Notes under the pieces: model-generated | Seen by the model: the letters and a program-made list of their open reading frames with translations, nothing else | Told to the model about the DNA's origin: nothing | Databases searched by the model: none | Assembly (NCBI RefSeq): GCF_054482595.1 | Contig: NZ_CM137008.1 | Length of the DNA stretch: 64,000 bases | Reading direction: 5' to 3' (one strand) | Translations under genes and position numbers: made by a program | Part shown: in pieces, positions 1 to 64,000 of the stretch | How positions within the stretch are numbered: the first letter of the stretch is position 1 | How the letters are laid out: each line of letters opens with the position of its first letter

Positions 1-1
1 C

Positions 2-1078
2 CGTATTAATGCGCAAAACACGGGGAGTTCCGGCGAGTATCGTGAACAGATAACAAAAGGAGCCAGGCTGGAGAACCGTTCCACTCTCTTTGCCGACAGT
101 TTCGCTTCTCACTTACTGACATATGGCGGTGAGTATTATCGTCAGGAACAACATCCGGGCGGCGCGACGACGGGCTTCCCGCAAGCAAAAATCGATTTTA
201 GCTCCGGCTGGCTACAGGATGAGATCACCTTACGCGATCTGCCGATTACCCTGCTTGGCGGAACCCGCTATGACAGTTATCGCGGTAGCAGTGACGGTTA
301 CAAAGATGTTGATGCCGACAAATGGTCATCTCGTGCGGGGATGACTATCAATCCGACTAACTGGCTGATGTTATTTGGCTCATATGCCCAGGCATTCCGC
401 GCCCCGACGATGGGCGAAATGTATAACGATTCTAAGCACTTCTCGATTGGTCGCTTCTATACCAACTATTGGGTGCCAAACCCGAACTTACGTCCGGAAA
501 CTAACGAAACTCAGGAGTACGGTTTTGGGCTGCGTTTTGATGACCTGATGTTGTCCAATGATGCTCTGGAATTTAAAGCCAGCTACTTTGATACCAAAGC
601 GAAGGATTACATCTCCACGACCGTCGATTTCGCGGCGGCGACGACTATGTCGTATAACGTCCCGAACGCCAAAATCTGGGGCTGGGATGTGATGACGAAA
701 TATACCACTGATCTGTTTAGCCTTGATGTGGCCTATAACCGTACCCGCGGCAAAGACACCGATACCGGCGAATACATCTCCAGCATTAACCCGGATACCG
801 TTACCAGCACTCTGAATATTCCGATCGCTCACAGTGGCTTCTCTGTTGGGTGGGTTGGTACGTTTGCCGATCGCTCAACACATATCAGCAGCAGTTACAG
901 CAAACAACCAGGCTATGGCGTGAATGATTTCTACGTCAGTTATCAAGGACAACAGGCGCTCAAAGGTATGACCACTACTTTGGTGTTGGGTAACGCTTTC
1001 GACAAAGAGTACTGGTCGCCACAAGGCATCCCACAGGATGGTCGTAATGGAAAAATTTTCGTGAGTTATCAATGGTAA
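2..1078 (+). CDS. chuA: TonB-dependent outer membrane heme/hemoglobin receptor, C-terminal part (5' end lies upstream of the window)
   Basis: Open frame runs from base 2 with no stop; beta-barrel C-terminus ending in an aromatic residue (…KIFVSYQW); immediately followed by chuS. Confidence 0.85.
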   Translation, partial: RINAQNTGSSGEYREQITKGARLENRSTLFADSFASHLLTYGGEYYRQEQHPGGATTGFPQAKIDFSSGWLQDEITLRDLPITLLGGTRYDSYRGSSDGYKDVDADKWSSRAGMTINPTNWLMLFGSYAQAFRAPTMGEMYNDSKHFSIGRFYTNYWVPNPNLRPETNETQEYGFGLRFDDLMLSNDALEFKASYFDTKAKDYISTTVDFAAATTMSYNVPNAKIWGWDVMTKYTTDLFSLDVAYNRTRGKDTDTGEYISSINPDTVTSTLNIPIAHSGFSVGWVGTFADRSTHISSSYSKQPGYGVNDFYVSYQGQQALKGMTTTLVLGNAFDKEYWSPQGIPQDGRNGKIFVSYQW

Positions 1079-1126
1079 TCATCTGCCCCGATTTTTCGGG
1101 GCATTTATCTGGAAGGAAGAGAGACA

Positions 1127-2155
1127 ATGAACCACTACACACGCTGGCTTGAGTTAAAAGAACAAAATCCCGGAAAGTACGCGCGTGACATCGCAGGTTT
1201 AATGAATATCAGCGAAGCAGAACTGGCATTTGCACGCGTCACGCACGATGCGTGGCGGATGCGCGGCGATATCCGTGAAATTCTGGCGGCGCTCGAAAGT
1301 GTTGGCGAGACCAAATGTATTTGCCGTAATGAATATGCAGTCCATGAGCAAGTTGGTGCGTTCACAAACCAGCATTTGAACGGACATGCCGGATTAATCC
1401 TCAATCCACGCGCGCTGGATTTACGTCTGTTTCTCAATCAATGGGCCAGTGTTTTCCACATCAAAGAAAACACGGCTCGTGGCGAACGCCAGAGTATTCA
1501 GTTCTTTGATCATCAGGGCGATGCATTACTAAAAGTTTATGCCACCGACAATACCGATATGGCGGCATGGAGTGAGCTTCTGGCACGGTTTATCACCGAT
1601 GAGAATACGCCGCTTGAGTTAAAAGCCGTTGATGCACCAGTTGTTCAAACGCGAGCCGATGCCACTGTGGTCGAGCAAGAGTGGCGGGCGATGACCGACG
1701 TTCATCAGTTTTTTACGTTGCTCAAGCGCCACAACCTGACGCGCCAACAGGCGTTCAATCTGGTGGCAGACGATTTGGCCTGCAAAGTATCCAACAGTGC
1801 GTTGGCGCAAATTCTTGAATCTGCACAGCAGGATGGTAATGAAATCATGGTGTTTGTTGGCAACCGTGGCTGCGTACAGATTTTCACCGGTGTGGTAGAA
1901 AAAGTGGTGCCAATGAAAGGTTGGCTGAATATTTTCAACCCGACGTTTACTCTTCATCTATTAGAAGAGAGCATTGCTGAAGCCTGGGTTACCCGTAAAC
2001 CGACCAGCGATGGCTACGTAACCAGTCTGGAATTGTTTGCCCATGATGGTACGCAGATAGCGCAACTTTATGGTCAACGTACAGAAGGCGAACAGGAGCA
2101 AGCGCAATGGCGTAAGCAAATTGCTTCGCTGATACTGGAAGGCGTTGCTGCATAA
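1127..2155 (+). CDS. chuS: Heme-degrading / heme oxygenase-like protein ChuS
   Basis: 342 aa ORF, the length of ChuS; N-terminus MNHYTRWLELKEQNPGKYARD; 49 nt downstream of chuA on the same strand. Confidence 0.85.
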   Translation: MNHYTRWLELKEQNPGKYARDIAGLMNISEAELAFARVTHDAWRMRGDIREILAALESVGETKCICRNEYAVHEQVGAFTNQHLNGHAGLILNPRALDLRLFLNQWASVFHIKENTARGERQSIQFFDHQGDALLKVYATDNTDMAAWSELLARFITDENTPLELKAVDAPVVQTRADATVVEQEWRAMTDVHQFFTLLKRHNLTRQQAFNLVADDLACKVSNSALAQILESAQQDGNEIMVFVGNRGCVQIFTGVVEKVVPMKGWLNIFNPTFTLHLLEESIAEAWVTRKPTSDGYVTSLELFAHDGTQIAQLYGQRTEGEQEQAQWRKQIASLILEGVAA

Positions 2156-2215
2156 CGTATAATTAACGGGAGGTCTGGCTATTTATTGCTGGGCCTCTTT
2201 ATATTGATCAATCGT

Positions 2216-2746
2216 TCACACCAGATAATCAATATGCTGATGGCGTACCAGCTCATTGATCCGCTTAAGATTGAGGATCATCATGATATTGTGTTTATGG
2301 CAGTAGAACGTTTTTAGCGATATTTTCAGTTTCTCCAGAATATCTTCCGTTGTCATTTGATTCGCAATGCAGCTCAGAACCTGATGTTGCTTGCGCGAAA
2401 GTGACACATTCGCTTCAGGCACAGAGCAGTAACTGCCATTGATGAGTGCGACAAAATCAATGATAGTGATAGTCCGCGGAACAAAGGTCACCGGCACTTT
2501 CCCCAGGCAGCGTTTAATATTAAAGGGGGAGAAAATAATGACATGGACAGGTTTTAATCGTTCAATTTGAGTGAGAAAATTAGAATGAAATACATTATTC
2601 ATTAATGTATCAATAATGACGAAGGCATTCTGATGCAACATTACGTCGATCTCTTCTTCGTTCTGTATATGAACGACATTACCTTTACTCAGAATGTTTT
2701 TCATCGCGGTGAAGAACATCGTATCCCTGGTAATTATAAGAAACAT
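2216..2746 (-). CDS. dctR: LuxR-family transcriptional regulator DctR (YhiF)
   Basis: 176 aa, the length of K-12 DctR; AT-rich gene adjacent to slp as in the acid fitness island. Confidence 0.85.
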   Translation of the reverse strand: MFLIITRDTMFFTAMKNILSKGNVVHIQNEEEIDVMLHQNAFVIIDTLMNNVFHSNFLTQIERLKPVHVIIFSPFNIKRCLGKVPVTFVPRTITIIDFVALINGSYCSVPEANVSLSRKQHQVLSCIANQMTTEDILEKLKISLKTFYCHKHNIMMILNLKRINELVRHQHIDYLV

Positions 2747-2901
2747 AACCGACTCCTGGTGCGGACATTAACTTTATAATCAGTTTGCCAAAGGTAATTA
2801 ACAGGACAGGGCTTATAATAATAATAGTTAGCTTACTGTATATTAATTTTATGTAATACATGATGCAGATGCTCAGAAAGCATCTGCATCTTTCGGTGGT
2901 G

Positions 2902-3468
2902 TTATTTGACCAGCTCAGGTGTTACCTGACTCACCGCATTGGTGTAGTAAGGCGCACCCCAGCCCGGTTCCGGCCAGAATGCACCATAGCCGTAATCCCA
3001 CAGGTTATAGGTGGTATTAACCACTTCTCTCAAATGCCACACCTGGATGCCCTGCATATTCACTTCCAGGAAGTTATACGGGACTTTATTGATAAAGCCT
3101 GGTTGTTCACCCTGAATGGTGCCGAGGATGGTAACAAAGTGATTACGATAGTTCACTGGGTCAAGGAAGCCGCTTTGTCTGGCGAGCAGTCGGCCCTGAT
3201 AGTTGGCTTCAATATCAGGCTTCGCATAGCTATCCAACGGTAATACAGCGATTTCTAACAACGTATCCGTTTTGCCATTGATAACGTTGATAACCTTCCC
3301 ACCAAAGCGCGCTTGTTGACCAACATATAACCCCGGCTGGTTATGAACAGCAACAAAACTTTTTTGAATATCAGGTTGGTTATTGCCTTTGATATTTTGC
3401 GGAATTGAACTACATGCGGCAAGCAAAAATGAAAGGCTGAGTATGAGTGCACCTTTTGTCATGTTCAT
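2902..3468 (-). CDS. slp: Starvation-inducible outer membrane lipoprotein Slp
   Basis: 188 aa from MNMTKGALILSLSFLLAACSS (lipobox LAAC); AAGGA ribosome-binding site upstream of the ATG at 3468; the longer ORF-track start at 3633 was rejected. Confidence 0.9.
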   Translation of the reverse strand: MNMTKGALILSLSFLLAACSSIPQNIKGNNQPDIQKSFVAVHNQPGLYVGQQARFGGKVINVINGKTDTLLEIAVLPLDSYAKPDIEANYQGRLLARQSGFLDPVNYRNHFVTILGTIQGEQPGFINKVPYNFLEVNMQGIQVWHLREVVNTTYNLWDYGYGAFWPEPGWGAPYYTNAVSQVTPELVK

Positions 3469-3714
3469 GTTACTATCCTTATCAACAAATATTAAAACCA
3501 TAATAGATATTTCTTTATAGTTTTCATCTGATTCTGAGGCGATATGCCTGATAGTAACGTAAACCTGTCTGATGTTTATATCCCTTCTGTTTAGTTCAAT
3601 TCCGTTATTTTGGGGCGTGGCATGAGTATCCATCGCCCCATAATATAACCCTTTGTTTTAAAATTACATAAAATCTATTTTTATTCAAGGATTATAAAGT
3701 GCTAATAATCAATA

Positions 3715-4938
3715 TTATGGTATTATATTCTGATAATGATTTGATAAGCGAATTCTTTTGCCATATGGTATTTCTATTTCCACCCCATAATTTATATCTT
3801 TTTCATTAGGCAGATCTCTCTTTAAATAAAAGGGGTATGAAATCTTTTCGGGTTGAAGTGTCTCGTAATGAAATGCTATGAATTCATTTTCAGACATTGT
3901 TGCCCATTTTTGAATTTTATTGTATAGAGATGGTGTTGTAAACTCTTGAAGTTGCTTATAACATATTTTTTTGAACTCTTGCTTATATTTTGATATATCA
4001 TCAAATGAAAGATTTACTACCTTTGCCTCTAAGAAATCAATTATTCTCGAAGCAATTTCCGCTTTCGCGCGTAAAGAGTTGTTATTAATAGTTAACAATG
4101 TAGAAAACAAGCCATCGATTTGTTTGTCAAGATGCTGTTCATATTCATGTAGTTTGGGGATTGGATTTTCCTTGTGTGAAAAAATAGTGTTAAATAAATT
4201 TGCGTCAGTGAAATTTATATTAAGTAGATCTTCAAAATAAAATTTTGATAAGGTTAGGACTAGCCTGGACATATCTTGCCCTGTCATGTTGAAATCAATA
4301 AAGTCGCATCCAGCAAGGGCTTCCATCCTATTTTCATTTTCACTGTGCTCAATATACAGCTTCGCCATTTTTAGGTACAAGCTTTGAATGTCTCTTATAT
4401 CAGTTGGTAAGTCAGCTCGTTGCCCAGCAAAATTTTTATTATCAGAAGAAACGGTTTGGACACTGAATCTTTCGGGTATTCCTTCTTCTACGAGAATTTT
4501 AGTTATGATTGGATTGTTGGGTTCTGGATTAACGACAACAATGATTTGACATACAGAATCCTTATCCTTTTCGTATCTAATGTTATGAATCTGATTAAGT
4601 ATTGATTGTGTCTGTTGCGTAAGTGGTGTCGAACTTATCGTTTCAATGTTATTAATAAGACTTACAAGTTGAGCCACAACTTTTGAGTAGTCTGCATTTG
4701 TATATGTAGTGTTCGTGTGGCACTCATTAATTTGTTGGAGTTGTTGTTGGGCTAAATCAAATTGTTCAGGGTTGTATTCTTCTCCAGAGAATGTGGAATT
4801 AATGGGTTGTTGTTCTTCCCAATTATCACAAGGCCACTTCGGTGTGTCTGGTGTTTTAACATCGTCAGTATTTGTTGTGCAGTTATAAATATCGCCGTGA
4901 TATGTATTTATTATACCTGGGGTAAAGTCAATTGACAT
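3715..4938 (-). CDS. yhiS: Uncharacterised protein YhiS (intact 407 aa form)
   Basis: AT-rich 407 aa ORF in the position of yhiS between slp and arsC; Asn/Gln-rich; no recognisable catalytic motif. Confidence 0.7.
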
Positions 4939-5415
4939 AACATTCCTTATTCATCATTTGTTTTATGCTAAGATTTTTAAATTGGATAATTAGAACAGGA
5001 ATGGATTTTCTTCTACACATAATAAATATAATGCGTTATATCTTCCTGATATAATTACCTTTGACTTCCCTTTTATCTCCACCCGTTAATATTTGTGTAT
5101 AAAAAAGGGCAGTGATAGTATCGTAAAAGAAAACGTTAACAACTATCAAAAAGCGCTCATTTTAAAAAGTTATTATGTTCTCTGATAGTGTGTGAAGTGA
5201 TATTTTTGTGATGTTTTAGGTGTGTAATAATAAAATGGGTTAAGGTATCTTATAATTATTTAATAATTTGTTGTGTAAATCACTGATAAATCATAATGCA
5301 GTACGTCTTTAAACTACTGCACTGTATCGCTGATAACTAAGCAGCTCACTGATACACCATGCTGGACGCGATAATTGGAATCTCACGCAGGGAGTACTGT
5401 GTAAATAGCAAAATC

Positions 5416-5517
5416 GCCTGATGCGCTACGCCTGTCAGGCCTACAAATAACATACAATTCATCGAATTTTCATAACATTGTAGGTCGGATAAGACGCGCC
5501 AGCGTCGCATCCGACAT
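5416..5517. repeat. Pair of inverted REP (repetitive extragenic palindromic) elements, BIME-like
   Basis: gcctgatgcgctacgcctgtcaggcctac (5416-5444) and gtaggtcggataagacgcgccagcgtcgcatccgacat (5480-5517) match the E. coli REP consensus in opposite orientations. Confidence 0.7.
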
Positions 5518-5564
5518 AAATAAAGCGCACTTTTCTAACAACCTGTGGGGGGGATATAGCCGCT

Positions 5565-5990
5565 TTATTTCAGGCGCTTACCCGCTTCATCAACCACTTT
5601 CTCGCCATCTTCCTTGGTGAATGCGCCTTTTTGCGCATCTGGCAGAATTTCCAGCACCACTTCTGAAGGGCGGCACAGGCGAGTTCCCAGCGTCGTCACC
5701 ACAATCGGGCGATTAATCAGAATCGGGTGCTGAAGCATAAAGTCGATTAACCGATCGTCAGTAAATTTATCTTCCGCAAGGCCCAGCTCCTCATACGGTT
5801 CGACGTTTTTACGCAGCAGCGCGCGTACGGAAATCCCCATATCGGCAATGAGTTTGACCAGTTCATCGCGCGTTGGCGGAGTTTCCAGATAATGGATAAT
5901 GGTCGGTTCTGTGCCGCTGTTGCGGATCATCTCCAGCGTATTACGCGACGTGCCGCAGGCCGGGTTGTGATAAATGGTAATGTTGCTCAT
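5565..5990 (-). CDS. arsC: Arsenate reductase (glutaredoxin-coupled)
   Basis: 141 aa; N-terminus MSNITIYHNPACGTSRNTLEMI with the catalytic Cys in HNPACGTSRN. Confidence 0.95.
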   Translation of the reverse strand: MSNITIYHNPACGTSRNTLEMIRNSGTEPTIIHYLETPPTRDELVKLIADMGISVRALLRKNVEPYEELGLAEDKFTDDRLIDFMLQHPILINRPIVVTTLGTRLCRPSEVVLEILPDAQKGAFTKEDGEKVVDEAGKRLK

Positions 5991-6002
5991 ATCAGTATCT
6001 CA

Positions 6003-7292
6003 TTACAAAGTGAAAGAGAGACGTAGCGCCAGCGCAGCCAGCGTCACAAACAGCACAGGCAGGGTCATGATAATCCCTGTACGGAAGTAATATCCCCAGC
6101 TGATAGTCATATTCTTCTGCGAAAGTACGTGCAGCCAGAGCAGCGTTGCCAGGCTACCAATCGGGGTGATTTTCGGCCCCAAATCGCAGCCAATCACGTT
6201 GGCATAAACCATCGCTTCTTTGATAACGCCAGATGCCGTGCTGCCATCAATGGACAACGCGCCAACCAGTACCGTCGGCATATTGTTCATAATAGAAGAG
6301 AGGAAGGCGGTGAGGAATCCGGTGCCGAGCGTCGCGGCCCACAGGCCGTTATCCGCCAGCACGTTGAGTACGCCAGAAAGATATTCCGTTAATCCGGCAT
6401 TGCGCAGGCCATAAACCACCAGATACATGCCGAGCGAGAAGATGACAATCTGCCAGGGCGCACCGCGCAGCACTTTACCCGTATTAATCGCATGACCGCG
6501 TTTAGCGACGACAAATAATATCAACGCGCCCACTGCCGCAATGGCGCTGACCGGAATGCCGAGCGGTTCCAGGACGAAAAATCCCACCAGCAGAAGCAGT
6601 AAAACAACCCAGCCAGTTTTGAACGTAGCAGGATCTTTAATCGCTTCTGCGGGAGATTTCAGCAGCGCCATGTCGTAGTTCTGCGGAATATCTTTGCGGA
6701 AATAGAGATGCAACATCACCAGCGTGGCAACAATCGCGGCGATATCCACCGGCACCATCACCGAGGCATATTCGCGAAAGCCGAGGCCAAAGAAATCTGC
6801 GGAAACGATATTCACCAGGTTGGAGACAATAAGCGGCAGGCTGGCGGTATCGGCAATGAATCCGGCCGCCATCACAAACGCCAGCGTAGTGCCTTTACTG
6901 AACCCTAAAGCCAGCAGCATGGCGATGACAATCGGTGTCAAAATAAGCGCCGCGCCATCATTGGCAAACAGGGCGGCAACGGCAGCACCGAGCAGGACAA
7001 TCCAGGTAAACAGCAAGCGACCGCGTCCATTGCCCCAGCGTGAAACGTGCAGTGCCGCCCATTCAAAAAAGCCGGACTCATCCAGCAGCAGGCTGATGAT
7101 AATAACGGCAATAAACGCAGCCGTCGCGTTCCAGACGATATTCCACACCACCGGAATATCGCCCGGATGTACTACGCCCGTAACTAACGCCAGTACTGCG
7201 CCGAGCGTTGCACTCCAGCCGATGCCTAAACCTTTCGGCTGCCAGATAACCAATACAATGGTCAGGACAAAGATAGCGCCTGCCAGTAACAT
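6003..7292 (-). CDS. arsB: Arsenite/antimonite efflux pump ArsB
   Basis: 429 aa polytopic membrane protein between arsR and arsC. Confidence 0.95.
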
Positions 7293-7345
7293 AATGCCTC
7301 CCGGAAAAACACATGTGCAAATCCATATGTGTTTAGATAAATTTT

Positions 7346-7699
7346 TTAACTACAAGTGTTCTTACTGTCTACGGAACAATTTTGTCTGGCCAGGTTGCGG
7401 ACAATCACCTGAACCTTTTCCTGTTCGCATCGCCAGGCCTGCTCAATAATTTTCGCGGCCCATGATGGAATATGCGGTGATAAGCGGTAATGAACCCACT
7501 TACCCTGCTTGCGATCCAGCAACAAACCGCTTTCACGAAGAAGCGCCAGATGGCGGGAGATCTTGGGCTGCGACTGGTCGAGAGCAGTGCAGAGATCACA
7601 GACGCATAACTCTCCCAGCTCGCTGAGCAGTAAAACGATGCCCAGACGGGTTTCATCGGCAAGAATTTTGAACAGTTGGATGGGTAACAGAAATGACAT
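7346..7699 (-). CDS. arsR: ArsR/SmtB-family arsenic-responsive repressor
   Basis: 117 aa; helix-turn-helix with metal-binding ELCVCDLC motif; first gene of arsRBC. Confidence 0.95.
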
Positions 7700-7849
7700 A
7701 TTGCGCTCCTGATTGTTGCAGGTAGTGTCTCTCTTCGAAGTGGATAAGTCAAAAACATATATGGTTTAACGAATGCGTATGTGCAGAGGAAGGTAATAGG
7801 TGTGAATTTTGAGTTGGCTATTCATTTGAAAGGAGGTCTGAATCAGGAC

Positions 7850-7940
7850 GTAAAAAAACCGACTTTGCGTCGGTTTTTTACTTTCCAGCCCTGAGTTGGT
7901 GGCTCTGGCTGGAGTGAGAATGCCCACATCTAACGGTTCA
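7850..7940 (-). ncRNA. agrA: AgrA/AgrB-family antisense small RNA, arsR-proximal copy (less complementary to the dinQ leader)
   Basis: ~90 nt repeat unit with core ctgagttggtggctctggctggagtgag; ends on the minus strand in hairpin ccgac-N-gtcgg plus U-run (7853-7880). Assignment of agrA versus agrB between the two copies is uncertain. Confidence 0.45.
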
Positions 7941-8081
7941 ATACTATTAGCCAGTGGCTAACATTGCAAGCGTTAGCGATTTCTTCAGCTGGCGGAGGGG
8001 GCACTTCGGTATATATCGCAGTGACGATTTATATACTTTCACTGGGTCATCGTCATATTAAGCCTTGTCCGAATCCGGACG

Positions 8082-8172
8082 TAAAAAAACCGACTTCGCG
8101 TCGGTTTTTTTACTGTTCAGCCCTGAGTTGGTGGCTCTGGCTGGAGTGAGATAGCCATCATCTAACGCATCA
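8082..8172 (-). ncRNA. agrB: AgrA/AgrB-family antisense small RNA, dinQ-proximal copy (more complementary to the dinQ 5' leader)
   Basis: Second repeat copy ~232 bp from the first; its complement pairs with dinQ leader 8334-8365 (ctggccggagtgagatagtcgtcatctaac) with about 3 mismatches; same hairpin plus U-run terminator (8088-8112). Confidence 0.45.
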
Positions 8173-8228
8173 ATGCTAATACCATACTGAAACTATTGCA
8201 AGGACGTGCTGGTTTTATAACCTGCATG

Positions 8229-8248
8229 TACTGTATGATTATCCAGTT
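8229..8248 (+). promoter_or_regulatory. Putative LexA box in the dinQ promoter
   Basis: tactgtatgattatccagtt = CTGT-N8-CCAG, an imperfect SOS box (consensus CTGT-N8-ACAG), ~190 bp upstream of the dinQ ORF. Confidence 0.5.
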
Positions 8249-8439
8249 AGCTCTGAGGCATTTTCACTCTGGCAATGCGCATAAACGCTTTCAAAGTCCT
8301 GGTCAGAAGTACGGGTGGTGCCGTTAACTGATGCTCTGGCCGGAGTGAGATAGTCGTCATCTAACAATGAGACATGCACCGTGACAGGCAGTGGATGAGT
8401 AAGCGGATGCATTCTCACTCCATCGCATGGAGAAAACGG

Positions 8440-8523
8440 GTGATTGATAAAGCAATCATCGTTCTTGGGGCGTTAATTGCGCTGCTGGAACTGATCCGCT
8501 TTCTGCTTCAGCTTCTGAACTGA
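8440..8523 (+). CDS. dinQ: DinQ type I toxin, small single-transmembrane peptide
   Basis: GTG-initiated 27-codon ORF encoding (M)IDKAIIVLGALIALLELIRFLLQLLN; lies between the agr repeats and gor. Confidence 0.85.
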   Translation: MIDKAIIVLGALIALLELIRFLLQLLN

Positions 8524-8539
8524 TAGCGGAAACGTAATT

Positions 8540-8575
8540 AAGGGCTAAGAGCACACTACTCTTAGCCCTTTAACA
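8540..8575. terminator. Bidirectional intrinsic terminator between dinQ and gor
   Basis: Perfect 12 bp stem aagggctaagag / ctcttagccctt with a 7-8 nt loop, between convergent genes. Confidence 0.6.
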
Positions 8576-8576
8576 T

Positions 8577-9929
8577 TTAACGCATGGTCACGAACTCTTC
8601 TGCCGCCGTTGGGTGAATGGCGACGGTATTATCGAAGTCTTTTTTGGTTGCACCCATCTTCAGCGCCACCGCGAAGCCCTGCAACATTTCGTCCATACCA
8701 AAGCCAATGCCGTGAATACCGACAATCTTCTCTTCTGGCCCAACGCACACCAGCTTCATGCGGCACGGCTGGCGGTGAGTGGTGACGGCGGTATACATCG
8801 CGGTGAAAGAGGATTTATACACTTTCACCTGATCGTCGCCATACTGCTCGCGCGCCTGCGGTTCCGTTAAACCAACAGTACCAATCGGCGGATGGCTGAA
8901 GACCACGGTCGGAATGTTGCTGTAATCCAGATGCTCATCCGGCTTGTTATTAAACAGGCGTTCAGAGAGACGGCGACCCGCTGCAACTGCCACCGGTGTC
9001 AGTTCTACTGCACCCGTGTTATCGCCCACCGCGTAAATACCTTCAACGTTGGTGTTTTGATATTTATCGACGACGATATAGCCTTTTTCGTTGGTTTTAA
9101 CGCCAGCGGCTTCGAGGTTGATGTTGTCATTGGCAGGCTCGCGGCCAATCGCCCAAATCAGGCAATCCACCGTTTCACTGCGACCATCTTCCAGCTCCAG
9201 CGTCAGGCTACCATCGGCATTTTTCACTACCGCTTTCGGGATGGCGTTGGTGTGCAACTGCGGGCCTTCGGCGTTCATCACTTCGACCAGCGTTTCAGAG
9301 ATCATCGGGTCGAAGCTGCGCAGCGGCGCATGTTTACGCACAAACAGATGCGTTTTCGCGCCGAGGCCGTTAATCACGCCAGCCAGCTCAACGGCGATGT
9401 AACCCGCGCCAACAACCGCCACACGCTCTGGCAAAGCAGGAAGGGCAAAGAAACCATCAGAATCAATACCGTATTCCACGCCCGGAATATCCGGGTGGCT
9501 CGGACGACCGCCGGTGGCGATCAGAATATGATCGGCTGTGATGGTTTCACCGTTAACTTCCAGCGTTTTGGCATCAACGAAGCGGGCAAAGCCTTTGATT
9601 ACATCAACGTTATTTTTACCGAGCACGTTTTCATAGGAAGTATGAATACGGTCGATATAGGCGGTACGGCTGGCGATCAACGTTTCCCAGTTGAATTTAT
9701 TGATAGTGGTATCAAAACCATAATCCGGGCCGTACATATGGATCGCTTCACGGATTTGCGCCGCGTGCCACATCACTTTCTTCGGTACGCAGCCGACGTT
9801 CACGCAGGTGCCGCCCAGCTCTTTGGCTTCAATCAGCGCGCATTTCTGACCGTACATAGCCGCGCGGTTGATGGAGGCGATACCGCCGCTGCCGCCGCCG
9901 ATGGCGATGTAATCATAGTGTTTAGTCAT
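8577..9929 (-). CDS. gor: Glutathione reductase
   Basis: 450 aa; FAD-binding GGGSGG motif and redox-active disulfide [13 protein letters not shown]. Confidence 0.97.
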
Positions 9930-10000
9930 GACAGAGTGTCCTTATCGTTGATTACCGCGATTGTAGCGCGAGACGTAATAGGTGCCAGCGATGGCTGCAA

Positions 10001-10843
10001 TTACTCCGGCACGATCCAGCTTACGGTGGCGTGCCCGGTACCTGCCGGAACCAGTTTGCTGTGCAGCCACGGCAGCACGTTATTCATCTGTTGTTCCAGC
10101 TTCCACGGCGGGTTAATCACAATCATGCCGGAAGCGGTCATGCCACGGCGATCGCTGTCTGGCAGTACCGCCAGTTCAATTTGCAGAATTTTGCGAATGC
10201 CAGTCGCTTCCAGGTCGTGGATCATGCGCTTAATTTGCTGGCGCAGCACCACCGGATACCACAGTGCGTAAGTACCAGTGGCGAAACGTTTGTAACCTTC
10301 TGCTATCCCGCTGACCACCGCCTGATAGTCGGTTTTCATTTCATACGGCGGGTCGATAAGGATTAAACCACGGCGGGAAACCGGCGGCAGTTTGGCCTTA
10401 AGCTGCTGGAAACCGTCGGCTTTTTCGACTCGCGCACGGCTGTCTTTCTGAAATTCAGAACGCAGCAACGGGTAATCGCTCGGGTGCAGTTCGGTCAGTT
10501 GCAGGCTGTCTTGTTCGCGCAGTAGCTGGCGAGCAATCAACGGCGAACCGGGGTAGTAACGCAACTGACCACTACGGTTGAAGTGTTTTACCACATTGAT
10601 GTACGGCTCCAGCTCCGCAGGCAAATCGTCCTGCTGCCAGATACGGGCGATACCTTCGAGATATTCGCCGGTACGCTCGGCATGTTCGCTGCCTAACTGA
10701 TAACGCCCGGCCCCTGCGTGGGTGTCGAGATAGAGAAACGGTTTATCTTTCTCTTTCAGCGACTCGATGATCAGGCTCTGAACGGTATGTTTAAGGACGT
10801 CGGCGTGGTTGCCAGCGTGAAAGCTGTGGCGATAACTGAGCAT
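10001..10843 (-). CDS. rlmJ: 23S rRNA m6A2030 methyltransferase RlmJ (YhiR)
   Basis: 280 aa from MLSYRHSFHAGNHADVLKH; the 17-codon N-terminal extension in the ORF track was rejected. Confidence 0.9.
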   Translation of the reverse strand: MLSYRHSFHAGNHADVLKHTVQSLIIESLKEKDKPFLYLDTHAGAGRYQLGSEHAERTGEYLEGIARIWQQDDLPAELEPYINVVKHFNRSGQLRYYPGSPLIARQLLREQDSLQLTELHPSDYPLLRSEFQKDSRARVEKADGFQQLKAKLPPVSRRGLILIDPPYEMKTDYQAVVSGIAEGYKRFATGTYALWYPVVLRQQIKRMIHDLEATGIRKILQIELAVLPDSDRRGMTASGMIVINPPWKLEQQMNNVLPWLHSKLVPAGTGHATVSWIVPE

Positions 10844-11045
10844 GGGTAAAGGTGTTCCGGTAAGTAAAAATCGGCCCGTATTCGGGGCGCACAAAAGCCT
10901 ATCAGGACAGTATACCGAAAAGAGGCCGCCGCCGCGAAAGCGTAACGTTTCTCATTGAAATTCACTACACTTAACCCCATGCTACACACATTATGTAAAG
11001 CGCCTGTTGAGCGCTTCCTTAACCTCTTTAACCAGGACTGCGCTA

Positions 11046-13088
11046 ATGACGAATCCGTTACTGACTCCCTTTGAATTGCCTCCGTTTTCTAAAATTCTCC
11101 CGGAACATGTCGTTCCAGCCGTGACTAAGGCATTGAATGACTGCCGCGAAAATGTGGAGCGCGTAGTAGCGCAAGGAGCACCGTACACCTGGGAAAATCT
11201 CTGCCAGCCGTTGGCGGAAGTGGACGATGTGTTGGGGCGTATTTTCTCCCCGGTCAGCCACCTGAACTCGGTGAAAAATAGCCCGGAATTGCGCGAAGCG
11301 TACGAACAAACTCTGCCGCTGCTGTCGGAATACAGCACCTGGGTAGGGCAACATGAAGGGCTGTATAAAGCGTACCGCGACCTGCGCGATGGCGATCATT
11401 ACGCCACGCTGAACACGGCTCAGAAAAAAGCGGTTGATAACGCACTGCGCGATTTTGAACTCTCAGGCATCGGTCTGCCGAAAGAGAAACAACAGCGTTA
11501 CGGCGAAATTGCCACTCGTCTTTCTGAACTGGGCAACCAGTACAGCAACAACGTCCTTGATGCGACGATGGGCTGGACTAAACTCGTTACCGACGAAGCG
11601 GAACTGGCGGGGATGCCAGAAAGCGCGCTGGCTGCGGCAAAAGCCCAGGCCGAAGCGAAAGAGCTGGAAGGCTACCTGTTGACGCTGGATATCCCAAGCT
11701 ACTTGCCGGTAATGACCTACTGCGACAACCAGGCCTTGCGTGAAGAGATGTATCGTGCTTACAGCACCCGCGCTTCAGATCAAGGTCCAAACGCCGGTAA
11801 ATGGGATAACAGCAAGGTGATGGAAGAGATCCTCGCGCTGCGTCACGAACTGGCGCAACTGCTGGGCTTTGAAAACTACGCGTTTAAATCACTGGCTACC
11901 AAAATGGCGGAAAACCCGCAGCAGGTGCTTGATTTCTTAACCGATCTGGCAAAACGCGCGCGTCCGCAGGGCGAAAAAGAGCTGGCGCAACTGCGTGCCT
12001 TCGCCAAAGCCGAATTTGGCGTCGATGAGTTGCAACCGTGGGATATCGCATACTACAGCGAAAAACAAAAACAGCACCTCTACAGCATCAGCGACGAACA
12101 ACTGCGTCCGTACTTCCCGGAAAACAAAGCGGTTAACGGCTTGTTTGAAGTGGTAAAACGTATTTACGGCATCACCGCTAAAGAGCGTAAAGATGTTGAT
12201 GTCTGGCACCCGGATGTACGTTTCTTCGAACTGTATGACGAGAACAACGAACTGCGCGGCAGTTTCTACCTCGACCTGTATGCCCGTGAAAACAAGCGCG
12301 GCGGGGCGTGGATGGATGACTGCGTAGGCCAGATGCGTAAAGCCGATGGTTCGCTGCAAAAACCGGTCGCGTATCTGACCTGTAACTTCAACCGCCCGGT
12401 GAATGGTAAACCGGCGCTGTTCACTCACGACGAAGTGATCACTCTGTTCCACGAGTTCGGTCACGGCCTGCACCATATGCTGACCCGCATCGAAACCGCC
12501 GGTGTTTCCGGTATCAGCGGTGTGCCGTGGGATGCGGTCGAACTGCCGAGTCAGTTTATGGAAAACTGGTGCTGGGAGCCGGAGGCGCTGGCGTTTATCT
12601 CTGGTCACTACGAAACCGGCGAACCGCTGCCGAAAGAGTTGCTGGATAAAATGCTGGCGGCGAAGAACTACCAGGCGGCGCTGTTTATTCTGCGCCAGCT
12701 GGAGTTCGGCCTGTTCGATTTCCGCCTCCATGCCGAGTTCCGCCCGGATCAGGGAGCGAAAATCCTCGAAACTCTGGCAGAAATCAAGAAACTGGTTGCC
12801 GTAGTACCGTCTCCATCCTGGGGCCGTTTCCCGCACGCTTTCAGCCATATTTTCGCCGGTGGTTATGCCGCAGGTTACTACAGCTACCTGTGGGCTGACG
12901 TACTGGCGGCAGATGCTTTCTCGCGCTTTGAGGAAGAGGGCATTTTCAACCGTGAAACCGGGCAGTCGTTCCTCGACAACATTCTGAGCCGTGGCGGTTC
13001 AGAAGAGCCGATGGATCTGTTCAAACGCTTCCGTGGTCGTGAACCGCAGCTGGATGCGATGCTGGAGCATTACGGCATTAAGGGCTGA
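11046..13088 (+). CDS. prlC: Oligopeptidase A (M3 zinc metallopeptidase)
   Basis: 680 aa from [22 protein letters not shown] zinc-binding motif present (…[11 protein letters not shown]…). Confidence 0.95.
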
Positions 13089-13095
13089 TCATTCA

Positions 13096-13848
13096 GTGAA
13101 AATCTGCTTAATTGATGAAACAGGCACCGGAGACGGTGCCTTATCTGTTCTGGCGGCCCGCTGGGGGCTGGAGCACGATGAAGACAACCTGATGGCGCTG
13201 GTGTTAACGCCGGAACATCTGGAATTGCGCAAGCGTGATGAGCCAAAACTTGGCGGCATCTTTGTTGATTTTGTTGGCGGAGCGATGGCGCACCGACGCA
13301 AATTCGGCGGTGGTCGCGGTGAGGCGGTGGCGAAAGCGGTGGGCATTAAAGGCGATTATTTGCCGGATGTGGTGGACGCTACCGCAGGGCTGGGGCGCGA
13401 TGCCTTTGTGCTGGCTTCGGTCGGCTGCCGCGTGCGGATGCTGGAGCGTAATCCAGTCGTTGCCGCGCTACTCGACGACGGCCTGGCGCGTGGATATGCG
13501 GATGCGGAAATCGGCGGCTGGTTGCAGGAGCGTTTGCAGTTAATTCACGCCTCCAGCCTGACGGCGCTGACCGATATTACCCCGCGCCCGCAGGTGGTCT
13601 ATCTCGACCCGATGTTCCCGCATAAGCAGAAAAGCGCGCTGGTGAAAAAAGAGATGCGCGTCTTTCAGTCGCTGGTGGGACCGGATCTTGATGCCGATGG
13701 ATTACTGGAGCCTGCACGCTTGCTGGCGACCAAACGCGTGGTGGTAAAGCGCCCGGACTACGCGCCACCGCTAGCGAATGTCGCCACGCCAAACGCGGTT
13801 GTGACTAAAGGGCATCGCTTTGATATCTATGCAGGTACGCCAGTGTAA
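13096..13848 (+). CDS. rsmJ: 16S rRNA m2G1516 methyltransferase RsmJ (YhiQ)
   Basis: 250 aa with a GTG start ([20 protein letters not shown]…) 7 nt after the prlC stop. Confidence 0.85.
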
Positions 13849-13896
13849 AAGTAAAGCAGGGTAGCGATAACGCTACCCTGCTTTCTGCAAGAATAA

Positions 13897-15366
13897 TTAA
13901 TGGCTTTCCGGCGTCGCAATCATGCGTTTCAGCCACGGCACCATCAACAGCATCACTACTGCAACGCCCAGCGTGACCAGACCAATCTTACCAAACACGT
14001 TGGTATAGACGGGCAACGTCTCAAGCGGATCGGTAATGTTGTCCGGCACCGCGGTAAATGTTGCCACATAGCCGCCCAGCAAGAACGCGGCAGCCTGCGT
14101 CAGGAACCACATCCCGAGAATAAAGCCCATCAAATGCTGCGGCACCAGAGCAGCAATCATCGCCAGGCCAAGGGCGCTAATAAACAGTTCACCTAAGCTC
14201 TGGAATAAGTACACCAGCACGATAAACCATGGCGATGTCAGCCCTTGTGCATCCGCAAACCACATTCCCGCAGCTGCCGCCGTCAAAAAGCCCAGTGAGC
14301 ACATAAACATGCCGAGAGTAAATTTCATCGGCATCGAGAGGTCTTTGCCTTTGTTACCCAGATGCGTGTAAATGCCTGCCAGTATTGGGCTGGCGAGTAC
14401 CACCCAGAACGGGTTAAGCGCCTGGAAGCTGACCGGGTTGATGGAAAAACCGAGAATTTCATGATGCACGTTGTTGATGGCAAAGAAGTTCAGCGACGTT
14501 GGCATCTGGGCGTAGAGAATGTAAAACACCACCGCTTCGAGCATCAGGACAAAGGCGACAAACATTTTATTGCGCCCGGTTTTATCCAGCTTGAATGCCT
14601 GACGAAAGAAGATAATGGTGACGACGATGGAGAGAACAATCAGCACCAGATTGGCGACTTCTACGTTGTGCATCAGCCAGGCGCAGACGAAGATCATCAC
14701 CACGCTGCCAAGTAATACGTACAACAGTTTGCTGAAGCTCATTGGCCGGAAGTCAGGCTCAGAACCAATATCTTTCACCATTCCACGACAGGCGATGTAA
14801 ACCAGTAATGCGATAATTAACCCCGCACCGCACAGGTTGTAGGTGACTGAATAGCCGAATTTATCAGCGATCACAGGGGCCAGCGATAACGCTATCAACG
14901 AGCCGATATTGATCGACATATAGAACAGGGTGAATGCGCCATCAAGGCGCGGATCTTTCGGCGGATAGCACTTCGAAAGCAAGCTGGCTGGGTTAGCTTT
15001 AAACAGGCCGTTACCGACAGCGATAGTCCCCAGGGCGATGAAAATCAGGTCAGGCTTAAGTAGCGACATGCCGGTCATGAAGTAGCCAATCGCCAGCACA
15101 AGTGCTCCAAGAACGATGGTGCGTTTGGTCCCCAGCAGGTGGTCGCCGACATAGCCGCCAATGGAAATGAGGCCATAGACCAGCGCAGCAAAAGCACCAA
15201 AAGTGACAAAAGCCTGCTCTTGCGAGAATCCAAGCTGTTTAACGAAGAAAACCGCCAGTACGCCCTGCACGCCGTAGTAGCCGAATCGCTCCCATAACTC
15301 GACAAAAAAGATCATGAAAAATGGGCGAGGTTGCTGCAGCATCCCCATGGGTGTTGTTGTATTCAT
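13897..15366 (-). CDS. dtpB: Proton-dependent di/tripeptide permease (POT family)
   Basis: 489 aa MFS/POT transporter with conserved N-terminal FWERFGYYG motif. Confidence 0.93.
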
Positions 15367-15580
15367 ATTTATTAACCTTCCAATACCATCCTGAAAAGTA
15401 TGAACGCGTAAGGGATAACGCGCGAAAAAGTTTACATCTGTCAGAGATTCTTAATATTGATGCGGTGAATAGATTAATACACTATTACAACAGAAAATAA
15501 CCAGATGATCACACTAATGATGGAAAATATGATGGTGTTAAATATTGTATTGGCTGGGGATTTTGATTGCGAACGCAGAC

Positions 15581-15612
15581 CGTAGGCCAGATAAGGCGTT
15601 TACGCTGATCAG
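15581..15612. repeat. REP element
   Basis: gtaggccagataaggcgtttacgctgatcagg matches the REP consensus; lies downstream of uspA. Confidence 0.55.
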
Positions 15613-15624
15613 GTAACAAGGCGC

Positions 15625-15660
15625 GCCAAAAAGCAAAACGCCCGCATATGCGGGCGTTCA
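15625..15660 (-). terminator. Intrinsic terminator of uspA
   Basis: Palindrome aacgcccgca-ta-tgcgggcgtt followed on the minus strand by a U-rich tract. Confidence 0.7.
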
Positions 15661-15682
15661 GGAACACGTCGTGGAGGGAAGA

Positions 15683-16117
15683 TTATTCTTCTTCGTCGCG
15701 CAGCGGAACAATCAGCATATCAACGTGAACGGTGTTGATCAGCTGACGTGCGGAAGACATCAGTTTGCTCCAGAAGTCCTGGTGGTGACCACAAACCACC
15801 AGATCCATATCGTATTTCTTGATTGCATCGACCAGAACCTGGCCCAGGTCGCCGCTGCCGCTCAGGGTTTCAGTGATTGGGTATCCTGCATTAGTGGAAA
15901 GCTCGGTCAGCGCATGATGTGTCTCTTCAGAGATGCGTTTCTGCATATCACCCAGATTCACATCAATAAGCCCGGTGTATAGGTCAGAGTAGTTTACATC
16001 TACGTGGATCAGAGAAACTTTCGCATTGTATGGGCGAGCCATAGAGACTGCTTTCTCTACCAGAACTTTGCTTTCCGGGGAGAGATCGACCGCGATGAGA
16101 ATGTGTTTATAAGCCAT
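15683..16117 (-). CDS. uspA: Universal stress protein A
   Basis: 144 aa; [24 protein letters not shown]…. Confidence 0.97.
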
Positions 16118-16507
16118 AGTGTTACTCCTTCCATAAAGTTGTCGATGACTGGCCAGCTAGCGTTTCTTGTGCCGTTACGTCACCCGCGTCCTGCGAACTA
16201 CGTGCGCGGGGCTAACCCAGCCGTAAAGATTCAGTGTTAAGACCATCCTTACCTTATAGCGACCCGGATGATCCGTCAATCCGCCTTGCTTACCCGTTAG
16301 ATAAACAAATTTTCGACATGAATATATTGATAGTGGTTAACCTTCTGGAAAAAAAACAACCTGATCTCCTACACTATCTATAGAGCCGCTCGGATGTTGG
16401 TCACCACAAAAGCGGTTTCTCCAGGACCTGGTGTTAACTGATTGGCAGCGTATCGGGAGCGGTAGCCCCGGGGTGGAACTCCGCGGGCAGGTCGCCGGGG
16501 AGGAGGT

Positions 16508-16843
16508 ATGATAAGCACCGTCGCATTATTTTGGGCTTTATGTGTCGTTTGCATTGTTAACATGGCGCGCTATTTCTCATCACTACGCGCGTTGTTAGTG
16601 GTACTGCGTAACTGCGATCCATTGCTCTATCAATATGTTGATGGAGGGGGCTTTTTTACCTCACATGGCCAACCCAACAAACAGGTGCGTCTCGTTTGGT
16701 ATATCTATGCCCAACGTTATCGCGATCATCACGATGATGAGTTTATTCGCCGCTGTGAGCGGGTGCGTCGGCAGTTTATTCTGACCAGCGCATTGTGTGG
16801 TCTGGTGGTGGTCAGCCTGATTGCCTTGATGATTTGGCATTAA
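16508..16843 (+). CDS. uspB: Universal stress protein B (small membrane protein)
   Basis: 111 aa; divergent from uspA; two predicted transmembrane segments. Confidence 0.95.
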
Positions 16844-16865
16844 GCACTTCAGCAATAATAACGCA

Positions 16866-16904
16866 TAAAAAAAGCGGGCCAGTAAACTGACCCGCTCGTT
16901 TTGG
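16866..16904. terminator. Bidirectional intrinsic terminator between uspB and pitA
   Basis: A-run, hairpin agcgggccag-taaa-ctgacccgct, then T-run, between convergent stops at 16843 and 16914. Confidence 0.65.
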
Positions 16905-16913
16905 TGCGTACGA

Positions 16914-18413
16914 TTACAGGAACTGCAAGGAGAGCCAGTACAGCCCGCCGGAAAGCAGTACCGCAGCCGGAAGGGTAAACACCCAGGCCATCAGAATGCT
17001 GGTCACGGTTTTACGCTGTAAGCCGCCACCATCTACCACCATCGTCCCCGCGACAGAAGAGGAGAGTACGTGAGTAGTGGAAACCGGCATCCCGGTATAA
17101 CTCGCCAGGCCGATAGACACTGCCGCAGTCATCTGGGCAGACATCCCCTGAGCGTAGGTCATGCCTTTCTTACCGATTTTTTCACCGATAGTCGTTGCCA
17201 CACGACGCCAGCCAATCATCGTACCGATACCTAACGCCAGCGCGACCGCCATGATGATCCACACCGGTGCATACTCGATGGTGCTAAGCATGTCGGACTT
17301 CAGTTTCTTCAACAGGCGCTGATCGTCAGCACTCACGCCAGGCATCTTCACCACTTTGTCGATAGTGTCAGAAACGCACAGCATAATGCGGCGCATCTGG
17401 CTACGTTGATCAAGCGACAGCTTGTCGTAGCTTTCCACATCGGTAGTCAACATGCCTTTCAGGCGGTTGAGCGCGTTAATGGTATTCGACGGATGGCAAT
17501 GGAACTCCGCAGGTTGCGTTGCGCCAGCTTCCGGAGCCGGTACTAACTGATCAGCACCGGTAGCTTGTTTCAGCAGCGCAGGATGCTGCTCAAAGTAAGC
17601 TTCGACGTTGTTGATGGCATCACGGGTACGGGTGATTTCGTAGCCAGTGGCATTCATGTTCACCACGAAGCCTGCTGGTGCGACGCCAATCAATACCAAC
17701 ATAACCAGACCAATGCCTTTCTGACCATCGTTCGCGCCGTGCGAAAACGCCACGCCGATAGCGGAAAGGATCAGCGCAATACGCGTCCAGAACGGCGGCT
17801 TTTTCTTGCCGTCTTTCTTTTCACGCTCCGCTGGGGTCAGGTGGATACGGGCGCGTTTCTTGGTGCCGCTCCAGTAGCGACGCAGCAAGAAAATCAGACC
17901 GCCAGCAAACACCAGGCCGACAATAGGGGAAACGATCAGAGAACCGAAAATACTTAATACTTTCGGGATATTGAGTGCATCCACCACTGACGTCCCGGTC
18001 ATCAACGCATTGGTTAAACCAATCCCGATGATCGCGCCAATCAGCGTATGAGAGCTGGATGCAGGCAAACCAAAGTACCAGGTACCCAGGTTCCAGATAA
18101 TCGCCGCCAGCAACATAGAGAACACCATGGCAAGGCCATGAGACGATCCCATATTAAGCAGCAGATCCGTCGGCAGCATATGCACAATGGCATAGGCAAC
18201 ACTCAGACCACCCAGCAAAACACCCAAAAAGTTGAACACCGCTGCCATAACCACGGCGAGCTGAGAACGCATCGCGCGGGTATAGATAACGGTTGCCACG
18301 GCGTTGGCTGTGTCATGGAAACCATTGATGGCTTCGTAGAACAGCACAAAAGCCAGTGCAAGCAATAATAACAGCCCGGTATGCAAATCCAGGCCAGCAA
18401 ACAAATGTAGCAT
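16914..18413 (-). CDS. pitA: Low-affinity inorganic phosphate (metal-phosphate) transporter PitA
   Basis: 499 aa PiT-family membrane protein. Confidence 0.95.
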
Positions 18414-18644
18414 AGGACGTTACGCCATTTTGAGGACATGAACGCGGCGCATTATCAGTGACTTTCGCGGCGCGGGCAAAGTGAAATATAGACTTTTTTT
18501 GATTTGCCTCCTGTATGGATTTCACTCAAAAAATAATTATCTTATATAATTCAGGCAAATACTTCCTTTTAGTAATATTGATGCTGGTGCGACCACTGAG
18601 GAATCTTTACAATTCACGCCCGTTTTTTCTAAGAGGAGCGCAAC

Positions 18645-19847
18645 GTGGAAAGGTTTGATGCCATTATTATAGGCGCTGGTGCGGCGGGTATGTTCTGTTC
18701 TGCGCTGGCAGGTCAGGCAGGACGCCGGGTTCTGCTGATCGATAATGGTAAAAAACCAGGGCGCAAAATCCTTATGTCTGGCGGTGGGCGCTGCAACTTT
18801 ACCAACCTTTATGTCGAACCGGGCGCTTATCTGAGCCAGAATCCGCATTTTTGTAAGTCTGCACTCGCGCGTTTTACCCAGTGGGATTTCATTGATCTGG
18901 TCAATAAACACGGCATCGCCTGGCACGAGAAAACGTTAGGGCAACTCTTCTGCGATGACTCCGCTCAGCAGATTGTCGACATGCTGGTGGATGAGTGCGA
19001 GAAGGGCAATGTGACCTTCAGATTGCGTAGCGAAGTGCTGAGCGTGGAGAAGGATGATACAGGCTTCACGCTTGAACTGAACGGCATGACTGTCGGTTGC
19101 GAAAAGCTGGTCATCGCGACCGGTGGACTGTCAATGCCGGGGCTGGGCGCGTCGCCGTTTGGTTATAAGATTGCTGAACAATTTGGCCTCAACGTGCTGC
19201 CGACCCGCGCGGGTCTGGTGCCATTCACTCTGCATAAACCGTTGCTCGAAGAGTTACAGGTGCTGGCGGGCGTGGCGGTGCCTTCCGTGATTACCGCTGA
19301 AAACGGCACCGTTTTCCGTGAGAACTTACTCTTCACCCATCGCGGCTTGTCTGGACCGGCGGTGTTGCAAATTTCCAGCTACTGGCAACCGGGGGAATTT
19401 GTCAGTATCAATCTGCTACCGGATGTGGACCTCGAAACCTTCCTGAATGAGCAGCGTAACGCACATCCGAATCAAAGCCTGAAAAACACACTGGCGGTTC
19501 ATCTACCGAAGCGGTTGGTTGAACGCTTACAGCAACTCGGGCAAATCCCGGATGTCTCGCTAAAACAGCTCAACGTGCGTGACCAACAGGCACTGATTAG
19601 CACATTGACCGACTGGCGCGTACAACCCAACGGCACTGAAGGCTATCGCACTGCCGAAGTGACGCTCGGCGGCGTGGACACTAACGAACTCTCTTCACGG
19701 ACGATGGAAGCGCGCAAAGTGCCTGGGCTGTACTTTATCGGCGAAGTGATGGACGTTACCGGCTGGCTGGGGGGCTATAACTTCCAGTGGGCGTGGTCGA
19801 GTGCATGGGCTTGTGCGCAGGATTTGATTGCAGCGAAGTCGTCCTGA
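18645..19847 (+). CDS. yhiN: FAD-dependent oxidoreductase YhiN (HI0933-like family)
   Basis: 400 aa; GTG start with AGGAG ribosome-binding site; N-terminal FAD-binding IIGAGAAG motif. Confidence 0.9.
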   Translation: MERFDAIIIGAGAAGMFCSALAGQAGRRVLLIDNGKKPGRKILMSGGGRCNFTNLYVEPGAYLSQNPHFCKSALARFTQWDFIDLVNKHGIAWHEKTLGQLFCDDSAQQIVDMLVDECEKGNVTFRLRSEVLSVEKDDTGFTLELNGMTVGCEKLVIATGGLSMPGLGASPFGYKIAEQFGLNVLPTRAGLVPFTLHKPLLEELQVLAGVAVPSVITAENGTVFRENLLFTHRGLSGPAVLQISSYWQPGEFVSINLLPDVDLETFLNEQRNAHPNQSLKNTLAVHLPKRLVERLQQLGQIPDVSLKQLNVRDQQALISTLTDWRVQPNGTEGYRTAEVTLGGVDTNELSSRTMEARKVPGLYFIGEVMDVTGWLGGYNFQWAWSSAWACAQDLIAAKSS

Positions 19848-20163
19848 GCTATTTTTCCTAAAGATGAAAATTATTAGAGTCGCATTAAAAATGAGCTAAT
19901 TTTGATAGTGGCTATCTTGTGATTATTTTCTAATGAGCCCGTGAACTGAACCCCCCATGCTTAATATAAGGTGGAGGGAAAGGTGATTGAAAACTCACCC
20001 AGTGGGCTGATCTTTATAAAATATGAACAGGTTGAAAAAAAACAGTAACTTTGCTGTTTTTTATACTTAACCACTATGCATTAATGCTGCGTTATTTCAT
20101 TCTACCTAAGAAAAACCAGCGTTACGCAAATGGTCAACGCTGGTTTTATCCGGTACGTTGCAA

Positions 20164-21216
20164 TTATTTTTTAGCAGAACCCGCTTCTAATATTGAAACG
20201 ATTGAGAACAACGTAAAGCATACCGCTCCCAAACCGACCAGAACCCGCGAAGGAATAAAATATCCCATATCGGTCTGCGCCATTTCCGCAAGAAACGATG
20301 CCAGGAAAAGGCAAAACAGGCAGGTGAAGACGGGAATCATCGGTATTCTGTTGGCTAACGAACAGGTACGTCTCCAGACCAGTGCCAGTAGCCAGACTTT
20401 TGAGAATATGCTGTAACAGATCATTCCCAAGCAAATGAGGATAATACCGGGAGCCAGTCGGGCGCTTGCATCAGAACTGACTAAGACGTATATGCCCTGC
20501 AGCACCGTGATTGAGCCGAGAAAAATAACCCAATAACACCACAGCCAGTGCTCTTTCGTTGAAAACGTATTACGTGTTTGATGGACGATTGTGGCAACAA
20601 GGCCAATTAGACTGGCACAGATTGCGGTTAACCCGAGCAATACGTGACCGGCGACATAATGCGGAGTTATGTCGGCACTACGTAACAGCGTAATAGACCA
20701 AATGAAACCGAGCAGGGTGAGTAACACGGGAACGGCAATGAGGCAATTACCGATTAATGAAGAATAAGCCTGTACCGGTGTTCCGTCGCTCTTGCTCCCC
20801 GCTGCGTTTTTAGGAATGAGCAGAAAGTGACCGGATGACGCTGCCACCGTCGATACACAGGCGGCAATCATACCAACGCCGAAAATAACATGGCCGGCGA
20901 CAAACTCGTCTGCCATCACATCATTACCTGCTAACAGTGCCCAACCCCATATCATGGTGATAATTGACCCCGCATAGCCAATAATGGGGAACAATGTATT
21001 GTAAAACGTATTAACGCCGCGCGTGAGCTGCGAAATGATAATAAATGCGGTAGTGAATAATGCCAGGCATATGGCTGCCAGAGAAATGAGCACATGACCC
21101 GCGACGAAATACTCGCTTTGCCCTGAACTTTCCAGCACAAAGCCACCTAACGCGATACAAATCAAGCCCATAATTAAAGGGATTAATTTGAAAAGCCACC
21201 CGATATATATGTTCAC
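20164..21216 (-). CDS. yhiM: Inner membrane protein YhiM
   Basis: 350 aa from a GTG start (VNIYIGWLFKL…) preceded by GAGGAG; repeated VAGHVL motifs in transmembrane segments; the longer ORF-track start was rejected. Confidence 0.85.
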   Translation of the reverse strand: MNIYIGWLFKLIPLIMGLICIALGGFVLESSGQSEYFVAGHVLISLAAICLALFTTAFIIISQLTRGVNTFYNTLFPIIGYAGSIITMIWGWALLAGNDVMADEFVAGHVIFGVGMIAACVSTVAASSGHFLLIPKNAAGSKSDGTPVQAYSSLIGNCLIAVPVLLTLLGFIWSITLLRSADITPHYVAGHVLLGLTAICASLIGLVATIVHQTRNTFSTKEHWLWCYWVIFLGSITVLQGIYVLVSSDASARLAPGIILICLGMICYSIFSKVWLLALVWRRTCSLANRIPMIPVFTCLFCLFLASFLAEMAQTDMGYFIPSRVLVGLGAVCFTLFSIVSILEAGSAKK

Positions 21217-21514
21217 TTTAAACTCCTCAGGTATCCCTGCTAATATTGAAATGTGCATTAATGATAATTTCAGCCTGTTAATACAATGACGAGATATCAT
21301 TAAAGACAAATGCATAGCATAACTATAGCGGGGTTTACTTTGCAGAGCGCTACTTTTCAGAGTTCAAAAGGCCATGATAAATAAATATTTATCCTAAGAT
21401 TAATTCTTATTCTGTTATTTTTTACAATTATCTTCCAGGGAGGGATTCTTTTTCATTATTTGGTAAAAGACCGGATGGTCTCGGTGCTTAAAATCAGCGA
21501 GCATATACGCATTA

Positions 21515-32297: not shown

Positions 32298-33795
32298 AGT
32301 GTTCCTCCCGATGATGTAATGGCATCACGCCTTCTTGTTGTAATTTCAACTGATACCAGCTTTTCCATTTGTGCTGATAACGCTGTAATTGATGGTATCT
32401 CGCCCGATTCGGTAACAAACGTTGGGCTATAGCGACTGGCGGCGGTGGAATATCCGGTGCGGCGGTTAATAATGCTCCGACAGAAACCGCCTCGTTAAAT
32501 GCAATTGCTTCAACCGGACGCTGTAAAATATCCGCCTTTAATTGCAGCCAAAGAGGATTATGGGTTGCCGGACCGATCACTTTTAACGCGCTGGTGCCAG
32601 GCACGTTAAAACAGGCGAAGCAGTTGGCAAATTCCATGGTTAATCCCAGTGATACGCTGGCAATTAACATGTCGATACTTAACGTATCGCCAAGCCCATA
32701 AAATAATCCACGGGTATGGCGATTTTTATAGGGCGAACCCGAACCGCGAAGATGTGGAATAAAGACGGGAATGTCATCGAGCAACCAATTCCCCGCCAGA
32801 TAATCAGCATGTCCGCGAGTAAGTGATGCGGCGATCTCCTCATCGGTTAGCCGGAACGTGTTGCGCAGCCACTCCAGCGCGAAACCGCCCACGGGCAGCG
32901 ACGCAAACAGGGTGAACTGGTTGGCAAGTGAGTAACAGCCGTTTGCCAGCTTGTCACGTTTAGCCTGTTCATCCAGCGTCGGTTGTGTATCCAGTTGCAG
33001 AATGCCTTCCGTGGTCCCCGTCGAGTTAAGGATATCGCCTGGCATCATCTGCAACGCTCGCGCACCCACCATATGGTCATGTCCGGCCAGCGTCACGCTG
33101 ACCGGTTGCGAGAACCCAAGCGTCTTGCAAAGTGACTCGCTGACCCATCCGGCGTGCTCGCCTGGCTGCACCAATGGCGCAAATGCCGTACAGGGAACGT
33201 GTAACAACGCCGCCGCTTTCGCTGACCATTCGCCTTTGCGCACGTCCAGACACAGCGTGCGGCTGGCTAAGGTGATATCCGTGCGCTGTTCGCCAGTCAG
33301 CCGCCAGAGCAGCACTTCCGGCGCATGTAGCCAGCGCAAGCTGCGGCGATTACGCAGCGGGTAATGTTCCAGCAACCAGCGCATTTTGAAGGCAGAGTAA
33401 TTACTGTGTAGTGGTAGACCGCAGATGTCATAAAGTGCCGCACTGTCTGCCTCGCTAAGCGTTGCCAGATACTCTTCACCGCGACGGTCATACCATGCCA
33501 GCATTGGCGTCAGGATCTCGCCATGCTCGTCAAGGAACACGCCTGATTCGCCAAAACTGGCAATGCTGATCCGTCTGACTGGCAGCGGCGAAGCGGCGTT
33601 CAGTTGCGCTATCGCCTGGCGGACCTCCTGCCAGAGGGCGTCGATATCGAAATCGACATCGCCCTGTGGGGAGATCTGCTTTGCCGTCACGAATTTATGC
33701 GCGCCCAACGTCGTTGCGTCCAGGCAGGAAAAGCAGGTGACTTTGCAATTGGTGGTGCCAATATCGATAACGATAGCTGCGCTGTTATCAGGCAT
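32287..33795 (-). CDS. FGGY-family carbohydrate kinase
   Basis: 502 aa; N-terminal AIVIDIGTTNCKV ATPase phosphate-1 motif; size typical of FGGY kinases. Confidence 0.7.
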   Translation of the reverse strand: MPDNSAAIVIDIGTTNCKVTCFSCLDATTLGAHKFVTAKQISPQGDVDFDIDALWQEVRQAIAQLNAASPLPVRRISIASFGESGVFLDEHGEILTPMLAWYDRRGEEYLATLSEADSAALYDICGLPLHSNYSAFKMRWLLEHYPLRNRRSLRWLHAPEVLLWRLTGEQRTDITLASRTLCLDVRKGEWSAKAAALLHVPCTAFAPLVQPGEHAGWVSESLCKTLGFSQPVSVTLAGHDHMVGARALQMMPGDILNSTGTTEGILQLDTQPTLDEQAKRDKLANGCYSLANQFTLFASLPVGGFALEWLRNTFRLTDEEIAASLTRGHADYLAGNWLLDDIPVFIPHLRGSGSPYKNRHTRGLFYGLGDTLSIDMLIASVSLGLTMEFANCFACFNVPGTSALKVIGPATHNPLWLQLKADILQRPVEAIAFNEAVSVGALLTAAPDIPPPPVAIAQRLLPNRARYHQLQRYQHKWKSWYQLKLQQEGVMPLHHREEHYVE

Positions 33796-35146
33796 AAACC
33801 GTGCTCCGCGTCATTCGGAAAATGCCATACAGTACCAGGGCGATAACCGGCACCAGACCAATGGCGATGATATTGCCGTTGAAGATTTCCAGCAGCCAGA
33901 AGCGGAACGGGTTACCGCCATCAAGGAAACTGGAAACCTGGCCGCTGGAGCCTTCGGCAAATTTGAAGTTAACGTCTTTCGCCATGCCGGTAATAAACGG
34001 TGCGATTTTAGTCGCAATCCACAGGTCGGCAATAATCACCGGGATCGCCGCCAGAACGGTGCGGAAAATATTGCCACGGCTGGCTAAAGCAATCATCGAC
34101 GCCATTACCGCCAGGTTGGCAAGGTCGCCAAGTGGCAGGACTTCATTACCTGGGAGGACAAACGCGATAAAGACCGAGATTGGCGTTAGCAGCAGGGCGG
34201 TGGAGATAATCGCCGGGTTACCTACGGCAACGGCGATATCCAGTCCGATATAGAGATCGTCACGGTCAGGGTATTTGGCATTGAGATACTTTTTAATAGC
34301 TTCAGACAGCGGTAATAAACCTTCCATCAGGATGCGTACCATGCGTGGCAGGATGAACATCACACCGCCAATGCTGATGCCAAGCAGCAATACTTTTTTG
34401 AAATCGTATCCGGCAATTACGCCGAGCAGAATGCCCAGAATGGTGCCAACCATCATCGGTTCACCGAAGATGCCAAACTTTTTCTGTACGGTTTCCGGGT
34501 CGATATGAATACGATTGAGGCCAGGGATATGGTCGATGATTTTGTCGACCAGCAGACCGACCGGGAAGAACACCACCGAAGAGAGCGTCGGCAATGAGAT
34601 CCCTTCCAGGCCAAAGTATTTTTGTACCAGTGGCGCAGACCAATCGGCGAGTTTAAGTACTACCACCGCAGCAATCGCCGCCGCCAGCAAACCAAAAAAC
34701 AGGCTGCCGGTGCTGTAATAAACCAGCGTACCAGCAAGGGCAAAATGCCAGTAGTTCCACATATCTACGTCAACGGTGCGGGTTTTATTTAACGCCAGCA
34801 TCGCCACGTTAATCAGAATGGTCAGGGGAATAACAAACGGGGCAATTGGCGAACCCCATGTAATAGCGGAAAGCGGCGGCCAGCCTAAATCTACCACCGG
34901 TAAATTAATTCCGGTGCGTTCAACCATCGCCTGGGCCGCTGGCCCGACATTGCTGGTCAGAATATCGAAAATGGCATAAATACCGACAAAACCAATGCCG
35001 ACTGTTAATGACGAACGTAAGGCTTTAGCGGGTTTTACTTTAAAACAGAGAGCAAGAATAAATAACACCAACGGCAACATTACCGTCGGGCCAAATCCCA
35101 ATATATATTGCACAATATTATAGAGGGTATGCGCGATATCGTTCAT
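33788..35146 (-). CDS. PTS EIIC component, galactitol (Gat) family
   Basis: ~452 aa polytopic membrane protein; N-terminus MNDIAHTLYNIVQYILGFGPTVMLP resembles GatC; AAGAGG ribosome-binding site before the ATG at 35146. Confidence 0.85.
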   Translation of the reverse strand: MNDIAHTLYNIVQYILGFGPTVMLPLVLFILALCFKVKPAKALRSSLTVGIGFVGIYAIFDILTSNVGPAAQAMVERTGINLPVVDLGWPPLSAITWGSPIAPFVIPLTILINVAMLALNKTRTVDVDMWNYWHFALAGTLVYYSTGSLFFGLLAAAIAAVVVLKLADWSAPLVQKYFGLEGISLPTLSSVVFFPVGLLVDKIIDHIPGLNRIHIDPETVQKKFGIFGEPMMVGTILGILLGVIAGYDFKKVLLLGISIGGVMFILPRMVRILMEGLLPLSEAIKKYLNAKYPDRDDLYIGLDIAVAVGNPAIISTALLLTPISVFIAFVLPGNEVLPLGDLANLAVMASMIALASRGNIFRTVLAAIPVIIADLWIATKIAPFITGMAKDVNFKFAEGSSGQVSSFLDGGNPFRFWLLEIFNGNIIAIGLVPVIALVLYGIFRMTRSTVYA

Positions 35147-35222
35147 AATAAACCTCTTTTTCAGGCGAGAGCGCACCTCGCGTTAGCGCCTGATGGAGTG
35201 GGTTGAAATTAATTATTATTAA

Positions 35223-35504
35223 TTACTTTTTAAGGATCGAAACAATTTGCGCCAGTACTTTCTCTTCGCCAATACCGGTAATAATAGGCAAGCCGTTAAC
35301 CACCGGGACGTCGAGTTCATAAGGCACTTTAGTCGTTGAGACTACCAGTGCTACGCCGTCAGTATTTCCAGGTAAAGAGGCAACGTTGGTTTGGGAATAA
35401 TTGACGTTAAGACCTTGCTCTTTGCAATATTCCATGACTTTTTCTGTTACCGCCGTGGATGTGGCAATACCCGTGGCGCAGACAAATAAAATGGTTTGAC
35501 TCAT
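35223..35504 (-). CDS. PTS EIIB component, galactitol-type
   Basis: 93 aa; phosphorylatable Cys in ILFVCATGIATS. Confidence 0.85.
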   Translation of the reverse strand: MSQTILFVCATGIATSTAVTEKVMEYCKEQGLNVNYSQTNVASLPGNTDGVALVVSTTKVPYELDVPVVNGLPIITGIGEEKVLAQIVSILKK

Positions 35505-35974
35505 ATTTCACCTCGTTCTTTCATTTTGTTTAAGATTACTGTGTGTATTTCTGTTGTTTCCATCGTAAGCAGGGCTTGCATAAAGGGCGTATCCTGAATC
35601 ATTTCCATAATCCAGCCCAGGGCATTTAATTGTTTGTTACTTTCGCTTAAGGCGAGCAAAAAAATCACCCTGACAGGTACGGGGTCAGGATCGCCGCCCA
35701 TATCGGCAAACTCTACCGGTTCCGGCAGGATGCCGACGGCAATTGCATTGTGCCTGACATGTTTATGGTCCGTGTGTGGAATAGCGACGCACGGTGGTTC
35801 GGTAGGCAGCCCCGTTGGGTACGTCGCCTCACGTTTCAGTACGTGATCGGCAAAGTCAGGGACCACCAGCTCGGCGGCAACCAACGGTTGCGCTAACTGA
35901 CGGATGATCTGTTCAACGCTTAACCCTGCCGGAAGTCGTTGAATATAATTTTCCTGAAACTGTATGCCTTGCAT
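35501..35974 (-). CDS. PTS EIIA component (mannitol/fructose-type fold)
   Basis: 157 aa; active-site His in AIPHTDHKHV; stop overlaps the EIIB start. Confidence 0.8.
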   Translation of the reverse strand: MQGIQFQENYIQRLPAGLSVEQIIRQLAQPLVAAELVVPDFADHVLKREATYPTGLPTEPPCVAIPHTDHKHVRHNAIAVGILPEPVEFADMGGDPDPVPVRVIFLLALSESNKQLNALGWIMEMIQDTPFMQALLTMETTEIHTVILNKMKERGEI

Positions 35975-35998
35975 TTTATTCCTCTTAAAAAAGTGTAC

Positions 35999-36754
35999 TT
36001 AACTCACTTCCCGCCGTTGCAGCACGGTGCCAAGATAATATTTATTTCCTTTTAACCAGACGTTGCCAAACTCAACGGGTAATCCTCGGGAGAAAAAGAC
36101 TAACTGCTCCAGATGCAAAACGGGTGCATCTTCACTGATATCTAAAAAATGACCGCGTTCATTACCAATTAATCGCGCGGCATAGCGACTTTCCGAGTAA
36201 CGAATTTTTCTTTGCGACAAACTTTCTATTGTTGGAAATAAATTGTGTTGATTAAAATCGATTTCCGCGATGCCGGGGCATAGCTCAATATTGATACGGT
36301 TCTCTATCAGCATCGCTTTTTCATCACCAATCGAACGTAAACGTTCAAGGTAAAGAATATCCTGACCGGGCGTTATTCTTAATTTCTCTGCTACATAACG
36401 ATTAGCCGGTTCAATCCGTGACGTAATAACTTCAGTGGTAAAATGTATTTTCTGGCTTTCCAGCGATTCCGCGAATGACAATAATCCTTCACCTAACGGA
36501 TAGGCCACGTTCTCTTTTTTGACAAATGTTCCCTTGCCCTGGACCTGAATCAACACGCCTTCTTTTACCAGTTGGGCGACCGCTTTTTTAACGGTTCCCC
36601 GACTGACTTCCAGCATATCCATAATCTGGTATTCCGAAGGGATGCGATCGTCTTCCACCAGATCTCCGGTATAAATACTTTCTCTTATCCACTCCACCAC
36701 TTGTTGATAGAGCGGTATTTGTGACGACTTACTTAATGATTTCATGGCGCGCAC
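35999..36754 (-). CDS. GntR/HutC-family transcriptional regulator (winged helix plus UTRA effector domain)
   Basis: 251 aa; N-terminal helix-turn-helix …IPSEYQIMDMLEVSRGTVKKAVAQLVKEGVL…; first gene of the PTS operon. Confidence 0.85.
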   Translation of the reverse strand: MRAMKSLSKSSQIPLYQQVVEWIRESIYTGDLVEDDRIPSEYQIMDMLEVSRGTVKKAVAQLVKEGVLIQVQGKGTFVKKENVAYPLGEGLLSFAESLESQKIHFTTEVITSRIEPANRYVAEKLRITPGQDILYLERLRSIGDEKAMLIENRINIELCPGIAEIDFNQHNLFPTIESLSQRKIRYSESRYAARLIGNERGHFLDISEDAPVLHLEQLVFFSRGLPVEFGNVWLKGNKYYLGTVLQRREVS

Positions 36755-36769
36755 CTGAACATTTACAGT

Positions 36770-36794
36770 TGTCTATGGACAATCATGGACAACT
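36770..36794. promoter_or_regulatory. Candidate operator for the GntR-family regulator
   Basis: Inverted repeat TTGTC-tatg-GACAA overlapping a 10 bp-spaced direct repeat ATGGACAA, 16-40 bp upstream of the regulator start. Confidence 0.4.
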
Positions 36795-36943
36795 TCAAGC
36801 GTATAGTAGGTGAACAGGCGAAAAAGAGGATCGAAGCGTCTCACATTTTGAGGGACCAAATCGTGATCAAAAAAATGTGATGGAAGTCGAAGTTTGGCAG
36901 GAATTTACTGCGCCGTGAGGAAATAACGGCGCGTTGGGAGGTG

Positions 36944-39747
<2,804 letters not shown>

Positions 39748-39751
<4 letters not shown>

Positions 39752-40692
39752 GCGTGCGCTCCTTCATGACGACGAATGCGCGGGTCCAGCGCGGCGTTGA
39801 GCAAATCGACAATCAAATTACAGACCACAAAAACCACCACCATCATCAGCGTAAAGCACTGGATCACCGGATAGTCACGGTTAAAAATCGCCGACACCGC
39901 ATAGCGCCCGACGCCCGGCCAGGCAAAGATGTTTTCGATAATCATCGTCCCGCCAATCAGTTCGCCGATGTGCATCCCCACGGCGGTGATCATCGGCAGC
40001 GAGGCATTGCGCAGGATGTGGCGACGTTCGGTCTGTTTGTCATTCAGGCCGCGTAGCCGCGCCCAGGTGACGTGACGCTGACCGGCTACGTCCAGCATAC
40101 TGGCGCGCAGCAGCCGCGCGTTAATCGCCAGCGACATAAAGGCAATGGAAACCGCAGGCAAAATGATGTGCTGCCAGCCGCCGTAACCCATCGCGGGTAG
40201 CCATTGCAGATACACCGAAAACGCCATCACCAGTAAAAACGCCAGCCAGAAGTTAGGCATCGACACGCCAAGAAACGCGATGAAACGTACGGCGAAATCC
40301 GGCAGACGGTCACGATGGCGCGCCGCCCAGATACCGAGCGGTACGGAAGTGAGCAGAATTAATACCAGCGCCGCACCCGCCAGTTCCAGCGTAGCAGGCA
40401 GGAAGTTCAGCATATCGTCCAGCACCGGGCGCTGCGTGGCAAATGAGATGCCGAAATCAAGATGCAGCGCCTTCCACAACCAGGTGCCGTACTGCACATA
40501 CAGCGGCTGATCCAGTCCGAGCATGGTGCGGGTAGAGGCCAGCATCTCTGGCGTCGGCGGCAGGTTAGACAGACGCAAATAATCGAGCGCCGGGTCGCCG
40601 GTACCGAGGCGCAGCATCAGAAAAATGATCACCGAGGCGGCGAGCACCATGGGGATCAGCAGCAGAAAGCGGCGTAATACGTAACGCAACAT
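39748..40692 (-). CDS. nikB: Nickel ABC transporter permease NikB
   Basis: 314 aa membrane protein in the nik operon. Confidence 0.95.
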
Positions 40693-42266
40693 TAAGGTTT
40701 CACCGGTTTAATCTGTTCGAACGGAATTTCGGTGGCGATCGGCGCGTAGGGGATGTTACCCAGCTCCGGTTTTGATACCACCATCATTGAGATGTAACTG
40801 ATAGGCAGATAAACCGCCTCGTCATGCAGACGGGTCAGAATGTCGCGATACAGCGCCTGACGTTGCGTTTCGTCATGGGTCGCCAGCACTTCGCCGATCT
40901 CTTTATCAATCAGCGGTTTGTCGGCTAATCCTTGCTGTGCCTGGAAGTCAGCGTGTGACGGTACGCGCATTGAACTGAGGAAGGCGTGTGGATCGTATGG
41001 CGCGCCCCAGGTGCGGTGGAAAATCATGCCAAAACGACCGTCGCGCTGACGAGCATAGATACTGCTCTCTTCTTCGCCAATCAGCGAGACATCTGCGCCA
41101 ATCTGGCGCATATCAGCCTGAATGATTTCCGCCATCGATTTGCTTAACGCATCGGTGCCGATGAACGACAGTTCAATGCGCAGCGGCTGACCATTTTTCT
41201 CGCGGATGTCTTTGCCCGCAGGCAGCGTCCAACCGGCTTTTTCCAGCAACGCTTTCGCTTTCTGCGGATCGTACTGGCGCGGTTTCAGGCCGAGGTTGGC
41301 GTAGGGCACAGAAGGGGCAAACAGGGTGTCGGCGACCTGCTGGGTGCCATACAACGCGTTATCAATCAGCGATTTTTTGTTTACCGCGTAATTAAGAGCT
41401 TCACGTACTGCCAGCTCATTGGTGGGGGCTTTGGCGGTATTGAGCGCCAGCATCACGGTTTCGATCGGCTGTGACAGTTGGGTGTGGTAAGCCGGGTTCT
41501 GGCTAAAGCGGGCGAAGGTATCGAGCGGTAATAACCCTTCGTTTCCGTACAGCAGGTCGATATCGCCAGTTTCAAACGCCACCGCGCGGGTAGTCGGGTC
41601 CGGGATCACGTTAAAAGTGATCTTCTTAATCGCCGGCTTTTCGCCCCAGTAGTTTTCGTTACGGACGAAGACATCGTACTGATTCAGTTTCGATTCCTGC
41701 AAAACCCACGGCCCGGTGCCAATCGGCGCTTTAATCCCGTTCATGGTTTCATGGTTTTTAAACTGCGAGGGGGCGATAAAGCGGAAAGGGCGCGGCAGGG
41801 CCAGTTCTTGCAGGAAAGGATAGTAGGCGCTTTTCAGGGTGATTTGCAGCTCTGTTTTACTGAGTGCTTTGACATCAACAATCTGGTTTGCCAGCTCCAG
41901 CCAGGCGTGACGTTGACGGTTATCGAGCACTGCGCGGAAGTTTTCTGCCGCTGCCTCTGCATCAAACGGTTCGCCGTTGGAGAATTTCACGTCATCACGC
42001 AGGGTGAAGGTCCAGGTTTTACCATCTTCTGAATGAGTCCAGCTTTTTGCCAGCCACGGGATCACCGAACCGTCTGCCTGATATTTCACCAATGGTTCAT
42101 AAACCATGCTCTGGGCGAACATCTGGTTAGGCGTGTAAAGGTGCGGGTTTAGTGGCCCGACATTCACCGGCCAGGCGGTGGTGATTTCATCTGGTGCAGC
42201 GGCATGGACGATAAAAGACGCACAAGCCAGCAGCGCAAATAGAGTGCGGCGGAGTGTGGAGAGCAT
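40692..42266 (-). CDS. nikA: Periplasmic nickel-binding protein NikA
   Basis: 524 aa family-5 substrate-binding protein with signal peptide. Confidence 0.95.
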
Positions 42267-42303
42267 GGTAACCCCAATGGATTAAAATAGATGGCGGAAA
42301 TAA

Positions 42304-42331
42304 GTATGACGATTTTAAGTATTCGTCATAC
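42304..42331. promoter_or_regulatory. NikR operator upstream of nikA
   Basis: Exact GTATGA-N16-TCATAC dyad (gtatgacgattttaagtattcgtcatac), 38-65 bp upstream of the nikA start. Confidence 0.85.
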
Positions 42332-42376
42332 TGATTACCTGTTCTGGATCAATAGATGGGCAGTCGGGTGGGCGGA

Positions 42377-42964
42377 TCAGTTAACTGAATCGATCCATTG
42401 CACACTGTCGGCGGTGAGCGTAAAGGGGGTGGGGGTGCAGATCGCAAGGCTTAAATTTTCTAGCTGACAATGGCTGACTGACAGCGAGGAGTGATAGGTG
42501 CTATCTACGCTGACGATTTGCCAGGCGCTGCCGCCACGCTGTTTAACGATGGCTTCTTTGCGCGTCCAGATGCGCCAGAACATTTCCAGTTGCTGATCAG
42601 GATGCACGGCGTCCATCTCAGCGTGTTCCCCGAGGCTGAATACGGCGTTCGCCAGCCAGCGCCAGTTGGCGCGCGGGCGAATCACTTCGATATCGCAGCC
42701 GACTTCGCCTTCATCACTCAACAGCAGAGCGATATCGTCACCGCTATGGCTTAAGTTGAACCATAGCGGCGTTTCCGGCGCGAATGCAGGTTTGCCTTGT
42801 TCGCCATAGATGATCTCCGGTAGCGGGGAAAGCGTGTGCGAAAGCAATGCACGCCCCGCCAGCCAGCGTTCGCGTCGTGGACCTTGCGGTGCTTGCTCGC
42901 GTAAACCCGGTGGCAGTGGAGCTGCGCTTAAGGTCGAAACTTTCCCCAGAACTATCCGATACAT
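42377..42964 (-). CDS. acpT: 4'-phosphopantetheinyl transferase AcpT
   Basis: 195 aa from MYRIVLGKVSTLSAAPLPPG; the ATG lies 2 nt downstream of the stop of the preceding ketosynthase gene on the same strand; the longer ORF-track start was rejected. Confidence 0.88.
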   Translation of the reverse strand: MYRIVLGKVSTLSAAPLPPGLREQAPQGPRRERWLAGRALLSHTLSPLPEIIYGEQGKPAFAPETPLWFNLSHSGDDIALLLSDEGEVGCDIEVIRPRANWRWLANAVFSLGEHAEMDAVHPDQQLEMFWRIWTRKEAIVKQRGGSAWQIVSVDSTYHSSLSVSHCQLENLSLAICTPTPFTLTADSVQWIDSVN

Positions 42965-42965
42965 A

Positions 42966-44195
42966 TCAGGGCCAACGTTTAATGATGATGGATGTATTAA
43001 TGCCGCCAAAGGCAAAGTTGTTACTCTGCAAAAACTCACAATCAACCTTGCGGGCTTCATGCATGATGTAATCCAGCGCGCCACAATTCGGGTCTGGTTT
43101 ATTCAGGTTTAGCGTAGGCGCAAACCAACCTTCGCGCATCATTTGCAGACTCATCCAGGCTTCGAGCGCGCCACAGGCACCAAGCGTATGACCAAAATAA
43201 CTTTTCAGCGAGGAGAGCGGCACATTATCACCGTAAATGGTTGCTGTCGCCAGACTTTCTGCCATATCACCGCGATCGGTCGCCGTACCATGCGCTGAAA
43301 TATAGCCGATATCTTGTGCGCTTAACCCGGCGATTTTCAGCGATTGCTCCATACAATACTGCATGGTTTCGCGCTGCGGCTGGGTAATATGTGCCGCGTC
43401 GCAGTTAGTCGCAAAGCCGACGATTTCACCGTAAATGGTCGCGCCGCGCGCTTTGGCGTGCTCCAGTTCTTCGAGAATGAGCGTACCTGCGCCTTCACCA
43501 ATCACCAGCCCGTCGCGGTTTTCATCGAACGGTGAAGGTGTGGTTTTCGGCGCATCATTGTGCTGGCTGGTGGCGAAAAGCGTATCAAATACCGCTGCTT
43601 CTGAAGGACATAACTCTTCGGCACCACCAGCAACCATCACCGTTTGATAACCGTGGCGAATGGCTTCCCACGCATAACCGATTGCCTGGCTGCCGGAAGT
43701 ACAGGCGCTGGAGGTTGGGATCACCCGCCCGCGCAGGCCGAAAAAGAGGCCAGTATTAACGGCGGTGGTGTGCGGCATCATCTGCACATAGGTGGTGCCA
43801 GTGATGTTATTGGTGTGCTTTTCCGTCAGCATGGTGGCGAACTCGCTTACCGGGCCGGTACTGCCGGTCGATGAACCGTACGCAATGCCCGTTTCGCCGC
43901 TGGTTAATATCGGATCGCCAATCAACCCTGCCTGCTCTAACGCCAGCTCGCTGGCACGGGTCGACATTTGCGACACGCGGCCCATCGCACGGATACGCTT
44001 GCGGGTGTAGTGCTCCGGTAGCGTGAAATCATCAACAGGCGCGCCAAGCAGGGTGTGCAGCCCGTCGTAGACCTGCCACTCCGGCATTTTGCGCACCGCA
44101 TTTTCATACGCCAGTAAGCGTGCAGAAACGTCCTGCCAGTTTTCACCAAAGGCAGTCACGCCACCCATTCCTGTAATCACTACGCGACGTGTCAT
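42966..44195 (-). CDS. apeR: Beta-ketoacyl-ACP synthase (KAS I/II-like) of the aryl polyene-type cluster
   Basis: 409 aa; active-site Cys in SSACTSGSQ and His motifs HGTAT and GHTLGACG; letter assignment by position in the conserved apeB-apeR order. Confidence 0.75.
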   Translation of the reverse strand: MTRRVVITGMGGVTAFGENWQDVSARLLAYENAVRKMPEWQVYDGLHTLLGAPVDDFTLPEHYTRKRIRAMGRVSQMSTRASELALEQAGLIGDPILTSGETGIAYGSSTGSTGPVSEFATMLTEKHTNNITGTTYVQMMPHTTAVNTGLFFGLRGRVIPTSSACTSGSQAIGYAWEAIRHGYQTVMVAGGAEELCPSEAAVFDTLFATSQHNDAPKTTPSPFDENRDGLVIGEGAGTLILEELEHAKARGATIYGEIVGFATNCDAAHITQPQRETMQYCMEQSLKIAGLSAQDIGYISAHGTATDRGDMAESLATATIYGDNVPLSSLKSYFGHTLGACGALEAWMSLQMMREGWFAPTLNLNKPDPNCGALDYIMHEARKVDCEFLQSNNFAFGGINTSIIIKRWP

Positions 44196-44923
44196 AACAT
44201 CCCTCCGTTGATGGAAATAACCTGGCGGGTGACGTAACCCGCAATATCAGACATTAAATAACTGGCAAGCCCGGCAACTTCTTCCGCCTGGCCCATACGT
44301 TTCATGGGGATCATCGACATTGCCTCTTTCAGAGCGCTCTCTTCCATTTCGATCATCCCGGTATCAATAAGCCCTGGCGCGATGCAATTGACGGTGATTT
44401 TGCGCTTTGCGAGTTCGATAGCCAGCGCTTTTGTTGCGCCGATAATTCCGGCTTTGGCAGCGCTGTAATTCACCTGGCCGCGATTGCCCATTACGCCGGA
44501 AACCGAGGACAGCGTGATGATGCGCCCACCCTGGCGCGCGCCGATCATTGGCATAATGCACGGCTGAATGACGTTGTAGAAACTGTCGAGATTGGTGTGG
44601 ATCACCGCATCCCAGTCGTCATCGCTTAAAGCCGGAAAAGCGGCATCGCGGGCGATCCCGGCGTTACTGACCACGCCGTACCAGGCACCGTGTTGCGCGA
44701 TCTCATGCTCCAGCACTTCCCGACACTGTTCGCGGTTTGCGACGTCGAAACTGAGCAAACGCCCGTTACCCCCGTTGGCGACAATGGCATTCAGCGTTTC
44801 CTGAGCGCCTGTGGCGTCACGGTGATAGTGAACGCCAATGTTAAAGCCGTCTGCCGCCAGTTGGCAGGCGATGGCGCGACCAATGCCTTTGCTGGCACCA
44901 GTAACCAGAACTGAACGACTCAT
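44192..44923 (-). CDS. apeQ: 3-oxoacyl-ACP reductase (SDR, FabG-like)
   Basis: 243 aa; Rossmann TGASKGIGRAIA; catalytic YSAAK. Confidence 0.75.
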   Translation of the reverse strand: MSRSVLVTGASKGIGRAIACQLAADGFNIGVHYHRDATGAQETLNAIVANGGNGRLLSFDVANREQCREVLEHEIAQHGAWYGVVSNAGIARDAAFPALSDDDWDAVIHTNLDSFYNVIQPCIMPMIGARQGGRIITLSSVSGVMGNRGQVNYSAAKAGIIGATKALAIELAKRKITVNCIAPGLIDTGMIEMEESALKEAMSMIPMKRMGQAEEVAGLASYLMSDIAGYVTRQVISINGGML

Positions 44924-45387
44924 CAGGACGCTCCTTGTTGAAACAGGGTGGTAAGTTCTTCCGCGGTCGGCTGGAAGGTGTTAATGCGGCCCGTCGCCTC
45001 GCCGTCGTTGATGCTGCACTCAAAACTGCCGAAGCGATCGTCCTGCATCAGCAGTTTGACGGTAATGGTCAGCGTCTGGCCTGCGGGCAGAATGCCAGCG
45101 GCGCAAAGCAATTCACGCGCGCCCAGTATCATCCCTAACTCAATACTGTTTTTGCCCTGCTGGTGGCGATGCCAGCCAGACCAGACGCCGACGGTTTGCG
45201 CCATCAGTTCAAGGGCAAACCAGCCAGGGAGATTGCCGTCCGGGTCGAGAAACGGTGCCAGTACGCCACTGGGCGAAACCGTCACGCGGCACACCGCGCT
45301 GTCATCGCTGACGCTCACCACGTCTTCCAGCAGTAACATGGGCGCGTCGTGGGGCAGATAAGCGCCGGGGGATAAATAGTGGCTCAC
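44923..45387 (-). CDS. apeP: Hotdog-fold 3-hydroxyacyl-ACP dehydratase (FabA/FabZ-like)
   Basis: 154 aa hotdog-fold protein between the reductase and ketosynthase genes. Confidence 0.65.
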   Translation of the reverse strand: MSHYLSPGAYLPHDAPMLLLEDVVSVSDDSAVCRVTVSPSGVLAPFLDPDGNLPGWFALELMAQTVGVWSGWHRHQQGKNSIELGMILGARELLCAAGILPAGQTLTITVKLLMQDDRFGSFECSINDGEATGRINTFQPTAEELTTLFQQGAS

Positions 45388-46562
45388 GAAACCCTCCCGA
45401 GCAGAATGCTGGCGTTATTGCCGCCAAAGGCGAAGGAATTGGACAGGATCACCGGACGTGCCAGCGGCTGCGGTTTTTCGATAATGCCGCAGGGTGGCAG
45501 CGTGGGATCGCGTGGCGACAGGCTGAAATCTTGGGCGGGCAGCGGTAAATCACGCTGTAAGATCAACATACTGATTGCTGCTTCGGTAATGCCCGCCGCG
45601 CCCAGCGTGTGGCCGGTCAAATGTTTGGTGGAGCTGCACGGTACGCGTTCGCCAAACAGGGCGTTAACCACCATCGATTCAATCTGGTCGTTGAGTTGCG
45701 TGGCGGTGCCGTGCAGGTTGATATAGCCGACGTCATCTGGCGTAAGCTGCGCATCGGTCAGTGCCTGATTAATGGCGCGGATCGCCCCTTCGCCCTGCGG
45801 ATGCGGGGCCGAAATATGGTAAGCGTCACTCGATTCACCAACGCCCAGCAATGCGATGGGCTGCGGTTCGCGGGTTAATAACATCAGCCCCGCGCCTTCG
45901 CCAATGGTGATACCTGCGCGGTCACGACCGAACGGCTGACATAAAGTTGGCGAGAGCGATTCGAGGCTGTGAAAACCGTTAATCGGCATCCGGCTCAGGG
46001 TGTCTGCGCCACCCACAATGGCGGCATCGACCAGCCCCGTCTCGATAAGCCTGCGCCCGCTGATCATCGCTCTGGCGCTGGAGGAGCAGGCGGTTGAAAG
46101 GGTATAGGCCGGGCCGTCGAGCGCCAGCCAGTGGCTGAGAAAACGCGACGGATCGCCAAGTTCCTGTTGTGCGTAGTGCCATGTGGTGCTCGGCAGCCCG
46201 TGGGTGCGCAGGTTAACGTGCGTGTCGCCTTCATGCAGGCCGGAGGTGCTGGTGCCAAGTACAATCGCGATGCGCTCGCGACCATATTTCGCTATAGCGT
46301 CATCAACCTGCGGCTGGAGCTGCGCCAGCGCCGCCAGCAGGATCTGATTGTTGCGCGAGCGATGCGCAGCGAATTTTTCCGGGATAAGCGGAAGCTCGCC
46401 ATCCACGCCAGCCAGGACCGCCTGCGGATGCCCCTGCAACCAGCCTGCGCGTGGGCGCATTCCGGGGGCGACACCGCGAGCCAGGTTGGCTGCGATTTCG
46501 TCAAGATTATTTCCCAGGGCGTTGATCATGCCGACGGCGGAAATATAAATCATATCAGTCAC
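45384..46562 (-). CDS. apeO: Beta-ketoacyl-ACP synthase (catalytic ketosynthase subunit)
   Basis: 392 aa; Cys in LSTACSSS; His in HGTATQLND and GHTLGAAG. Confidence 0.75.
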   Translation of the reverse strand: MTDMIYISAVGMINALGNNLDEIAANLARGVAPGMRPRAGWLQGHPQAVLAGVDGELPLIPEKFAAHRSRNNQILLAALAQLQPQVDDAIAKYGRERIAIVLGTSTSGLHEGDTHVNLRTHGLPSTTWHYAQQELGDPSRFLSHWLALDGPAYTLSTACSSSARAMISGRRLIETGLVDAAIVGGADTLSRMPINGFHSLESLSPTLCQPFGRDRAGITIGEGAGLMLLTREPQPIALLGVGESSDAYHISAPHPQGEGAIRAINQALTDAQLTPDDVGYINLHGTATQLNDQIESMVVNALFGERVPCSSTKHLTGHTLGAAGITEAAISMLILQRDLPLPAQDFSLSPRDPTLPPCGIIEKPQPLARPVILSNSFAFGGNNASILLGRVS

Positions 46563-47139
46563 CTAAGTATTGAATGGTGATGTGGTATTTAAAGACATGC
46601 TGTTCAATGCTGATTGGCACGCGTTTGCCCTTGCGATTCAGATAGGTGATTTCCGTGACCAGCTTGCCGCTGGCGTTACGCAGCTCGCGTTTGTCACCGT
46701 TGTCGCGAAGTGTCCAGCCAGTGGGAAGTTGCGGTTGCCAGGCGCTAATCGGCCAGTGGCTGAGCATTACGTCAGCCAGCACCTGACTTGCGGGCGGCAA
46801 CTGTGGGACGACGATGGATTGCTCGGCGCGTAGCCCTTGCGCATCGTAGGTCAACAGAAACAGGCGAATGCCGACCGACGACAGCCCGGCAAGGGTGATT
46901 TTCTGGTCGTCGGCGTTAAGCATCACTAACAGCGACTGGGTTTTGCCGTTGAAGCTGCCGGTCAACAGTTGCTGGGAATTGACGGCGGGTGAAATCCCTG
47001 GTGCCGGCAGCGTGATGCGCGTGCCAGGTTGCAGCCACGCCTGCGGGCGGCCTTCCTGTTCCGGTTGCGAGTGGCTACAGCCGGTGAGGATAAGCGTAGC
47101 GGTCAGGGCGAGCGCTCGCCAGAATGTGGGTTTGATCAT
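46555..47139 (-). CDS. apeN: Lipoprotein of the aryl polyene-type cluster
   Basis: 194 aa; signal peptide with lipobox LTGC. Confidence 0.6.
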   Translation of the reverse strand: MIKPTFWRALALTATLILTGCSHSQPEQEGRPQAWLQPGTRITLPAPGISPAVNSQQLLTGSFNGKTQSLLVMLNADDQKITLAGLSSVGIRLFLLTYDAQGLRAEQSIVVPQLPPASQVLADVMLSHWPISAWQPQLPTGWTLRDNGDKRELRNASGKLVTEITYLNRKGKRVPISIEQHVFKYHITIQYLGD

Positions 47140-49454
47140 TTTTTTGTTCTCTTTTTATCGGGCATCGCCAGCGGCGAAAGCAGGAAGGCGGTGAAAATAC
47201 CGCTCACCAGCACAATGCCAAAACTGCTGATGGCCTGGGTGGCGCTGAATACCAGCATTCCCAGCGTCAGCAAGGTGGTGAGCATTGCCAGCGTGATCGC
47301 CAGTAGCGAAGTTAATGGTGTACCGCGCGGATTACTGAAAAACAGCGTGTAGTTGATGCCGATGCCAAGCACCAGCACCAGCGCCAGCAGCGAAAAGAGA
47401 TTCACCGCCTGCCCGCTCATCGCCAGCACCGCCAGACCACAACCCAGCGAAAGCACCGAAGGTACAAGGCTGATAAGCCCTTTGCGCCAGCCGAGACGGG
47501 CCACTGCGCCGCAGGCAATCACCGCCAGCGCCACCAGCAACAAGCCGGTTAAGACATAACGGTAAAGCGCGAACAACTCATCAAAGGTGCTTTTGCGATC
47601 AACCCAGGCAATGCCGCAAGGGTAATATGTGGCGATTTCCTGCATCAACGCGCTACTTTTAACCCCTTCAACCGGCACCAGTACGCCGCTTTCGCCGTTT
47701 TCCAGCGTCAGCCACAGCAGACGCCAGCCTTCACTGGCGGGGCTTGCCAGCCATTCATCAACGTTCACTGGCATGGCGTTGAGATCCGGGTTCACTGCCG
47801 TCAGCCCGGCATTTTGCAGCGCTTTTGTTACTGTCGGGGCCGCCGTTTTCAGCAGTTGTAAATCTTCCTCCTGCCGCGCAAGGGAGTTCAGCGGAATGGT
47901 GCGGTAGTTGCTGATAAGCCCCTCTTTTTTCGCATACTCAAGTGAGGCGGTATATTTCTCCAGTCGCCGCAATGTTTGCTGTGGCGAATCGCCGTAAACC
48001 ACAAACCATTTTTGATCGACGCTTTGTCCGGTCAGGGCGGTAATGGCTTTCTCCTGGGTCAGAATATGCTGCGGCAGCGCCTGTAACTGCGAGATATCGT
48101 CATCGACGCGCAGCATTGACATCCCCGCCAGCGAAAACAGCGCCAGCGCGACGGGCAGACCCAGCGACAGTTTTTTATTGCGCCGCCACGCTGCCAGCCA
48201 GCGCAGCATCAGCGCCATCGCCGGAACCGGACGCACCGGCAGGCCACGGCACAGCCACGGATGCCAGAACAGGACGGTCAGACAGGAGGCGCTCAACCCG
48301 ACGGCGGCAAAAATCGCCATCTGGCGAATGCCGGGGAAGGGGGCGAGCATCATAATCAGATATGCCGCCACGGTGGTGAGCAGCGCCAGCAGCAGGGCAT
48401 TGCGTACTTTCGCCAGGCTTTGCCACGGCGAAACGTCGTTGCCGTGCACCATCCGCTCGGTGAGATAATAGAGCGTGTAGTCAGCGGAAATGCCGATAAC
48501 GCTCATGCTCATCACCAGCGTCATCAGGTGTAATTCACCGAAAATCAATAAAGTGGCGACCGTTCCCGCCAGCGCGCCGATGCCGATGGAAATCACGCAA
48601 AGCAGCAACGGGCGCAAAGAGCGGAACACCGCCACAATCAGCAATATCACCCCCAGCAGCGTTGCCACGCCCAGGGTTGAGATATCCTGCTTCGCCTGTT
48701 GGCTGGCGTAATCGCTGTAAAACACCGTGCCGCGCGAAAGCAGCTGCGCCTGCGGGTAACGCGTTTTCAGATCCTTTTCCAGCGTATTCAGGGTCGTGAT
48801 GAGCTGGTGGGTTTGCTGCATATCAAACGACGATCCCGCCAGTTCACCGTGCAGCAGATACCAGTAGTTGCCCTGGGGATCCTGCGTCACCAGCCAGCCG
48901 TCCATCAGCCGCAAACGCTGGCCGTTTTTCGCCATCGCCAGCTGCGAGCCGCGCATTAACATCAGCGGATCGTTTTGCAGCTCCTTGCCGCTTACCCCGG
49001 AGAACGCAGAATAAAGCTGGGAGAGGATCCACTGCGCCTGCGCTTCGCCGCCGTTTTGCAGGCGCGCGCGGGTGTCGGGGTCAATCAGGCCGTTGCGGTG
49101 CTGCCAGAAAAACGCTCCCCACGCTTGCTGGCTGGCGGCATCCATTGGCCCTTTAACGTCGCCGAGCGCAGCGGATTTTTGCAGCAGCGTCAGCCACTCC
49201 TGAGCGACCCTGGGATTAGCCTCTTTACCGGGGCTGACCAGCCACACCAGTTGGCGGTCCAGACGCTGCATAAAGCCGTCATTCAGCGCTGGGGGAATAT
49301 CGCCCATAGCCTGTTTGGGTAACATAGCCAGCACGCTACTGTTCAGCCGTGATTGCGGCAGCAGGATCAGCAACGCCGCCGCCATGACCAGGCAGACTAG
49401 CCCCCATAACAGCGCGGGGCGTTTACTGGGCGGCAAAACGTTGGCGTTCGTCAT
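47136..49454 (-). CDS. apeM: MMPL/RND-superfamily exporter
   Basis: 772 aa; two transmembrane bundles each followed by a large soluble domain; translationally overlaps its neighbours. Confidence 0.7.
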   Translation of the reverse strand: MTNANVLPPSKRPALLWGLVCLVMAAALLILLPQSRLNSSVLAMLPKQAMGDIPPALNDGFMQRLDRQLVWLVSPGKEANPRVAQEWLTLLQKSAALGDVKGPMDAASQQAWGAFFWQHRNGLIDPDTRARLQNGGEAQAQWILSQLYSAFSGVSGKELQNDPLMLMRGSQLAMAKNGQRLRLMDGWLVTQDPQGNYWYLLHGELAGSSFDMQQTHQLITTLNTLEKDLKTRYPQAQLLSRGTVFYSDYASQQAKQDISTLGVATLLGVILLIVAVFRSLRPLLLCVISIGIGALAGTVATLLIFGELHLMTLVMSMSVIGISADYTLYYLTERMVHGNDVSPWQSLAKVRNALLLALLTTVAAYLIMMLAPFPGIRQMAIFAAVGLSASCLTVLFWHPWLCRGLPVRPVPAMALMLRWLAAWRRNKKLSLGLPVALALFSLAGMSMLRVDDDISQLQALPQHILTQEKAITALTGQSVDQKWFVVYGDSPQQTLRRLEKYTASLEYAKKEGLISNYRTIPLNSLARQEEDLQLLKTAAPTVTKALQNAGLTAVNPDLNAMPVNVDEWLASPASEGWRLLWLTLENGESGVLVPVEGVKSSALMQEIATYYPCGIAWVDRKSTFDELFALYRYVLTGLLLVALAVIACGAVARLGWRKGLISLVPSVLSLGCGLAVLAMSGQAVNLFSLLALVLVLGIGINYTLFFSNPRGTPLTSLLAITLAMLTTLLTLGMLVFSATQAISSFGIVLVSGIFTAFLLSPLAMPDKKRTKK

Positions 49455-50028
49455 CGGTCAGTTGCGCTGGCGTCAGTTGATGTTGGGTAAGAGCAATATC
49501 GGTGCGATCGCCCTGTTTATCATTAAGTTGAATGCTCTCCAGATAGGTTTTCCCGGCGAGATCGATGGTGTTGAAAATTTTATCCAGCGGCGTGGTGGTC
49601 GGCGTCAGGCGCAGCGTCCAGCGGCCTTCGCCTTTGTCAGCAAATTCGACGCGGAAGTTTTGTTCCAGCACTTTGCGATCGGCCTGGAACAGCGCGCGCA
49701 GCAGGTGGTTAAACTGGAACATCTGCGGGTTGTTTTCTGCCGTGATGATTTGCGGCGGCTGACCGTTGATCACCTGCACCATGCGTTTATCATCCAGCAA
49801 TAGCTGCATGGGGAACGGTGAGGTTTGATCCCACAATAACCCCTGGTCGCGGGCGATCAACATCTGACCCTGAGATCGCAGCGGCTGCGGCAGATCTTTA
49901 ATCGTCCGGGTTTGATCAAAATGGGCGCGGATCACCGGTTGTTCGGTAAAGCGTTGCTGAAGATCGTCCAGGGTCAGGGCGCTCACAAACGGGCTAATCA
50001 GCAGCGCCAGCAGCGGTAAAAATTTCAT
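49423..50028 (-). CDS. apeL: LolA-like outer membrane lipoprotein carrier protein
   Basis: 201 aa with signal peptide; LolA-like size and fold inferred from sequence. Confidence 0.65.
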   Translation of the reverse strand: MKFLPLLALLISPFVSALTLDDLQQRFTEQPVIRAHFDQTRTIKDLPQPLRSQGQMLIARDQGLLWDQTSPFPMQLLLDDKRMVQVINGQPPQIITAENNPQMFQFNHLLRALFQADRKVLEQNFRVEFADKGEGRWTLRLTPTTTPLDKIFNTIDLAGKTYLESIQLNDKQGDRTDIALTQHQLTPAQLTDDERQRFAAQ

Positions 50029-50447
50029 GGTTTGACTCCCATGCGTTCAAACAGAATATCGGGGCTGACAAAGCACAGTTCGCGACTTTGCTCGTCGACC
50101 GCGACCTGAATGGTGTATCCGGTGGTGGCGCGTTTGCCCGTTTCGGCATCGAAAATCTGATAGCCAATCCGCAGACGGTTTTCGAACTCTTCGATATGCG
50201 CACGCACGCGGATGCGTTGCTCAAAGGTGAGGGCGTGGCGATATTTCACCCGCGCATCGACCACTGGCCACAAATAACCGGACTCTTTCATCTGCCGATA
50301 GCCGTAATTGAACTGGTTGAGCAGCGCCTCGCGGGCCACTTCAAAGTAGCGAAAATAGTTACCGTGCCAGGCCACGCCCATCATATCGACGTCGTGAAAG
50401 GGAATGGTCAGCTCGACTTCAGCGGTAAATCGGGGATCGTTAAGCAC
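50025..50447 (-). CDS. apeK: Hotdog-fold acyl-ACP/CoA thioesterase (4HBT family)
   Basis: 140 aa; …IPFHDVDMMGVAWHGNYFRYFE… is typical of 4HBT thioesterases. Confidence 0.7.
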   Translation of the reverse strand: MLNDPRFTAEVELTIPFHDVDMMGVAWHGNYFRYFEVAREALLNQFNYGYRQMKESGYLWPVVDARVKYRHALTFEQRIRVRAHIEEFENRLRIGYQIFDAETGKRATTGYTIQVAVDEQSRELCFVSPDILFERMGVKP

Positions 50448-50450
50448 CCT

Positions 50451-52127
50451 TTACTCCTTGTCCTGAATTTCCGGCAGTTGCCAGAAATCGAAAAAATTAA
50501 ACCAGTCGAGGGGCGACTGGAGCGCGTAATGTTCCAGACGCGCGGCGTAGTGGTCGATAGCGTTTTGCAGCGCCTGCTGGCGTTCGCCACGCGGCAGTTG
50601 CAGCGGGTCGGCAAAGCTTTCGCAGTGAATATGCAGCTTGCCGTGCTGGCGTAGGGCGAAAATCAGATTCACTGGGCAGCGCAAAATAGAGGCGAGAATA
50701 AACGGCCCCTGTGGGAAGGGCGCAGGCTGGCCCATAAACGGACTCCAGCAGACGCGCCAGTCGCCGCCGCGTTGCGGGGTGACGGCGATGCGGTCACCGA
50801 CAATCGCCACCCATTCGCCGTTATCCAGCTTCTCTTTCAGCAGGATGGCGGTTTCTGGGCCGATATCTGTTACCGGCATCAGGTTAATGCCTGCCTGAGG
50901 AGCCATCTCCTGCATTATCTGTTTAAAGCGTTGGGCGTTTTCGCTAAACACCAGCGCGTTAATGGTTTTGTAGCCCTGAATTTTTGCCAGCGCCCGGCAC
51001 ACTTCCACATCGCCAAGATGCGAGGCCAGCAGCAATTTGCCGCGCGGATCGCGGACGTCAAGCGCCGCTTCTGCGCCTGGCGCAAACAGCACATCACGCC
51101 CCAGTTGTAGCTCGCCGCGCCAGCTGGCGATTTTGTCGAGCATGGCATTACCGAAACGTAGAAAGTGCTGATAGCTGTTGAGTTTTGCCGCCTGTGGTTG
51201 ATGCTGTCGTACACGGGCGAGCCAGTCTTGCGACGCTTTGCGCGCACGAGAAGCAGTGAGCCAGTAGACGCCCACCACCGGGTAAAGCAGCGCGCTAAAC
51301 GCCGTTCTTCCCAGCAGACGCCAGACCAGCAGCATCAGGCGCATTCCCCATAATCCTTTCACTTCACTCTGCCGCGCCCAGTGGCTGGAAGAGCGGCGCA
51401 TCAGCAGTGAAGGAATACGCGGTAACATGCCGAAAAATAGACGCGTGTGCATGAGCGAGATGCGGACGTTATCTTTCAGGGCATCAAAATGCGAAAGCCC
51501 GTCCAGTGGATAGGTGACGCGGGTCGGCACGAAATAGCTGGTGTTTCCCTGCCAGTAGAGGCGCACCATCACTTCAGTGTCGAAATCCATCCGCTTGCCG
51601 ATGGTGGCGTGTTTTGCCAGTTGCAGCGTTGGCGCAACCGGATAAACGCGAAAGCCGCACATGCTGTCTTTCAGTTGCAGGGAGAGCGTTTCGATCCATA
51701 CCCAGACGTGGGTGACCCAGCGCCCGTAAAGCCGTGAGCGGGGGATGGAGTCATCGTAAATTGGCTGGCCGGAGATCAGCGCCGCAGGGTGTTGTTCAGC
51801 GACTGCCAGCAGTTTGGGGATATCTTCAATCGCATGTTGACCGTCAGCATCCACCTGCACTGCATGGCTGAACCCTGCGTCTGCCGCTGCCTGTAAGCCA
51901 CGCATCACTGCCGCGCCTTTACCTGCGTTTTCTGCTAAGCGAATTAAGGTCACGCCAGGCTGTTCGCTAACCAGATTATCCAGTTGCTGTTGCGTGGCGG
52001 CATCGCTGCCGTCGTCCACCACAATACAGGGGAGATTAAATGGCTTAAGACGCGCCAGCACGCCCGGCATCATCGCGCCGTGGTTATAGCAGGGGATCAA
52101 CACGCAGGGAGAAAAGTTTACCGACAT
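50451..52127 (-). CDS. apeJ: Bifunctional family-2 glycosyltransferase / LpxL-like acyltransferase
   Basis: 558 aa; N-terminal GT2 (CVLIPCYNHG…VVDDGSDA), C-terminal lipid A acyltransferase-like domain. Confidence 0.7.
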   Translation of the reverse strand: MSVNFSPCVLIPCYNHGAMMPGVLARLKPFNLPCIVVDDGSDAATQQQLDNLVSEQPGVTLIRLAENAGKGAAVMRGLQAAADAGFSHAVQVDADGQHAIEDIPKLLAVAEQHPAALISGQPIYDDSIPRSRLYGRWVTHVWVWIETLSLQLKDSMCGFRVYPVAPTLQLAKHATIGKRMDFDTEVMVRLYWQGNTSYFVPTRVTYPLDGLSHFDALKDNVRISLMHTRLFFGMLPRIPSLLMRRSSSHWARQSEVKGLWGMRLMLLVWRLLGRTAFSALLYPVVGVYWLTASRARKASQDWLARVRQHQPQAAKLNSYQHFLRFGNAMLDKIASWRGELQLGRDVLFAPGAEAALDVRDPRGKLLLASHLGDVEVCRALAKIQGYKTINALVFSENAQRFKQIMQEMAPQAGINLMPVTDIGPETAILLKEKLDNGEWVAIVGDRIAVTPQRGGDWRVCWSPFMGQPAPFPQGPFILASILRCPVNLIFALRQHGKLHIHCESFADPLQLPRGERQQALQNAIDHYAARLEHYALQSPLDWFNFFDFWQLPEIQDKE

Positions 52128-52501
52128 AGGCGGATCTTCCCGCTACTGGCGGTGTGGCGGGCGTCACCGTCGTGACGCTGATAGCTAAAGCTCAGAATCT
52201 GGCGTTCTTCCTGCCAGTTAAGCGCGAGCGTGACGCGGTTTTCCGGCAGCAACGGAGACTGGAATTTTATGTTCTGAATGGAGTGAAAACGCCAGCCAGG
52301 CGCGAGCAGATTGAGCGCGTAGCTCATCGCCCAGTCGATTTGCGCAACTCCTGGGAGTAATGGTTGCACGGCAAAATGACCGCGAAACCAGAACAGATCC
52401 GCCCTGAGATGCAGAACAATTTCAAGGTGATTCGTTTGTGCCTGATGGCGCTCGATTTCATGGGGCTTCATGAAATAACTCCTGTAATTGCGCATAGACA
52501 C
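52118..52501 (-). CDS. apeI: Hotdog-fold dehydratase (FabA/FabZ-like)
   Basis: 127 aa hotdog-fold protein; second dehydratase-like gene in the cluster. Confidence 0.6.
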   Translation of the reverse strand: MSMRNYRSYFMKPHEIERHQAQTNHLEIVLHLRADLFWFRGHFAVQPLLPGVAQIDWAMSYALNLLAPGWRFHSIQNIKFQSPLLPENRVTLALNWQEERQILSFSYQRHDGDARHTASSGKIRLCR

Positions 52502-53858
52502 GCTTGTTCATACTGTTTACTGGCATTTCATCAATAACGCGCCAGTAACGCGGAATAGCAACTGGCTCCAGCGTCGGGCGCAGTAAACGCCGCCAGGTCA
52601 TTTCCTGGCTATGCCCGCCGCCGTTCTGCCATTGCAGATGAGCTTCGTCATCCAGCACCAGCAAAACGCCTATGCTCTGACGCCCGCCGCGCGTAACGGG
52701 AACTGCCGCCGCCTCGCGAATGCCGTCCAGCGCCAGTAGACGTTGTTCTACTTCCTGGAGTGAAATACGTTTTTCTTCAATCTTAACGATGCGCCCACGA
52801 CGCCCCATCAGATGGAACTGACCATCTTCGCTAAGCTGTAAGATATCGTCGAGTAACAGGCCGTTATCTTCCGCTATCAGCGGTGAAAAGAGGCGAAAGG
52901 CATCGCCTTCGGCTTGGAACTGCATACCTGGGAGGGGTAGCCAGCGGCGTTGCTCTTGTTCGCGGTAACGCCAGGCGATGACGCCGGTTTCCGTGCTGCC
53001 GTAGATTTCATCAGGCCAGACGCGCAGCCAGCTTGCGGTGTGTTGTACATCCTGCCACGGCAGCTCACCGCCAGCAGAGAGAAGCACCTGAACGGGTGGC
53101 GGAGAAAGCTGGGTATCCAGGCGCTTCAAAAATGCCGGGCTGCTGATGAAGATATAGCGATGCTGATGACTCAACGCGGCAAACTGTTCGACATACCAGA
53201 GCATGGCGGCGTGCAGCGGTAATCCCAACGCCATGGGCAGGAAAACACGAAAAGTCAGGCCGTACAAATGCTGCGGCAATACGGAACCGACGACACGACA
53301 ACCCGCCAGACGTGCGCCTAATCGTTCAGCCAGCAGTTCTGCTTCACGATCCAGCAAATGAACAGGTTTAATCACCCGTTTCGGCTGTCCCGTGGAACCG
53401 GAGGTAAACAGCTCGATAAAAGCCTCTGGCGCTATAGCGGCAAAGGTGAAGGATTGTGTCGCGACTTGTGGGGAACTTGCTACCAACAGCCATGAACCTT
53501 GCCAGTTAAGTTCGCTGTCGCTAAGCACACCATCGAACAGTTCACGTTGCTCGTTAAGCTGGATGACACGGTTATGCCCCGGAAGCACCGGTGTTTTTCC
53601 GGCGTGTAGCGTGGCGAGCAGGGCAACGATAAACAGATAGCTGTTCTCAAAGCACAGCGCCCAGCGTTCACCCGGCTGTTGCTGCAAGCGGCAGATAAGT
53701 TGCGCGACATCGTGACGCAAATCGCCCAGCGTCCAGGTGCTTTCGTCCAGCCACGCAATGGGCGTGTCATCAGGGCGTGGCGCAGTCAGCCAGCGTGCAA
53801 GCGGTAAGGTCTGCTTCATGCGCGATCTCTTTTCATCACCTGACGGCGCACCAGCCAT
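52458..53858 (-). CDS. apeH: AMP-dependent synthetase/ligase (adenylating enzyme; putative aryl starter activation)
   Basis: 466 aa; AMP-binding motif FTSGSTGQPK; ORF-track start overlaps neighbours by ~43 nt, so the true start may be downstream. Confidence 0.7.
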   Translation of the reverse strand: MAGAPSGDEKRSRMKQTLPLARWLTAPRPDDTPIAWLDESTWTLGDLRHDVAQLICRLQQQPGERWALCFENSYLFIVALLATLHAGKTPVLPGHNRVIQLNEQRELFDGVLSDSELNWQGSWLLVASSPQVATQSFTFAAIAPEAFIELFTSGSTGQPKRVIKPVHLLDREAELLAERLGARLAGCRVVGSVLPQHLYGLTFRVFLPMALGLPLHAAMLWYVEQFAALSHQHRYIFISSPAFLKRLDTQLSPPPVQVLLSAGGELPWQDVQHTASWLRVWPDEIYGSTETGVIAWRYREQEQRRWLPLPGMQFQAEGDAFRLFSPLIAEDNGLLLDDILQLSEDGQFHLMGRRGRIVKIEEKRISLQEVEQRLLALDGIREAAAVPVTRGGRQSIGVLLVLDDEAHLQWQNGGGHSQEMTWRRLLRPTLEPVAIPRYWRVIDEMPVNSMNKRVYAQLQELFHEAP

Positions 53859-54397
53859 TCACCAGCCATTAATGTTCCCATCAACAAATAAGCAATCATG
53901 CCGTTCCAGGCGGTCCATAACGACATATCGGCATAAAGCGCGGTAAAGAGGGCAATTCCACCGTTAATGATGAAAAAGCCGCACCAGATTTGCGTGACGT
54001 GGCGGGTATAGCGCACGCCCTTTTCCGGGAGGTCTGGCTCCTGCAACCGCGCCAGCCGCTCAACTATCGGCATTGCCGACCACAGCGAACCGCCAAAAAC
54101 CGCCAGCATGACCGCGTTAACCACTACCGGGTAAAACAGCAGTAGCTGGTGCGTTTTCAACATAAAGCTGGCGACACATAATGCGATGCCCACGACAGCG
54201 ACGAGTTGCGTGACGGCTTGTAAAGGCCCCGCCTGGCGACGGGTCTGGCGCAGACGCAACAAAAGCAGCAACGCCATTAGCGGTAACAGCCAGTGCAGGC
54301 CGTTATGCGCTAAGCCAAACCAAATCACAAACGGCCAGGCGAGCAGCAATAATCCAGTCAGCAGCTTAATCATCGGTAGCGAGCGAATGCCCGACAT
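53816..54397 (-). CDS. apeG: Integral membrane protein of the aryl polyene-type cluster
   Basis: 193 aa with several transmembrane segments. Confidence 0.55.
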   Translation of the reverse strand: MSGIRSLPMIKLLTGLLLLAWPFVIWFGLAHNGLHWLLPLMALLLLLRLRQTRRQAGPLQAVTQLVAVVGIALCVASFMLKTHQLLLFYPVVVNAVMLAVFGGSLWSAMPIVERLARLQEPDLPEKGVRYTRHVTQIWCGFFIINGGIALFTALYADMSLWTAWNGMIAYLLMGTLMAGEWLVRRQVMKRDRA

Positions 54398-54401
54398 CAG
54401 A

Positions 54402-54653
54402 TCAGGCTTCTTGTAGCAGGCGTTCTACAGCCTCGACGACATCCTGGACTGTACGCACGGCTTTAAACTCTTCCGGCTTGATTTTCTTACCGGTTTTCTT
54501 TTGCAGGTGCACAATCATGTCAACGGCGTCGATGCTGTCCAGTTCCAGATCTTCGTACAGGCGCGCTTCAGGTTTGATGTCCTGCGGATCGATTTCAAAC
54601 AGCTTAACCAGCAGGGCTGAGACTTCCTGATAGACGGTTTGTTGTTCTGTCAT
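54402..54653 (-). CDS. apeF: Acyl carrier protein
   Basis: 83 aa; phosphopantetheine attachment motif LELDSIDAVD. Confidence 0.8.
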   Translation of the reverse strand: MTEQQTVYQEVSALLVKLFEIDPQDIKPEARLYEDLELDSIDAVDMIVHLQKKTGKKIKPEEFKAVRTVQDVVEAVERLLQEA

Positions 54654-54664
54654 GATGGCTTTCC

Positions 54665-54922
54665 TCAGGCACGTTGCGCAGCAATGAAAGAGGCCAGAGT
54701 GGCGACGGAGAAAAAGTGCTGACGCATCTCTTCGCTTTCCGCAGAGAGCACGATGCCGTACTCATTTTTTACTGCCAGTCCCAGTTCCAGGGCATCGATA
54801 GAGTCCAGCCCTAAACCGTCGCCAAACAGCGGCGCGTCGGTATCGATATCATCAGGCGTCAACTCGTCCAGATTGAGGGTGCTGATGATGAGGTTTTTAA
54901 TTTCCAGATAAAGCGCTTGCAT
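54665..54922 (-). CDS. apeE: Acyl carrier protein
   Basis: 85 aa; motif LGLDSIDALE. Confidence 0.8.
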   Translation of the reverse strand: MQALYLEIKNLIISTLNLDELTPDDIDTDAPLFGDGLGLDSIDALELGLAVKNEYGIVLSAESEEMRQHFFSVATLASFIAAQRA

Positions 54923-55736
54923 TATTTATTCCTGAGAGAGGTAAACAACCTTGTTGTAATTGAAGCAAAAGATGCCGGTTTAACTGCCTTGCTGCCAGCG
55001 CCGGTTCTTGTGAAGTTGCATCGTAAAATTTATTGATTTCAACCCGACCATGGACTGCAACCGTAAAAAACGGCCGGTCAGGTGGAACGTCATACCATTT
55101 ACTTTGTTTATCCAGCAGATGCTCGCTACAGCCGATCGTCACGATGCGTAAATCGCTGGCACAGCGCACGGCAATATTCGCCGCCCCGCGCTGCAGCGTC
55201 ATTTTTTCACCGGGCTTCGTTCGCGTGCCTTCGGGGAAAATCAGGATAGTGTCACCCTGTGCCAGTCGCTGTTGGCAGCGGGGTAACAGGGTTTCAGCTT
55301 CGCTGTTGATTAAATAATCTGCCGCCCGCACGACGCCGCCAAGAAAAGGATTTTTTAACAGCGCGCTTTTCACCAGGCAGTCAGTTTCTGGCATGACTGA
55401 CGCCAGCAGCACGTAATCGATCAGCGTGGGATGATTGGCTACGACGAGGCAACCGCGTTCCTGACGTAAAATTTCAGCGCCATCAATACGATAATCCAGC
55501 ACGCCAAGCCCTTTCGCGACAGTTAAAAACAGGCGAAAACTGGCGGCAATGCTGCGACGCGCCAAACGACGGCGGCGGGAAGTATCCCACACCAAAACTA
55601 ACAATATGTTAAACCACACGACAGAAAGCAGCAGGCCGCCGAGACCAAACAGGGCAAAACATAACCCGGTCATGACCAGTCGCCAGGTCCACTCCAGACG
55701 TGACAGCAGCTTACTCATCCACGGCTCCAGCGCCAC
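54897..55736 (-). CDS. apeD: Lysophospholipid acyltransferase (PlsC/LPLAT family)
   Basis: 279 aa; H(X4)D motif in VVANHPTLIDYVLL and FPEGTRT motif. Confidence 0.7.
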   Translation of the reverse strand: MALEPWMSKLLSRLEWTWRLVMTGLCFALFGLGGLLLSVVWFNILLVLVWDTSRRRRLARRSIAASFRLFLTVAKGLGVLDYRIDGAEILRQERGCLVVANHPTLIDYVLLASVMPETDCLVKSALLKNPFLGGVVRAADYLINSEAETLLPRCQQRLAQGDTILIFPEGTRTKPGEKMTLQRGAANIAVRCASDLRIVTIGCSEHLLDKQSKWYDVPPDRPFFTVAVHGRVEINKFYDATSQEPALAARQLNRHLLLQLQQGCLPLSGINNASALSGN

Positions 55737-56461
55737 TGTACGCGCTCGCCAGGCAGTGAAAATGTGTCCGCATTTTGTAAATAGTGCTGTAAAAACAACA
55801 TGCTTTGCGGCAGTGTTGTTTCATTACCCGCAATGGCTGACTGCGTTTCACATTGCCACTCATCGCCAGCTTCAATCACCAGCGCGACGGCGTACGGCCA
55901 GGTCGGCATTTCTGCGGGCAGTTGTGGATGATAGAACTCAGGCAGAAAGCCATCAAAATCGACCATCAGCACGCGCTGGTATCCCGCTTGTAACAGGCTA
56001 AGCACTTCACACAAACCTTGCTGGAAAGTGTCGCGACCAGCAGAAAGCGATGACGAAACGATCGGCTGTTTGGCCGCAATGGTCAGGTTACCCACGGAAG
56101 AGTTGTGTACTGAAAGTGCAAAGTCGGTCGGAGAAAGCGCCTGTTCGGTTGCCAGTGCATGAACAATGCGGTAATTGCGCTCCAGTTCGCCATGACGACT
56201 GGTATACAAAACGGCGTCTGGCTGATGGCGGCGTAGCATTGCCAGACCGCATTCAACAGCCAGTTTGCTGCCTGAACTGAGGCGGCGGGCGGTCATCATT
56301 GGCAGTTCACTTAATTTTGCCAACGGCGCGGCAGGGTCAATCGCCCACGGCTGGCGCGACCATGCTTGCCATTGCTGCGCTTCGCTAAGTCCAGGCGCCA
56401 GTGCCTGCCAGTCGGTAATATTTAATGTAAATTTCATCAACGCGCGCCCGCGGTAAACCAA
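55715..56461 (-). CDS. apeC: Ketosynthase-like protein lacking the active-site Cys (chain-length-factor-like partner)
   Basis: 248 aa; ketosynthase N-terminal-like fold without a Cys-His-His triad. Confidence 0.6.
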   Translation of the reverse strand: MVYRGRALMKFTLNITDWQALAPGLSEAQQWQAWSRQPWAIDPAAPLAKLSELPMMTARRLSSGSKLAVECGLAMLRRHQPDAVLYTSRHGELERNYRIVHALATEQALSPTDFALSVHNSSVGNLTIAAKQPIVSSSLSAGRDTFQQGLCEVLSLLQAGYQRVLMVDFDGFLPEFYHPQLPAEMPTWPYAVALVIEAGDEWQCETQSAIAGNETTLPQSMLFLQHYLQNADTFSLPGERVQWRWSRG

Positions 56462-56477
56462 AATTATTAAGTGACGA

Positions 56478-57545
56478 TTATTTCTTTTGGCATATCAAAA
56501 GTGTATGCCCAACGCCTAAATTATCGTGGCGCTCTGCTACCTGGAATCCTGCTTTATTCAGATAGTCGTAAAATTTCTCTGCACTATAGAAACGGCTGTT
56601 ACCGTTTGCCATGCAGGTAAAATAAAGTGAGGACGCGTTCAGGCTAAATGATGCTGCTTCAAACCGCTGCGCATCCCAGAACAACTCCATGATGCAAACT
56701 TTTGCGCCAGGCTTCATTACGCTGGCAATTTTGCTGAGTATGCTAATTATTTGTTCGGGTGAAAAACAGTCTAAAAATTGGCTCATCCACCAGATATCAG
56801 CCTCGCCCGGTAATGGGGCATCGCTTAGCATATCCACCGCATGGAAATCTATGCGATCAGAAAAACCTGCATTCGCGATATTTTCTTTCGCTAGTACGAT
56901 TTGTTGTGGCAGATCTAATAACGTCACGGCGATGTTTTCATTGTATTTGCAGCAACGCAAAGCCCACTTACCCGTATTGCCGCCTACATCGTACAATGTT
57001 GTGGGGTTGTTGGCGAATACATAAGGCAGTGCGGCGTTAAATGCGCCATCTGAATAGTAATGATCAAACGCAAACCAGCTTTCACGAGCGGCGTCTGGTA
57101 ATTGCGAAAGTGCCGGATATATCGTCGACCAGTCGCCAAATACTTTTAACCCGGAAGGTTTTCCTTCATTGAGTGAATCGGCGAGGAAGAAGAGCCCCTG
57201 GTAACAGACATCCTGGGTGAAATCCATATTCACGCGAGTCATAGTGTCATGCAGGAGGTAATGACCGATTTTCGCCAGGTAATAAATTCCCTCTTTACAG
57301 GTAATAATTCGCCCGCTTAAGCCCATATCTAACAGAACGCTGGCAGCATATTCGTTGATATGGCTATGTTCGGTGATATCAGCCAGCGTTGCGCCATGTT
57401 TGCCTTGCCGATCCAGATATGAAAGTACACCCGCATTACGTAGGCAGAGTGCTGTTTGAAAAAGCATAGGGGCAAAGGCAATGCGTTGAGCTTCGGTAAT
57501 CGCATCCAGTGCGCTAAGAGAATCCTGTTCGTACATGTTGGGCAC
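56478..57545 (-). CDS. apeB: SAM-dependent methyltransferase
   Basis: 355 aa; class I methyltransferase glycine-rich motif DVGGNTGKWAL. Confidence 0.7.
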   Translation of the reverse strand: MPNMYEQDSLSALDAITEAQRIAFAPMLFQTALCLRNAGVLSYLDRQGKHGATLADITEHSHINEYAASVLLDMGLSGRIITCKEGIYYLAKIGHYLLHDTMTRVNMDFTQDVCYQGLFFLADSLNEGKPSGLKVFGDWSTIYPALSQLPDAARESWFAFDHYYSDGAFNAALPYVFANNPTTLYDVGGNTGKWALRCCKYNENIAVTLLDLPQQIVLAKENIANAGFSDRIDFHAVDMLSDAPLPGEADIWWMSQFLDCFSPEQIISILSKIASVMKPGAKVCIMELFWDAQRFEAASFSLNASSLYFTCMANGNSRFYSAEKFYDYLNKAGFQVAERHDNLGVGHTLLICQKK

Positions 57546-57604
57546 AACCTGTTAAGAGGGAATTAAATTATTATCGGACCGCAACGGCCCGACTTTAGGA
57601 AGAA

Positions 57605-57994
57605 TTATAAATCTGCGCCCGCTGACAAATTCAGTTGAATATCTTTGTCGAGATTGCGGACCCAGCGATTGTAGTTTTTATGAATTTGTCCGCCTGACGC
57701 TTGTAGGTTCTGGCTATTTTCATAATTGATATCGTAGCTGGATGCCGTGTAGTTAATGCGTATTTCCGCTGAATGATCGCGTGACTGTTGACGTGCTTTA
57801 ATTATGCCTTGTCCGGCTTCGGACATAATCCATTTGCGTTCAACGCCAGCTTTCAGAATCGCTTTTTTCACTTGTTCCTGGGTATGACCAGCGCTGACGG
57901 TTGAGTGAACCTGATCAATTGGCGCAGTACGCGCGCAACCTGCTAAAGCACCCACAACAGCAATAGCCGCAAACCATTTCATGTAATGTCTCAT
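57605..57994 (-). CDS. Small lipoprotein, possible first gene of the biosynthetic operon
   Basis: 129 aa; signal peptide and lipobox LAGC; AT-rich 380 bp promoter-like region upstream. Confidence 0.55.
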   Translation of the reverse strand: MRHYMKWFAAIAVVGALAGCARTAPIDQVHSTVSAGHTQEQVKKAILKAGVERKWIMSEAGQGIIKARQQSRDHSAEIRINYTASSYDINYENSQNLQASGGQIHKNYNRWVRNLDKDIQLNLSAGADL

Positions 57995-58373
57995 TAGAAC
58001 CCCATTAAAGTATTGTTTTTACGAGTAAAGCAAGATTTAACTGTAATTGCTGGCATCACTATTCTTTATTTAGAGAAAAAATTACTTGTGAGATAAGTCA
58101 GTAAGTGCACATCAGAGTAAAAATCTCTGAAATGACTAAATTACTGCCAGCAGGGACCAACTATAAGTGAGTGAGAAAAATGAGGCAATAAAAATAACAC
58201 AATGTTATCAGTGCATTCTTTGAGAAGGATTTAATCGCTATTCGGCGTTTATATATATTTGACTTAAGGAATGGTTTTTTTAAATTAATTTTCTGAATAA
58301 TGTTTCATCATTTCCTCAAATCAAATGGCCACTGTTAGATAAACGGTGGCCATTGCCTGCTCAGGAGGTGCTA

Positions 58374-59423
58374 TTAACCCGGTAACCGACTTTTCGGTCT
58401 GCCCGGCCCCAGTAAAATCGCCAGTTTGCTACCGCCTTTGGTGGTTTCCATCCAGATTTTACACACGCTGGTTAATGGCACCGAAAGTAGCATCCCTACC
58501 GGGCCGAGCAGCCATCCCCAAATTAACAATGAAAGAAATACCACCATGGTGGACATCCCCAGGCGATGGCCCATCATCCGTGGTTCTAAAATATTGCCGA
58601 TAACCATATGGACAACTAAAAACAATGCGCCGACCAGAATACATTCGTAAACACCATTAAACAGCAGCACCTGAATCATTGGCGGTACGGCGGAAATTAC
58701 CGCGCCGATATTGGGCACGTAGTTGAGCAAAAACGCCAGTACTGCCCACATCAGCGCAAACTGCACCCCCATCAGCTCCAGCCCCAGCCAGACGATGACA
58801 CCTGTCCATAAACTGAGTAGCGTCTTTAACGCCAGATAATGCGAAACGCCTTTAAGTGCGCGGTGTAATCCTGCGATGTGAATCTGTGGGTTATTCAGCG
58901 CAAAACGCATTTTGTAAGGGACGTGGCGCACTTCAAATAGCATGAAAACAACGGTCATCACCAGCAAAAGCACGCTCGCCATTGCCCCGGAAAGCCCGGT
59001 CATTAGCGCTGTGGTGAAGGTAACCACTTTTTCCGAGTCCATCCGCTGCAGCATTCGCTCCGGCGACATATGCAAATTAAGAAAAGGCAACATCTCCTGC
59101 AATTTAAAAAGTTTGCGCGTCAGCTCCTTATTAAACTTCGGCAGCATAGAGATAAATTCGTTAAACGATGCCGCCAGTACGCCGACCAGCGCGGTTAGAG
59201 TGATCAGCATCACCACCACCACAATCGTAATGGCAACGGGGCGTTTTACTCCCCGTCGAATAAACCAGGTAACGAGCGGGTTGAGGACGATGGCAAAAAA
59301 CAGCGCCAGTAACAGCTGCACAATGATATCTGCCGCTGCGTGAATGCCCGCGAGGATCACTACCAGCGAGGCCAGCTTGAGCAGAATGTGCATGCCCGTT
59401 TTATCGGGTTGAGGGGTTTCCAT
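58374..59423 (-). CDS. yhhT: AI-2E (PerM) family transporter YhhT
   Basis: 349 aa from METPQPDKTGMHILLK with AGGAAG ribosome-binding site; the ORF-track start at 59504 was rejected. Confidence 0.85.
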   Translation of the reverse strand: METPQPDKTGMHILLKLASLVVILAGIHAAADIIVQLLLALFFAIVLNPLVTWFIRRGVKRPVAITIVVVVMLITLTALVGVLAASFNEFISMLPKFNKELTRKLFKLQEMLPFLNLHMSPERMLQRMDSEKVVTFTTALMTGLSGAMASVLLLVMTVVFMLFEVRHVPYKMRFALNNPQIHIAGLHRALKGVSHYLALKTLLSLWTGVIVWLGLELMGVQFALMWAVLAFLLNYVPNIGAVISAVPPMIQVLLFNGVYECILVGALFLVVHMVIGNILEPRMMGHRLGMSTMVVFLSLLIWGWLLGPVGMLLSVPLTSVCKIWMETTKGGSKLAILLGPGRPKSRLPG

Positions 59424-59554
59424 TGGGGCTTCCTTGTGACTTTTTGTATTAAGTGTAGCGGGAGTCACGCCAGCAATATTCTGATTCTTACTGCTGATTT
59501 TCACGTCAGCACGTGGTAAAAATGAAACACTGTTGTAAAAATGTGGTGATCCTC

Positions 59555-60772
59555 ATGCCCGAACCCGTAGCCGAACCCGCGCTAAACGGATTGCGCCTGA
59601 ATTTGCGCATTGTCTCCATTGTCATGTTTAACTTCGCCAGCTACCTCACCATCGGGTTGCCGCTCGCTGTATTACCGGGCTATGTCCATGATGTGATGGG
59701 CTTTAGCGCTTTCTGGGCAGGATTGGTTATCAGCCTGCAATACTTCGCCACCTTGCTGAGCCGCCCTCATGCCGGACGTTACGCCGATTTGCTGGGACCC
59801 AAAAAGATTGTCGTCTTCGGTTTATGCGGCTGCTTTTTGAGCGGTCTGGGATATCTGACGGCAGGATTAACCGCCAGTCTGCCCGTCATCAGCCTGTTAT
59901 TACTTTGCTTGGGACGCGTCATCCTTGGGATTGGGCAAAGTTTTGCCGGAACGGGATCGACCCTGTGGGGCGTTGGCGTGGTTGGCTCGCTGCATATCGG
60001 ACGGGTGATTTCGTGGAACGGTATTGTCACTTATGGGGCGATGGCGATGGGTGCGCCGTTAGGTGTCGTGTTTTATCACTGGGGCGGCTTGCAGGCGTTA
60101 GCGTTAATCATTATGGCCGTGGCGCTGGTGGCCATTTTGTTGGCGATCCCGCGTCCGACGGTAAAAGCCAGTAAAGGCAAACCGCTGCCGTTTCGCGCGG
60201 TGCTTGGGCGCGTCTGGCTGTACGGTATGGCGCTGGCGTTGGCTTCCGCCGGATTTGGCGTCATCGCCACCTTTATCACGCTGTTTTATGACGCTAAAGG
60301 TTGGGACGGTGCGGCTTTCGCGCTGACGCTGTTTAGCTGTGCGTTTGTCGGTACGCGTTTGTTATTCCCTAACGGCATTAACCGTATCGGCGGCTTAAAC
60401 GTAGCGATGATTTGCTTTAGCGTTGAGATAATCGGCCTGCTACTGGTTGGCGTGGCGACTATGCCGTGGATGGCGAAAATCGGCGTCTTACTGGCGGGGG
60501 CCGGGTTTTCGCTGGTGTTCCCGGCATTGGGTGTAGTGGCGGTAAAAGCGGTTCCGCAGCAAAATCAGGGGGCGGCGCTGGCAACTTACACCGTATTTAT
60601 GGATTTATCGCTTGGCGTGACCGGACCACTGGCTGGGCTGGTGATGAGCTGGGCGGGCGTACCGGTGATTTATCTGGCGGCGGCGGGACTGGTCGCAATC
60701 GCGTTATTACTGACGTGGCGATTAAAAAAACGGCCTCCGGAACACGTCCCTGAGGCCGCCTCATCATCTTAA
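59555..60772 (+). CDS. yhhS: MFS transporter YhhS
   Basis: 405 aa from MPEPVAEPALNG; 12 predicted transmembrane segments; divergent from yhhT. Confidence 0.85.
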   Translation: MPEPVAEPALNGLRLNLRIVSIVMFNFASYLTIGLPLAVLPGYVHDVMGFSAFWAGLVISLQYFATLLSRPHAGRYADLLGPKKIVVFGLCGCFLSGLGYLTAGLTASLPVISLLLLCLGRVILGIGQSFAGTGSTLWGVGVVGSLHIGRVISWNGIVTYGAMAMGAPLGVVFYHWGGLQALALIIMAVALVAILLAIPRPTVKASKGKPLPFRAVLGRVWLYGMALALASAGFGVIATFITLFYDAKGWDGAAFALTLFSCAFVGTRLLFPNGINRIGGLNVAMICFSVEIIGLLLVGVATMPWMAKIGVLLAGAGFSLVFPALGVVAVKAVPQQNQGAALATYTVFMDLSLGVTGPLAGLVMSWAGVPVIYLAAAGLVAIALLLTWRLKKRPPEHVPEAASSS

Positions 60773-60775
60773 AAC

Positions 60776-61333
60776 TTACTGAATAACCAGCGTATTAATG
60801 ATGTTTTCTGCGGTTGTCTGCGCTTTTTGCTGATCGTCAGCTGGCAGCGTAATTTGCATGGTTAGCAGTTGATTACCCACGTTACCCAGAATAACGGAAG
60901 AGTACGCCGTCTGGCCTTTCGCGGAGATAATACTGTCTAACTGCTGCATTTTGTGACCTTTCAGCTCAATGGCTTTATTGGTTACCACTTGCAGCTGCGG
61001 ATCGCGGCTACGTTGCTGATCTTCCAGACGCTTCGCCAGCACCGCCAGATCTTCTTTCGGATCATCGCCCATGATGACGATGACTGCTTTCTGACCGGTG
61101 GCGTCGGACCAGACATGCATGTTATTGGCCTGCGTTCCCAGCTTACCGCTCTGGTCGGTCATATCCGCTGGCAGCGAGAAACTTAACTTGCCATCAAGCA
61201 GGTTGACGGGATTCCCGGTAGCGTTACTTTCCGCGACCGAACCCTGCGCCGTAGCGTTAGTGTCTTTATCATCACAGGCCGCAAGCCCCATAACCAGCAG
61301 GCCAATTCCGACATATTTAACCAGATTGCGCAT
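60776..61333 (-). CDS. dcrB: Periplasmic lipoprotein DcrB
   Basis: 185 aa from [22 protein letters not shown] (lipobox LAAC). Confidence 0.88.
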
Positions 61334-61405
61334 TGACTTCTTCCTTTCGATAAACGGCCATAACGGCTCATTCATCCATCTTATCACAACTCTGATAACG
61401 AACCT

Positions 61406-62071
61406 TTAACTCGCCTGCAAAGCGTTGATTTCGGATTTATCTGCCAGTCTTTTCAACAGCATATTGAGTAATACGCCATACATTGGCAGGAAGAAAACGA
61501 TACTGATTAACACTTTGAAACAGTAATCGACCAGCGCGATTTCCATCCAGTGTTCAGCCATAAAGGCATCCGGGCTACGCCAGAAGGCAATGAAGAAAAA
61601 GGCCAGCGTGTCGCTGACGTTACCGAACAGTGTGGACGCTGTCGGTGCCAGCCACCAGCGGCGACTCTGACGCAGGCGGTTAAAAACGTGCACGTCGAGG
61701 ATCTGTCCCAGCGCGTAGGCCATGAAACTGGCGGTGGCGATACGGGCGACAAACAGGTTGAAGTGGGCGAGTGCGCCGAATCCCTGCCAGGAACCCATAT
61801 AGAATAGCGACGAGATGACGTAGGAGATCAGCAACGCCGGGATCATCACCGCAAAGATGATACGACGGGCCAGCGGTGCGCCAAAAATACGTACGGTCAG
61901 GTCGGTAGCGAGAAAGATAAACGGAAAGCTAAACGCGCCCCAGGTGGTATGGAAACCAAAAATGGAGACGGGAAGCTGAACCAGATAGTTACTGGAGGTG
62001 ATCACCAGCAGATGAAATAAAGATAACCAGAACAATGCTTTATAGCGTTGAGTTTGCGAGAAAACGTTCAT
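61406..62071 (-). CDS. yhhQ: Queuosine precursor transporter YhhQ
   Basis: 221 aa membrane protein; MNVFSQTQRYKALFWLSLFHLLVI…. Confidence 0.9.
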   Translation of the reverse strand: MNVFSQTQRYKALFWLSLFHLLVITSSNYLVQLPVSIFGFHTTWGAFSFPFIFLATDLTVRIFGAPLARRIIFAVMIPALLISYVISSLFYMGSWQGFGALAHFNLFVARIATASFMAYALGQILDVHVFNRLRQSRRWWLAPTASTLFGNVSDTLAFFFIAFWRSPDAFMAEHWMEIALVDYCFKVLISIVFFLPMYGVLLNMLLKRLADKSEINALQAS

Positions 62072-62291
62072 ATTGTACCTTTTTGATTAACCATTGGGGT
62101 GAGGGAACCCAATACGTACGACACGTCTGTTACCTTAACATAATAACGTGCTTACCCTTTTTTCGAGCCGCCGCATGATACTGCTTTACGTTGACAATGC
62201 AATGGTTAATTTTCACGCAATCGTTAACCTGGTTTGCTTACGGACTCACAGGGCGTAAACTAGCGCCGTTTTTTTATGTGATGAGAAGAAA

Positions 62292-62537
62292 ATGACCGAT
62301 CTCTTTTCCAGCCCTGACCACACACTCGACGCACTTGGCCTGCGCTGCCCGGAACCCGTAATGATGGTGCGCAAAACAGTGCGCAATATGCAGCCAGGTG
62401 AAACGTTGCTGATTATTGCTGACGATCCGGCGACGACCCGCGATATTCCTGGGTTTTGTACCTTTATGGAACACGAACTGGTTGCTAAAGAGACGGATGG
62501 ATTGCCTTATCGTTATTTGATTCGTAAAGGCGGTTGA
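62292..62537 (+). CDS. tusA: Sulfur carrier protein TusA
   Basis: 81 aa; conserved [13 protein letters not shown] motif with the active Cys. Confidence 0.95.
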
Positions 62538-62638
62538 TGGGGGCAGATTGGCTTCGATGCCGCCTTTTCCCCTCACCCTAACCCTCTCCCCAGAGGAGCG
62601 AGGGGACCGATCGCGCTCAATGTTGCGATCGGTTTGCC

Positions 62639-64000
62639 TTATCTCCTGCGCAACAATCTTAACGCATTCGCTGTCACCAGCACCGTCGCACCCGTATCTG
62701 CCAGCACCGCCAGCCATAGTCCGGTCATTCCTAACAGCGTGGTGACGAGGAAGATCCCTTTCAGCCCCAGCGCAATAGTGATGTTCTGGCGGATATTGGC
62801 GTGAGTGGCGCGTGCCAGTTCAATCATTTGCACCAGACCGCGCAGGTGGTTATGGGTTAATGCTGCGTCGGCGGTTTCCAGCGCCACGTCTGTGCCGCTG
62901 CCCATTGCAATCCCGATGGCGGCAGCTTTCATCGCTGGCGCGTCGTTAATACCGTCACCGACCATCGCCAGCGGCGCATGTTGATTCAGCTCGGTCACCG
63001 CTTTGACTTTATCTTCCGGCAACAGGCCCGCTTTAAACTCCAGCCCCAGCTCCCCGGCAATTGCCGCCGCTGCGCGTGGATTATCGCCGGTGAGGATCAC
63101 CCCTTTGACGCCCAGCGCGTTCAGTTCACTGATGGCTGTTGCAGCATCGGCGCGCAGGGTATCCTGTAACGCAATGACACCAAGCACGTCATCGTTACGT
63201 ACTACCAGCACTACCGTTTGCCCGGCGCTTTCCAGTTCGTTAATTAAACCAGCAAATGCATCAGCGGGATGTTTCCCGGCAGCGCATATCAACACGCGCT
63301 CACCGTTAACCTGCGCTTCAATGCCAGACCCGACCAGTGCCCGCTGTGATTCGGCGGCGGGAATGGCGAGTGCAGCAACCTGTGCTTCGCGCACGATGGC
63401 CTGCGCCAGTGGATGCGTCGCGCCTTGCTCGACCGCCGCCGCCAGTGTCAGCAGTTCAGATTCACTAATACCCGTTGCCGGATGAATCGCGGTAACGCGC
63501 GGTTTACCGACGGTCAGCGTACCGGTTTTATCAAACGCCACCTGGGTAACACGACCTAGCTGCTCCAGCGCCGCACCGCCTTTAATTAACGCCCCACGAC
63601 GTGCCGCTGCTGCCAGCCCGGAGGTAATCGCCGCGGGCGTGGAGATAACTAAAGCACACGGGCAGCCAATCAGCAGCAGCGTCAGCCCTTTATAAATCCA
63701 CTCCTGCCAACTTGCGGCAAACAGCAGCGGCGGCACCAGCGTTACCAGCAGGGCGACGGCCATAATCGCTGGCGTATAAATACGGCTGAAACGGTCGATA
63801 AACCGCTCAATGGGAGCGCGACGCTCTTCGGCTTCTTCGATCAGTTTCAGAATCCGGTCAATGGCGCTGGCACCCGGTTCTGACAGCACTTCCAGCGTTA
63901 CCAGACGGTCTACGCTGGTGGCTCCTGCAGGAACTTTATCGCCCGTCGCGCGCTCCACCGGAATGGATTCTCCGGTCAGGGCGCTTTCATCAAAACTGGC
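62639..64000 (-). CDS. zntA: Zn/Cd/Pb-translocating P-type ATPase, C-terminal part (5' end lies beyond the window)
   Basis: Minus-strand frame open to the window edge; P-type ATPase motifs CPCALVISTP, DKTGTLT and GDGINDAP. Confidence 0.92.
   Translation of the reverse strand, partial: ASFDESALTGESIPVERATGDKVPAGATSVDRLVTLEVLSEPGASAIDRILKLIEEAEERRAPIERFIDRFSRIYTPAIMAVALLVTLVPPLLFAASWQEWIYKGLTLLLIGCPCALVISTPAAITSGLAAAARRGALIKGGAALEQLGRVTQVAFDKTGTLTVGKPRVTAIHPATGISESELLTLAAAVEQGATHPLAQAIVREAQVAALAIPAAESQRALVGSGIEAQVNGERVLICAAGKHPADAFAGLINELESAGQTVVLVVRNDDVLGVIALQDTLRADAATAISELNALGVKGVILTGDNPRAAAAIAGELGLEFKAGLLPEDKVKAVTELNQHAPLAMVGDGINDAPAMKAAAIGIAMGSGTDVALETADAALTHNHLRGLVQMIELARATHANIRQNITIALGLKGIFLVTTLLGMTGLWLAVLADTGATVLVTANALRLLRRR

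Follow-up and report, generated by a model that had tools for sequence, protein, structure and literature searches.

How does a pair of heme-uptake genes come to run toward dctR at the edge of the acid fitness island, and was it inserted there or has it been lost from the strains that lack it? The locus that raises this question opens a 64,000-nucleotide stretch of Escherichia coli DNA (contig NZ_CM137008.1; hereafter, the window). Positions 2-2155 form, with a probability of about 0.95, the distal end of the classical chu/shu heme locus, in its standard position between yhiD and dctR within the acid fitness island. The locus itself, its position in the island, its absence from K-12, and the use of chuA as a phylogroup marker are already published, and the arrangement has been known since 1998. 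The significance as a discovery is small; the practical value lies in the annotation of the strain from which the window derives.

Much of that annotation can be read in a near-identical genome. Between E. coli XH990 and the whole 64-kb window there are 6 SNPs (99.99% identity). The initial 3.7 kb of the window aligns with XH990 (NZ_CP019359.1) from position 256001, and a single base differs over the first 19.7 kb. The gene names for the window start (chuA, chuS, dctR, and slp) agree with the XH990 RefSeq annotation. A stretch of 35.7 kb was examined in XH990 (coordinates prefixed L001). It supplies what lies upstream of the window start, all of it observed in that genome: the 5' part of chuA; its putative promoter; the Fur-box-like sites; the RNA thermometer; and chuTWXYUV. 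The source of XH990 was urine. An O157:H7 genome is 99.4% identical to the window's first 3.7 kb. The features within the window itself are these:

2..1078, plus strand: chuA, 3' part, covering residues 303-660 of the precursor (660 aa) and the stop codon (open frame; TIGR01785, PF00593; XH990 annotation)
437..439, plus strand: CAC codon for ChuA His420 (His448 in the precursor, His420 in the mature protein)
1084..1103, plus strand: stem-loop in the chuA-chuS spacer, 8 bp with a 4-nt loop, then UUUAUCU (terminator-like match)
1127..2155, plus strand: chuS, intact, 342 aa (ORF; PF05171 twice; PDB matches)
1703-1705, plus strand: codon for ChuS His193, the conserved axial ligand
2136, plus strand: SNP, T here and C in XH990; ChuS codon 337 reads CTG (Leu) in place of CCG (Pro)
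2168..2199, plus strand: hairpin with a 12-bp stem, GGGAGGUCUGGC / GCUGGGCCUCUU, then UAUAUU, in the final 50 nt of the chu block
2214..2215, no strand: right border of the chu block relative to K-12, with homology resuming at 2215
2216..2746, minus strand: dctR (yhiF), for a LuxR/GerE-type regulator of the acid fitness island (PF00196; RefSeq annotation; convergent with chuS)
2902..3468, minus strand: slp, an outer-membrane lipoprotein gene (TIGR00752, 300.9 bits; PF03843; RefSeq annotation)

ChuA is a TonB-dependent outer-membrane receptor for heme and hemoglobin. From window position 2 its reading frame stays open for 358 codons and closes with TAA at 1076-1078; the last 54% of the gene lies within the window and the 5' part upstream. 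The fragment matches TIGR01785 (TonB-hemin) at 319.8 bits, against a cutoff of 316.85 (E 3.6e-95), and also matches PF00593, the β-barrel of TonB receptors. In XH990 the gene is full length (660 aa, L001 15096-17078), and its product matches PDB entries 9DIR, 9DHE, and 3FHH (ShuA) at E = 0. The PDB alignment, residues 29-660 to 1-632, gives the offset of 28 used here for mature numbering. Two histidines of ShuA, His86 and His420, are required for heme extraction (PMC8977872). The codon for the first lies upstream of the window, and the residue is present in XH990; the codon for the second lies in the window.

Directly 3' of chuA, across a spacer of 48 nt, is chuS. ChuS is a cytoplasmic protein that binds and degrades heme; the product encoded here contains two HemS/ChuX domains in tandem (PF05171, E 1e-82), and its residues 1-342 match the solved structures 4CDP and 1U9T at E about 1e-229. 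NCBIfam offers nothing more than a HutX match below threshold, so the identity rests on the Pfam and PDB matches. Judged by these scores, the gene matches at the window start are far beyond chance. According to the first-pass annotation, the window opens within the gene for a TonB-dependent heme receptor and continues into chuS; the TIGR01785, PF00593, PF05171, and PDB matches all bear this out. It also had both genes converging on dctR, and indeed dctR and slp occupy the minus strand, with a gap of 60 nt between chuS and dctR.

Might chuA and chuS nonetheless be a decaying, non-functional remnant? Only part of chuA falls in the window, and ChuS carries one private non-synonymous change: the four other chu+ E. 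coli genomes compared all have Pro337, and leucine is confined to the window. Deletion variants of the locus do exist, as in HS-02, without the chuA 3' end and chuS, and in MOD1-EC7003, without chuTWXYUV. Here, however, both frames run open to their normal stops, and the ligand histidines are retained, including His193, the axial heme ligand of ChuS (PMC6018153). All eight genes are intact in XH990, which is 6 SNPs away over 64 kb. Residue 337, moreover, is six residues from the C-terminus, and its neighbours vary by lineage (EGVAA versus EVVTA); given this position beside lineage-variable residues, P337L would be expected to have no functional effect. That the pair is a remnant is highly improbable.

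The remaining chu genes lie upstream. In XH990, the operon chuT-chuW-chuX-chuY-chuU-hmuV is intact and diverges from chuA (L001 9204-14413); from the 99.99% identity between the two genomes, we infer that the window's own strain carries it as well. The chuT-chuA spacer measures 682 nt, and both of the best two Fur-consensus matches in the 35.7 kb searched fall inside it:

L001 14788-14806: Fur-box-like site GATAATAATTCTCATTATC, 17/19; it overlaps a promoter-like -10 that precedes the chuA ATG by about 300 nt
L001 14437-14455: second Fur-box-like site, 16/19, adjoining chuT

Both sites are unchanged in four chu+ lineages, and both are putative Fur-binding sites. The promoter-like site that overlaps the first is suggestive only; the generic promoter scan was not enriched over shuffles (7 found versus 7.4 expected). 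RfaH influences chuA expression, and its ops element (GGCGGTAG) was sought in the same stretch: none occurs in the chu block, and the sole matches are in mdtE/mdtF. Closer to the gene, Rfam family RF02597 (shuA_thermo) matches L001 15067-15098 at 60.1 bits, against a gathering score of 58, and the match ends at the chuA ATG. In the predicted hairpin, UUUUCCU pairs with GGAGAA, laying the U-run on the Shine-Dalgarno sequence. The FourU RNA thermometer of shuA/chuA has been characterised experimentally (PMC3660397). The upstream continuation that the first-pass annotation proposed to inspect is thus present in XH990: a full-length chuA of 660 aa; a Fur-box-like site; and chuTWXYU-hmuV. The outcome that was to count against the annotation, an upstream sequence with no full-length receptor behind a Fur-type promoter, is therefore not what XH990 shows.

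The way the locus operates can be outlined from established work on the Chu proteins. Transcription of chuA-chuS would start about 300 nt ahead of chuA, at an iron-repressed (Fur) promoter, and the FourU thermometer would gate translation of chuA. ChuA strips heme from host hemoproteins, with passage across the outer membrane powered by TonB. Heme then reaches the cytoplasm via ChuT and ChuU/HmuV, where ChuS binds it through His193 and degrades it aerobically; ChuW, ChuX, and ChuY handle heme under anaerobic conditions. The operon would end at the hairpin 13-44 nt past chuS, just ahead of the convergent dctR.

How does this locus compare with those already known? The chu locus of O157:H7 and UPEC, and the shu locus of Shigella dysenteriae, comprise the same eight genes in the same order and orientation and in the same place between yhiD and dctR. 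Their junction sequences are identical, and they have the same Fur-box-like sites and FourU thermometer as here. The differences are strain-level SNPs only, including the private ChuS P337L. The chu/shu locus is attributed to Wyckoff et al. 1998, as cited in PMC5799925.

More distant relatives resemble only part of it. The hem/hmu loci of Yersinia, Citrobacter, Enterobacter, Kluyvera, and Buttiauxella encode orthologs of ChuA (68-88% aa identity) and of ChuS (66-85%). The receptor gene precedes hemS there (hemR-hemS), just as chuA precedes chuS, and the HemS structures 2J0R and 2J0P match ChuS at E about 1e-151. Beyond this pair the organisation changes. In Citrobacter, Enterobacter, Kluyvera, Lelliottia, Buttiauxella, Cedecea, Yersinia, and others, hemT, hemU, and hemV lie downstream of hemS on the same strand, whereas in Escherichia the next gene after chuS is dctR, with the transport genes placed in the divergent chuTWXYU-hmuV operon. 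Their products are also more remote: ChuT is about 30%, ChuU about 60%, and HmuV about 50% identical to HemT, HemU, and HemV of the other genera. It follows from this low identity and the divergent operon that the Escherichia locus is a mosaic, in which a hemR-hemS-type pair is joined to a different, divergent chuTWXYUV operon. The point past hemS at which the hemR-hemS-type pair breaks off coincides exactly with the junction between the block and dctR.

The surroundings are those of the acid fitness island. slp is the first gene of the slp-dctR unit, and beyond chu, XH990 carries yhiD, hdeBA, hdeD, gadE, mdtEF, and gadW in K-12 order. The gene order of the island (slp to gadA) is thereby found with slp and dctR in the window and yhiD to gadW in XH990; gadX and gadA lie outside the XH990 stretch examined. 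The K-12 island presents slp, dctR, yhiD, hdeBA, hdeD, gadE, mdtEF, and gadW in this same order, at 99% identity, but differs in one respect: blastn of K-12 BW25113 against XH990 places 35 bp where this strain carries a chu block of 9,057 bp (L001 9158-18214). Homology ends 5 nt past the yhiD stop codon and resumes 1 nt before the dctR stop codon, and BW25113 has 41 nt between the two genes. In the window, the right border falls at 2214|2215. Both junctions are identical in four chu+ E. coli genomes of different lineages. The same enlarged form of the island has been described in O157:H7 (PMC9144400; bioRxiv 10.1101/429480), and the co-localisation of heme locus and acid fitness island was formerly overlooked (PMC5799925).

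This alignment agrees with the first-pass annotation that K-12 lacks the chu block, and supplies the insertion borders for which it had called. Its placement of the heme locus inside the slp-dctR acid fitness region holds for the acid fitness island as a whole but not for the slp-dctR unit; the locus lies between dctR and yhiD. Its further claim, that the locus marks non-K-12 lineages, is right as to a lineage marker and too loose as worded, since phylogroups B1 and C and other members of A are also without chuA.

The distribution of the locus makes the latter point plain. chuA-chuS was found in 2,236 of 5,426 complete E. coli genomes (41%) and is absent from 59%. In all 2,236 carriers the copy is single and chromosomal, never plasmid-borne, and in all but three of them (2,233) it is contiguous with dctR-slp. 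Nearly all other complete E. coli genomes have dctR-slp without chuAS. In the Clermont scheme, chuA-negative strains are assigned to A, B1, and C, and chuA-positive strains to B2, D, E, and F (table in PMC7026060); the distribution fits the use of chuA in this phylotyping. The Clermont amplicon itself maps to L001 15340-15618, i.e., upstream of the window. A chuA-positive E. coli, the window strain stands outside phylogroups A, B1, and C.

Was the block gained by its carriers, or lost by the others? Compared with K-12, the difference resembles a 9-kb insertion, and it has been described as an O-island insertion (bioRxiv 10.1101/429480). The corresponding history would have the block acquired horizontally within E. 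coli, by the ancestors of B2, D, E, and F, with K-12 retaining the original empty site. The patchy spread, to 41% of genomes, speaks for such an acquisition, as does the differently organised hemR-S-T-U-V locus that houses the nearest chuA-chuS relatives outside Escherichia. The block itself tells against it. No integrase or transposase gene is annotated there, and no tRNA gene was found in it; a search for direct or inverted repeats at its borders yielded a longest common word of 8 nt, a length reached or exceeded in 271 of 300 shuffles. Its GC content, 50.3%, is typical for E. coli (the whole window has 51.3%); the AT-rich sequences are the neighbours dctR, slp, and a yhiS-like ORF, at 37% GC. 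The junctions, moreover, are identical in every chu+ genome examined. On a separate count, a mobile genomic island in the sense of an integrative element was considered and rejected, there being no integrase or transposase, tRNA gene, border repeats, or atypical base composition.

Other members of the genus also bear on the question. A scan for ChuS, covering one genome per species and mapped by tblastn, found chuAS adjoining dctR in the representatives of three Escherichia species. The records titled E. coli E69 and SCPM-O-B-8794 (L011 and L012) are collinear with XH990, in the order hdeD/hdeA, chu, slp, at about 90% nucleotide identity. The left junction sequence is common to both; an exact match to the right junction was obtained in SCPM-O-B-8794 (L012) alone. 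Relative to XH990, the block in these two genomes is 91-92% identical and the flanks 85-93%. Escherichia sp. MOD1-EC7003 has kept chuA-chuS-dctR and lost chuTWXYUV, in place of which stands what we take to be an ERIC-type repeat.

Two other Escherichia species thus share the left junction (one of them also the right) and the gene order, and the divergence of the block equals that of its flanks. It follows that any acquisition would predate E. coli. Together with the typical GC content and the lack of integrase, tRNA gene, and border repeats noted above, this suggests that the chu block probably occupied its present site before E. coli split from its sister Escherichia species, and that the absence of the block from K-12 and other strains of A, B1, and C, which have the 35-bp filler instead, is probably secondary, through loss. 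Two considerations weigh on the other side: the same pattern could arise from lateral transfer followed by homologous recombination in the conserved flanks, and E. fergusonii is without the locus (PMC5799925). The polarity of loss versus gain is read from two or three outgroup genomes. Acquisition within E. coli is nevertheless unlikely, even if the different layout outside the genus implies that the Escherichia locus was assembled or acquired at some point. The term accessory insertion, applied by the first-pass annotation, is therefore apt for the difference from K-12 but probably not for its history. That the K-12 branch probably lost the block, and other lineages did not gain it, is of modest evolutionary interest; this possibility was already raised in PMC5799925, and the present comparisons support that suggestion.

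The 35-bp filler of K-12 (GTGGCAGCGTAGCCAGACTCACCGTAAGCCTGAAA) is identical in three chu- genomes. A candidate origin, as a relic of the inverted right end of the block (with which it has TAGCCAGAC in common), was not convincing: 9 of 300 shuffles attained the local alignment score between filler and block with the block ends alone, and 152 of 300 did so with the whole block.

Two hairpins in the window may shape expression of the pair. The stem-loop in the chuA-chuS spacer (1084-1103) has a fold energy of -16.4 kcal/mol (z -2.07), and across four chu+ lineages its stem is unchanged and its loop varies at one position. Possible roles are partial termination and stabilisation of the 3' end, either of which would give differing levels of chuA and chuS. 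The hairpin past chuS (2168-2199), whose sequence is kept in four chu+ E. coli, is strong on the plus strand (-20.5 kcal/mol, z -3.97) and weaker on the minus strand (-9.3 kcal/mol, z -1.9). It is likely the intrinsic terminator of chuA-chuS.

This asymmetry invites speculation. The stop codons of chuS and dctR are only 60 nt apart, and with a hairpin that is weak on the dctR strand, slp-dctR transcripts could extend antisense into chuS. Convergent transcription of chuA-chuS and slp-dctR might in this way couple heme uptake to the acid response, through read-through antisense RNA or transcriptional interference. Such coupling is very unlikely: it finds no support in the present data or in the papers cited; slp-dctR works normally in K-12, which is without chu; and in E. 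coli, convergent gene ends tens of nucleotides apart are common. It is likewise a long shot that the junction is functional, whether by acid- or stationary-phase slp-dctR transcripts running antisense into chuS or by chuAS interfering with dctR. If true, the junction would link heme-iron uptake to the acid-stress programme, and would do so in chu+ lineages only. A milder alternative to coupling is that the chu- allele of K-12 and of phylogroups A, B1, and C may go back to one clean loss event in an island that was ancestrally chu+.

The window strain, nearly identical to XH990, presumably carries the full set of genes for acquiring heme iron, which is recognised as a trait of fitness and virulence. 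It differs from K-12 in one further neighbour of the locus: yhiS, which is interrupted by IS5 in K-12, corresponds in the window to an intact ORF of 407 aa.

Two genomes carry deletions within the chu block, the heme-uptake region between yhiD and dctR. In Escherichia sp. MOD1-EC7003, chuA, chuS and dctR are kept and chuTWXYU-hmuV are missing; the deletion begins exactly at the left border of the block, and in its place stands part of a repeat that also occurs, complete and inverted, in the chuA leader. This repeat is probably of the ERIC type. The deletion in E. coli HS-02 (NZ_CP172818.1) takes out the 3' end of chuA together with chuS and stops at the right border of the block, such that chuA ends after the equivalent of about window position 821 and is joined directly to dctR. 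The quality of the HS-02 assembly is doubtful, because it contains many frameshifts. Positions in the two genomes are as follows.

L010 (the MOD1-EC7003 stretch) 5888-5990 and 6281-6404: the deletion with its repeats
L009 (the HS-02 stretch) 6784-6816: the join of chuA to dctR

Across the first 19.7 kb of the window, the sole base difference from the urine isolate XH990 is at position 2136, and results in the ChuS substitution P337L. Residue 337 is proline in all four of the other chu-positive E. coli genomes compared. The remaining five single-nucleotide differences between the window and XH990 are at positions 20613, 21626, 23938, 45120 and 62036.

Beyond the chu block, the window contains the following features.

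3715-4938, minus strand: intact ORF of 407 codons, between slp and arsC
7850-7933 and 8081-8165, minus strand: two copies of an AgrB-family antisense sRNA (Rfam RF02891)
8440-8523, plus strand: dinQ, a type I toxin gene adjoining the sRNA copies
21599-25093, plus strand: two DUF4049 genes, adjacent paralogs, between yhiM and yhiI
30455-36745: hicA-hicB toxin-antitoxin pair followed by an accessory sugar cluster, between yhhJ and nikR
42966-57982, minus strand: biosynthetic cluster of about 15 kb, between acpT and yhhT

The 407-residue ORF is AT-rich (34% GC), and its product has no match in Pfam or NCBIfam. Whereas it is intact here, its K-12 counterpart is a pseudogene split by IS5, and the counterpart in some other strains carries a frameshift. 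Two divergent Escherichia species (the E69 and SCPM-O-B-8794 records) are without the ORF, and arsC there directly follows slp.

Flanked by arsR and gor, the sRNA copies (108 and 91.5 bits) and dinQ form the already known agrA/agrB-dinQ arrangement.

The biosynthetic cluster encodes ketoacyl-ACP synthases, a chain-length factor, FabG- and FabZ-like enzymes and two carrier proteins, along with an AMP-binding enzyme, a glycosyltransferase, an MMPL transporter, a LolA-like protein and a methyltransferase. AcpT presumably serves the cluster that it may resemble, the aryl-polyene-type O-island 138 of O157:H7. Among 5,426 complete E. coli genomes, 820 (15%) contain 80% or more of the window's cluster; in the remaining ones, the match is confined to the acpT edge.

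The sugar cluster following hicAB encodes a class II aldolase, an HPr-like protein, an FGGY kinase, galactitol-type PTS components IIC, IIB and IIA, and a GntR regulator. At least 80% of the hicAB-sugar region was found in 1,631 of the same 5,426 genomes, and some genomes contain hicAB alone.

Follow-up and report, generated by a model that had tools for sequence, protein, structure and literature searches.

Within the 64,000-nucleotide stretch of DNA analysed here (the window, part of contig NZ_CM137008.1), the yhiS gene (3715..4938, minus strand; identified by open reading frame and annotation) extends for 407 codons from an ATG start codon without an internal stop, and is separated from arsC by an AT-rich spacer of 626 bp (4939..5564, delimited by composition) that ends in an inverted pair of REP elements. 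E. coli XH990 is 100% identical to the window, and its annotation lists the same ORF, located between slp and arsC, as a hypothetical protein (WP_021557293.1). The gene is an already known, uncharacterised, E. coli-only gene, which has been catalogued as uncharacterised (PMC8170033) and described, at the border of the acid fitness island, as an 'unknown gene' (PMC9729726). E. coli K-12 possesses the same gene at the same slp-arsC locus, but its copy is of another allele class (88.6% nucleotide identity to the window over the first 744 nt), and in MG1655 an IS5 insertion after nucleotide 744 splits it, with the 3' piece flagged as frameshifted. The original prediction for this region, made from the sequence alone, had described both the uninterrupted 407-aa reading frame and the disruption of its K-12 equivalent, and was correct in both respects.

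The predicted product is a hydrophilic protein of 47.3 kDa (pI 4.9, GRAVY -0.55) with neither a signal peptide nor a transmembrane segment (maximum Kyte-Doolittle(19) value 1.04). At the base composition of yhiS, stop codons are expected at a rate of ~0.073 per codon, and therefore an ORF of 407 codons would arise by chance with P ~4e-14. The sequence shows yhiS to be a genuine gene of the translated type, encoding a soluble protein of 47 kDa. The GC content of the gene is 33.7%, and that of third codon positions (GC3) 29%, versus 51.3% for the window. Isoleucine is the commonest residue (10.1%), as expected for AT-rich coding sequence, and asparagine and glutamine together account for 15.2% of residues, about twice the E. 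coli average, in agreement with the earlier description of the product as Asn/Gln-rich. The N-terminus is rich in serine, threonine, asparagine and proline, and is invariant across alleles.

The arsC-yhiS spacer has a GC content of 34.8% overall and 31% over positions 4939-5400; it had been predicted to be very AT-rich and 630 bp long, of which the composition holds and the length is more exactly 626 bp. Gene and spacer are thus AT-rich relative to the genome in the manner of xenogeneic DNA (31-35% GC). In K-12, the arsC/yhiS spacer is one of the 'promoter islands' linked to predicted foreign genes by Panyukov and Ozoline in 2013, and was bound by H-NS in all the ChIP data sets that they used (PMC3661553); StpA and H-NS have also been placed at yhiS (bioRxiv 10.64898/2026.02.10.705075). 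The spacer of the window is ~96% identical to this listed island (95.8% over positions 4900-5300), but the promoter-island study dealt only with K-12, in which yhiS is broken, and the coding gene and its allelic diversity lay outside its subject.

A Shine-Dalgarno sequence, AAGGA, is located 5 nt 5' of the yhiS ATG (4944..4948, minus strand; identified by alignment), and the surrounding sequence AATAAGGAAT shows no variation in 14 of 14 aligned sequences; start codon and Shine-Dalgarno sequence are both invariant. Further upstream lies a candidate sigma-70 promoter (5120..5149, minus strand), composed of TTGATA, an 18-nt spacer and TACGAT, which was identified by consensus match and conservation. 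Both hexamers are kept in every aligned intact allele, including the most diverged one, and the site may function as the yhiS promoter. The number of promoter-like sites found by the promoter scan was not above chance (12, versus 9.8 +/- 3.5 in shuffled sequences), and the promoter/terminator scan found no intrinsic terminator.

The two inverted REP elements predicted at the end of the spacer are indeed present, at 5416..5446 (arm 1, plus strand, 31 nt) and 5479..5516 (arm 2, minus strand, 38 nt), in a BIME-like arrangement. Both arms are imperfect palindromes, each folding into a hairpin of its own, both were recovered by a short REP consensus pattern, and part of arm 2 (5484-5516) gives a sub-threshold match to naRNA4, a REP-derived Rfam family. 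The 111-bp stretch that contains them has at least 40 matching places in a typical E. coli genome. These are the properties of REP/BIME elements generally, namely palindromes of ~30-40 nt, hairpin formation, many dispersed copies (dozens to hundreds per genome for the E. coli REP family) and an extragenic position; the pair is inverted and lies at the 3' end of an operon as other E. coli REP/BIME elements do, and differs from them in nothing notable. Because arm 2 lies 48 nt past the arsC stop codon, the pair is assigned to the 3' end of arsRBC, the transcript of which would carry the hairpins at that end, and is unrelated to yhiS. The use of the pair as a sign of horizontal transfer is therefore not upheld, since it is a standard element at an operon 3' end.

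The absence of a recognisable motif from YhiS, as originally predicted, holds for enzymatic motifs but not for repeats: residues 211-255 (4174..4308, minus strand; identified by profile matches and pentad listing) form a pentapeptide-repeat core of nine consecutive in-register pentads, with F, M, M, L, F, L, F, L and F at the centre positions. At least eight tandem in-register pentads of the A(D/N)LXX type were required for membership of family PF00805, and YhiS has nine. A profile of YhiS matched canonical pentapeptide-repeat proteins with E values from 1e-8 to 1e-3 over profile positions ~203-277, and its matches were confined to the pentapeptide-repeat family; among structures in the PDB it matched Rfr32 (2f3l, E = 0.007), and QnrB1 only at E ~3. 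The match of the single YhiS sequence to PF00805 was below the Pfam threshold (E = 0.19, 11.8 bits versus a cut-off of 20.2). As in PF00805 proteins such as Rfr32, the tandem pentads of YhiS are centred on F, L or M, with D or N in the preceding position; unlike those proteins, YhiS has just nine pentads, set inside an otherwise orphan 407-aa protein of which the N- and C-terminal regions flanking the repeats have no detectable relatives. The nine pentads would make ~2.25 turns if the usual right-handed quadrilateral beta-helix forms. AlphaFold2 models made with 15 and then 70 sequences were unusable (mean pLDDT 36.5 and 38.8, respectively), and these poor models contained no beta-helix over the repeat region (pLDDT 22-35 there). 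Of the remote-homology and structure predictions that had been proposed as a check, the former thus revealed the repeats and the latter gave models too poor to use.

Only one full-length YhiS family was found among 1.84 billion cluster representatives, with no relatives outside the E. coli/Shigella family among them, and all named matches come from E. coli or Shigella. GTDB species representatives were scanned with C-terminal and then N-terminal peptide patterns, and neither scan gave a confirmed relative; this is a weak negative because exact matches were required and no E. coli locus was returned. By tblastn, no copy of yhiS was found in a phage collection, and the only three matches to plasmids were records of 4.8-4.9 Mb that resemble mislabelled chromosomes. 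Comparison of YhiS with Pfam, NCBIfam, PADLOC and PHROGs gave nothing significant; the best match to the defence-protein models of PADLOC-DB had E = 1.2, and the best match in PHROGs, to a family of unknown function, had E = 0.012. The variable core of yhiS is present at the slp-arsC locus in 4363 of 5426 complete genomes (80%) and missing from ~1063. Since this core is so widespread and its allele classes are internally diverse, yhiS is not a recent or strain-specific acquisition; the proposal of a horizontally acquired gene is supported by the foreign appearance of yhiS (low GC and GC3, no relative outside the E. coli/Shigella family among the cluster representatives) and by the published K-12 promoter island. 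Insertion of a recent island was considered and ruled out by the occupancy of the locus and by the absence of mobility genes.

At least four discrete, very old classes of yhiS allele occur across the species, with amino acid identity as low as 61% and dS up to 0.6 between classes, although the sequences on either side can be 100% identical. Identity of the 801-nt core to that of the window is at least 95% in 422 genomes, 90-95% in only 2, and 80-90% in 3936; the control gene slp, by comparison, is at least 95% identical in all 5417 genomes that carry it. The class of the window accounts for ~10% of genomes; the BL21 type is found in 3675, the MINF_9A type in 190 and the ERR7420778 type in 2. 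In O157 strain FRIK944, for example, dctR and arsRBC are 100% identical to those of the window, and yhiS is just 85.5% identical. Sliding windows delimit a hypervariable allele cassette (3800..4600, codons ~113-380) with ~20% nucleotide divergence between classes, and comparison with FRIK944 delimits the remainder of the recombined block (4601..5500), comprising the 5' third of yhiS and the upstream spacer, which diverges by 5-10% between identical outer flanks. The sharp left edge at ~3800 that is seen against O157 recurs in an unrelated background (23AB versus E308). Segment types are mosaic, with 20% of informative site pairs failing the four-gamete test, and the class of the window differs between two backgrounds by a dS of 0.059, comparable to that of the flanks, which speaks for the age of the class. 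The classes travel between backgrounds by homologous recombination, in the form of a cassette ~0.8-1.7 kb long, the edges of which are fixed. A local mutation hotspot or misalignment as the cause of the divergence was ruled out by the bimodal identities, the gap-free alignments and the sharp, reproducible edges. Introgression, instead of balancing selection, could account for classes this deep. Extreme allelic divergence is the main feature of yhiS, and could not be seen in the single sequence on which the original prediction was based.

Between classes, dN is 0.09-0.22, dS 0.2-0.6 and omega 0.25-0.55, and the deficit of non-synonymous changes relative to neutrality is significant (binomial P from 4e-4 to 1e-14). 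Random placement of the observed 169 substitutions in yhiS yields a mean of 6.8 stop codons and leaves the frame open in only 0.08% of trials; the protein is nonetheless 407 aa long throughout, with the exception of one 410-aa allele. Omega is lowest (~0.2) over codons 181-300, which include the repeat core, despite a dS of ~0.53 there, and rises to a maximum of ~0.8 elsewhere; because it exceeds 1 in no codon window, only relaxed constraint at the ends of the gene, and not positive selection, is demonstrated. Of 16 alleles examined, 11 are intact, including that of BL21, and 5 are broken, and clusters of the intact 407-aa protein have thousands of members. Intactness, which the original prediction had regarded as noteworthy, is thus the usual state outside K-12, and K-12 is the exception. 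Inactivation has occurred repeatedly and independently, by IS5, IS1, frameshifts and deletion. Such frequent pseudogenisation is also compatible with a gene of little value.

The explanation proposed, to which about an even chance is given, is that YhiS works as a binding protein, is silenced and dispensable, and has long been subject to diversifying or balancing selection. The gene would normally be silenced by H-NS and StpA and expressed only under certain conditions; the repeat segment would be a conserved scaffold, and the faster-evolving flanks (codons 41-100 and 321-380) might provide the binding surfaces for a partner that itself changes fast, for instance a phage, a competitor or a host factor. 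YhiS would act by binding or recognition and not by catalysis; frequency-dependent or diversifying selection would preserve old alleles, and the gene would disappear where there is no need for it. A bolder form of this proposal is that YhiS founds an undescribed class of 'conflict' proteins, in which a short pentapeptide beta-helix scaffold bears hypervariable orphan domains and ancient classes under frequency-dependent selection each recognise their own set of variants of a partner, be it phage, competitor or host factor, for example as a silent single-gene sensor or decoy; this is speculative and rather improbable.

The classes might instead be neutral imports, brought in from other Escherichia lineages through homologous recombination and owing nothing to balancing or diversifying selection, which is unlikely but deserves serious weight: their dS of 0.3-0.6 exceeds that of the flanks (at most ~0.2) as between species, the sharp-edged cassette moves between backgrounds, and the nearby arsR is also dimorphic (dS 0.30), and therefore imports do occur in the region. 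A donor is not apparent, however, among the named matches, all E. coli or Shigella, or (a weak test, for the reasons given above) in the GTDB scans; the classes show internal diversity and occur across backgrounds, and must therefore have been in the species for long, and omega is strongly uneven along the gene. A further reading, in which yhiS is old foreign DNA that has no function, is decaying and owes its diversity to a lack of constraint, is very improbable and, as regards the history of the gene, largely refuted, despite the broken alleles, the IS5 and IS1 insertions, the genomes that lack the core, the H-NS silencing in K-12 (PMC3661553), the lack of any reported function, and the finding that deletion of yhiS from K-12 has no chlorhexidine phenotype (PMC8170033). 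Omega is significantly below 1, the neutral chance of the frame staying open is ~0.08% or less, indels are absent across alleles down to 61% identity, the Shine-Dalgarno sequence and the promoter-like hexamers are conserved, and relaxed constraint cannot produce 14-20% divergence beside flanks that diverge by 0-0.7%.

The repeats themselves suggest two further functions. YhiS could be a type III secretion substrate or effector, delivered by LEE or the ancestral ETT2 and decaying with those systems, since there are enterobacterial effectors in which pentapeptide repeats accompany an unstructured N-terminus and an N-terminal domain; repeats are found in NleL/EspX7 at residues 170-370 (PMC3013003), in EspY3 as runs of 8 and 9 and in PipB2 as ~30 (PMC6313403). 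YhiS, with nine pentads, an invariant S/T/N/P-rich N-terminus and neighbours that are part of an acid fitness island, resembles PipB2, EspY3, NleL/EspX7 and SopA as an enterobacterial accessory protein with a repeat block after a non-repeat N-terminal part, but shares no detectable homology with them beyond the repeats, and lacks the HECT-like/WEX5F domain and the link to type III secretion genes. When the YhiS profile was aligned with PipB2 by hhalign, the repeats alone aligned, at 10% probability; the PDB profile search matched no such effector, no chaperone or effector genes of type III secretion adjoin yhiS, and fold matches carry no weight, given the poor quality of the structure models. 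Moreover, 80% of complete genomes carry the core, and BL21 has an intact ORF. Only a minority of E. coli strains are LEE-positive, and BL21 is not known to carry LEE. An effector role is judged improbable. Protection of gyrase from toxins by DNA mimicry, as in Qnr, MfpA and McbG, is a most remote prospect: pentapeptide repeats are present and QnrB1 structures were among the weak PDB matches, but Qnr-type proteins are almost entirely repeat over ~200 residues, whereas in YhiS the repeats cover 45 of 407 residues (~2.25 coils) and ~88% of the protein is unrelated sequence.

Much of what the original prediction singled out is routine: the gene is already in the catalogues, intact copies are the usual case, and there is nothing beyond the textbook in either the REP pair or the AT-rich spacer bound by H-NS. 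The pentapeptide-repeat array and the hypervariability of yhiS both lay beyond that prediction. The lead that emerges is a cytoplasmic orphan protein with alleles that differ in up to 39% of amino acids between near-identical flanks, under purifying selection and with a conserved repeat core, a pattern typical of genes of biological conflict. Because natural allele classes and knock-outs already exist, yhiS is a cheap experimental target. Annotation based on K-12 mislabels the gene as a pseudogene, and RefSeq labels the intact 407-aa alleles of SC418, GF3-3 and ST70 as 'frameshifted'.

The window is 100% identical to E. coli XH990, a urine isolate. On its minus strand arsR-arsB-arsC are followed by a 626-bp spacer, yhiS, slp and dctR, with chuS and chuA next on the plus strand, which places yhiS between slp-dctR and the ars operon, as in the original prediction. 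The gene is a single uninterrupted ORF of 407 amino acids, again as predicted (3715-4938, minus strand; RefSeq 'hypothetical protein' WP_021557293.1). Both yhiS (33.7% GC; GC3 29%) and the spacer (4939-5564, 34.8% GC, somewhat shorter than the 630 bp originally estimated) form the expected AT-rich block in a window of 51.3% GC. The genes chuA and chuS adjoin dctR (341-2155) where K-12 has yhiD-hdeBA (86-1571 of comparison locus L002); this is the known insertion of chu haem-uptake genes that chuA-positive phylogroups carry within the acid fitness island.

The spacer does contain an inverted REP pair: two imperfect palindromes in opposite orientation (5416-5446 and 5479-5516), each of which folds as a separate hairpin on the arsC transcript strand. 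One arm has a sub-threshold match to naRNA4, a REP-derived Rfam family. The pair begins 48 nt past the arsC stop codon, and the 111-bp stretch to which it belongs has at least 40 matches per typical E. coli genome. It is an ordinary operon-end REP pair, uninformative about yhiS.

YhiS is a 47.3-kDa acidic (pI 4.9), hydrophilic protein, in which isoleucine is the commonest residue and Asn plus Gln make up 15.2%, so its description as Asn/Gln-rich is apt. By hydropathy, no part of the protein is hydrophobic enough to be a signal peptide or a membrane helix, and there was no significant match in Pfam, NCBIfam, PADLOC or PHROGs. A profile of 15 alleles, searched against 1.84 billion cluster representatives, matched a single full-length cluster, some fragments of yhiS, and canonical pentapeptide-repeat proteins (identity confirmed by Pfam), which align solely to profile positions ~203-277 (E = 1e-8 to 1e-3); the same stretch matched Rfr32 in the PDB (2f3l, E = 0.007). 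Nine in-register pentads, enough for approximately 2.25 predicted beta-helix turns, can be read directly at residues 211-255. Thus, the product lacks a recognisable enzymatic motif, as had been stated, yet it does contain a recognisable non-enzymatic one; the other 88% is, by these searches, an orphan.

All named matches to YhiS are from E. coli or Shigella. Two pattern scans of GTDB species representatives yielded no confirmed relative, which is weak evidence because the E. coli locus itself was missed too. The phage collection held no copy of yhiS, and the only three 'plasmid' matches are 4.8-4.9 Mb records resembling mislabelled chromosomes. AlphaFold2 models reached a pLDDT of 36.5 with 15 sequences and 38.8 with 70, so fold searches with them are not interpretable.

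The K-12 counterpart is disrupted, as predicted: in MG1655, IS5 splits yhiS after nucleotide 744, and the 3' piece is flagged as frameshifted. The intact state is nevertheless the normal one, seen in 11 of 16 alleles examined (including BL21, SC418, GF3-3 and ST70). The five broken alleles have different lesions: besides IS5 in K-12, there is truncation to 371 amino acids in O157, frameshifts in STEC308 and 2013C-4225, and in E12 (4492-4871 of locus L010) a deletion of the 3' two-thirds of yhiS, with arsR and arsB also lost. Further independent disruptions are seen among ET791, EC31, NCCP12480, TUM2820 and T2 (genome matches H84-H86 and H93-H94), with IS1 inserted inside the yhiS core (801 nt, 3800-4600) in several strains, and about 1063 of 5426 genomes are without the core; yhiS has been lost repeatedly. 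RefSeq/PGAP also labels yhiS 'frameshifted' in SC418 (L008 4721-5837), GF3-3 (L013 1623-2739) and ST70 (L015 1623-2739), but when translated from the conserved ATG each encodes 407 amino acids without a break; the flag seems to be an artefact of annotation, which may have arisen by comparison with the truncated O157 protein.

When the core was compared with 5426 complete genomes, the 4363 that contain it fell into a bimodal distribution of identity to the window (≥95% in 422, 90-95% in 2, 80-90% in 3936, and 60-80% in 3), whereas the adjoining slp, present in 5417 genomes, is ≥95% identical in every one of them. Queries with other alleles gave class sizes of 3675 (BL21-type), 422 (window-type), 190 (MINF_9A-type) and 2 (ERR7420778-type). 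Between classes, dN is 0.09-0.22 and dS 0.2-0.6, compared with dN <0.02 and dS 0-0.2 for flanking genes of the same strains, except for arsR, itself dimorphic. O157 FRIK944 shares dctR, arsC, arsB and arsR with the window at 100% identity, but yhiS at just 85.5%. Divergence rises abruptly at ~3800, within yhiS and 85 nt from its 3' end, remains near 20% to 4600 and at 5-10% to ~5500, and is zero beyond; the ~3800 edge recurs between two K-12-like backgrounds with different yhiS classes. The alleles are mosaics of reassorted segment types, and the four-gamete test fails for 20% of informative site pairs. The identical flanks, the sharp, recurrent edge and the reassorted segments rule out local mutation and argue strongly for allele replacement. 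The window-type class occurs in chu-positive and chu-negative backgrounds (dS 0.059 between them), indicating long residence in the species. The classes are evidently discrete, old and exchanged by homologous recombination.

As far as sequence can tell, yhiS is a real gene whose frame is not interrupted but open and maintained by selection. Between classes omega is 0.25-0.55, with fewer non-synonymous changes than the neutral expectation (P = 4e-4 to 1e-14). Random placement of the 169 substitutions between two alleles created a mean of 6.8 stops and left the ORF open in 0.08% of trials, and YhiS length is kept in alleles down to 61% identical. The segment AATAAGGAAT, containing the Shine-Dalgarno sequence, and the first YhiS residues are invariant among aligned alleles, and a promoter-like TTGATA-18-TACGAT is kept in every intact allele aligned, the most diverged included. 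These selection tests contradict the view that yhiS is a functionless remnant, which is very unlikely. Omega is lowest (~0.2) at codons 181-300, a stretch containing the repeat core, despite the highest dS there (~0.53), and peaks at codons 41-100 (~0.68) and 321-380 (0.7-0.8). With no codon window above 1, these values do not demonstrate positive selection.

The product of yhiS is evidently a selectively maintained, orphan, soluble protein with a short core of pentapeptide repeats, found only in E. coli and Shigella. YhiS may have a binding role, combining a scaffold with a variable surface, and some antagonistic interaction may maintain its classes through balancing or diversifying selection. 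A possible but less favoured source of the classes is neutral introgression from Escherichia lineages that are not sampled. A type III secretion effector of the PipB2/EspY/NleL kind is improbable: the likeness is architectural only, since hhalign of YhiS with PipB2 aligns the repeats alone. A Qnr-like DNA mimic is hardly credible with a repeat block that is far too short. What this analysis adds is the repeat motif and the hypervariability of the alleles, a moderate lead with no mechanism discovered; the original finding was correct, though its features are known and ordinary.

The literature search found neither a functional study of yhiS nor a report of its allelic structure; the gene has been called an uncharacterised pseudogene (PMC8170033) and an 'unknown gene' at the acid fitness island border (PMC9729726). 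Among the 78 'promoter islands' described in K-12 is the arsC/yhiS spacer, to which H-NS is bound in every ChIP data set used and which is associated with genes predicted to be foreign (PMC3661553). Horizontal acquisition of a gene of unknown function was a reasonable proposal, already published for K-12, but the acquisition is old. Also in K-12, yhiS is listed as a site whose chromatin structure StpA maintains without H-NS (2026 preprint, bioRxiv 10.64898/2026.02.10.705075), and its expression is unchanged by YdeO overexpression (PMC4222967). H-NS may silence yhiS in the window's strain.

The last ~85 nt of yhiS (3715-3800) and the yhiS-slp spacer (3469-3714) are nearly invariant (~1 mismatch per 100 nt versus O157), even between strains with cores 20% apart, perhaps because they form the region that regulates slp; their K-12 counterpart is listed as another promoter island, insH_11/slp (PMC3661553). 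One arsR allele (7346-7699) is shared by the window, O157 and SC418, the other by K-12, E308, BL21-like strains and others; they share 92.4% identity (dS ~0.30, versus ~0.095 for the adjoining arsB), and arsR, 2.4 kb from yhiS, is a second patch imported by recombination. An extra two-gene module, a permease and an ArsR/SmtB-family regulator, separates arsC from the yhiS upstream region (window site ~5247-5351; L006 6419-7823; L009 6418-7846) in many strains (23-AB02114, 2013C-4225, SC418, MINF_9A, XDL, JNE12-007 and ST70), but is absent from the window, K-12, O157 and BL21. Two strong Rfam AgrB (RF02891) matches on the minus strand (7850-7933 and 8081-8165; 108 and 91 bits, gathering score 40) are the antisense RNAs of dinQ, a type I toxin locus that lies between arsR and gor.

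Follow-up and report, generated by a model that had tools for sequence, protein, structure and literature searches.

The tisB/istR-1 system of Escherichia coli is an SOS-induced type I toxin-antitoxin (TA) module in which the toxin gene is LexA-repressed, the inert primary mRNA is activated by 5' processing, and a standby-ribosome mechanism operates. Its single functional antitoxin is a divergent, trans-encoded antisense RNA that acts with RNase III cleavage. The chromosomal dinQ/agrAB module was experimentally characterised in K-12 by Weel-Sneve et al. 2013 (PMC3567139) and Kristiansen et al. 2016 (PMC5066626). In K-12 the dinQ promoter is repressed by LexA, and DNA damage gives rise to a primary dinQ mRNA of ~330 nt that is translationally inert, with pairing between leader sequences 1 and 2 (1:2) leaving the Shine-Dalgarno (SD) sequence locked. 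Loss of the first 43 nt leads to 2:3 pairing, the SD opens and the 27-aa membrane-depolarising DinQ peptide is made; a constitutive antisense RNA of ~82 nt, encoded upstream on the opposite strand, pairs with the leader through its 5' 32-34 nt, re-closing the SD hairpin and forming an RNase III substrate (PMC3567139, PMC5066626). Northern blots and primer extension revealed both agr RNAs, and the start site was mapped (PMC3567139). The distal RNA, AgrB, is the cognate antitoxin (30/31 nt), pairing with leader positions G88-A119 and triggering RNase III cleavage, while the proximal AgrA (25/31) is inactive (PMC3567139, PMC5066626) and has been treated as a degenerate, non-functional duplicate (PMC3567139).

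The plasmid dqlB/agrB modules of IncX3 pOXA-484 (PMC12317039) and IncL pOXA-48 (PMC12365149) likewise combine a DinQ-like toxin with an upstream, divergent AgrB-like RNA, complementary in this case to ~35 nt of the 5' UTR. Compensatory mutation established the pairing specificity: antitoxin function is lost with a 4-nt mismatch and regained with a compensatory change (PMC12365149). Unlike the chromosomal locus described here, these are addiction modules that have one agr gene each and whose specificity patches are unrelated in sequence, and LexA control of them is unreported.

The window analysed in this study is a 64-kb (64,000-nt) stretch of DNA. Judged by its sequence, the region 7700-8576 is the chromosomal dinQ-agrAB type I TA module of E. 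coli, already known, and as a locus it offers nothing new, being a textbook SOS-induced type I TA module. The segment is flanked by arsR (7346-7699, minus strand) and gor (8577-9929, minus strand, convergent with dinQ); it matches E. coli XH990 at 100% identity and K-12 at 96.8%, and the K-12 record annotates the syntenic gene order arsR, agrB, agrA, dinQ, gor. The original prediction of a dinQ/agrAB-type TA locus is borne out by two minus-strand matches to RF02891 (AgrB, antisense), the sole matches returned by an Rfam scan of the whole 64-kb window at the gathering threshold, by a DinQ family match and by K-12 synteny at 96.8% identity; together with the conserved LexA box, these establish the identity of the locus. 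It resembles the K-12 module (RF02891) in its orthologous position between arsR and gor, its identical DinQ peptide, its LexA operator, its leader switch elements, its sRNA promoters and terminators, and its two tandem agr genes divergent from dinQ. It differs from K-12 mainly by a patch of ~12 nt within each of three repeats, that is, in the leader and in both sRNAs, and in that the cognate RNA, distal AgrB in K-12, is predicted here to be the proximal one. The best explanation of the region is a dinQ-agrAB module whose functional antitoxin is, we infer with considerable confidence, the dinQ-proximal copy (8165..8083).

Two near-identical units had been proposed at 7846-7937 and 8078-8170, and they align with 83 of 94 columns identical and one 1-nt indel in a T-run. 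The true duplication is longer than first noted, spanning 7836-7970 and 8067-8202 with a period of ~231 nt, so that minus-strand promoters are included in it. Exactly two copies of a 28-mer, ctgagttggtggctctggctggagtgag, are present in the 64 kb (7891-7918 and 8123-8150; 0 expected by chance). The hairpins flanked by A- and T-runs are likewise present, a GC stem lying between an A-run and a T-run in both units: in the distal unit at ~7852-7880 (stem CCGAC...GTCGG) and in the proximal unit with arms at 8081-8094 and 8100-8113 that are 100% complementary. The distal (arsR-side) sRNA gene, positional orthologue of K-12 agrB, occupies 7852-7933 on the minus strand (Rfam AgrB 108.2 bits at 7933..7850; fold z-score −5.3; terminator hairpin present), and the proximal (dinQ-side) gene, positional orthologue of K-12 agrA, occupies 8083-8165 on the same strand (91.5 bits at 8165..8081; z-score −4.1; terminator hairpin present); both scores lie far above the RF02891 gathering score of 40. 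Each unit is predicted to yield a minus-strand RNA of ~82 nt with a strong terminator hairpin at its 3' end, and, as in other AgrB-type loci, both genes lie upstream of the dinQ mRNA, divergent from it and without overlap with the toxin transcript. A third, degenerate copy had been placed in the dinQ leader; it is found at 8333-8365, 75 nt 5' of the dinQ GTG, with 91% identity to the proximal unit and 82% (27/33) to the distal one.

The distal-unit promoter (7941-7969, minus strand) consists of a −35 element TTGCAA (7964-7969), a 17-nt spacer and a −10 element TAGTAT (7941-7946), with 7 nt to a +1 T at 7933; the proximal-unit promoter (8173-8201, minus strand) has the same −35 hexamer (TTGCAA, 8196-8201), a 17-nt spacer, a −10 element TAGCAT (8173-8178) and 7 nt to a +1 T at 8165. 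Both distal hexamers are the same as in K-12, and the proximal promoter stretch does not differ from the promoter region of K-12 agrA. These promoters and the terminators were read by eye from the sequence and compared with K-12; a generic promoter and terminator scan recovered neither agr promoter (each matches 8 of 12 hexamer positions, the threshold being 9) and missed the agr terminators too. That the repeats might instead be plus-strand terminators, 3' UTR elements or generic intergenic repeats, and not antisense RNA genes, is suggested by the A- and T-runs on both sides of the hairpins, which would permit termination in either direction. However, there is no plus-strand gene upstream of the units, arsR being on the minus strand; promoter hexamers with 17-nt spacing at the right distance occur on the minus strand only; the repeat is confined to this locus (at most 3 places per genome); and the K-12 agr RNAs were experimentally detected (PMC3567139). 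This alternative is therefore hardly credible, and the units are best read as antisense RNA genes.

The dinQ ORF (8440-8523, plus strand) begins with GTG and encodes 27 aa forming a single hydrophobic helix. Its product, VIDKAIIVLGALIALLELIRFLLQLLN, is the same as RefSeq dinQ WP_001295215.1 and the K-12 DinQ peptide, and the assignment of this short hydrophobic ORF to DinQ is confirmed by the NCBIfam equivalog model NF041472 (toxin_DinQ; 54 bits, cutoff 30); Pfam has no DinQ model, NCBIfam alone having one. In E. coli SMS-3-5 (locus L051, 1340-1426) the first stop codon is mutated and DinQ has 28 aa (...LLNW). The imperfect LexA box proposed upstream, at 8229-8248 (TACTGTATGATTATCCAGTT), is a predicted LexA site that matches the consensus TACTGTATATATATACAGTA at 15 of 20 positions, retains the CTG-N10-CAG arrangement, is the single best site in the 64-kb window and overlaps the −10 element of the dinQ promoter (TATGAT, 8234-8239). 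It is identical to the K-12 operator, for which a heterology index of 4.83 was given (PMC3567139).

The numbering of the K-12 transcript (GUG start = +195) was moved onto the window, a transfer justified by the lack of indels relative to K-12 from +1 to the GTG. The primary dinQ mRNA then extends over 8246-8575 on the plus strand, with +1 at 8246 and the +44 processing site at 8289 (fold z-score −5.3). An inverted repeat between the convergent dinQ and gor genes (8540-8570) forms a hairpin that would serve as a shared terminator and is a terminator-like site on the minus strand; the K-12 dinQ terminator was placed in this dinQ-gor hairpin region (PMC3567139). Antisense to the dinQ 5' UTR, RefSeq annotates a "hypothetical protein" of 57 aa, WP_001362224.1 (8239-8412, minus strand), in XH990 as well as in several further genomes. 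It has no Pfam or NCBIfam match, and the gene call, which covers the structured leader, is probably spurious.

The elements of the published leader model (PMC5066626) can be located in the window. In the predicted +1 fold, sequence 1 (8261-8273) pairs with 8339-8350; sequence 2 (8339-8351) lies inside the 32-nt antisense target repeat (8333-8364, corresponding to K-12 G88-A119), an element supported by its repeat family, its pairing with the sRNAs and the allele counts reported below; sequence 3 (8412-8423) pairs in the SD hairpin or, instead, with sequence 2; and sequence 4 (8427-8432) contains the Shine-Dalgarno GGAG and is the partner of sequence 3 in the closed SD hairpin. By the transferred numbering, the K-12 SD element G184-G187 lands on GGAG at 8429-8432. 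In minimum free energy predictions on the window sequence, the +1 RNA has 1:2 paired and the SD hairpin closed, the +44 RNA forms the 2:3 duplex, and the SD hairpin is closed once more when the leader is cofolded with either sRNA. The exclusive pairings 1:2, 2:3 and 3:4 thus reproduce, as predictions, all three published K-12 states. The locus shares its logic with tisB/istR-1, the standby ribosome of that system being replaced in dinQ by the 1:2 / 2:3 / 3:4 switch. No TisB/IstR homology was found: the gathering-threshold Rfam scan of the window gave AgrB alone and the NCBIfam match was to DinQ alone. On this sequence comparison, tisB/istR-1 and dinQ/agr are analogous, not homologous.

The target repeat also holds the W-type specificity patch, GATAGTCGTCATC, at 8349-8361, directly 3' of sequence 2. 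Comparison of this patch with 8409-8422 shows that the M- and C-type patches of other strains (GAATGC...; see below) would pair with GCATTCTCACTCC, an inverted repeat, and so bring the 2:3 duplex to a length of 13 perfect pairs. Leader alleles may also differ, then, in the ease with which the +44 mRNA opens its SD.

The original prediction held that the dinQ-proximal unit is the better pairing partner for the leader, and RNA duplex prediction agrees with it. Across the 32 positions of the target, the proximal unit forms 29 Watson-Crick (WC) and 2 GU pairs with 1 mismatch (duplex −57.6 kcal/mol, cofold ddG −39.5 kcal/mol), against 26 WC and 1 GU pair with 5 mismatches for the distal unit (duplex −45.0, cofold ddG −21.7 kcal/mol). 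The near-perfect complementarity between sRNA 5' end and toxin 5' UTR (about 31-34 nt) that is characteristic of the family is found here in the proximal unit. The energy calculation was calibrated on K-12, where AgrB works and AgrA does not, in vivo or in vitro (PMC3567139, PMC5066626): distal AgrB of K-12 gives 31 WC pairs and 1 mismatch of 32 (duplex −58.2, cofold ddG −39.3 kcal/mol), and proximal AgrA 25 WC and 4 GU pairs with 3 mismatches (duplex −42.7, cofold ddG −25.1 kcal/mol). By this calibration the window proximal unit behaves like AgrB and the distal unit pairs worse, in ddG, than the inactive AgrA, with the proviso that pairing energies gauge neither kinetics nor RNA abundance. 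The predicted partner in the window strain is therefore the reverse of the K-12 roles.

This suggests a mechanism in which the functional antitoxin of the window strain would be the dinQ-proximal copy, and not the arsR-proximal copy that K-12 nomenclature or Rfam would call AgrB. The ~12-nt patch of the W leader allele would match the proximal copy, and the distal copy would be an orphan or weak partner here, its patch being cognate to the leader allele of other strains. No other targets of such an orphan distal sRNA were found in the 64-kb window. The 5' end of the proximal RNA contains a predicted weak hairpin of 5 bp, which could slow binding; the 5' end of K-12 AgrB is open.

In a K-12-like arrangement, the arsR-proximal copy would be the working antitoxin and the dinQ-proximal copy a decayed duplicate. 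The arsR-proximal copy does sit at the K-12 agrB position and has the higher Rfam AgrB score (108 versus 91.5 bits), but that advantage stems from the 3' half and the terminator, not from the pairing region. Its 5 mismatches with the leader are clustered in the patch, and at −21.7 its ddG falls short of the −25.1 of K-12 AgrA, which is experimentally inactive (PMC5066626). We regard this arrangement as improbable. A second alternative, in which both antisense RNAs contribute, the proximal one acting on the active +44 mRNA and the distal one partly repressing the primary transcript (as reported for K-12 AgrA) or buffering dose, deserves more weight. In K-12 the full-length dinQ transcript was lowered by both sRNAs (PMC3567139), and the distal unit has an intact promoter and terminator; its ddG (−21.7) is still favourable, so some distal activity is possible. 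Two units are, moreover, kept in ~71% of genomes. On the other side, K-12 AgrA causes no change in SHAPE reactivity or translation of +44 dinQ (PMC5066626), and single-unit loci are common and apparently viable. A shared role of this kind is conceivable at a clearly lower probability than the assignment of the antitoxin function to the proximal copy, which is the reading followed below.

A single A-C mismatch interrupts the sRNA:leader duplex: the C at window position 8341 faces sRNA position 24, an A (complement of 8142 and 7910). K-12 and 7 of the 8 single-unit loci share the mismatch, and this conserved imperfection may matter for RNase III cleavage or for duplex kinetics.

The distribution of leader types was surveyed by searching 5,426 complete E. 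coli genomes with leader queries of 100 nt, matches being counted at ≥99% identity. An intact leader was present in 4603 of these genomes. Four alleles were counted: the K-12 type K (patch GAGAGTTCTTATC) in 1676 genomes, M (patch GAATGCCATTATC) in 1907, C (patch GAATGCCCACATC) in 246 and W, the type of the window (GATAGTCGTCATC), in 184, frequencies that are rough since the genome collection is biased and includes many K-12 laboratory derivatives. The 5' specificity patch of the distal unit of the window is of C type (sense strand GAATGCCCACATC), non-cognate to the W leader of the window; its cognate is a leader allele that other strains carry.

Twenty-eight loci were extracted from complete or species-representative genomes; 27 were intact and one, from ATCC 25922 (L029), was fused and promoter-less. 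Every intact locus (27/27) contained exactly one strong partner for its leader, at −51 to −66 kcal/mol, and the second unit, where present, gave −41 to −52 kcal/mol (27 intact loci, 17 distinct haplotypes). When leaders were permuted among the 17 haplotypes, the observed mean was reached in 0 of 5000 permutations. The cognate unit is distal for K and C leaders (5 loci) and proximal for M, M3 and W leaders (22 loci), an association drawn from the 27 intact sampled loci and not from all 5,426 genomes. E. albertii, Escherichia sp. E1V33 and a divergent species representative named E. coli each have one cognate unit, in the proximal position, and the E. albertii leader is the W allele, as in the window. 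The distal unit is carried by 3840 of the 5426 E. coli genomes (~71%), and a spread sample contained ~15% single-unit loci and ~15% fused promoter-less loci.

Across the single-unit loci (E. albertii included) and one dinQ-like (dql) locus, both sides are changed at 12 of 32 duplex positions, and the paired cells amount to 96.5%; in controls on this set, 0 of 500 shuffles matched and slid alignments were ~35% paired. With the arms being direct DNA repeats, such pairing covariation could be produced by gene conversion in the absence of selection, and covariation between gene-converted repeats does not count as separate evidence for it. As a proposed mechanism, conversion among the three copies would carry a patch from the target to either sRNA gene, or back, and keep the pairing intact, which would explain the lineage differences in cognate slot. 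We are inclined, with some reserve, to view agrA and agrB as two interchangeable antitoxin slots with at least four patch alleles, the cognate slot being proximal (M, W) or distal (K, C) and specificity being moved between slots by gene conversion. The only unit in E. albertii and in another Escherichia species is the proximal (AgrA) one, and it is cognate, so this slot would probably be ancestral.

One haplotype that could be misread as natural antitoxin loss was discarded. A single AgrA-like unit combined with a K-12-type leader, and hence no cognate, was seen in 8 of 19 metagenome contigs and in 1 contig from a metagenome-assembled genome (MAG) (L004, L005, L010, L012-L014, L019, L020 and L032). 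It occurs in none of the 5,426 complete genomes, where the best single-piece match was 98.1%, and it was rejected as short-read assembly collapse of the tandem repeat.

The fused loci, which make up ~15% of complete E. coli genomes, have an agr unit joined straight to the leader repeat, as in ATCC 25922 (912-996). The deletion that produces the fusion removes the dinQ promoter, the LexA box and the agr promoter and leaves the DinQ ORF intact. The same fused layout is present in a dinQ-like copy adjoining ISEcp1 in plasmid pS34_2 (L030, 2465-2552). Recombination between the repeats thus looks like a recurrent route of inactivation for the module. A dql module with an AgrB-like RNA was also seen in a MAG labelled Lachnospiraceae (L037, 3081-3168 and ~3370-3480). 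Its patch is unrelated to those of dinQ yet complementary to its own leader (28 WC, 2 GU and 2 mismatches), and the contig probably entered the MAG as contamination of enterobacterial or plasmid origin.

Other features of the window were taken from the XH990 annotation. The heme uptake genes chuA/chuS lie at 1-2155, and their presence indicates that the strain does not belong to phylogroup A or B1. A hicAB type II TA pair is located at 30455-31086, and a large cluster of ACP, ketosynthase, MMPL and LolA genes, apparently aryl-polyene-like, at ~42966-57500. This cluster is not known to occur in K-12.

The dinQ sequences of E. coli and Shigella have been described as almost identical to that of MG1655 (PMC5066626), and, of two agr candidates, the T1TAdb algorithm selects the one with the higher stability (PMC8594479). 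The searchable literature yielded no explicit description of leader alleles or of a switch in cognate slot, an absence that is no proof of novelty. The residual interest of the locus lies in the predicted reversal of the AgrA and AgrB roles in the window lineage and, apparently, in many others. Naming of agr genes by position or by Rfam score would give the antitoxin role to the wrong gene in the window strain and, judging from the 27-locus sample, in roughly half of the E. coli genomes with an intact locus. If allele switching is true, it would bear on the 2013 view of AgrA as a degenerate, non-functional duplicate, and dinQ-agrAB would provide a compact natural example of antisense specificity drifting or jumping between paralogous sRNA genes.

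Follow-up and report, generated by a model that had tools for sequence, protein, structure and literature searches.

The 110-bp region between acpT and nikA (42267-42376) in the window, the whole stretch of 64,000 nucleotides that was analysed, contains an inverted repeat of the form GTATGA-N16-TCATAC, and the question raised by this locus is what reads that repeat and how it is placed relative to the nikA promoter. An initial annotation had proposed that it is the operator of the nickel-responsive repressor NikR, situated 38-65 bp upstream of the nikA start codon and serving the autoregulation of a nik operon that ends with nikR itself. Alternatively, the repeat could act as an RNA hairpin behind acpT, could belong chiefly to a regulator other than NikR, or could be a palindrome of no function. 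Based on the comparisons described here, the dyad is almost certainly the NikR operator inside the FNR-dependent promoter of the Escherichia coli nikABCDE-nikR operon, where nickel-bound NikR would exclude RNA polymerase.

Sequence and position of the dyad

Read on the plus strand, the 28-mer GTATGACGATTTTAAGTATTCGTCATAC matches GTATGA-N16-TCATAC with both hexamers exact and a spacer of 16 bp. The nikA ATG (42266-42264) lies on the minus strand and the dyad 38-65 bp upstream of it, so that the half-sites, the spacing and the distance were all as the initial annotation had given them. The interval to which it had assigned the operator does contain the dyad, but is equal to the entire acpT-nikA intergenic region, and the dyad itself occupies only the 28 bp listed in Table 1. 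The minus-strand orientation of the operon and the dependence of its promoter on FNR had gone unmentioned.

The exact dyad occurs once in the window. Its analytic chance expectation is about 0.004 (64000/4^12), and it never appeared when the 64-kb window was shuffled 100 times with its dinucleotides preserved. A pattern scan of the window also returned a match with two mismatches at 30593, which was dismissed as chance, 1.7 such matches being expected. Pairing outward from the centre gives perfect arms of 10 bp around a centre of 10 bp, a longer repeat than had been described before. The centres of the half-sites are 22 bp apart, or about two helical turns, so both half-sites would lie on the same face of the DNA.

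Table 1 Features of the nik locus, in window coordinates.
Feature	Coordinates	Strand	Basis
NikR operator, palindromic 28-mer	42304..42331	.	Exact match; nikA-sense reading GTATGACGAATACTTAAAATCGTCATAC
Promoter-distal half-site, GTATGA in nikA sense	42326..42331	.	Sequence and Escherichia alignment
Promoter-proximal half-site, TCATAC in nikA sense	42304..42309	.	Sequence; contains the predicted transcription start
Extended perfect inverted repeat, AGTATGACGA-N10-TCGTCATACT	42303..42332	.	Pairing outward from the centre
Putative -10 hexamer TAAAAT in the operator spacer	42312..42317	-	TAnAAT conserved in position
FNR box TTGATCCAGAACAG, centre 42345.5	42339..42352	-	8/10 match to TTGAT-N4-ATCAA
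Predicted nikA transcription start (A)	42305	-	FNR box centre minus 40.5; fits the -10 position
Shine-Dalgarno-like GGGG, 5 nt before the nikA ATG	42272..42275	-	Sequence; conserved within Escherichia
nikA, periplasmic nickel-binding protein	40692..42266	-	TIGR02294, 840 bits (cut-off 393); RefSeq annotation
nikB	39748-40692	-	NCBIfam equivalog/subfamily model above cut-off; RefSeq
nikC	38918-39751	-	NCBIfam equivalog/subfamily model above cut-off; RefSeq
nikD	38154-38918	-	NCBIfam equivalog/subfamily model above cut-off; RefSeq
nikE	37351-38157	-	NCBIfam equivalog/subfamily model above cut-off; RefSeq
nikR, ribbon-helix-helix nickel-responsive repressor, 133 aa	36944-37345	-	PDB identity, NCBIfam, RefSeq
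acpT, upstream co-directional neighbour outside the system, bounding the intergenic region	42377..42964	-	NF007676, 396 bits; RefSeq

The nik operon and its repressor

All six nik products scored above the curated cut-offs of their NCBIfam models (equivalog or subfamily), and the RefSeq gene names were taken from the annotation of an identical E. coli record. The longest minus-strand open reading frame to the left of the dyad, with 524 codons' worth of residues (524 aa), is nikA. The last gene of the operon, nikR, starts 5 bp past nikE, and its product is identical at 133 of 133 residues (100%) to the proteins in PDB entries 1Q5V, 2HZA, 2HZV and 3OD2, of which 2HZV is the operator complex. It carries the residues of the beta-ribbon that contact DNA (R3, T5 and T7) as well as the square-planar nickel ligands H76, H87, H89 and C95.

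As nikR sits within the operon, its own expression would be partly autoregulated. The earlier proposal of autoregulation by a NikR encoded at the operon end thus agrees with the gene order, but the autoregulation is probably partial, since nikR is said (De Pina and colleagues, 1999) to have a weak promoter of its own in addition.

Predicted architecture of the nikA promoter

Within the intergenic region TTGATCCAGAACAG fits the FNR consensus best, and Myers et al. (PMC3688515) list an FNR site at -40.5 with a ChIP-seq peak at the nikA promoter. If the centre of the box is set at -40.5, transcription would start at 42305, an A within the promoter-proximal half-site. With that start, TAAAAT (42317..42312) would fall at -12 to -7, the canonical position of a -10 hexamer, and the operator would span approximately -26 to +2, enclosing both the -10 hexamer and the start; the leader would be 39 nt long. 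The centre of the FNR box would also be near the -41.5 position of class II sites, a fit that is partly circular as the start was itself derived from -40.5. We infer from this arrangement that the promoter is a class II promoter activated by FNR and that the operator covers its positions from approximately -26 to +2. A generic sigma-70 scan of 42000-42700 found no promoter, which is expected of a class II promoter that depends on an activator and has no -35 hexamer, and which lends no positive support.

Identity with E. coli K-12 and conservation within E. coli

The window is part of an E. coli chromosome, and the 110-bp acpT-nikA region is 100% identical to positions 3613557-3613666 of E. coli K-12 MG1655. 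Compared with the K-12 nikABCDE operator (Chivers and Sauer 2000; PDB 2HZV, Schreiter et al. 2006), the intergenic sequence, NikR and the order of the operon are all the same. The regulatory region is without any difference from K-12, while 4 substitutions were counted over 401 bp of coding flank in acpT. The dyad is the prototype NikR operator, with a regulatory region and a repressor identical to those studied experimentally in K-12, and it had been described before (Chivers and Sauer 2000; Schreiter 2006). The interpretation given by the initial annotation is supported, both by this identity and by the nik genes identified downstream.

Across complete E. coli genomes, the 421 bp around the site had matches of 95-100% identity in 5425 of 5426. 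The 110-bp region was at least 95% identical in 5425 E. coli genomes and at least 99% identical in 5198 of those, and a 40-bp query centred on the operator was 100% identical in 5267. About 126 of the 5425 genomes are without the exact 28-bp word and would thus carry a substitution somewhere in the central part of the operator. In an alignment of the window with seven sequences, five from divergent E. coli and two from other species of Escherichia, all twelve half-site positions were invariant.

The first spacer base beside the distal half-site (window 42325) is C/G in Escherichia and T in most other genera (GTATGATGA). It is this C/G pair that extends the perfect arms to 10 bp in Escherichia. 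E. coli strain JNE21-009 reads GTATGAT rather than GTATGAC at this first spacer base, and GTATGAT is shared by most other genera.

Conservation across species

The cross-species set held one genome per species with NikA, giving 80 loci (1.11 Mb in total) in which NikA identity ranged from 99% to 49%. Within 400 bp upstream of nikA the dyad was exact in 52 loci, had one mismatch in 22 and two mismatches in one; in the remaining 5 of 80 no dyad with up to two mismatches was found within that distance. The 16-bp spacing is the same in all 74 orthologous sites that are exact or have one mismatch, and the distance from the dyad to the estimated nikA start codon is 9-42 bp except in two loci with insertions (L003 and L004). 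Elsewhere in the 1.11 Mb there was no dyad with one mismatch or fewer, except the operator of L003 itself, which is displaced by its insertion. TCACAC, on the promoter-proximal side, is the commonest half-site variant in other genera. Overall, the dyad is found before nikA across Enterobacterales, alpha-proteobacteria and Halomonas.

When the loci are aligned on the dyad, three conserved blocks stand in fixed register, namely TTGATC 21 bp upstream, the half-sites and the spacer TAnAAT, while the flanks diverge. TTGAT stands equally far from the dyad in 67 of the 75 loci. Among the 75 sites the spacer hexamer is TAAAAT in 52, TAGAAT in 10, TACAAT in 5 and TATAAT in 2, and nearly all of the 69 enterobacterial operators have TAnAAT.

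In most enterobacterial loci nikR is the last gene of the operon, about 5 kb downstream. In four alpha-proteobacterial loci (L068-L070 and L073) nikR is instead divergent and upstream, in contrast to its place at the operon end here. Five alpha-proteobacterial loci (L067-L070 and L073) and the Halomonas locus L075 keep the dyad upstream of nikA, while the FNR half-site is absent. In the alpha-proteobacterial loci a TTGAC-like -35 hexamer replaces the FNR half-site. To judge from these sequences, the alpha-proteobacterial and Halomonas loci may apply the same repressor logic to an FNR-independent promoter. NikR boxes upstream of nickel transporters in Proteobacteria were reportedly described by comparative genomics in 2006 (Rodionov and colleagues). 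Other proteobacterial NikR boxes have the GTATGA-N16-TCATAC architecture directly upstream of nikA, as is the case here, and PMC7055735 cites nikA of Brucella abortus as an example of a NikR box.

The two loci with insertions were both from Escherichia. Escherichia sp. MOD1-EC7003 (L004, 6352-6480) has an insertion of about 112 bp in the nikA leader, in the interval between operator and ATG, which displaces the dyad to 150 bp upstream of nikA. This insertion (…GACTGAATCCCCAGGCGCTTAC…GTGACTGAGGTG…) resembles an ERIC/IRU repeat. Its 3' end, AGTATGACGAG, has the same letters as the operator arm AGTATGACGA. In Escherichia sp. E1V33 (L003, 6032-6470) about 435 bp are inserted between an intact operator and promoter and nikA, and the insertion includes 3.1 tandem copies of an 81-bp unit. 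Its right flank bears a degenerate copy of the operator end (AATCGTCGCCATACTTATTTC), and pieces of the insert are found 1-6 times per E. coli genome, for example adjoining thiQ.

Alternative explanations of the dyad

Since the end of acpT, a gene of the same orientation, is 45 bp upstream, the inverted repeat could also form an RNA hairpin that terminates or attenuates read-through from acpT, either alone or in addition to a role as operator. As RNA the 10-bp arms do fold (-16.5 kcal/mol, z = -5.1), with UUAUUUCC behind them, yet a z-score of this size arises from any palindrome, the loop is 10 nt long, G-C pairs make up only 4 of the 10, and the U-tract is poor. A scan of 42000-42700 for intrinsic terminators found nothing, and an Rfam scan of the whole window gave no RNA family near the site, its only hits being two AgrB sRNAs at 7850-8165. 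Between species, acpT was present within 6.5 kb upstream in only 10 of 80 loci while the dyad lies beside nikA in 74 of 80. In addition, the half-sites are kept as letters, beyond mere complementarity, without any swap to compensatory pairs, and this is the signature of recognition by a protein rather than of an RNA structure. The hairpin or terminator reading was rejected on the ground that the dyad tracks nikA and not acpT across genera, and it is very unlikely even as a secondary function.

A protein other than NikR could equally be proposed as the main reader of the dyad, with NarL (in nitrate repression), FNR and Fur as candidates and the NikR match as incidental. A perfect NarL-type heptamer, TACTTAT (TACYYMT), lies on the minus strand at 42306..42300 and overlaps the proximal half-site and the predicted transcription start, with only about 0.04 such matches expected per 110 bp. 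A 2009 paper (PMC2718512) places nikA under NarL regulation and notes that no NarL site had been found there. However, the heptamer spans one end of the dyad only, just 22 of the 75 orthologous sites retain its pattern, the FNR box is a distinct conserved element upstream of the dyad, and the exact match over 12 positions co-occurs with nikR across 80 species. Binding of NikR to GTATGA-N16-TCATAC is, moreover, published. It is thus highly improbable that the dyad is chiefly the target of another regulator, and NarL binding would at most be an added layer and not a replacement. Perhaps the unmapped NarL target at the nikA promoter coincides with the promoter-proximal half-site of NikR, which the heptamer hints at but which we consider rather doubtful. 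If so, NarL responding to nitrate and NikR responding to nickel would repress through a handful of shared base pairs, where they might either compete or cooperate. A chance palindrome without function, for which one could argue only that short inverted repeats are generally frequent in AT-rich DNA between genes, is scarcely conceivable. It was excluded by the shuffles (0 of 100) and by the fixed position of the dyad before nikA from Enterobacterales to alpha-proteobacteria and Halomonas. Nothing in the evidence gathered contradicts the explanation of the dyad as a NikR operator.

Proposed mechanism of repression

Under anaerobiosis FNR switches on the import of nickel, which supplies the [NiFe]-hydrogenases, and NikR switches this import off once nickel is sufficient. 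According to PMC7055735, which refers to Chivers and Sauer (2000/2002) and to Bloom and Zamble (2004), Ni(II)-NikR binds GTATGA-N16-TCATAC in the E. coli nikABCDE promoter with nanomolar affinity. In the 2HZV structure, as described in PMC6332059, the nickel-bound NikR tetramer is in the cis form and each DNA-binding domain touches one half of the two-fold symmetric operator. Nickel-dependent binding by NikR and nickel-dependent repression of nikA are published for the K-12 sequence, to which that of the window is identical.

In the NikR tetramer the C-terminal domains make up a central nickel-binding core, with a ribbon-helix-helix dimer at each end. Ni(II) fills high-affinity square-planar sites made of H87, H89 and C95 together with H76 of the neighbouring subunit, and in the nickel-loaded state the beta-ribbon of each dimer (R3, T5 and T7) enters the major groove at one GTATGA half-site. 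Judging by position, NikR bound in this way would cover the -10 hexamer TAAAAT and the transcription start and would keep RNA polymerase out because it does so, turning nickel import off. When nickel is absent the operator would be vacant, and under anaerobic conditions FNR at TTGATCCAGAACAG (around -40.5) would activate transcription, so that expression of the nik genes could supply nickel to the [NiFe]-hydrogenases.

Comparison with the Helicobacter pylori system and significance

According to the literature, NikR sites in H. pylori have a different and more degenerate consensus, and NikR both activates and represses. The H. pylori operators (ureA, nixA and others) are likewise two-fold symmetric, and the repressor is of the same family, with a ribbon-helix-helix and a nickel-binding domain, PDB 2CA9 and its relatives being matched at E ~1e-17. 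The site described here is of the enterobacterial type, as opposed to the H. pylori type.

For nickel homeostasis the locus adds nothing conceptually new, and its value is only that of a positive control, in which the operator of a well-characterised metalloregulator was recognised from raw sequence. The known promoter architecture was recovered in full, with the FNR box, the -10 hexamer within the operator and NikR at the operon end. The footprint across genera illustrates the fixed register that the half-sites, the -10 hexamer of the spacer and the FNR half-site keep throughout Enterobacterales.

Other features of the window

Although the regulatory region equals that of K-12, the gene content of the window points to a non-K-12 strain as host. 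The window has the chuA/chuS genes for heme uptake and a hicA/hicB toxin-antitoxin pair (at 1-2200 and 30455-31086) and, beyond acpT, a large cluster of the fatty-acid/polyene type. Directly upstream of acpT, at about 42966-58000 on the minus strand, lies a long co-directional cluster resembling a fatty-acid synthase, with ketoacyl-ACP synthases, FabG2, dehydratases, two ACPs, an MMPL transporter, a LolA-like protein, a glycosyltransferase and an AMP-binding protein. This cluster resembles an island of the aryl-polyene type. Two copies of the AgrB antisense sRNA (Rfam RF02891, 108 and 91 bits) are present on the minus strand at 7850-7933 and 8081-8165, where they adjoin the type I toxin gene dinQ, as is known for E. 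coli.

Follow-up and report, generated by a model that had tools for sequence, protein, structure and literature searches.

acpT is very probably the last gene of the enterobacterial aryl-polyene operon, orphaned where the cluster was deleted

Introduction

In Escherichia coli, the phosphopantetheinyl transferase (PPTase) gene acpT directly follows an aryl-polyene (APE) cluster in some genomes and occurs without that neighbor in most others. Does acpT belong to the cluster, and what became of it where the cluster is missing? We examined these questions in a 64,000-nucleotide stretch of DNA (RefSeq assembly GCF_054482595.1, contig NZ_CM137008.1; hereafter, the window), in which the E. coli chromosome carries, in order, yhhT, the 18-gene APE cluster apeA–apeR, acpT and nikA.

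Part of the answer is already in print. De Lay and Cronan (2006, Mol Microbiol 61:232, PMID 16824108), as cited in PMC8253772, presented K-12 AcpT as orphaned by genome rearrangement, which is also the claim of their title, and showed that AcpT activates the ApeE and ApeF homologues of O157:H7 EDL933 in vitro. O-island 138 of EDL933 represents the same gene, island and two acyl carrier proteins (ACPs) as the window; its genes Z4853 and Z4854 are annotated as putative ACPs, and O157:H7 genomes match the window apeR at 99.8%. Both the link between AcpT and the cluster, with AcpT as the dedicated PPTase of an island then seen as fatty-acid-synthase-like and now as aryl-polyene, and the story of the K-12 orphan were published in 2006, and an earlier note on this DNA, made from the letters alone, restates both. 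The main outcome of our analysis is the confirmation of a correct annotation. The comparative additions, which are modest and useful, are new: the conservation of the gap between apeR and acpT, the missing Shine-Dalgarno (SD) sequence of acpT, the apeR relics in cluster-less genomes, the counts in E. coli and the dN/dS values.

We conclude that acpT, with high probability, closes the enterobacterial APE operon as its nineteenth gene, that it is probably coupled to apeR, that its product activates ApeE and ApeF, and that it was orphaned by deletion.

Results

The aryl-polyene cluster in the window

The cluster contains the APE core set, namely two ketosynthases with a CLF-like partner, ApeP- and FabZ-type dehydratases, a ketoreductase, two ACPs and an adenylating starter enzyme (Table 1). 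Pfam assigned ketoacyl-synt to ApeO and ApeR and Ketoacyl-synt_2 (CLF) to ApeC, and also identified ApeP-like PF22817, adh_short/KR and, twice, PP-binding. The RefSeq annotation of strain XH990 contributes the AMP-binding protein and the FabZ-family dehydratase, together with genes for export and attachment (LolA-like, MMPL/RND, DUF3261, acyltransferase and glycosyltransferase). ApeR scored 778 bits against NCBIfam NF006587 (cut-off 470). The earlier note had placed two cluster ACPs at 54402–54922; both open reading frames are indeed present, each with PF00550 and the LDSID serine motif.

Comparison of the XH990 annotation with Table 1 of PMC8253772 showed that the gene order matches the CFT073 cluster gene for gene, with apeR in the position of ApeR (c1186). 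The APE_Ec cluster of uropathogenic CFT073 (c1204–c1186; Cimermancic 2014; Johnston 2021, PMC8253772) thus has the same 18 genes in the same order and orientation, and apeR of Nissle/B2-type strains is approximately 97% identical to the window apeR at the DNA level. The B2-type cluster, however, sits elsewhere in the chromosome, with pseudogenes and no PPTase behind it, whereas a PPTase gene abuts apeR in the window and in 50 other Enterobacteriaceae species. In the APE literature, which builds on the CFT073 copy, the E. coli cluster is said to have no PPTase. Across Enterobacteriaceae, however, the cluster at its native place beside yhhT closes with acpT.

Table 1. Coordinates of features in the window
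Feature	Position	Strand	Basis
Palindrome GTATGA-N16-TCATAC in the 110-nt acpT–nikA spacer	42304..42331	-	Sequence, fold
acpT, 195-aa Sfp-type 4'-phosphopantetheinyl transferase	42377..42964	-	ORF, Pfam, NCBIfam, AF2 fold, RefSeq annotation
Stop-spacer-start junction TGA-T-ATG, apeR/acpT	42962..42968	-	Read directly
20 nt CATTAAACGTTGGCCCTGAT surviving upstream of acpT in cluster-less E. coli	42965..42984	-	Megablast breakpoint, direct locus comparison
18-gene aryl-polyene cluster apeA–apeR, all genes on the minus strand	42966..57982	-	RefSeq annotation of 100% identical strain XH990, junction table, Pfam
apeR, last beta-ketoacyl-ACP synthase of the cluster, 409 aa	42966..44195	-	PF00109 + PF02801, NCBIfam, RefSeq
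apeF, acyl carrier protein, 83 aa, Ser40 in LDSID	54402..54653	-	PF00550, NF003757 (146 bits, cut-off 65), AcpP alignment
apeE, acyl carrier protein, 85 aa, Ser41 in LDSID	54665..54922	-	PF00550, NF006617 (90.8 bits, cut-off 70), AcpP alignment
Promoter-like site TTGCCT-17-TATAGT in the AT-rich yhhT–apeA spacer, candidate operon promoter	58160..58188	-	Consensus scan, 9/12 matches
Terminator-like hairpin AATGGCCAC-N13-GTGGCCATT then TGATTT, just after the yhhT stop	58324..58354	-	Sequence, RNA fold

AcpT is a phosphopantetheinyl transferase of the Sfp type

We placed the start of acpT at the ATG because the NCBIfam equivalog NF007676 (396 bits, cut-off 174) aligned over residues 1–195 of 195 and because M1-Y2 is invariant in 16 orthologs. 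A 235-aa, GTG-started frame from the mechanical ORF list (42377..43084) was rejected as the gene model. Residues 88–164 matched PF01648 (ACPS superfamily) with 44.1 bits against a cut-off of 25. The AF2 model (pLDDT 87.9, pTM 0.81) gave full-length matches to Sfp (4MRT/1QR0), AASDHPPT, PptT and PcpS (TMq 0.5–0.66, E down to 3e-9), with Sfp, AASDHPPT and PptT as the best, whereas AcpS structures covered only about half of it (TMq approximately 0.3). The predicted fold is accordingly a two-subdomain pseudo-dimer rather than the AcpS type of about 120 aa. Two motifs, VGCDIE at residues 88–93 (G-x-D-x-E, metal-binding) and WTRKEAIVK at residues 133–141 (W/F-x-x-K-E-x-x-x-K), were invariant in 52 out of 52 cluster-bearing orthologs, and with them D91, E93, K136, E137 and K141. 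Pfam, NCBIfam, sequence matches in the PDB and the predicted fold all identify AcpT as an Sfp-type (group II) PPTase.

Sfp (surfactin), EntD (enterobactin), ClbA (colibactin) and HetI, with which AcpT has the Sfp-type fold and motifs in common, are PPTases encoded with their own biosynthetic clusters. AcpT resembles them as a dedicated PPTase encoded beside the carrier proteins that it serves. It differs in being shorter (195 aa versus approximately 225–240 aa; identity to Sfp about 21%), in serving discrete type II ACPs, not modules of an NRPS or PKS, and, unlike most cluster-encoded Sfp-type PPTases, in persisting in genomes without the cluster. Base composition did not set acpT apart: GC/GC3 values were 0.568/0.612 for acpT, 0.551/0.598 for apeR and 0.540/0.625 for nikA, and are therefore uninformative on which neighbor acpT belongs to.

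acpT abuts apeR, and the junction is conserved across genera

On the minus strand, apeR ends ...AAA CGT TGG CCC TGA, with the stop at 42968–42966, a single T at 42965 and the acpT ATG at 42964–42962. Direct reading therefore bears out the earlier claim that acpT immediately follows the ketosynthase stop on the same strand (42966 and 42964). The claimed distance of 2 nt stands as tight juxtaposition only: the spacer is 1 nt, and two is the count from the last base of the stop to the A of the ATG. Within the cluster, 14 out of 18 junctions are overlaps or gaps of at most 4 nt, all fall between -32 and +68 nt, and the apeN–apeO gap is likewise 1 nt. Since most cluster junctions are equally tight and a gap of 1–3 nt is kept across species, the juxtaposition of apeR and acpT is more than chance.

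The cross-species comparison covered 80 species-representative Enterobacteriaceae loci with an AcpT ortholog (59–98% identity), a sample retrieved with AcpT as the query, to which genomes that lost acpT along with the cluster are invisible. ApeR was encoded directly upstream of acpT in 52 out of 80 loci, and two more, on truncated contigs, showed the 3' end of ApeR. The gap was 1–3 nt in 50 out of 52 cluster-bearing loci (1 nt in 22, 2 nt in 27 and 3 nt in one). Its length was kept even though the stop codon and the spacer bases differ between species and synonymous sites are saturated between genera. The junction was conserved in at least 14 genera, and the gene downstream of acpT varied (NikA, NikR, a 178-aa protein, an SDR and others). 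In Atlantibacter and Cronobacter, which were among the top matches of the ApeR homologue search, a PPTase only 40–42% identical to AcpT lies 2 nt after ApeR in yet another neighborhood. Two genes on the same strand, separated by a minimal gap that is conserved across species, have the arrangement expected of a common operon.

acpT has essentially no SD sequence. The predicted anti-SD duplex was -1.5 kcal/mol, among the weakest in the cluster, versus -8 to -11 kcal/mol for apeP, apeQ and apeR, and averaged -3.0 kcal/mol over 50 cluster-bearing loci. The lack of an SD sequence fits translational coupling to apeR, the signature of which, a start codon a few nucleotides away from a stop and little or no SD sequence before the second gene, is present here. 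Judging from the junction and the weakness of the SD, we infer that acpT is probably coupled to apeR by termination and reinitiation.

A crude consensus scan of the minus strand from 46506 to 42000, which a weak promoter inside apeR could escape, returned no promoter-like sites and one weak, chance-level terminator-like match, inside apeQ. Upstream of apeA, the candidate operon promoter was the sole promoter-like site, in a region low in GC. Downstream of acpT, the consensus scan found no canonical terminator in the acpT–nikA spacer; the only hairpin there is the palindrome, which folds into a 10-bp stem followed by UUAUUU (z = -2.8) and which we take to match the NikR operator consensus. Two EDL933 expression studies list island genes, and acpT is absent from their lists. 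The strand, the 1-nt gap, the missing SD and the conservation in at least 14 genera favor the earlier suggestion that acpT is the distal gene of the operon.

Under this reading, acpT would be co-transcribed with apeA–apeR from the promoter upstream of apeA, and ribosomes terminating at the apeR stop would restart 1 nt downstream on acpT. AcpT would then move phosphopantetheine from CoA onto the motif serines of ApeE and ApeF, and the modified proteins would be competent carriers for polyene chain assembly. In this scheme, the anatomy, conserved linkage, deletion relics, fold and family membership come from our own observations, and modification of both cluster ACPs by AcpT rests on the literature.

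Cluster-less genomes carry relics of apeR

The earlier note had also described acpT as an orphan in cluster-less genomes, and the 3' end of apeR that survives upstream of acpT in such genomes speaks for this view. In E. coli, 20 nt remain, corresponding to the last five apeR codons and the stop, and the megablast breakpoint fell at query position 1417 in all cluster-less genomes among the matches listed. Relics ranged from approximately 15 nt to approximately 135 nt, the longest in Enterobacter. The C-terminus that they preserve, IIKRWP before the stop, also closes apeR of the unlinked second-site cluster. The presence of an apeR relic implies that cluster-less genomes are deletion derivatives. 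The cluster was lost through at least four or five separate breakpoints, all stopping short of acpT.

The deletion would have run from the last yhhT codon to a point 20 nt upstream of acpT, and in most E. coli (including K-12), Salmonella and the Citrobacter freundii complex it would have left acpT downstream of yhhT. In cluster-less E. coli, a 38-nt filler stands in place of the cluster; searched for in the window, the island and all 86 loci, it was found only in other cluster-less Escherichia alleles. The terminator-like hairpin behind yhhT is missing from the cluster-less E. coli allele, and a scan of the 54-nt yhhT–acpT spacer of this allele found no promoter; acpT is probably read through from yhhT there. 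In K-12, an 18-codon open reading frame lies between yhhT and acpT. The AcpT protein (WP_000285784.1) is identical in cluster-bearing XH990 and cluster-less CRE10.

Among 5426 complete E. coli genomes, acpT was full length in 5425, and the cluster was present in 824. It lay beside acpT in 569 of these and was unlinked in approximately 255, at a second site without an adjacent PPTase, which indicates that linkage is not needed for function.

Does AcpT have a second function?

That 5425 out of 5426 genomes keep acpT and only 824 the cluster, with dN/dS equally low where the cluster is missing, suggests that acpT is more than a cluster gene. "Left behind and useless" is an incomplete account of the orphan, which is not decaying: dN/dS was 0.065–0.107 in cluster-less clades (Escherichia, the C. 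freundii complex and Salmonella) versus 0.094–0.143 in cluster-bearing clades. Selection on acpT could reflect a cluster-independent function, either the modification of another carrier protein or a role without catalysis in homeostasis of the envelope or of lipopolysaccharide (LPS), an explanation that we consider possible but rather unlikely. Activation of the APE ACPs might then be one job among others, which is compatible with operon membership; we give this version the same tentative standing.

Besides the dN/dS values, the series of separate deletions, none of which reached acpT, favors such a function. It could in principle be catalysis-independent and link AcpT to YejM/LapC–LpxC control of LPS synthesis: two cluster-less Enterobacter species have an intact open reading frame in which the metal-binding Asp is replaced (D91S), and, according to published work, overexpressing acpT suppresses yejM/lapC mutants and stabilizes LpxC, with enzymatic activity reportedly unneeded for the suppression. 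However, catalytic residues are kept in 23 out of 25 cluster-less orthologs, which argues for a catalytic role, and the suppression of yejM/lapC mutants needs overexpression. Moreover, species with a cluster-less locus may carry the APE cluster elsewhere, as is the case in 255 E. coli genomes, recombination with strains that have the cluster could keep acpT alleles free of damage, and AcpT-based retrieval introduces ascertainment bias. On balance, it is doubtful, yet conceivable, that AcpT has a second, cluster-independent function that kept it intact each time the cluster was deleted, independently and at least four or five times. The persistence of acpT, intact and constrained, in thousands of genomes that lack the cluster connects to the unexplained genetics of acpT with yejM and LpxC.

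Improbable alternatives: accidental insertion and other PPTases

It is very improbable that acpT is an independent core gene with its own signals, upstream of which the island was inserted by accident and without functional meaning. Cluster-less alleles hold the last five codons and stop of apeR, and since apeR naturally ends in this C-terminus both at the second site and in distant genera, the cluster-less state is a deletion rather than a pre-insertion state. The near-universal presence of acpT in E. coli against 569 adjacent clusters, the cataloguing of the cluster as O-island 138 and the cluster copy without acpT at a second site would all suit an insertion. They leave unexplained why a 1–3-nt junction recurs in at least 14 genera with differing downstream genes, before an acpT that has no SD sequence and with a single nucleotide that leaves no room for a promoter. 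The sequence data already largely refute insertion.

Our preferred reading, in which AcpT is the PPTase of the operon, also has to be weighed against activation of the cluster ACPs in vivo mainly by AcpS or EntD, with AcpT dispensable for polyene synthesis. The CFT073 18-gene cluster, which has no PPTase, makes cell-bound aryl-polyene pigment in a K-12 host whose PPTase genes are the "orphan" acpT plus acpS and entD only, and the responsible host PPTase was left unassigned (PMC8253772); ApeF, moreover, scores as a fairly ordinary ACP (matches to NF003757 and TIGR00517). We judge this highly unlikely, since that K-12 host also carries acpT, the literature reports modification of both island ACPs by AcpT, and the tight linkage of apeR and acpT across genera would be hard to explain were AcpT irrelevant.

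Probable operon position of acpT

The window is chromosomal DNA of E. coli. Over window 42200-44400 it is identical (100%) to strain XH990, whose RefSeq annotation gives the minus-strand order yhhT, 18 genes, acpT and nikABCDE-nikR. One by one, these 18 genes correspond to apeA-apeR, the aryl-polyene cluster described in E. coli CFT073 (PMC8253772, Table 1). The earlier note had placed acpT 2 nt after the stop codon of the last ketosynthase gene, apeR; its positions and shared strand were exact, and the gap is 1 nt rather than 2. The two acyl carrier proteins (ACPs) that it had placed within 54402-54922 are real. A longer, GTG-started acpT open reading frame (ORF) from a mechanical ORF list was rejected: because the AcpT equivalog aligns end to end and Met1-Tyr2 is invariant in orthologs, the 195-aa start is the right one.

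Features of the cluster and of the apeR-acpT junction in the window
Feature	Position	Strand	Basis or content
Cluster products 1-9		minus	RefSeq XH990: lipoprotein, methyltransferase, chain-length-factor ketosynthase (KS), acyltransferase, two ACPs, hypothetical, AMP-binding enzyme, FabZ-like dehydratase
Cluster products 10-18		minus	RefSeq XH990: glycosyltransferase, thioesterase, LolA-like, MMPL, DUF3261, KS, ApeP dehydratase, FabG2, KS
Promoter-like site	58188..58160		consensus scan
Two ACP ORFs	54653..54402 and 54922..54665	minus	both PF00550, both with LDSID serine motif
apeR, 409 aa	44195..42966	minus	PF00109/PF02801; NF006587
apeR stop TGA	42968-42966	minus	direct reading
Spacer base T	42965	minus	single nt separating apeR stop and acpT ATG
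acpT, 195 aa	ATG 42964-42962, end 42377	minus	AcpT equivalog aligned 1-195/195
Palindrome GTATGA-N16-TCATAC	42304-42331	minus	perfect; RNA forms 10-bp hairpin then UUAUUU, z = -2.8

Domain, sequence, fold and motif matches together indicate that AcpT is a short Sfp-type 4'-phosphopantetheinyl transferase (PPTase). The protein matched PF01648 as well as its equivalog and was related to Sfp (1QR0) by sequence at E = 6e-9. For the confident AF2 model (pLDDT 87.9), the best full-length structural matches were Sfp, human AASDHPPT, PptT and PcpS, and AcpS-type enzymes matched only half of it. Metal-binding and catalytic motifs were invariant among cluster-bearing orthologs.

All cluster junctions fell within -32 to +68 nt, with an overlap or a gap of at most 4 nt in 14 out of 18; the apeR-acpT spacing resembles these internal junctions, and the apeN-apeO gap is likewise 1 nt. 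A crude consensus scan found no promoter-like sites on the minus strand from 46506 to 42000, and the sole terminator-like match in the same stretch, a weak hairpin within apeQ, was no better than chance. Upstream of the cluster, the only promoter-like site lies in the AT-rich yhhT-apeA spacer, past a terminator-like hairpin after yhhT. GC content is 0.41-0.48 at this 5' end (apeA, apeB and the yhhT-apeA spacer; window 56400-58800), compared with 0.55-0.61 in the remainder of the cluster. Shine-Dalgarno (SD) complementarity is almost nil for acpT (-1.5 kcal/mol), versus -8 to -11 kcal/mol for apeP, apeQ and apeR. TGA-T-ATG with a near-absent SD is the classic layout for termination-reinitiation, and we infer from these features that acpT belongs to the operon and would be translated in this way. 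The palindrome in the 110-nt acpT-nikA spacer fits the NikR operator consensus. Because its hairpin is the only terminator-like element past acpT, the polyene operon may be read through into nikA.

Linkage of acpT to apeR across species

Sixteen Enterobacteriaceae orthologs of AcpT were aligned, a single genome of each bacterial species was scanned with the alignment, and cluster and flanking proteins were mapped onto the 80 best loci. In 52 of these ApeR lay immediately 5' of acpT, and a further two, whose contigs are truncated, showed its 3' end; since the loci were retrieved by AcpT, genomes outside E. coli that have lost both cluster and acpT go unseen. The stop-to-ATG gap was 1 nt in 22 loci, 2 nt in 27 and 3 nt in one, with ApeR degraded in two others, and stop codons (TGA, TAA, TAG) and spacer bases varied. 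Linked genera included Escherichia, Citrobacter, Superficieibacter, Raoultella, Kosakonia, Klebsiella, Enterobacter, Leclercia, Lelliottia, Silvania, Pluralibacter, Kluyvera and Cedecea. Synonymous sites of acpT were saturated between genera (dS 1.4-2.0), so the retained spacing is not explained by too little time. The 3' neighbour varied by lineage (NikA, NikR, a 178-aa protein, SDR and others), which, together with the conserved apeR spacing, argues that acpT travels with apeR rather than with nik. These data also support the earlier note's view of acpT as the distal gene of the polyene operon.

ApeR is followed after 2 nt, in a different neighbourhood, by a PF01648 protein with just 40-42% identity to AcpT in Atlantibacter hermannii and Cronobacter turicensis. 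On a Pantoea metagenome contig (4237-4300), no PPTase follows ApeR; a GC-rich hairpin with a T-run precedes a TonB-dependent receptor gene. The linkage thus does not seem to extend beyond Enterobacteriaceae sensu stricto.

Cluster loss

Among 5426 complete E. coli genomes, acpT was full-length in 5425, apeR was present in 824 and the two were contiguous in 569, so the cluster lies elsewhere in about 255. In these genomes (Nissle/DA61218 type, including Nissle 1917), apeR at the second site is about 97% identical, and the cluster is followed by frameshifted pseudogenes (garD and others; DA61218 locus 1-5435) and no PPTase. Strain A33 carries apeR at two places.

Cluster-less E. coli have yhhT, a 54-nt spacer and acpT. 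The 20 nt preceding the acpT ATG in these alleles, CATTAAACGTTGGCCCTGAT, equal the final five apeR codons plus the stop. Since IIKRWP* also closes the unlinked second-site apeR, and distant genera have similar apeR ends, this relic derives from apeR, which makes the cluster-less allele a deletion derivative; the orphaning of acpT proposed in the earlier note is thereby supported. A 38-nt filler replaces window 58377..42985 (15,393 nt). On the left, the break falls at the wobble position of the final yhhT codon (GGT TAA vs GGA TGA), leaving YhhT unaltered.

Within Enterobacter, relics measured about 135 nt in two species and at least 67 nt in another, and the C. freundii complex keeps about 27 decayed nt; comparison of loci detected none in a further Enterobacter group. 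E. asburiae INSAq146 (5658-10001) has a partial deletion from apeF to most of apeR, retaining yhhT, apeA-apeE and an apeR 3' relic directly 5' of acpT. The differing breakpoints among genera point to a minimum of four or five independent losses. Judging by their homologous fillers, a single old deletion appears to be common to the Escherichia, Salmonella and some Citrobacter alleles.

Constraint on orphan acpT

Pairwise Nei-Gojobori dN/dS for acpT, with cluster presence scored at the acpT locus, was 0.094-0.143 in cluster-bearing clades. Where the cluster was absent, it was 0.065 in four Escherichia species, 0.065 in seven C. freundii-complex species (mean dS 0.57), 0.107 in two Salmonella subspecies and 0.185 in the Enterobacter group without a detectable relic. 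By this measure, orphan acpT is evidently not decaying. Catalytic residues were retained in 23 out of 25 cluster-less orthologs. E. sichuanensis and E. wuhouensis carry D91S, in which the metal-binding Asp of GCDIE becomes Ser (VGCSLE), with the acpT ORF intact (10001-10573); E. wuhouensis also has H73Q/S74C (SQC for SHS). Such proteins could reflect catalytic decay or be kept for a non-catalytic role. In the literature, acpT overexpression suppresses yejM/lapC mutants and stabilises LpxC, with enzymatic activity not required. This suppression and the constraint on acpT make a cluster-independent function possible.

Relation to published work

The earlier note's interpretation, although supported, was in essence already put forward, from the title on, by De Lay and Cronan (2006), who studied the same gene, O-island 138 and ACPs (Z4853/Z4854). 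PMC8253772, citing that work, reports that AcpT modifies the island ACPs. Published EDL933 arrays found several island genes negatively RpoS-dependent in stationary phase. What is perhaps additional is the family-wide 1-3 nt junction, the missing SD, the apeR relics and the equal constraint after cluster loss. These data amend the view, found in the aryl-polyene literature, of the E. coli cluster as lacking a dedicated PPTase, which holds for the translocated CFT073-type copy alone.

Sequences preceding acpT in cluster-less alleles

In cluster-less Escherichia and Salmonella (L005, L006, L008, L027, L028 and E. coli CRE10, 3963-4020), filler and relic form a 17-18-codon ORF, MRRQVIRYALSFSIKRWP*, whose ATG overlaps the yhhT stop (ATGA) and whose TGA ends 1 nt before the acpT ATG. 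Through this ORF, translation of yhhT might be coupled onward to that of acpT, which lacks an SD. Not all cluster-less loci have it: L007 has ATA in place of the ATG, and a TAG breaks the frame in the C. freundii complex.

The 15 nt abutting the acpT ATG, AACGTTGGCCCTGAT (window 42965-42980), do not differ among cluster-less Escherichia and Salmonella arizonae (matching 15-20 nt in L005-L008, L027, L028), with one mismatch in S. diarizonae. The neighbouring filler has diverged and acpT dS is about 2, which suggests that the acpT translation-initiation region is constrained even where it no longer codes for apeR.

Follow-up and report, generated by a model that had tools for sequence, protein, structure and literature searches.

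The 15 kb block between yhhT and acpT very probably represents the aryl polyene cluster apeA–apeR of Escherichia coli at the O-island 138 locus

The window analysed here is a 64,000-nucleotide stretch of DNA, of which positions 42966–57994 carry, on the minus strand, 18 co-directional genes, as seen in the open reading frame listing and in the RefSeq annotation of E. coli strain THO-010, whose locus is 100% identical (Table 1). The run extends down to 42966 from 57982 (apeA start in RefSeq) or 57994 (longest open reading frame). All 18 ape genes are full length and free of internal stops; 11 of the 17 junctions overlap, by 1–32 nt, and the remaining gaps are at most 68 nt. A first-pass annotation had described 17 or 18 co-directional, mostly overlapping genes between acpT and yhhT, in agreement with the gene count and both flanks found here.

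Table 1. Features of the yhhT–acpT region in window coordinates, with predicted assignments
Feature	Coordinates	Strand	Assignment
yhhT	58374–59423		flank of the ape block
yhhT–apeA spacer	57995–58373	-	AT-rich (33% GC); presumed operon promoter region
apeA	57605–57994	-	small lipoprotein; signal peptide and LAGC lipobox
apeB	56478–57536	-	SAM-dependent O/C-methyltransferase; aryl head group methylation
apeC	55715–56437	-	truncated ketosynthase-like chain length factor (CLF); ApeO partner
apeD	54897–55718	-	lysophospholipid/glycerol-3-phosphate-type acyltransferase (LPLAT)
apeE	54665–54922	-	acyl carrier protein bearing the aryl polyene chain
apeF	54402–54653	-	second acyl carrier protein
apeG	53816–54397	-	polytopic membrane protein, COG4648 family; proposed export role
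apeH	52458–53819	-	adenylate-forming acyl-ACP synthetase selecting and loading the aryl starter
apeI	52118–52471	-	hotdog dehydratase subunit; ApeP partner
apeJ	50451–52127	-	GT2 glycosyltransferase with C-terminal putative acyltransferase half
apeK	50025–50447	-	4HBT/YbgC-type hotdog thioesterase
apeL	49423–50028	-	periplasmic LolA-like carrier
apeM	47136–49454	-	MMPL/RND-superfamily inner-membrane exporter
apeN	46555–47139	-	DUF3261 lipoprotein, LolB-like
apeO	45384–46553	-	elongating ketosynthase, Cys-His-His; heterodimer with ApeC
apeP	44923–45387	-	hotdog dehydratase subunit
apeQ	44192–44923	-	3-ketoacyl-ACP reductase, FabG2 type
apeR	42966–44195	-	initiating ketosynthase, Cys-His-His
acpT	42377–42964	-	4'-phosphopantetheinyl transferase; flank of the ape block, beyond the first-pass coordinates

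Motif inspection bore out the claim of two ketosynthases with Cys-His-His triads and a Cys-less CLF-like partner: ApeR contains SSACTSG, HGTAT and GHTLG, ApeO contains STACSSS, HGTAT and GHTLG, and the Cys, His and His motifs are absent from the 240-residue ApeC. PRK09116, the equivalog to which ApeR belongs, gave 778 bits, versus 353 for FabF (cutoff 494); against PDB entry 4EWG ApeR reached 552 bits, versus ∼250 bits against E. coli FabF. ApeO yielded 553 bits on PRK09185 versus 208 on FabF, and 582 bits against 6QSP chain A versus ∼169 for the best FabF; ApeC matched 6QSP chain B over its full length (313 bits), and its orthologs contain PF13723. ApeQ passed the TIGR01831 (FabG2) cutoff of 339 with 476 bits, and PDB entry 4IIU gave 515 bits versus 165 for E. 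coli FabG (1I01). ApeI matched 6QSR chain A over its full length (136 bits; PF22818, ApeI-like, in orthologs) and ApeP matched chain B (164 bits). PGAP names both the ApeI and the ApeP family at the locus, the latter as 'ApeP family dehydratase'. The best solved-structure matches are not FabF or FabZ, but the aryl polyene (APE) complexes ApeO:ApeC (6QSP) and ApeI:ApeP (6QSR) of Xenorhabdus doucetiae (bioRxiv 10.1101/2020.12.19.423268).

The carrier proteins follow the same pattern. ApeE scored 90.8 bits on PRK09184 (cutoff 70) and only 27 bits on the AcpP model (cutoff 70); ApeF scored 146 bits on PRK05350 (cutoff 65) and 50 bits on AcpP, below 70. Both retain the serine of the DSID motif, and the ApeE RefSeq protein is shared with an O157:H7 strain. 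AcpT matched NF007676 with 396 bits. Its ATG lies 1 nt past the apeR stop codon (TGAtATG), and the apeR–acpT adjacency recurs in Citrobacter and Klebsiella; acpT is in effect the nineteenth gene of the cluster, encoding the cognate activator of ApeE and ApeF. The biochemistry of AcpT has been described (De Lay & Cronan 2006, as cited in PMC8253772). ApeH gave AMP-binding matches, carries the motif TSGSTGQPK and agrees at 180 of the 183 positions with a conservation of 95% or more across 120 Enterobacterales ApeH representatives; the aryl starter of characterised ApeH orthologs is 4-hydroxybenzoate.

The ape enzymes have folds and chemistry in common with primary type II fatty acid synthesis (FabF/FabB, FabG, FabZ/FabA, AcpP), and ApeO, ApeR and ApeQ also keep its catalytic motifs. 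All ape products nevertheless score under the Fab and AcpP equivalog cutoffs, NCBIfam placing the ketosynthases, reductase and acyl carrier proteins outside the FabF, FabG and AcpP equivalogs. The cluster also differs in its ketosynthase:CLF heterodimer and heterodimeric dehydratase, and no enoyl-ACP reductase was found among the 18 products. Since ApeO/ApeC and ApeI/ApeP score far above FabF and FabZ, and ApeR, ApeO, ApeE and ApeF favour their own models, the grouping with FabB, FabF or AcpP that the first-pass annotation had set against an APE assignment was not observed. These same features render it very improbable that the block is a specialised fatty acid synthesis island whose product, instead of a polyene pigment, is an unusual acyl chain, saturated or with one double bond, used to modify lipid A or phospholipids. 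The original O-island 138 annotation, 'fatty acid biosynthesis', the membership of all core enzymes in type II fatty acid synthase families under generic PGAP names and the presence of LPLAT-type acyltransferases would fit such an island; the lack of an enoyl reductase, the dedicated aryl-acid-type adenylating enzyme, the orthology of the ketosynthase:CLF and dehydratase pairs to APE complexes and the collinearity and near-identity with a cluster yielding APE upon heterologous expression do not.

Profile and motif matches confirmed the predicted reductase, two dehydratases, two acyl carrier proteins, AMP-ligase, thioesterase and methyltransferase. ApeK, which matched TIGR00051 and MenI, is 100% identical to CFT073 ApeK. 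Two acyltransferases, one fused to a GT2 domain, had also been predicted. The LPLAT assignment of ApeD held (HX4D motif NHPTLID; TIGR00530 domain match; PF01553 in orthologs), as did the GT2 domain of ApeJ (residues 8–131; Pfam PF00535, E = 3.7e-20); the C-terminal half of ApeJ (∼300 residues) gave only a weak PatA-family match (E = 5e-4), with a conserved SHLGDVE that fits HX4E, and neither sequence nor structure comparisons confirmed it as an acyltransferase. Genetic evidence on ApeJ comes from X. doucetiae (bioRxiv 10.1101/2020.12.19.423268). The postulated LolA/MMPL export module is present as LolA-like, MMPL and DUF3261 genes: ApeM matched HAE3, HpnN and MMPL models, in agreement with its PGAP name; ApeL orthologs contain PF19574/PF03548, ApeL itself scoring 60 bits on LolA, below cutoff; and ApeN has an LTGC lipobox (PF11659 in orthologs). 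ApeG matched no Pfam or NCBIfam family; PGAP calls it COG4648 in other strains, and its position fits the ApeG row in Table 1 of PMC8253772.

Flexirubin (Bacteroidota) and xanthomonadin (Xanthomonas) belong to other APE subfamilies; like the present cluster, they assemble a polyene on an aryl starter by type II PKS/FAS-like chemistry and have an export module of LolA/RND type. That it specifies a pigment of either type rather than a strict APE has a negligible probability. The partial matches to FlxJ (474 bits, ApeB), FlxB (266 bits) and LolA2_flexi (55 bits, ApeL) all lie under the flexirubin equivalog cutoffs (560, 340 and 125, respectively); genes for dialkylresorcinol formation, an ammonia-lyase or a halogenase are missing from the cluster, and no product among the 18 resembles DarA/DarB, tyrosine ammonia-lyase, a halogenase or XanB2; and the cluster, in an enterobacterial host, shows the CFT073 subfamily layout.

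In E. coli CFT073, apeA–apeR (c1204–c1186) has the same order, orientation and lengths for the 18 genes, except for ApeH (453 residues in the window, 452 in CFT073) and the choice of apeA start. The gene order is that of the published CFT073 table (PMC8253772), as anticipated by the proposed apeB–apeR layout. All CFT073 ape genes have been deleted one by one (Johnston et al. 2021, PMC8253772), and the product was obtained by heterologous expression (Cimermancic et al. 2014, as cited in PMC8253772). Overall amino-acid identity is 92.6%, with 14 of the 18 proteins at 94–100% (ApeR 99.8%; ApeL, ApeP, ApeQ and ApeO 98.7–99.5%; ApeB 94%), and nucleotide identity is 92–100% across ∼80% of the cluster. 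This characterised E. coli cluster differs from the window in the starter-loading ApeH (66% identity), the dehydratase subunit ApeI (72%), ApeG (81%) and ApeA (64%, versus 83% to C. rodentium). The divergence falls into two cassettes, one comprising apeI, apeH and part of apeG (52115–54300; 58–85% nucleotide identity) and one the 5' end of apeB and apeA (57315–57994; 66–70%). Synonymous divergence is saturated in both (dS 2.9 for apeH and 1.5 for apeI; 0–0.31 for most other genes), and dN/dS is 0.01–0.21 over the ape genes. Judged by these comparisons, the cassettes are old and recombined.

The first cassette raises the question of whether an altered aryl starter or chain length gives a product unlike the 4-hydroxy-3-methylphenyl hexaene of CFT073. 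The apeH alleles are indeed discrete in 5,426 genomes (569 at at least 90%, 256 at ∼67%), and no report of the product of the acpT-linked allele was found in the literature searched. However, the same chromophore is reported for X. doucetiae and CFT073 (bioRxiv 10.1101/2020.12.19.423268), although X. doucetiae belongs to a different Enterobacterales family and its ApeI is 56–58% identical to either E. coli allele. At the 183 conserved positions the two ApeH alleles depart from the family in 3 and 5 cases, mostly by conservative substitutions, and dN/dS of 0.08–0.16 points to purifying selection rather than functional change. We therefore consider an altered product quite unlikely.

The genomic site also distinguishes the two copies: in CFT073 the cluster sits on an island, neighboured by cdiBA and remnants of IS elements and lacking a phosphopantetheinyl transferase gene next to it, whereas in the window it is flanked by yhhT and acpT. 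Over its entire 15,029 bp the block matches the O157:H7 locus at 98.1% identity, and the flanking genes agree. This is O-island 138 (named in PMC3893438), the same locus and allele with only strain-level polymorphism; RefSeq protein identifiers are identical for AcpT, ApeR, ApeQ, ApeL, ApeK, ApeI, ApeE and ApeA. In K-12, 15,393 bp are missing and yhhT and acpT lie 54 bp apart, confirming the reported absence; K-12 still holds the last 19 nt of apeR, a deletion scar indicating that it lost the cluster by deletion. Because Citrobacter (including Citrobacter rodentium) and Klebsiella have yhhT–ape–acpT synteny in common with the window, the site is ancestral.

With X. doucetiae, whose ape gene set is the same and whose solved subunits gave strong full-length matches, a pathway can be proposed; that system has been reconstituted in vitro and its complete APE lipid structure determined (Grammbitter et al., bioRxiv 10.1101/2020.12.19.423268). 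AcpT would convert apo-ApeE and apo-ApeF into their holo forms, as demonstrated in vitro with O157:H7 proteins (De Lay & Cronan 2006, cited in PMC8253772). ApeH would adenylate UbiC-derived 4-hydroxybenzoate and load it directly onto ApeE, as shown for the X. doucetiae ortholog. ApeR would perform the first malonyl extension and ApeO:ApeC the later ones, with ApeQ reducing the β-keto groups and ApeI:ApeP dehydrating them; this chemistry has been established with the Xenorhabdus orthologs and by genetics in CFT073. As the cluster encodes no enoyl reductase, a conjugated hexaene would be built. ApeB would methylate the ring and ApeK assist release. ApeD and ApeJ may then join the chromophore to a glycerol-phosphate-GalNAc lipid also bearing a conjugated fatty acyl chain, probably made on ApeF; the GalNAc-phosphate-glycerol anchor with its C26:5 chain is established only in X. 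doucetiae. Transport to the outer membrane by ApeM, ApeG, ApeL, ApeN and ApeA is a proposal in any organism.

Ape clusters are reported to be weakly expressed or silent under laboratory conditions, and the locus might be intact but never expressed in this strain, hence without phenotype. X. doucetiae ape is silent in the laboratory, CFT073 induction is only modest and the cluster encodes no regulator. AT-rich DNA is the kind silenced by H-NS, and the upstream spacer may be of this type; a promoter scan of the spacer gave one weak σ70-like site (58188–58160) and was overall not above chance. A silent relic is nonetheless unlikely, given 18 intact genes with low dN/dS, conservation of the cluster and its position across three genera and detection of CFT073 ape mRNA and proteins, more at 37 °C.

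Taken together, these comparisons support the first-pass APE interpretation and make it highly probable that the 15 kb block is the E. coli cluster apeA–apeR at its ancestral yhhT/acpT site, the O-island 138 locus. That annotation had missed the known O-island 138 cluster, the membership of acpT, the K-12 deletion and the divergence of apeH, apeI and apeA from CFT073. In CFT073, the pigment lipid shields from reactive oxygen species and favours biofilm formation. Because the cluster is already characterised in E. coli, the finding, while correct, is not new; the divergence of the cassettes from the CFT073 copy adds one minor new point.

The window derives from Escherichia coli, and across its 15,029-bp ape interval it shares 100% identity with strain THO-010 and 98.1% with O157:H7 strains. 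Open reading frames, listed together with the RefSeq annotation of the identical THO-010 locus, define 18 genes on the minus strand. All 18 are intact; 11 of the 17 junctions overlap by 1–32 nt and the widest gap is 68 nt. From apeA to apeH the genes encode a lipoprotein, a methyltransferase, a ketosynthase resembling a chain length factor (CLF), an LPLAT acyltransferase, two acyl carrier proteins (ACPs), a COG4648 membrane protein and an adenylating enzyme. These are followed, from apeI to apeN, by a dehydratase, a GT2-fusion protein, a thioesterase, a LolA-like protein, an MMPL/RND transporter and a DUF3261 lipoprotein, and, from apeO to apeR, by a ketosynthase, a dehydratase, a ketoreductase and a second ketosynthase. 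The order A through R is that of the published apeA–apeR table of E. coli CFT073 (c1204–c1186; PMC8253772). Gene lengths at the CFT073 locus equal those in the window, except for apeH (453 versus 452 residues) and the choice of the apeA start, and amino-acid identity is 92.6% overall, with 14 of the 18 proteins at 94–100%. The core set of Grammbitter et al. (bioRxiv 10.1101/2020.12.19.423268), which comprises the ketosynthases apeO and apeR, the ACPs apeE and apeF, the CLF apeC, the dehydratases apeI and apeP, the ketoreductase apeQ and the transporter apeM, is present and intact in all nine genes.

These data support the interpretation of the block as the E. coli aryl polyene (APE) cluster of the enterobacterial apeA–apeR type. 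The first-pass annotation had placed an APE-type cluster between acpT and yhhT, and the 18 intact genes collinear with CFT073 bear this out. The system has been described before, as the E. coli APE cluster and also as O-island 138 together with AcpT; the yhhT/acpT locus corresponds to that island of O157:H7 (PMC3893438). The main result is therefore a corrected annotation, apeA–apeR plus acpT, in place of the generic "FabG2 / MMPL / AMP-binding". APE clusters are reported to rank with the most widely distributed biosynthetic gene clusters of bacteria, and their lipids to shield Gram-negative species against reactive oxygen and to favour the formation of biofilms.

Sequence searches of the PDB yielded full-length, first-ranked matches of four products to the Xenorhabdus doucetiae complexes. 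ApeO and ApeC matched chains A and B of the ApeO:ApeC structure 6QSP with 582 and 313 bits, respectively, and ApeP and ApeI matched chains B and A of the ApeI:ApeP structure 6QSR with 164 and 136 bits; the best FabF for ApeO scored 169 bits. ApeR reached 552 bits on 4EWG versus about 250 bits on E. coli FabF, and ApeQ 515 bits on 4IIU versus 165 bits on E. coli FabG. ApeR and ApeO passed their own NCBIfam models (778 and 553 bits) and stayed under the FabF equivalog (353 and 208 bits; cutoff 494). Neither the FabB equivalog (266 and 123 bits; cutoff 630) nor the FabZ equivalogs (25 and 22–24 bits; cutoffs 113–155) were reached, and ApeE and ApeF passed dedicated ACP models and missed the AcpP equivalog (27 and 50 bits; cutoff 70). 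ApeQ also passed generic FabG models, with FabG2 as the top score. Because the PDB and NCBIfam scores favour Ape-type proteins over FabF and AcpP, the ketosynthase and ACP genes do not group with primary Fab and AcpP sequences, the outcome that the first-pass annotation had named as refuting its reading; the missed FabF, FabB, FabZ and AcpP cutoffs likewise led us to reject a primary fatty acid synthase II. The same annotation had predicted two ketosynthases with Cys-His-His triads and a Cys-less CLF partner. In agreement with this, alignment located the Cys-His-His motifs in ApeO and ApeR, and the 240-residue ApeC, aligned with ketosynthases, has no equivalents of TACSS, HGTxT or GHTLG.

Other pigment clusters were also considered. 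A flexirubin cluster was rejected, since FlxJ (474 bits; cutoff 560), FlxB (266; cutoff 340) and LolA2 (55; cutoff 125) all fell short. The inventory of 18 products contains no DarA/DarB-like (dialkylresorcinol) protein, and RefSeq annotates none of the 18 as a XanB2-type hydroxybenzoate synthase or a halogenase, the hallmarks of xanthomonadin. Family-model searches matched none of the 18 to an enoyl-ACP reductase family; double bonds would thus be kept, as a polyene product requires.

The acpT start codon lies 1 nt past the apeR stop codon (5'-TGAtATG-3', minus strand), making acpT in effect the nineteenth gene. AcpT scored 396 bits on its equivalog (cutoff 174), the apeR–acpT adjacency is kept in Citrobacter and Klebsiella, and the RefSeq protein identifiers of AcpT and ApeE are those of an O157:H7 strain. 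AcpT is reported to phosphopantetheinylate both O157:H7 ACPs of the cluster (De Lay & Cronan 2006, as cited in PMC8253772). It thus qualifies as the cognate phosphopantetheinyl transferase for ApeE and ApeF, with an activity that is predicted from this literature.

The GC content of the cluster (55.5%, versus 50.1% in the remainder of the window) could be taken as the mark of a recent horizontal insertion. In K-12 MG1655, 15,393 bp are missing, as the first-pass annotation had indicated for this interval, and 38 unrelated bases stand there instead. K-12 keeps the last 19 nt of apeR (…IKRWP*) directly upstream of acpT, which identifies a deletion scar and not an empty insertion site. Moreover, the arrangement zntA-tusA-yhhQ-dcrB-yhhS-yhhT-[apeA…apeR]-acpT is common to Citrobacter rodentium and Klebsiella. 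The apeR remnant and the identical synteny reject recent insertion and show that, even though the cluster is richer in GC, the yhhT/acpT site is ancestral in Enterobacteriaceae. The absence from K-12 is a 15.4-kb deletion that orphaned acpT, and ape is an ancestral enterobacterial locus since lost by many E. coli lineages.

Coordinates of the ape locus and of other features of the window
Feature	Position	Strand	Observation
chuA/chuS	1-2155		haem-uptake genes, at window start
DUF4049 genes	21599-25093		two, in tandem
yhhJ–nikR segment	30455-36745		hicA/hicB toxin-antitoxin genes and sugar-utilisation block
acpT	42377-42964	minus	flanks apeR
apeR 3' end	42966-42984	minus	19 nt kept in K-12
ape cluster	42966-57994	minus	18 genes, 57982/57994 to 42966
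Segment missing from K-12	42985-58377		15,393 bp
apeL, apeK	49315-50514	minus	DNA 100% identical to CFT073 island copy
Diverged block 1	52115-54300	minus	apeI, apeH 58–74% nucleotide identity to CFT073; part of apeG 82–85%
Diverged block 2	57315-57994	minus	5' end of apeB and all of apeA, 66–70% nucleotide identity to CFT073
yhhT–apeA spacer	57995-58373		379 bp, 33% GC, absent from K-12
Sigma-70-like site	58188..58160		weak
yhhT	58374-59423		flanks apeA

Elsewhere in the window, the sugar-utilisation block between yhhJ and nikR comprises a class II aldolase, an HPr-like protein, an FGGY kinase, a galactitol-type PTS IIC/IIB/IIA and a GntR regulator. The corresponding site of K-12 carries the RhsB element, which would make this the second strain-variable segment of the window. 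The haem-uptake genes chuA/chuS are not known from K-12-like phylogroup A/B1 strains.

No regulator gene is encoded within the ape cluster. The spacer upstream of apeA is likely the operon's regulatory region; the weak sigma-70-like site is the only one in it. Scanning gave 16 promoter-like sites (10.2 ± 3.5 expected) with no clear operon promoter, and 28 terminator-like sites (20.8 ± 4.9 expected) with no convincing internal terminator; an Rfam scan of 41000-60000 returned no RNA families. In CFT073, a temperature of 37 °C and chronic peroxide stress are each reported to raise ape expression, and the reported roles are protection from oxidative stress and biofilm promotion.

Outside the two diverged blocks, the window and CFT073 share 92–100% nucleotide identity. 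Synonymous divergence (dS) is 2.9 for apeH and 1.5 for apeI, whereas saturation precludes an estimate for apeA; outside the diverged cassettes it ranges from 0 to 0.31, with zero for apeK and apeL. In this comparison dN/dS is 0.08–0.2, with 0.08 for apeH; given this value and the saturated dS, accelerated evolution of apeH was rejected. These substitution rates mark the cassettes as an old divergence imported by recombination; purifying selection acts on both versions. Between the two E. coli alleles ApeH is 66% identical, each being nearer to Citrobacter (73% and 70%). Window ApeA and ApeG are nearer to Citrobacter (83% and 80%) than those of CFT073 (68% and 74%), which suggests that it is the acpT-linked allele that was inherited vertically. 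The nearest relatives of window-type ApeH are in Citrobacter and Klebsiella (73–76%); the closest non-E. coli relative of CFT073-type ApeH among those seen is that of the unclassified Enterobacteriaceae bacterium ESL0689 (87%), which may point to where the recombined cassette came from. The identity of apeL and apeK to the island copy, beside neighbouring genes with dS of about 0.09–0.16, suggests a recent gene conversion between the acpT-linked and island loci.

From the literature on orthologs (bioRxiv 10.1101/2020.12.19.423268; PMC8253772), we infer the following pathway for the window. AcpT would activate ApeE and ApeF, and ApeH would adenylate 4-hydroxybenzoate and load it onto ApeE. ApeR would then start chain extension and ApeO:ApeC elongate the chain, every cycle involving ApeQ and ApeI:ApeP. 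ApeB would methylate the ring, ApeK assist release, and ApeD and ApeJ assemble the lipid conjugate, which ApeM, ApeG, ApeL, ApeN and ApeA would export to the outer membrane. In Xenorhabdus the conjugate is APE-GalNAc-phosphate-glycerol with one conjugated C26:5 and one saturated acyl chain (bioRxiv 10.1101/2020.12.19.423268); the GalNAc-phosphate-glycerol anchor is a Xenorhabdus feature and would apply to E. coli by analogy.

Profile searches confirmed the GT2 domain of ApeJ. Its C-terminal half gave a single weak PatA-family match in NCBIfam (E = 5e-4, searched up to E = 1) and nothing meaningful in the PDB sequence search, and an AlphaFold2 model built on a 4-sequence alignment (pLDDT 41.5) was unusable for fold search. 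Comparison with E. coli LpxL/LpxM by hhalign (E = 0.39) aligned only the span of the SHLGDVE / IHFLTLE motif, in which the conserved ApeJ SHLGDVE falls on LpxL IHFLTLE, which we take to be the catalytic HX4E dyad. The acyltransferase role of this half, which would make ApeJ a bifunctional GT/acyltransferase, is putative and taken from the literature on orthologs.

By analogy, the predicted product of the window cluster is a yellow, cell-bound aryl polyene pigment. Window ApeH keeps 180 of the 183 family-conserved positions, differing at 3 (CFT073 ApeH at 5), and is predicted to adenylate 4-hydroxybenzoate and load ApeE. The X. doucetiae chromophore is the same as that of CFT073 (bioRxiv 10.1101/2020.12.19.423268), and X. 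doucetiae ApeI is only 56–58% identical to either E. coli allele. From the conserved ApeH positions and the shared chromophore, the window allele is expected to make a product the same as or very similar to that of CFT073; because the alleles differ in the starter-loading enzyme, this sameness is no more than likely. The apeI-apeH-(apeG) and apeA cassettes diverge from the CFT073 copy about as much as enterobacterial genera do from each other, and the acpT-linked allele might accordingly make a chemically or functionally distinct APE lipid, with another starter, chain length or carrier lipoprotein. We consider this very improbable; if true, work on CFT073 would not be transferable to O157:H7-type strains.

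In a set of 5,426 complete genomes of E. coli the cluster occurs in 841, with the acpT–apeR junction in 569 of the 841. Two discrete classes of apeH are seen in this set, one at least 90% identical to the window (569 genomes) and one at about 67% (256 genomes), and these counts agree with chromosomal location. The class at about 67% represents the CFT073/Nissle type, on an island beside cdiBA and IS elements, as checked in CFT073 and RM9088. A few genomes have both copies, two places per genome being the maximum. The E. coli experiments found in the literature were all carried out on the CFT073 island allele, the less common one; the acpT-linked allele represents about two thirds of the cluster-carrying E. 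coli genomes (569 of about 825–841).

Follow-up and report, generated by a model that had tools for sequence, protein, structure and literature searches.

Short overlaps, and apparent long ones, around the acyl-ACP synthetase gene apeH of an Escherichia coli aryl-polyene operon

How do the genes of a biosynthetic operon meet when their reading frames, taken from the first possible start codon, run some 40 nt into one another? The question arises in a 64,000 nt stretch of NCBI RefSeq assembly GCF_054482595.1, contig NZ_CM137008.1 (the window), where the gene for an AMP-ligase was predicted to overlap both the upstream gene for a membrane protein and the downstream gene for a dehydratase by about 43 nt. 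The upstream value is exact: the ligase ORF from its first ATG covers 53858..52458 (minus strand) and shares 43 nt with the membrane-protein gene (54397..53816). The downstream value is approximate, as the dehydratase ORF (ending at 52118) reaches 44 nt into the ligase gene (stop at 52458) from its most upstream start, GTG 52501, and 38 nt from its first ATG, 52495. Two explanations had been offered. True starts inside these ORFs were borne out in the form of downstream ATG codons (53819 for the ligase, 52471 for the dehydratase), while unusually long translational overlaps find no support, the extensions containing stops in some orthologues and the remaining overlaps being of 4 and 14 nt. We hold with high confidence that the three genes, apeG, apeH and apeI, are packed for translational coupling by short overlaps, and that the 43/44-nt overlaps come only from maximal ORF extension. 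Comparative and computational evidence shows the position and conservation of the starts and of the Shine-Dalgarno (SD) sequence and the failure of the extensions to be conserved; coupling itself is what we infer.

The long overlaps are not real but artefacts of ORF calling, seen only if the genes begin at the first possible start codon. An in-frame upstream ATG with no intervening stop precedes 11 of the 61 RefSeq-annotated CDS of the window, 9 of the 11 giving extensions of at least 30 nt, and when GTG and TTG are included 21/61 CDS have an upstream in-frame start. The pattern is no greater than expected by chance. If genes are called from the first ATG or as the longest ORF, about one in six in this window is over-extended and apparent long overlaps appear, which calls for caution; the understanding of overlapping genes is unchanged by these junctions. 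Annotated same-strand overlaps in the window comprise four of 1 nt, ten of 4 nt and one each of 8, 10, 11, 14, 26 and 32 nt.

Identity of the operon

The region is the minus-strand aryl-polyene (APE) operon on the E. coli chromosome, with apeG, apeH and apeI in sequence:

54397..53816, minus strand: apeG, COG4648-family membrane protein, 193 aa, stop TGA 53818..53816 (ORF list)
53819..52458, minus strand: apeH, AMP-binding acyl-ACP synthetase, 453 aa, N-terminus MKQTLPLARW
52471..52118, minus strand: apeI, ApeI-family hot-dog dehydratase, 117 aa, N-terminus MKPHEIERHQ
52118..52127, minus strand: apeI/apeJ overlap of 10 nt, apeJ (glycosyltransferase family 2) starting at ATG 52127 (PGAP)

Judged from the ORFs and RefSeq products, the APE gene set is co-linear and spans 43.0–57.6 kb of the window. 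It includes type-II-PKS/FAS-like KS, CLF, KR, two DH and two ACPs together with an adenylating enzyme, and the accessory genes for a methyltransferase, LPLAT, GT2, thioesterase and LolA/MMPL/DUF3261 export. The gene list agrees with Table 1 of PMC8253772 for the cluster of E. coli CFT073 (APE_Ec). Both content and order are shared with apeA-apeR of that strain (Johnston et al. 2021, PMC8253772): methyltransferase, CLF, LPLAT, two ACPs, the COG4648 membrane protein ApeG and the acyl-ACP synthetase ApeH, followed by the dehydratase ApeI, the GT2 ApeJ, thioesterase, LolA-like, MMPL/RND, DUF3261, KS, DH, KR and KS. The ape gene names follow those that Grammbitter et al. gave to the Xenorhabdus cluster (cited in PMC8253772). 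For CFT073, production of the aryl-polyene pigment has been demonstrated by experiment, and it has been stated that several ORFs of the cluster overlap and that it is probably polycistronic (PMC8253772).

The cluster in the window is a non-B2 allele, with 100% identity to that of strain XH990 and ~99% to that of O157:H7 EDL933, but only ~81% nucleotide identity to the B2 type (NC101, Nissle), with which the CFT073 cluster presumably belongs. Junction architecture is the same in the non-B2 allele of the window and in the B2 allele.

The assignment of ApeH is supported by a match to Pfam PF00501 (AMP-binding; 54.1 bits, gathering cut-off 29.9), by the TSGSTG phosphate-binding motif and conserved C-terminal Lys of ANL enzymes, and by the invariance of FTSGSTGQPK and NSMNKR in the alignment. 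NCBIfam searches gave only sub-threshold matches for the ligase, none near its N-terminus, and no match for ApeG (RefSeq product names 'hypothetical protein / COG4648 family protein') or for the 127-aa form of the dehydratase. Rfam has no match inside the APE cluster; its matches in the window are two AgrB copies at 7.8–8.2 kb. Consensus scans for promoters and terminators near the junctions gave 10 against 6.6±2.4 and 14 against 8.9±2.9 by shuffles, an excess that is not clear, and no internal transcription signal is proposed there.

The apeG/apeH junction

Two features need to be distinguished at the upstream junction:

53816..53819, minus strand: ATGA junction of 4 nt, apeH ATG 53819..53817 over apeG TGA 53818..53816
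53820..53858, minus strand: spurious N-terminal extension of 13 codons to the ligase ORF, MAGAPSGDEKRSR, read +1 relative to the 3' end of apeG

The start of apeH and the stop of apeG have bases in common, an arrangement conserved among orthologues. PGAP places the start at the equivalent of ATG 53819 in 7/7 E. coli records examined. Among 44 Enterobacterales orthologues the junction is 4 nt in 28/44 and 8 nt in 5/44, and among 79 loci of other species, starts that lie over the apeG stop by 4 or 8 nt recur in groups ranging from Enterobacterales to Burkholderiales, the latter also having ATGA/GTGA-type junctions. Alignment of orthologue N-termini, a check put forward originally, gave the same answer: the best 120 homologues of ApeH are nearly all 449–455 aa long and without the 13-residue extension, and those that were read start MK/MN-x-x-L-x-L. 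The exact 453-aa sequence is present on 787 public contigs, and the 466-aa form is absent among ~15 billion public proteins.

The extension itself is broken by in-frame TAA or TGA in E. coli NC101, Citrobacter amalonaticus, C. gillenii, Lelliottia, Leclercia and Enterobacter (loci NC101, L008, L014, L017, L028, L029 and L051). In C. amalonaticus L008 the TAA stems from a natural G→T variant by which ApeG Met188 becomes Ile. Over its 39 nt the entropy by apeG codon position is 0.66/0.54/1.03, so that variability is maximal at position 3 of the apeG codons, which is position 1 of the ligase frame. Conservation of the overlap as protein in both frames had been named originally as the refuting outcome. 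It was not borne out: across the extension, amino-acid identity among orthologues reaches 63% for the apeG reading and 42% for that of the ligase, with stops in several lineages, and dual-frame protein constraint was not found at this junction. The apeG C-terminal motif GEWLVRRQVMKR is kept as protein among orthologues. The codon-position test was run on the in-register group, as pooling sequences with C-terminal indels blurred the result. By these comparisons, the substitutions in the extension follow the apeG frame. The sole SD-like match at ligase ATG 53858 lies 1 nt from the ATG. That codon results from the apeG codons GAA-TGG (Glu-Trp); wherever apeG contains A-TGG, an ATG appears in the frame set by the ATGA start/stop junction.

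Were the long overlaps nevertheless real, apeH would start at ATG 53858 and apeI at GTG 52501 or ATG 52495, with about 40 nt of dual coding at each junction. Open frames with start codons are indeed present, in the window as in many Enterobacteriaceae, a few database ligase calls are long (e.g., P0031 and P0049-P0056, 465–466 aa), and nucleotide conservation is high 5' of the apeI start. Against this, stops lie inside the extensions of several orthologues, including that of another E. coli lineage, the upstream starts have no usable SD, substitutions follow the apeG frame only, the dehydratase family profile and a solved structure begin at the short form (see below), and the protein collection lacks the long forms that were looked up. 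Real long overlaps are already largely refuted by these in-frame stops, and we regard them as extremely improbable.

Translational coupling through ATGA-type 4-nt overlaps and through short overlaps that contain an SD is known from bacterial operons, such as the trp operon. The junctions described here resemble such textbook cases, with the apeH start over the apeG stop (ATGA) and the SD of apeI inside the apeH coding sequence. The start of apeH has only a weak SD (-2.9 kcal/mol), and because of this the ribosome ending apeG would most likely re-initiate on the spot at the ATGA. Use of this start is thus supported by its conservation together with an assumed re-initiation mechanism.

The apeH/apeI junction

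The downstream junction has a longer overlap and an embedded SD:

52458..52471, minus strand: genuine 14-nt overlap, apeH tail ..F H E A P stop against apeI M K P H ..
52479..52483, minus strand: AGGAG Shine-Dalgarno sequence for apeI, within apeH codons Gln446-Glu447, 7 nt 5' of ATG 52471
52472..52501, minus strand: spurious 10-codon extension of the dehydratase ORF, V/M-SMRNYRSYF, from GTG 52501 or ATG 52495

Scoring of starts and SD sequences, also suggested originally, separated the candidates. AGGAG at ATG 52471 pairs with the anti-SD at -6.9 kcal/mol (spacer 6 nt; -7 is attained by about 2% of the cluster's 20-mers), against +0.1 kcal/mol at 52501 and -0.1 kcal/mol at 52495. The CAG and GAG codons of apeH that make up the SD are conserved in 25/25 and 24/25 orthologues, and cAGGAG, gAGGAG or cAGGAA is retained at this position down to a ligase identity of 40%. 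A 14-nt junction with AGGAG occurs in 38/44 of the Enterobacterales orthologues, and RefSeq/PGAP gives both the 4-nt and the 14-nt junction in 7/7 E. coli records, including the 81%-identical B2-type NC101. The architecture is already annotated in public genomes and is ordinary. At the next junction, apeI/apeJ, the overlap is 10 nt in 32/44 orthologues and 7 nt in 8/44.

Protein families point to the same start. Residues 1–117 of ApeI match positions 1–119 of the 119 in Pfam PF22818 (ApeI-like; 136.4 bits, gathering cut-off 28.5, E=7e-40), and given this end-to-end match the profile starts where the short form does. At least 1000 contigs carry the exact 117-aa sequence. Chain A of PDB 6qsr (119 aa) also aligns end to end (E=1e-38), its residue 1 falling on the Met of the short start (MKPIEI in 6qsr, MKPHEI in the window); the depositors named the molecule 'AMP-dependent synthetase and ligase', and we take it to be probably the ApeI of Xenorhabdus.

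In Lelliottia (L017) and Enterobacter cloacae (L051) a TGA interrupts the 10-codon extension, and in Pantoea, Pectobacterium, Yersinia and Hafnia it has no consistently placed start codon. The 125-aa form from ATG 52495 is absent among ~15 billion public proteins. Both upstream starts are by-products of the apeH codons CGT GTC TAT GCG (Arg-Val-Tyr-Ala). For dual coding of 30 nt or more, neither a conserved upstream start and open frame nor a ribosome-binding site was found there.

The apeI gene, which starts 14 nt before the apeH stop, is served by the strong AGGAG in the final apeH codons, and in the mechanism that we propose a ribosome on the apeH tail would keep this site open. The succession of 4-, 14- and 10-nt overlaps is consistent with coupled translation that yields ApeG, ApeH and ApeI in equimolar amounts.

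Constraint at the apeH 3' end and gene fusions

Synonymous-codon conservation in the last 10 codons of apeH is 0.81 (mean 0.43), the highest in the gene (rank 1 of 442), and in apeI the opening 10 codons take rank 2 of 108. Such constraint agrees with an embedded initiation region plus true dual coding. It reaches ~20 nt 5' of the apeI SD, apeH codons 439–445 having a value of 0.71 (top ~3% of windows), and the SD alone is insufficient to explain it there. Dual coding was considered as its cause and rejected, given that Lelliottia and Enterobacter have stops in this frame and that the internal ligase codons 55–59, where there is no overlap, show an equal level.

The same codons bear on a further reading, in which the short starts are the main ones and minor upstream initiation in E. 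coli and close relatives yields ApeH and/or ApeI isoforms extended at the N-terminus, functional or not. In the window the upstream starts exist in open frame, the frames are open with ATG or GTG in E. coli, Citrobacter and several other Enterobacteriaceae, and the constraint at codons 439–445 coincides with the extended apeI frame; the codons 55–59 weaken this last point. The upstream starts lack an SD and are not conserved past close relatives, and ribosomes on apeG or apeH would run through and occlude them, which leaves such dual initiation very unlikely.

The conservation might instead reflect RNA structure at the junction:

52455..52476, minus strand: possible hairpin ATTTCATG-(AAGCCC)-CATGAAAT (speculative), apeI start codon paired with the apeH stop region

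Here, the hairpin at 52476-52455 would hide the apeI AUG until a ribosome arrives at the apeH stop, making coupling strict. The arms ATTTCATG and CATGAAAT form an 8-bp perfect inverted repeat containing the apeI start and the apeH stop, the minimum-free-energy fold computed for the 110-nt context includes the hairpin, and pairing is possible in 82% of alignment cells, against 28–58% for slid registers. However, there are 0 compensatory pairs and the result is no better than column shuffles, RNAalifold found no consensus structure for 18 junction sequences, and the predicted unpaired probability at the apeI AUG is 0.6. The repeat can also be explained by the proteins, as F-H-E and H-E-I both use CATGAA. 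We consider the hairpin unlikely as the source of the conservation.

Under the preferred reading of short, coupled overlaps, the products would be made in equal amounts, and gene fusions elsewhere are of interest in this respect. In Acinetobacter baumannii, ApeH carries ApeI as a C-terminal fusion, and ApeI pairs with ApeP (Sci Rep 2021, PMC8041823), whereas in E. coli ApeH and ApeI are separate polypeptides, and their frames differ by one base so that no fusion can arise by read-through. An ApeH-ApeI fusion was found in 16 loci, mostly of Paraburkholderia, Caballeronia and Trinickia, and single-ORF ApeG-ApeH-ApeI fusions occur in Fibrobacter and Treponema. The ApeH-ApeI fusions agree with a need for equimolar ApeH and ApeI, which a 14-nt coupled junction would serve likewise. 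More tentatively, and with doubts outweighing confidence, ApeG, ApeH and ApeI may constitute one equimolar, membrane-anchored module for starter-unit loading and dehydration, with the unusually strong synonymous constraint in the last part of apeH, perhaps together with the hairpin, acting as a cis element that enforces this stoichiometry. If so, ApeG would move from its proposed role as 'energy supplier for export' to the initiation complex. The lead of wider use is that gene fusions tie the uncharacterised membrane protein ApeG to the ligase/dehydratase pair.

The aryl-polyene operon and its overlapping reading frames

The minus-strand operon is the aryl-polyene (APE) cluster known from E. 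coli CFT073. There the COG4648 membrane protein is named ApeG, the acyl-ACP synthetase that activates 4-hydroxybenzoate ApeH, and the dehydratase ApeI, and 'several overlapping open reading frames' have already been remarked on (PMC8253772). Its genes are annotated in RefSeq, in order, as methyltransferase, chain-length factor, lysophospholipid acyltransferase, two ACPs, COG4648 membrane protein, AMP-binding protein, FabZ/ApeI-family dehydratase, family-2 glycosyltransferase, thioesterase, LolA-like, MMPL, DUF3261, KS, DH, FabG and KS. The 2.5-kb region matches E. coli strain XH990 at 100% identity; of 5426 complete E. coli genomes, 824 have it. In strain C325 (locus L006) the ligase carries an internal stop and is annotated as a pseudogene, the entire region is annotated as frameshifted in strain HH45 (L003), possibly because of assembly quality, and O157:H7 strain Z1835 (hit H31) matched over only 57% of the query. 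Directly downstream of the cluster, and adjoining the nik operon, is acpT (4'-phosphopantetheinyl transferase, 42377-42964, minus strand); in O157:H7, AcpT reportedly modifies both of the island's carrier proteins.

The reading frames in question, as given by a mechanical ORF list, and the alternative starts are:

54397-53816, minus strand: apeG, membrane protein
53858-52458, minus strand: apeH (AMP-ligase), from its first ATG
53819, minus strand: canonical apeH ATG
52501-52118, minus strand: apeI (dehydratase), from a GTG
52495, minus strand: first ATG of apeI
52471, minus strand: canonical apeI ATG

The original prediction placed overlaps of about 43 nt on both sides of the ligase gene, which is exact upstream (43 nt) and approximate downstream (44 nt from the GTG, 38 nt from the first ATG). 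Of the two explanations it offered, internal starts are borne out at 53819 and 52471 by annotation, orthologue junctions and homologue N-termini, and unusually long translational overlaps proved wrong, the extensions being interrupted by stops in several lineages and that of the ligase being under selection in the apeG frame only. The long overlaps are artefactual, produced by calling each ORF from its first start; the actual junctions are annotated already and fit ordinary translational coupling. Such a layout is common in the window: 11 of 61 annotated CDS have an ATG upstream in the same frame with no stop in between, and in nine of them it is at least 30 nt upstream.

The start of apeH

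Each of the seven E. coli records opened, among them that of strain NC101 with its 81%-identical B2-type allele, has the PGAP ligase start at ATG 53819, which overlaps the apeG stop as ATGA. In NC101 the ligase frame is broken by a TAA after the upstream ATG and before the ATGA, and the extension is therefore untranslatable there. Nearly all of the best 120 ligase homologues are 449-455 aa long, and those whose N-termini were read start MK/MN-x-x-L-x-L, aligning to Met14 of the long ORF. The few database entries of 465-466 aa are long-ORF calls, and in one group of them the canonical residue is Val, presumably reflecting a GTG start. The exact 453-aa ligase occurs on 787 public contigs and the exact 117-aa dehydratase on at least 1000, and the ATG-started long forms (466 and 125 aa) were absent among about 15 billion collected proteins. 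The 90%-identity cluster of the 453-aa ligase also includes 193-aa COG4648 (ApeG) proteins, presumably an artefact in which some read-through or fused sequence linked the two during clustering.

A scan of one genome per species yielded 79 loci, and among these a 4-nt (or 8-nt) overlap of the ligase start with the apeG stop recurs in lineages ranging from Enterobacterales to Burkholderiales. A start 43 nt upstream occurs only where the apeG Glu-Trp is encoded GA(A/G)-TGG, and stops close that upstream ligase frame in seven or more lineages. For the 39-nt extension, 22 in-register sequences gave column entropies of 0.66/0.54/1.03 at apeG codon positions 1/2/3. Conservation as protein in both frames was not seen at this junction: amino-acid identity to the window was 63% in the apeG frame versus 42% in the ligase frame, and 61% over the 13 codons following the canonical ATG. 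Selection acts on the apeG frame only. Shine-Dalgarno (SD) scoring gave a weak SD at the canonical ATG (-2.9 kcal/mol, 6-nt spacer) and, at the upstream ATG, a sole SD-like match 1 nt away. Termination-reinitiation is the putative mechanism, in keeping with so weak an SD at an ATGA junction.

The 3' end of apeG carries a near-tandem direct repeat, ATGGCTGGTG-a-ATGGCTGGTG (53848-53869, minus strand), which encodes MAGEWLV. Its second copy furnishes the spurious ATG at 53858, and the NC101 allele lacks the repeat.

The start of apeI and its junction with apeH

In the same seven records PGAP starts the dehydratase at ATG 52471, a 14-nt overlap. AGGAG at 52483-52479 precedes this ATG with a 6-nt spacer, and its pairing with the anti-SD scored -6.9 kcal/mol, -7 kcal/mol being reached by about 2% of the cluster's 20-mers; GTG 52501 and ATG 52495 scored +0.1 and -0.1 kcal/mol. 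The 14-nt junction with (c/g)AGGA(g/a) is found in 38 of 44 Enterobacterales orthologues, at ligase identities as low as 40%, and three others have a 4-nt junction. A TGA closes the upstream dehydratase frame in Lelliottia and Enterobacter cloacae, and among the orthologues compared the Pantoea/Pectobacterium/Yersinia/Hafnia group has no consistently placed start codon in it. The Pfam ApeI-like model (119 positions) covers residues 1-117 of the 117-aa protein, and the first residue of PDB chain 6qsr_A (119 aa, MKPIEI...) aligns to the Met of ATG 52471.

The stretch of about 80 nt leading up to the apeI start hardly varies between E. coli alleles whose identity is otherwise about 81%, nor does it in Citrobacter. 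Synonymous constraint, taken as codon identity at positions with an unchanged amino acid, is highest in the final 10 codons of apeH (0.81 against a gene mean of 0.43, rank 1 of 442) and ranks 2 of 108 in the initial 10 codons of apeI, as expected from a true 14-nt dual-coding stretch plus the embedded SD and its spacer. Farther upstream, apeH codons 439-445 score 0.71 (top 3%); internal codons 55-59 are as constrained, and an extra coding layer upstream of apeI is therefore unneeded. Through an 8-bp inverted repeat (52476-52455) the apeI AUG could base-pair with the region of the apeH stop; no covariation support was found for this pairing, and the repeat is explained by CATGAA recurring, as the codons for His-Glu in both proteins.

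Gene fusions and other junctions

In other lineages the genes are joined as single ORFs:

ApeH-ApeI (AMP-binding and ApeI-like domains), 16 loci, mostly Paraburkholderia, Caballeronia and Trinickia: L056:2848-4602 (Paraburkholderia), L058, L059, L061, L066, L068, L069, L071, L073, L074, L076-L078, L080, L082, L085
ApeG-ApeH-ApeI (COG4648, AMP-binding and ApeI-like), about 770 aa, nine loci: L060:2332-4641 (Fibrobacter MAG, 769 aa), L062, L063, L065, L075, L079, L081, L084, L086, similar fusions occurring in Treponema

The ApeH-ApeI fusion occurs in Burkholderiales and some other lineages, and has been described already in Acinetobacter baumannii (PMC8041823). The fusions are consistent with a role of the short overlaps in equimolar, coupled synthesis. 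ApeG has been proposed to energise export (PMC8253772; bioRxiv 10.1101/2020.12.19.423268), whereas the triple fusion makes a physical link between it and the starter-unit ligase and dehydratase.

Junction sizes are conserved in the 44 Enterobacterales (apeG to apeH 4 nt, apeH to apeI 14 nt, apeI to apeJ 10 nt). The longest RefSeq-annotated overlaps of the operon lie elsewhere than around the ligase, namely LolA-like/MMPL (32 nt, 49423-49454, minus strand) and LPLAT (apeD)/first ACP (26 nt, 54897-54922, minus strand; 20 nt in 17 of 44 orthologues and 26 nt in two). The annotated apeG start, ATG 54397, is essentially without an SD (-0.8 kcal/mol) and lies 4 nt past the ACP stop, with a second in-frame ATG 8 codons on (54373); the start is 4-6 nt past that stop in 20 of 44 orthologues, 17 being unscorable.

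Elsewhere in the window, and as in RefSeq, are two AgrB antisense RNA copies beside dinQ (7850-8165, minus strand; Rfam), a low-GC stretch (0.34-0.41) with yhiM and two DUF4049 paralogues (20000-25100), and a HicAB toxin-antitoxin pair (30455-31086).
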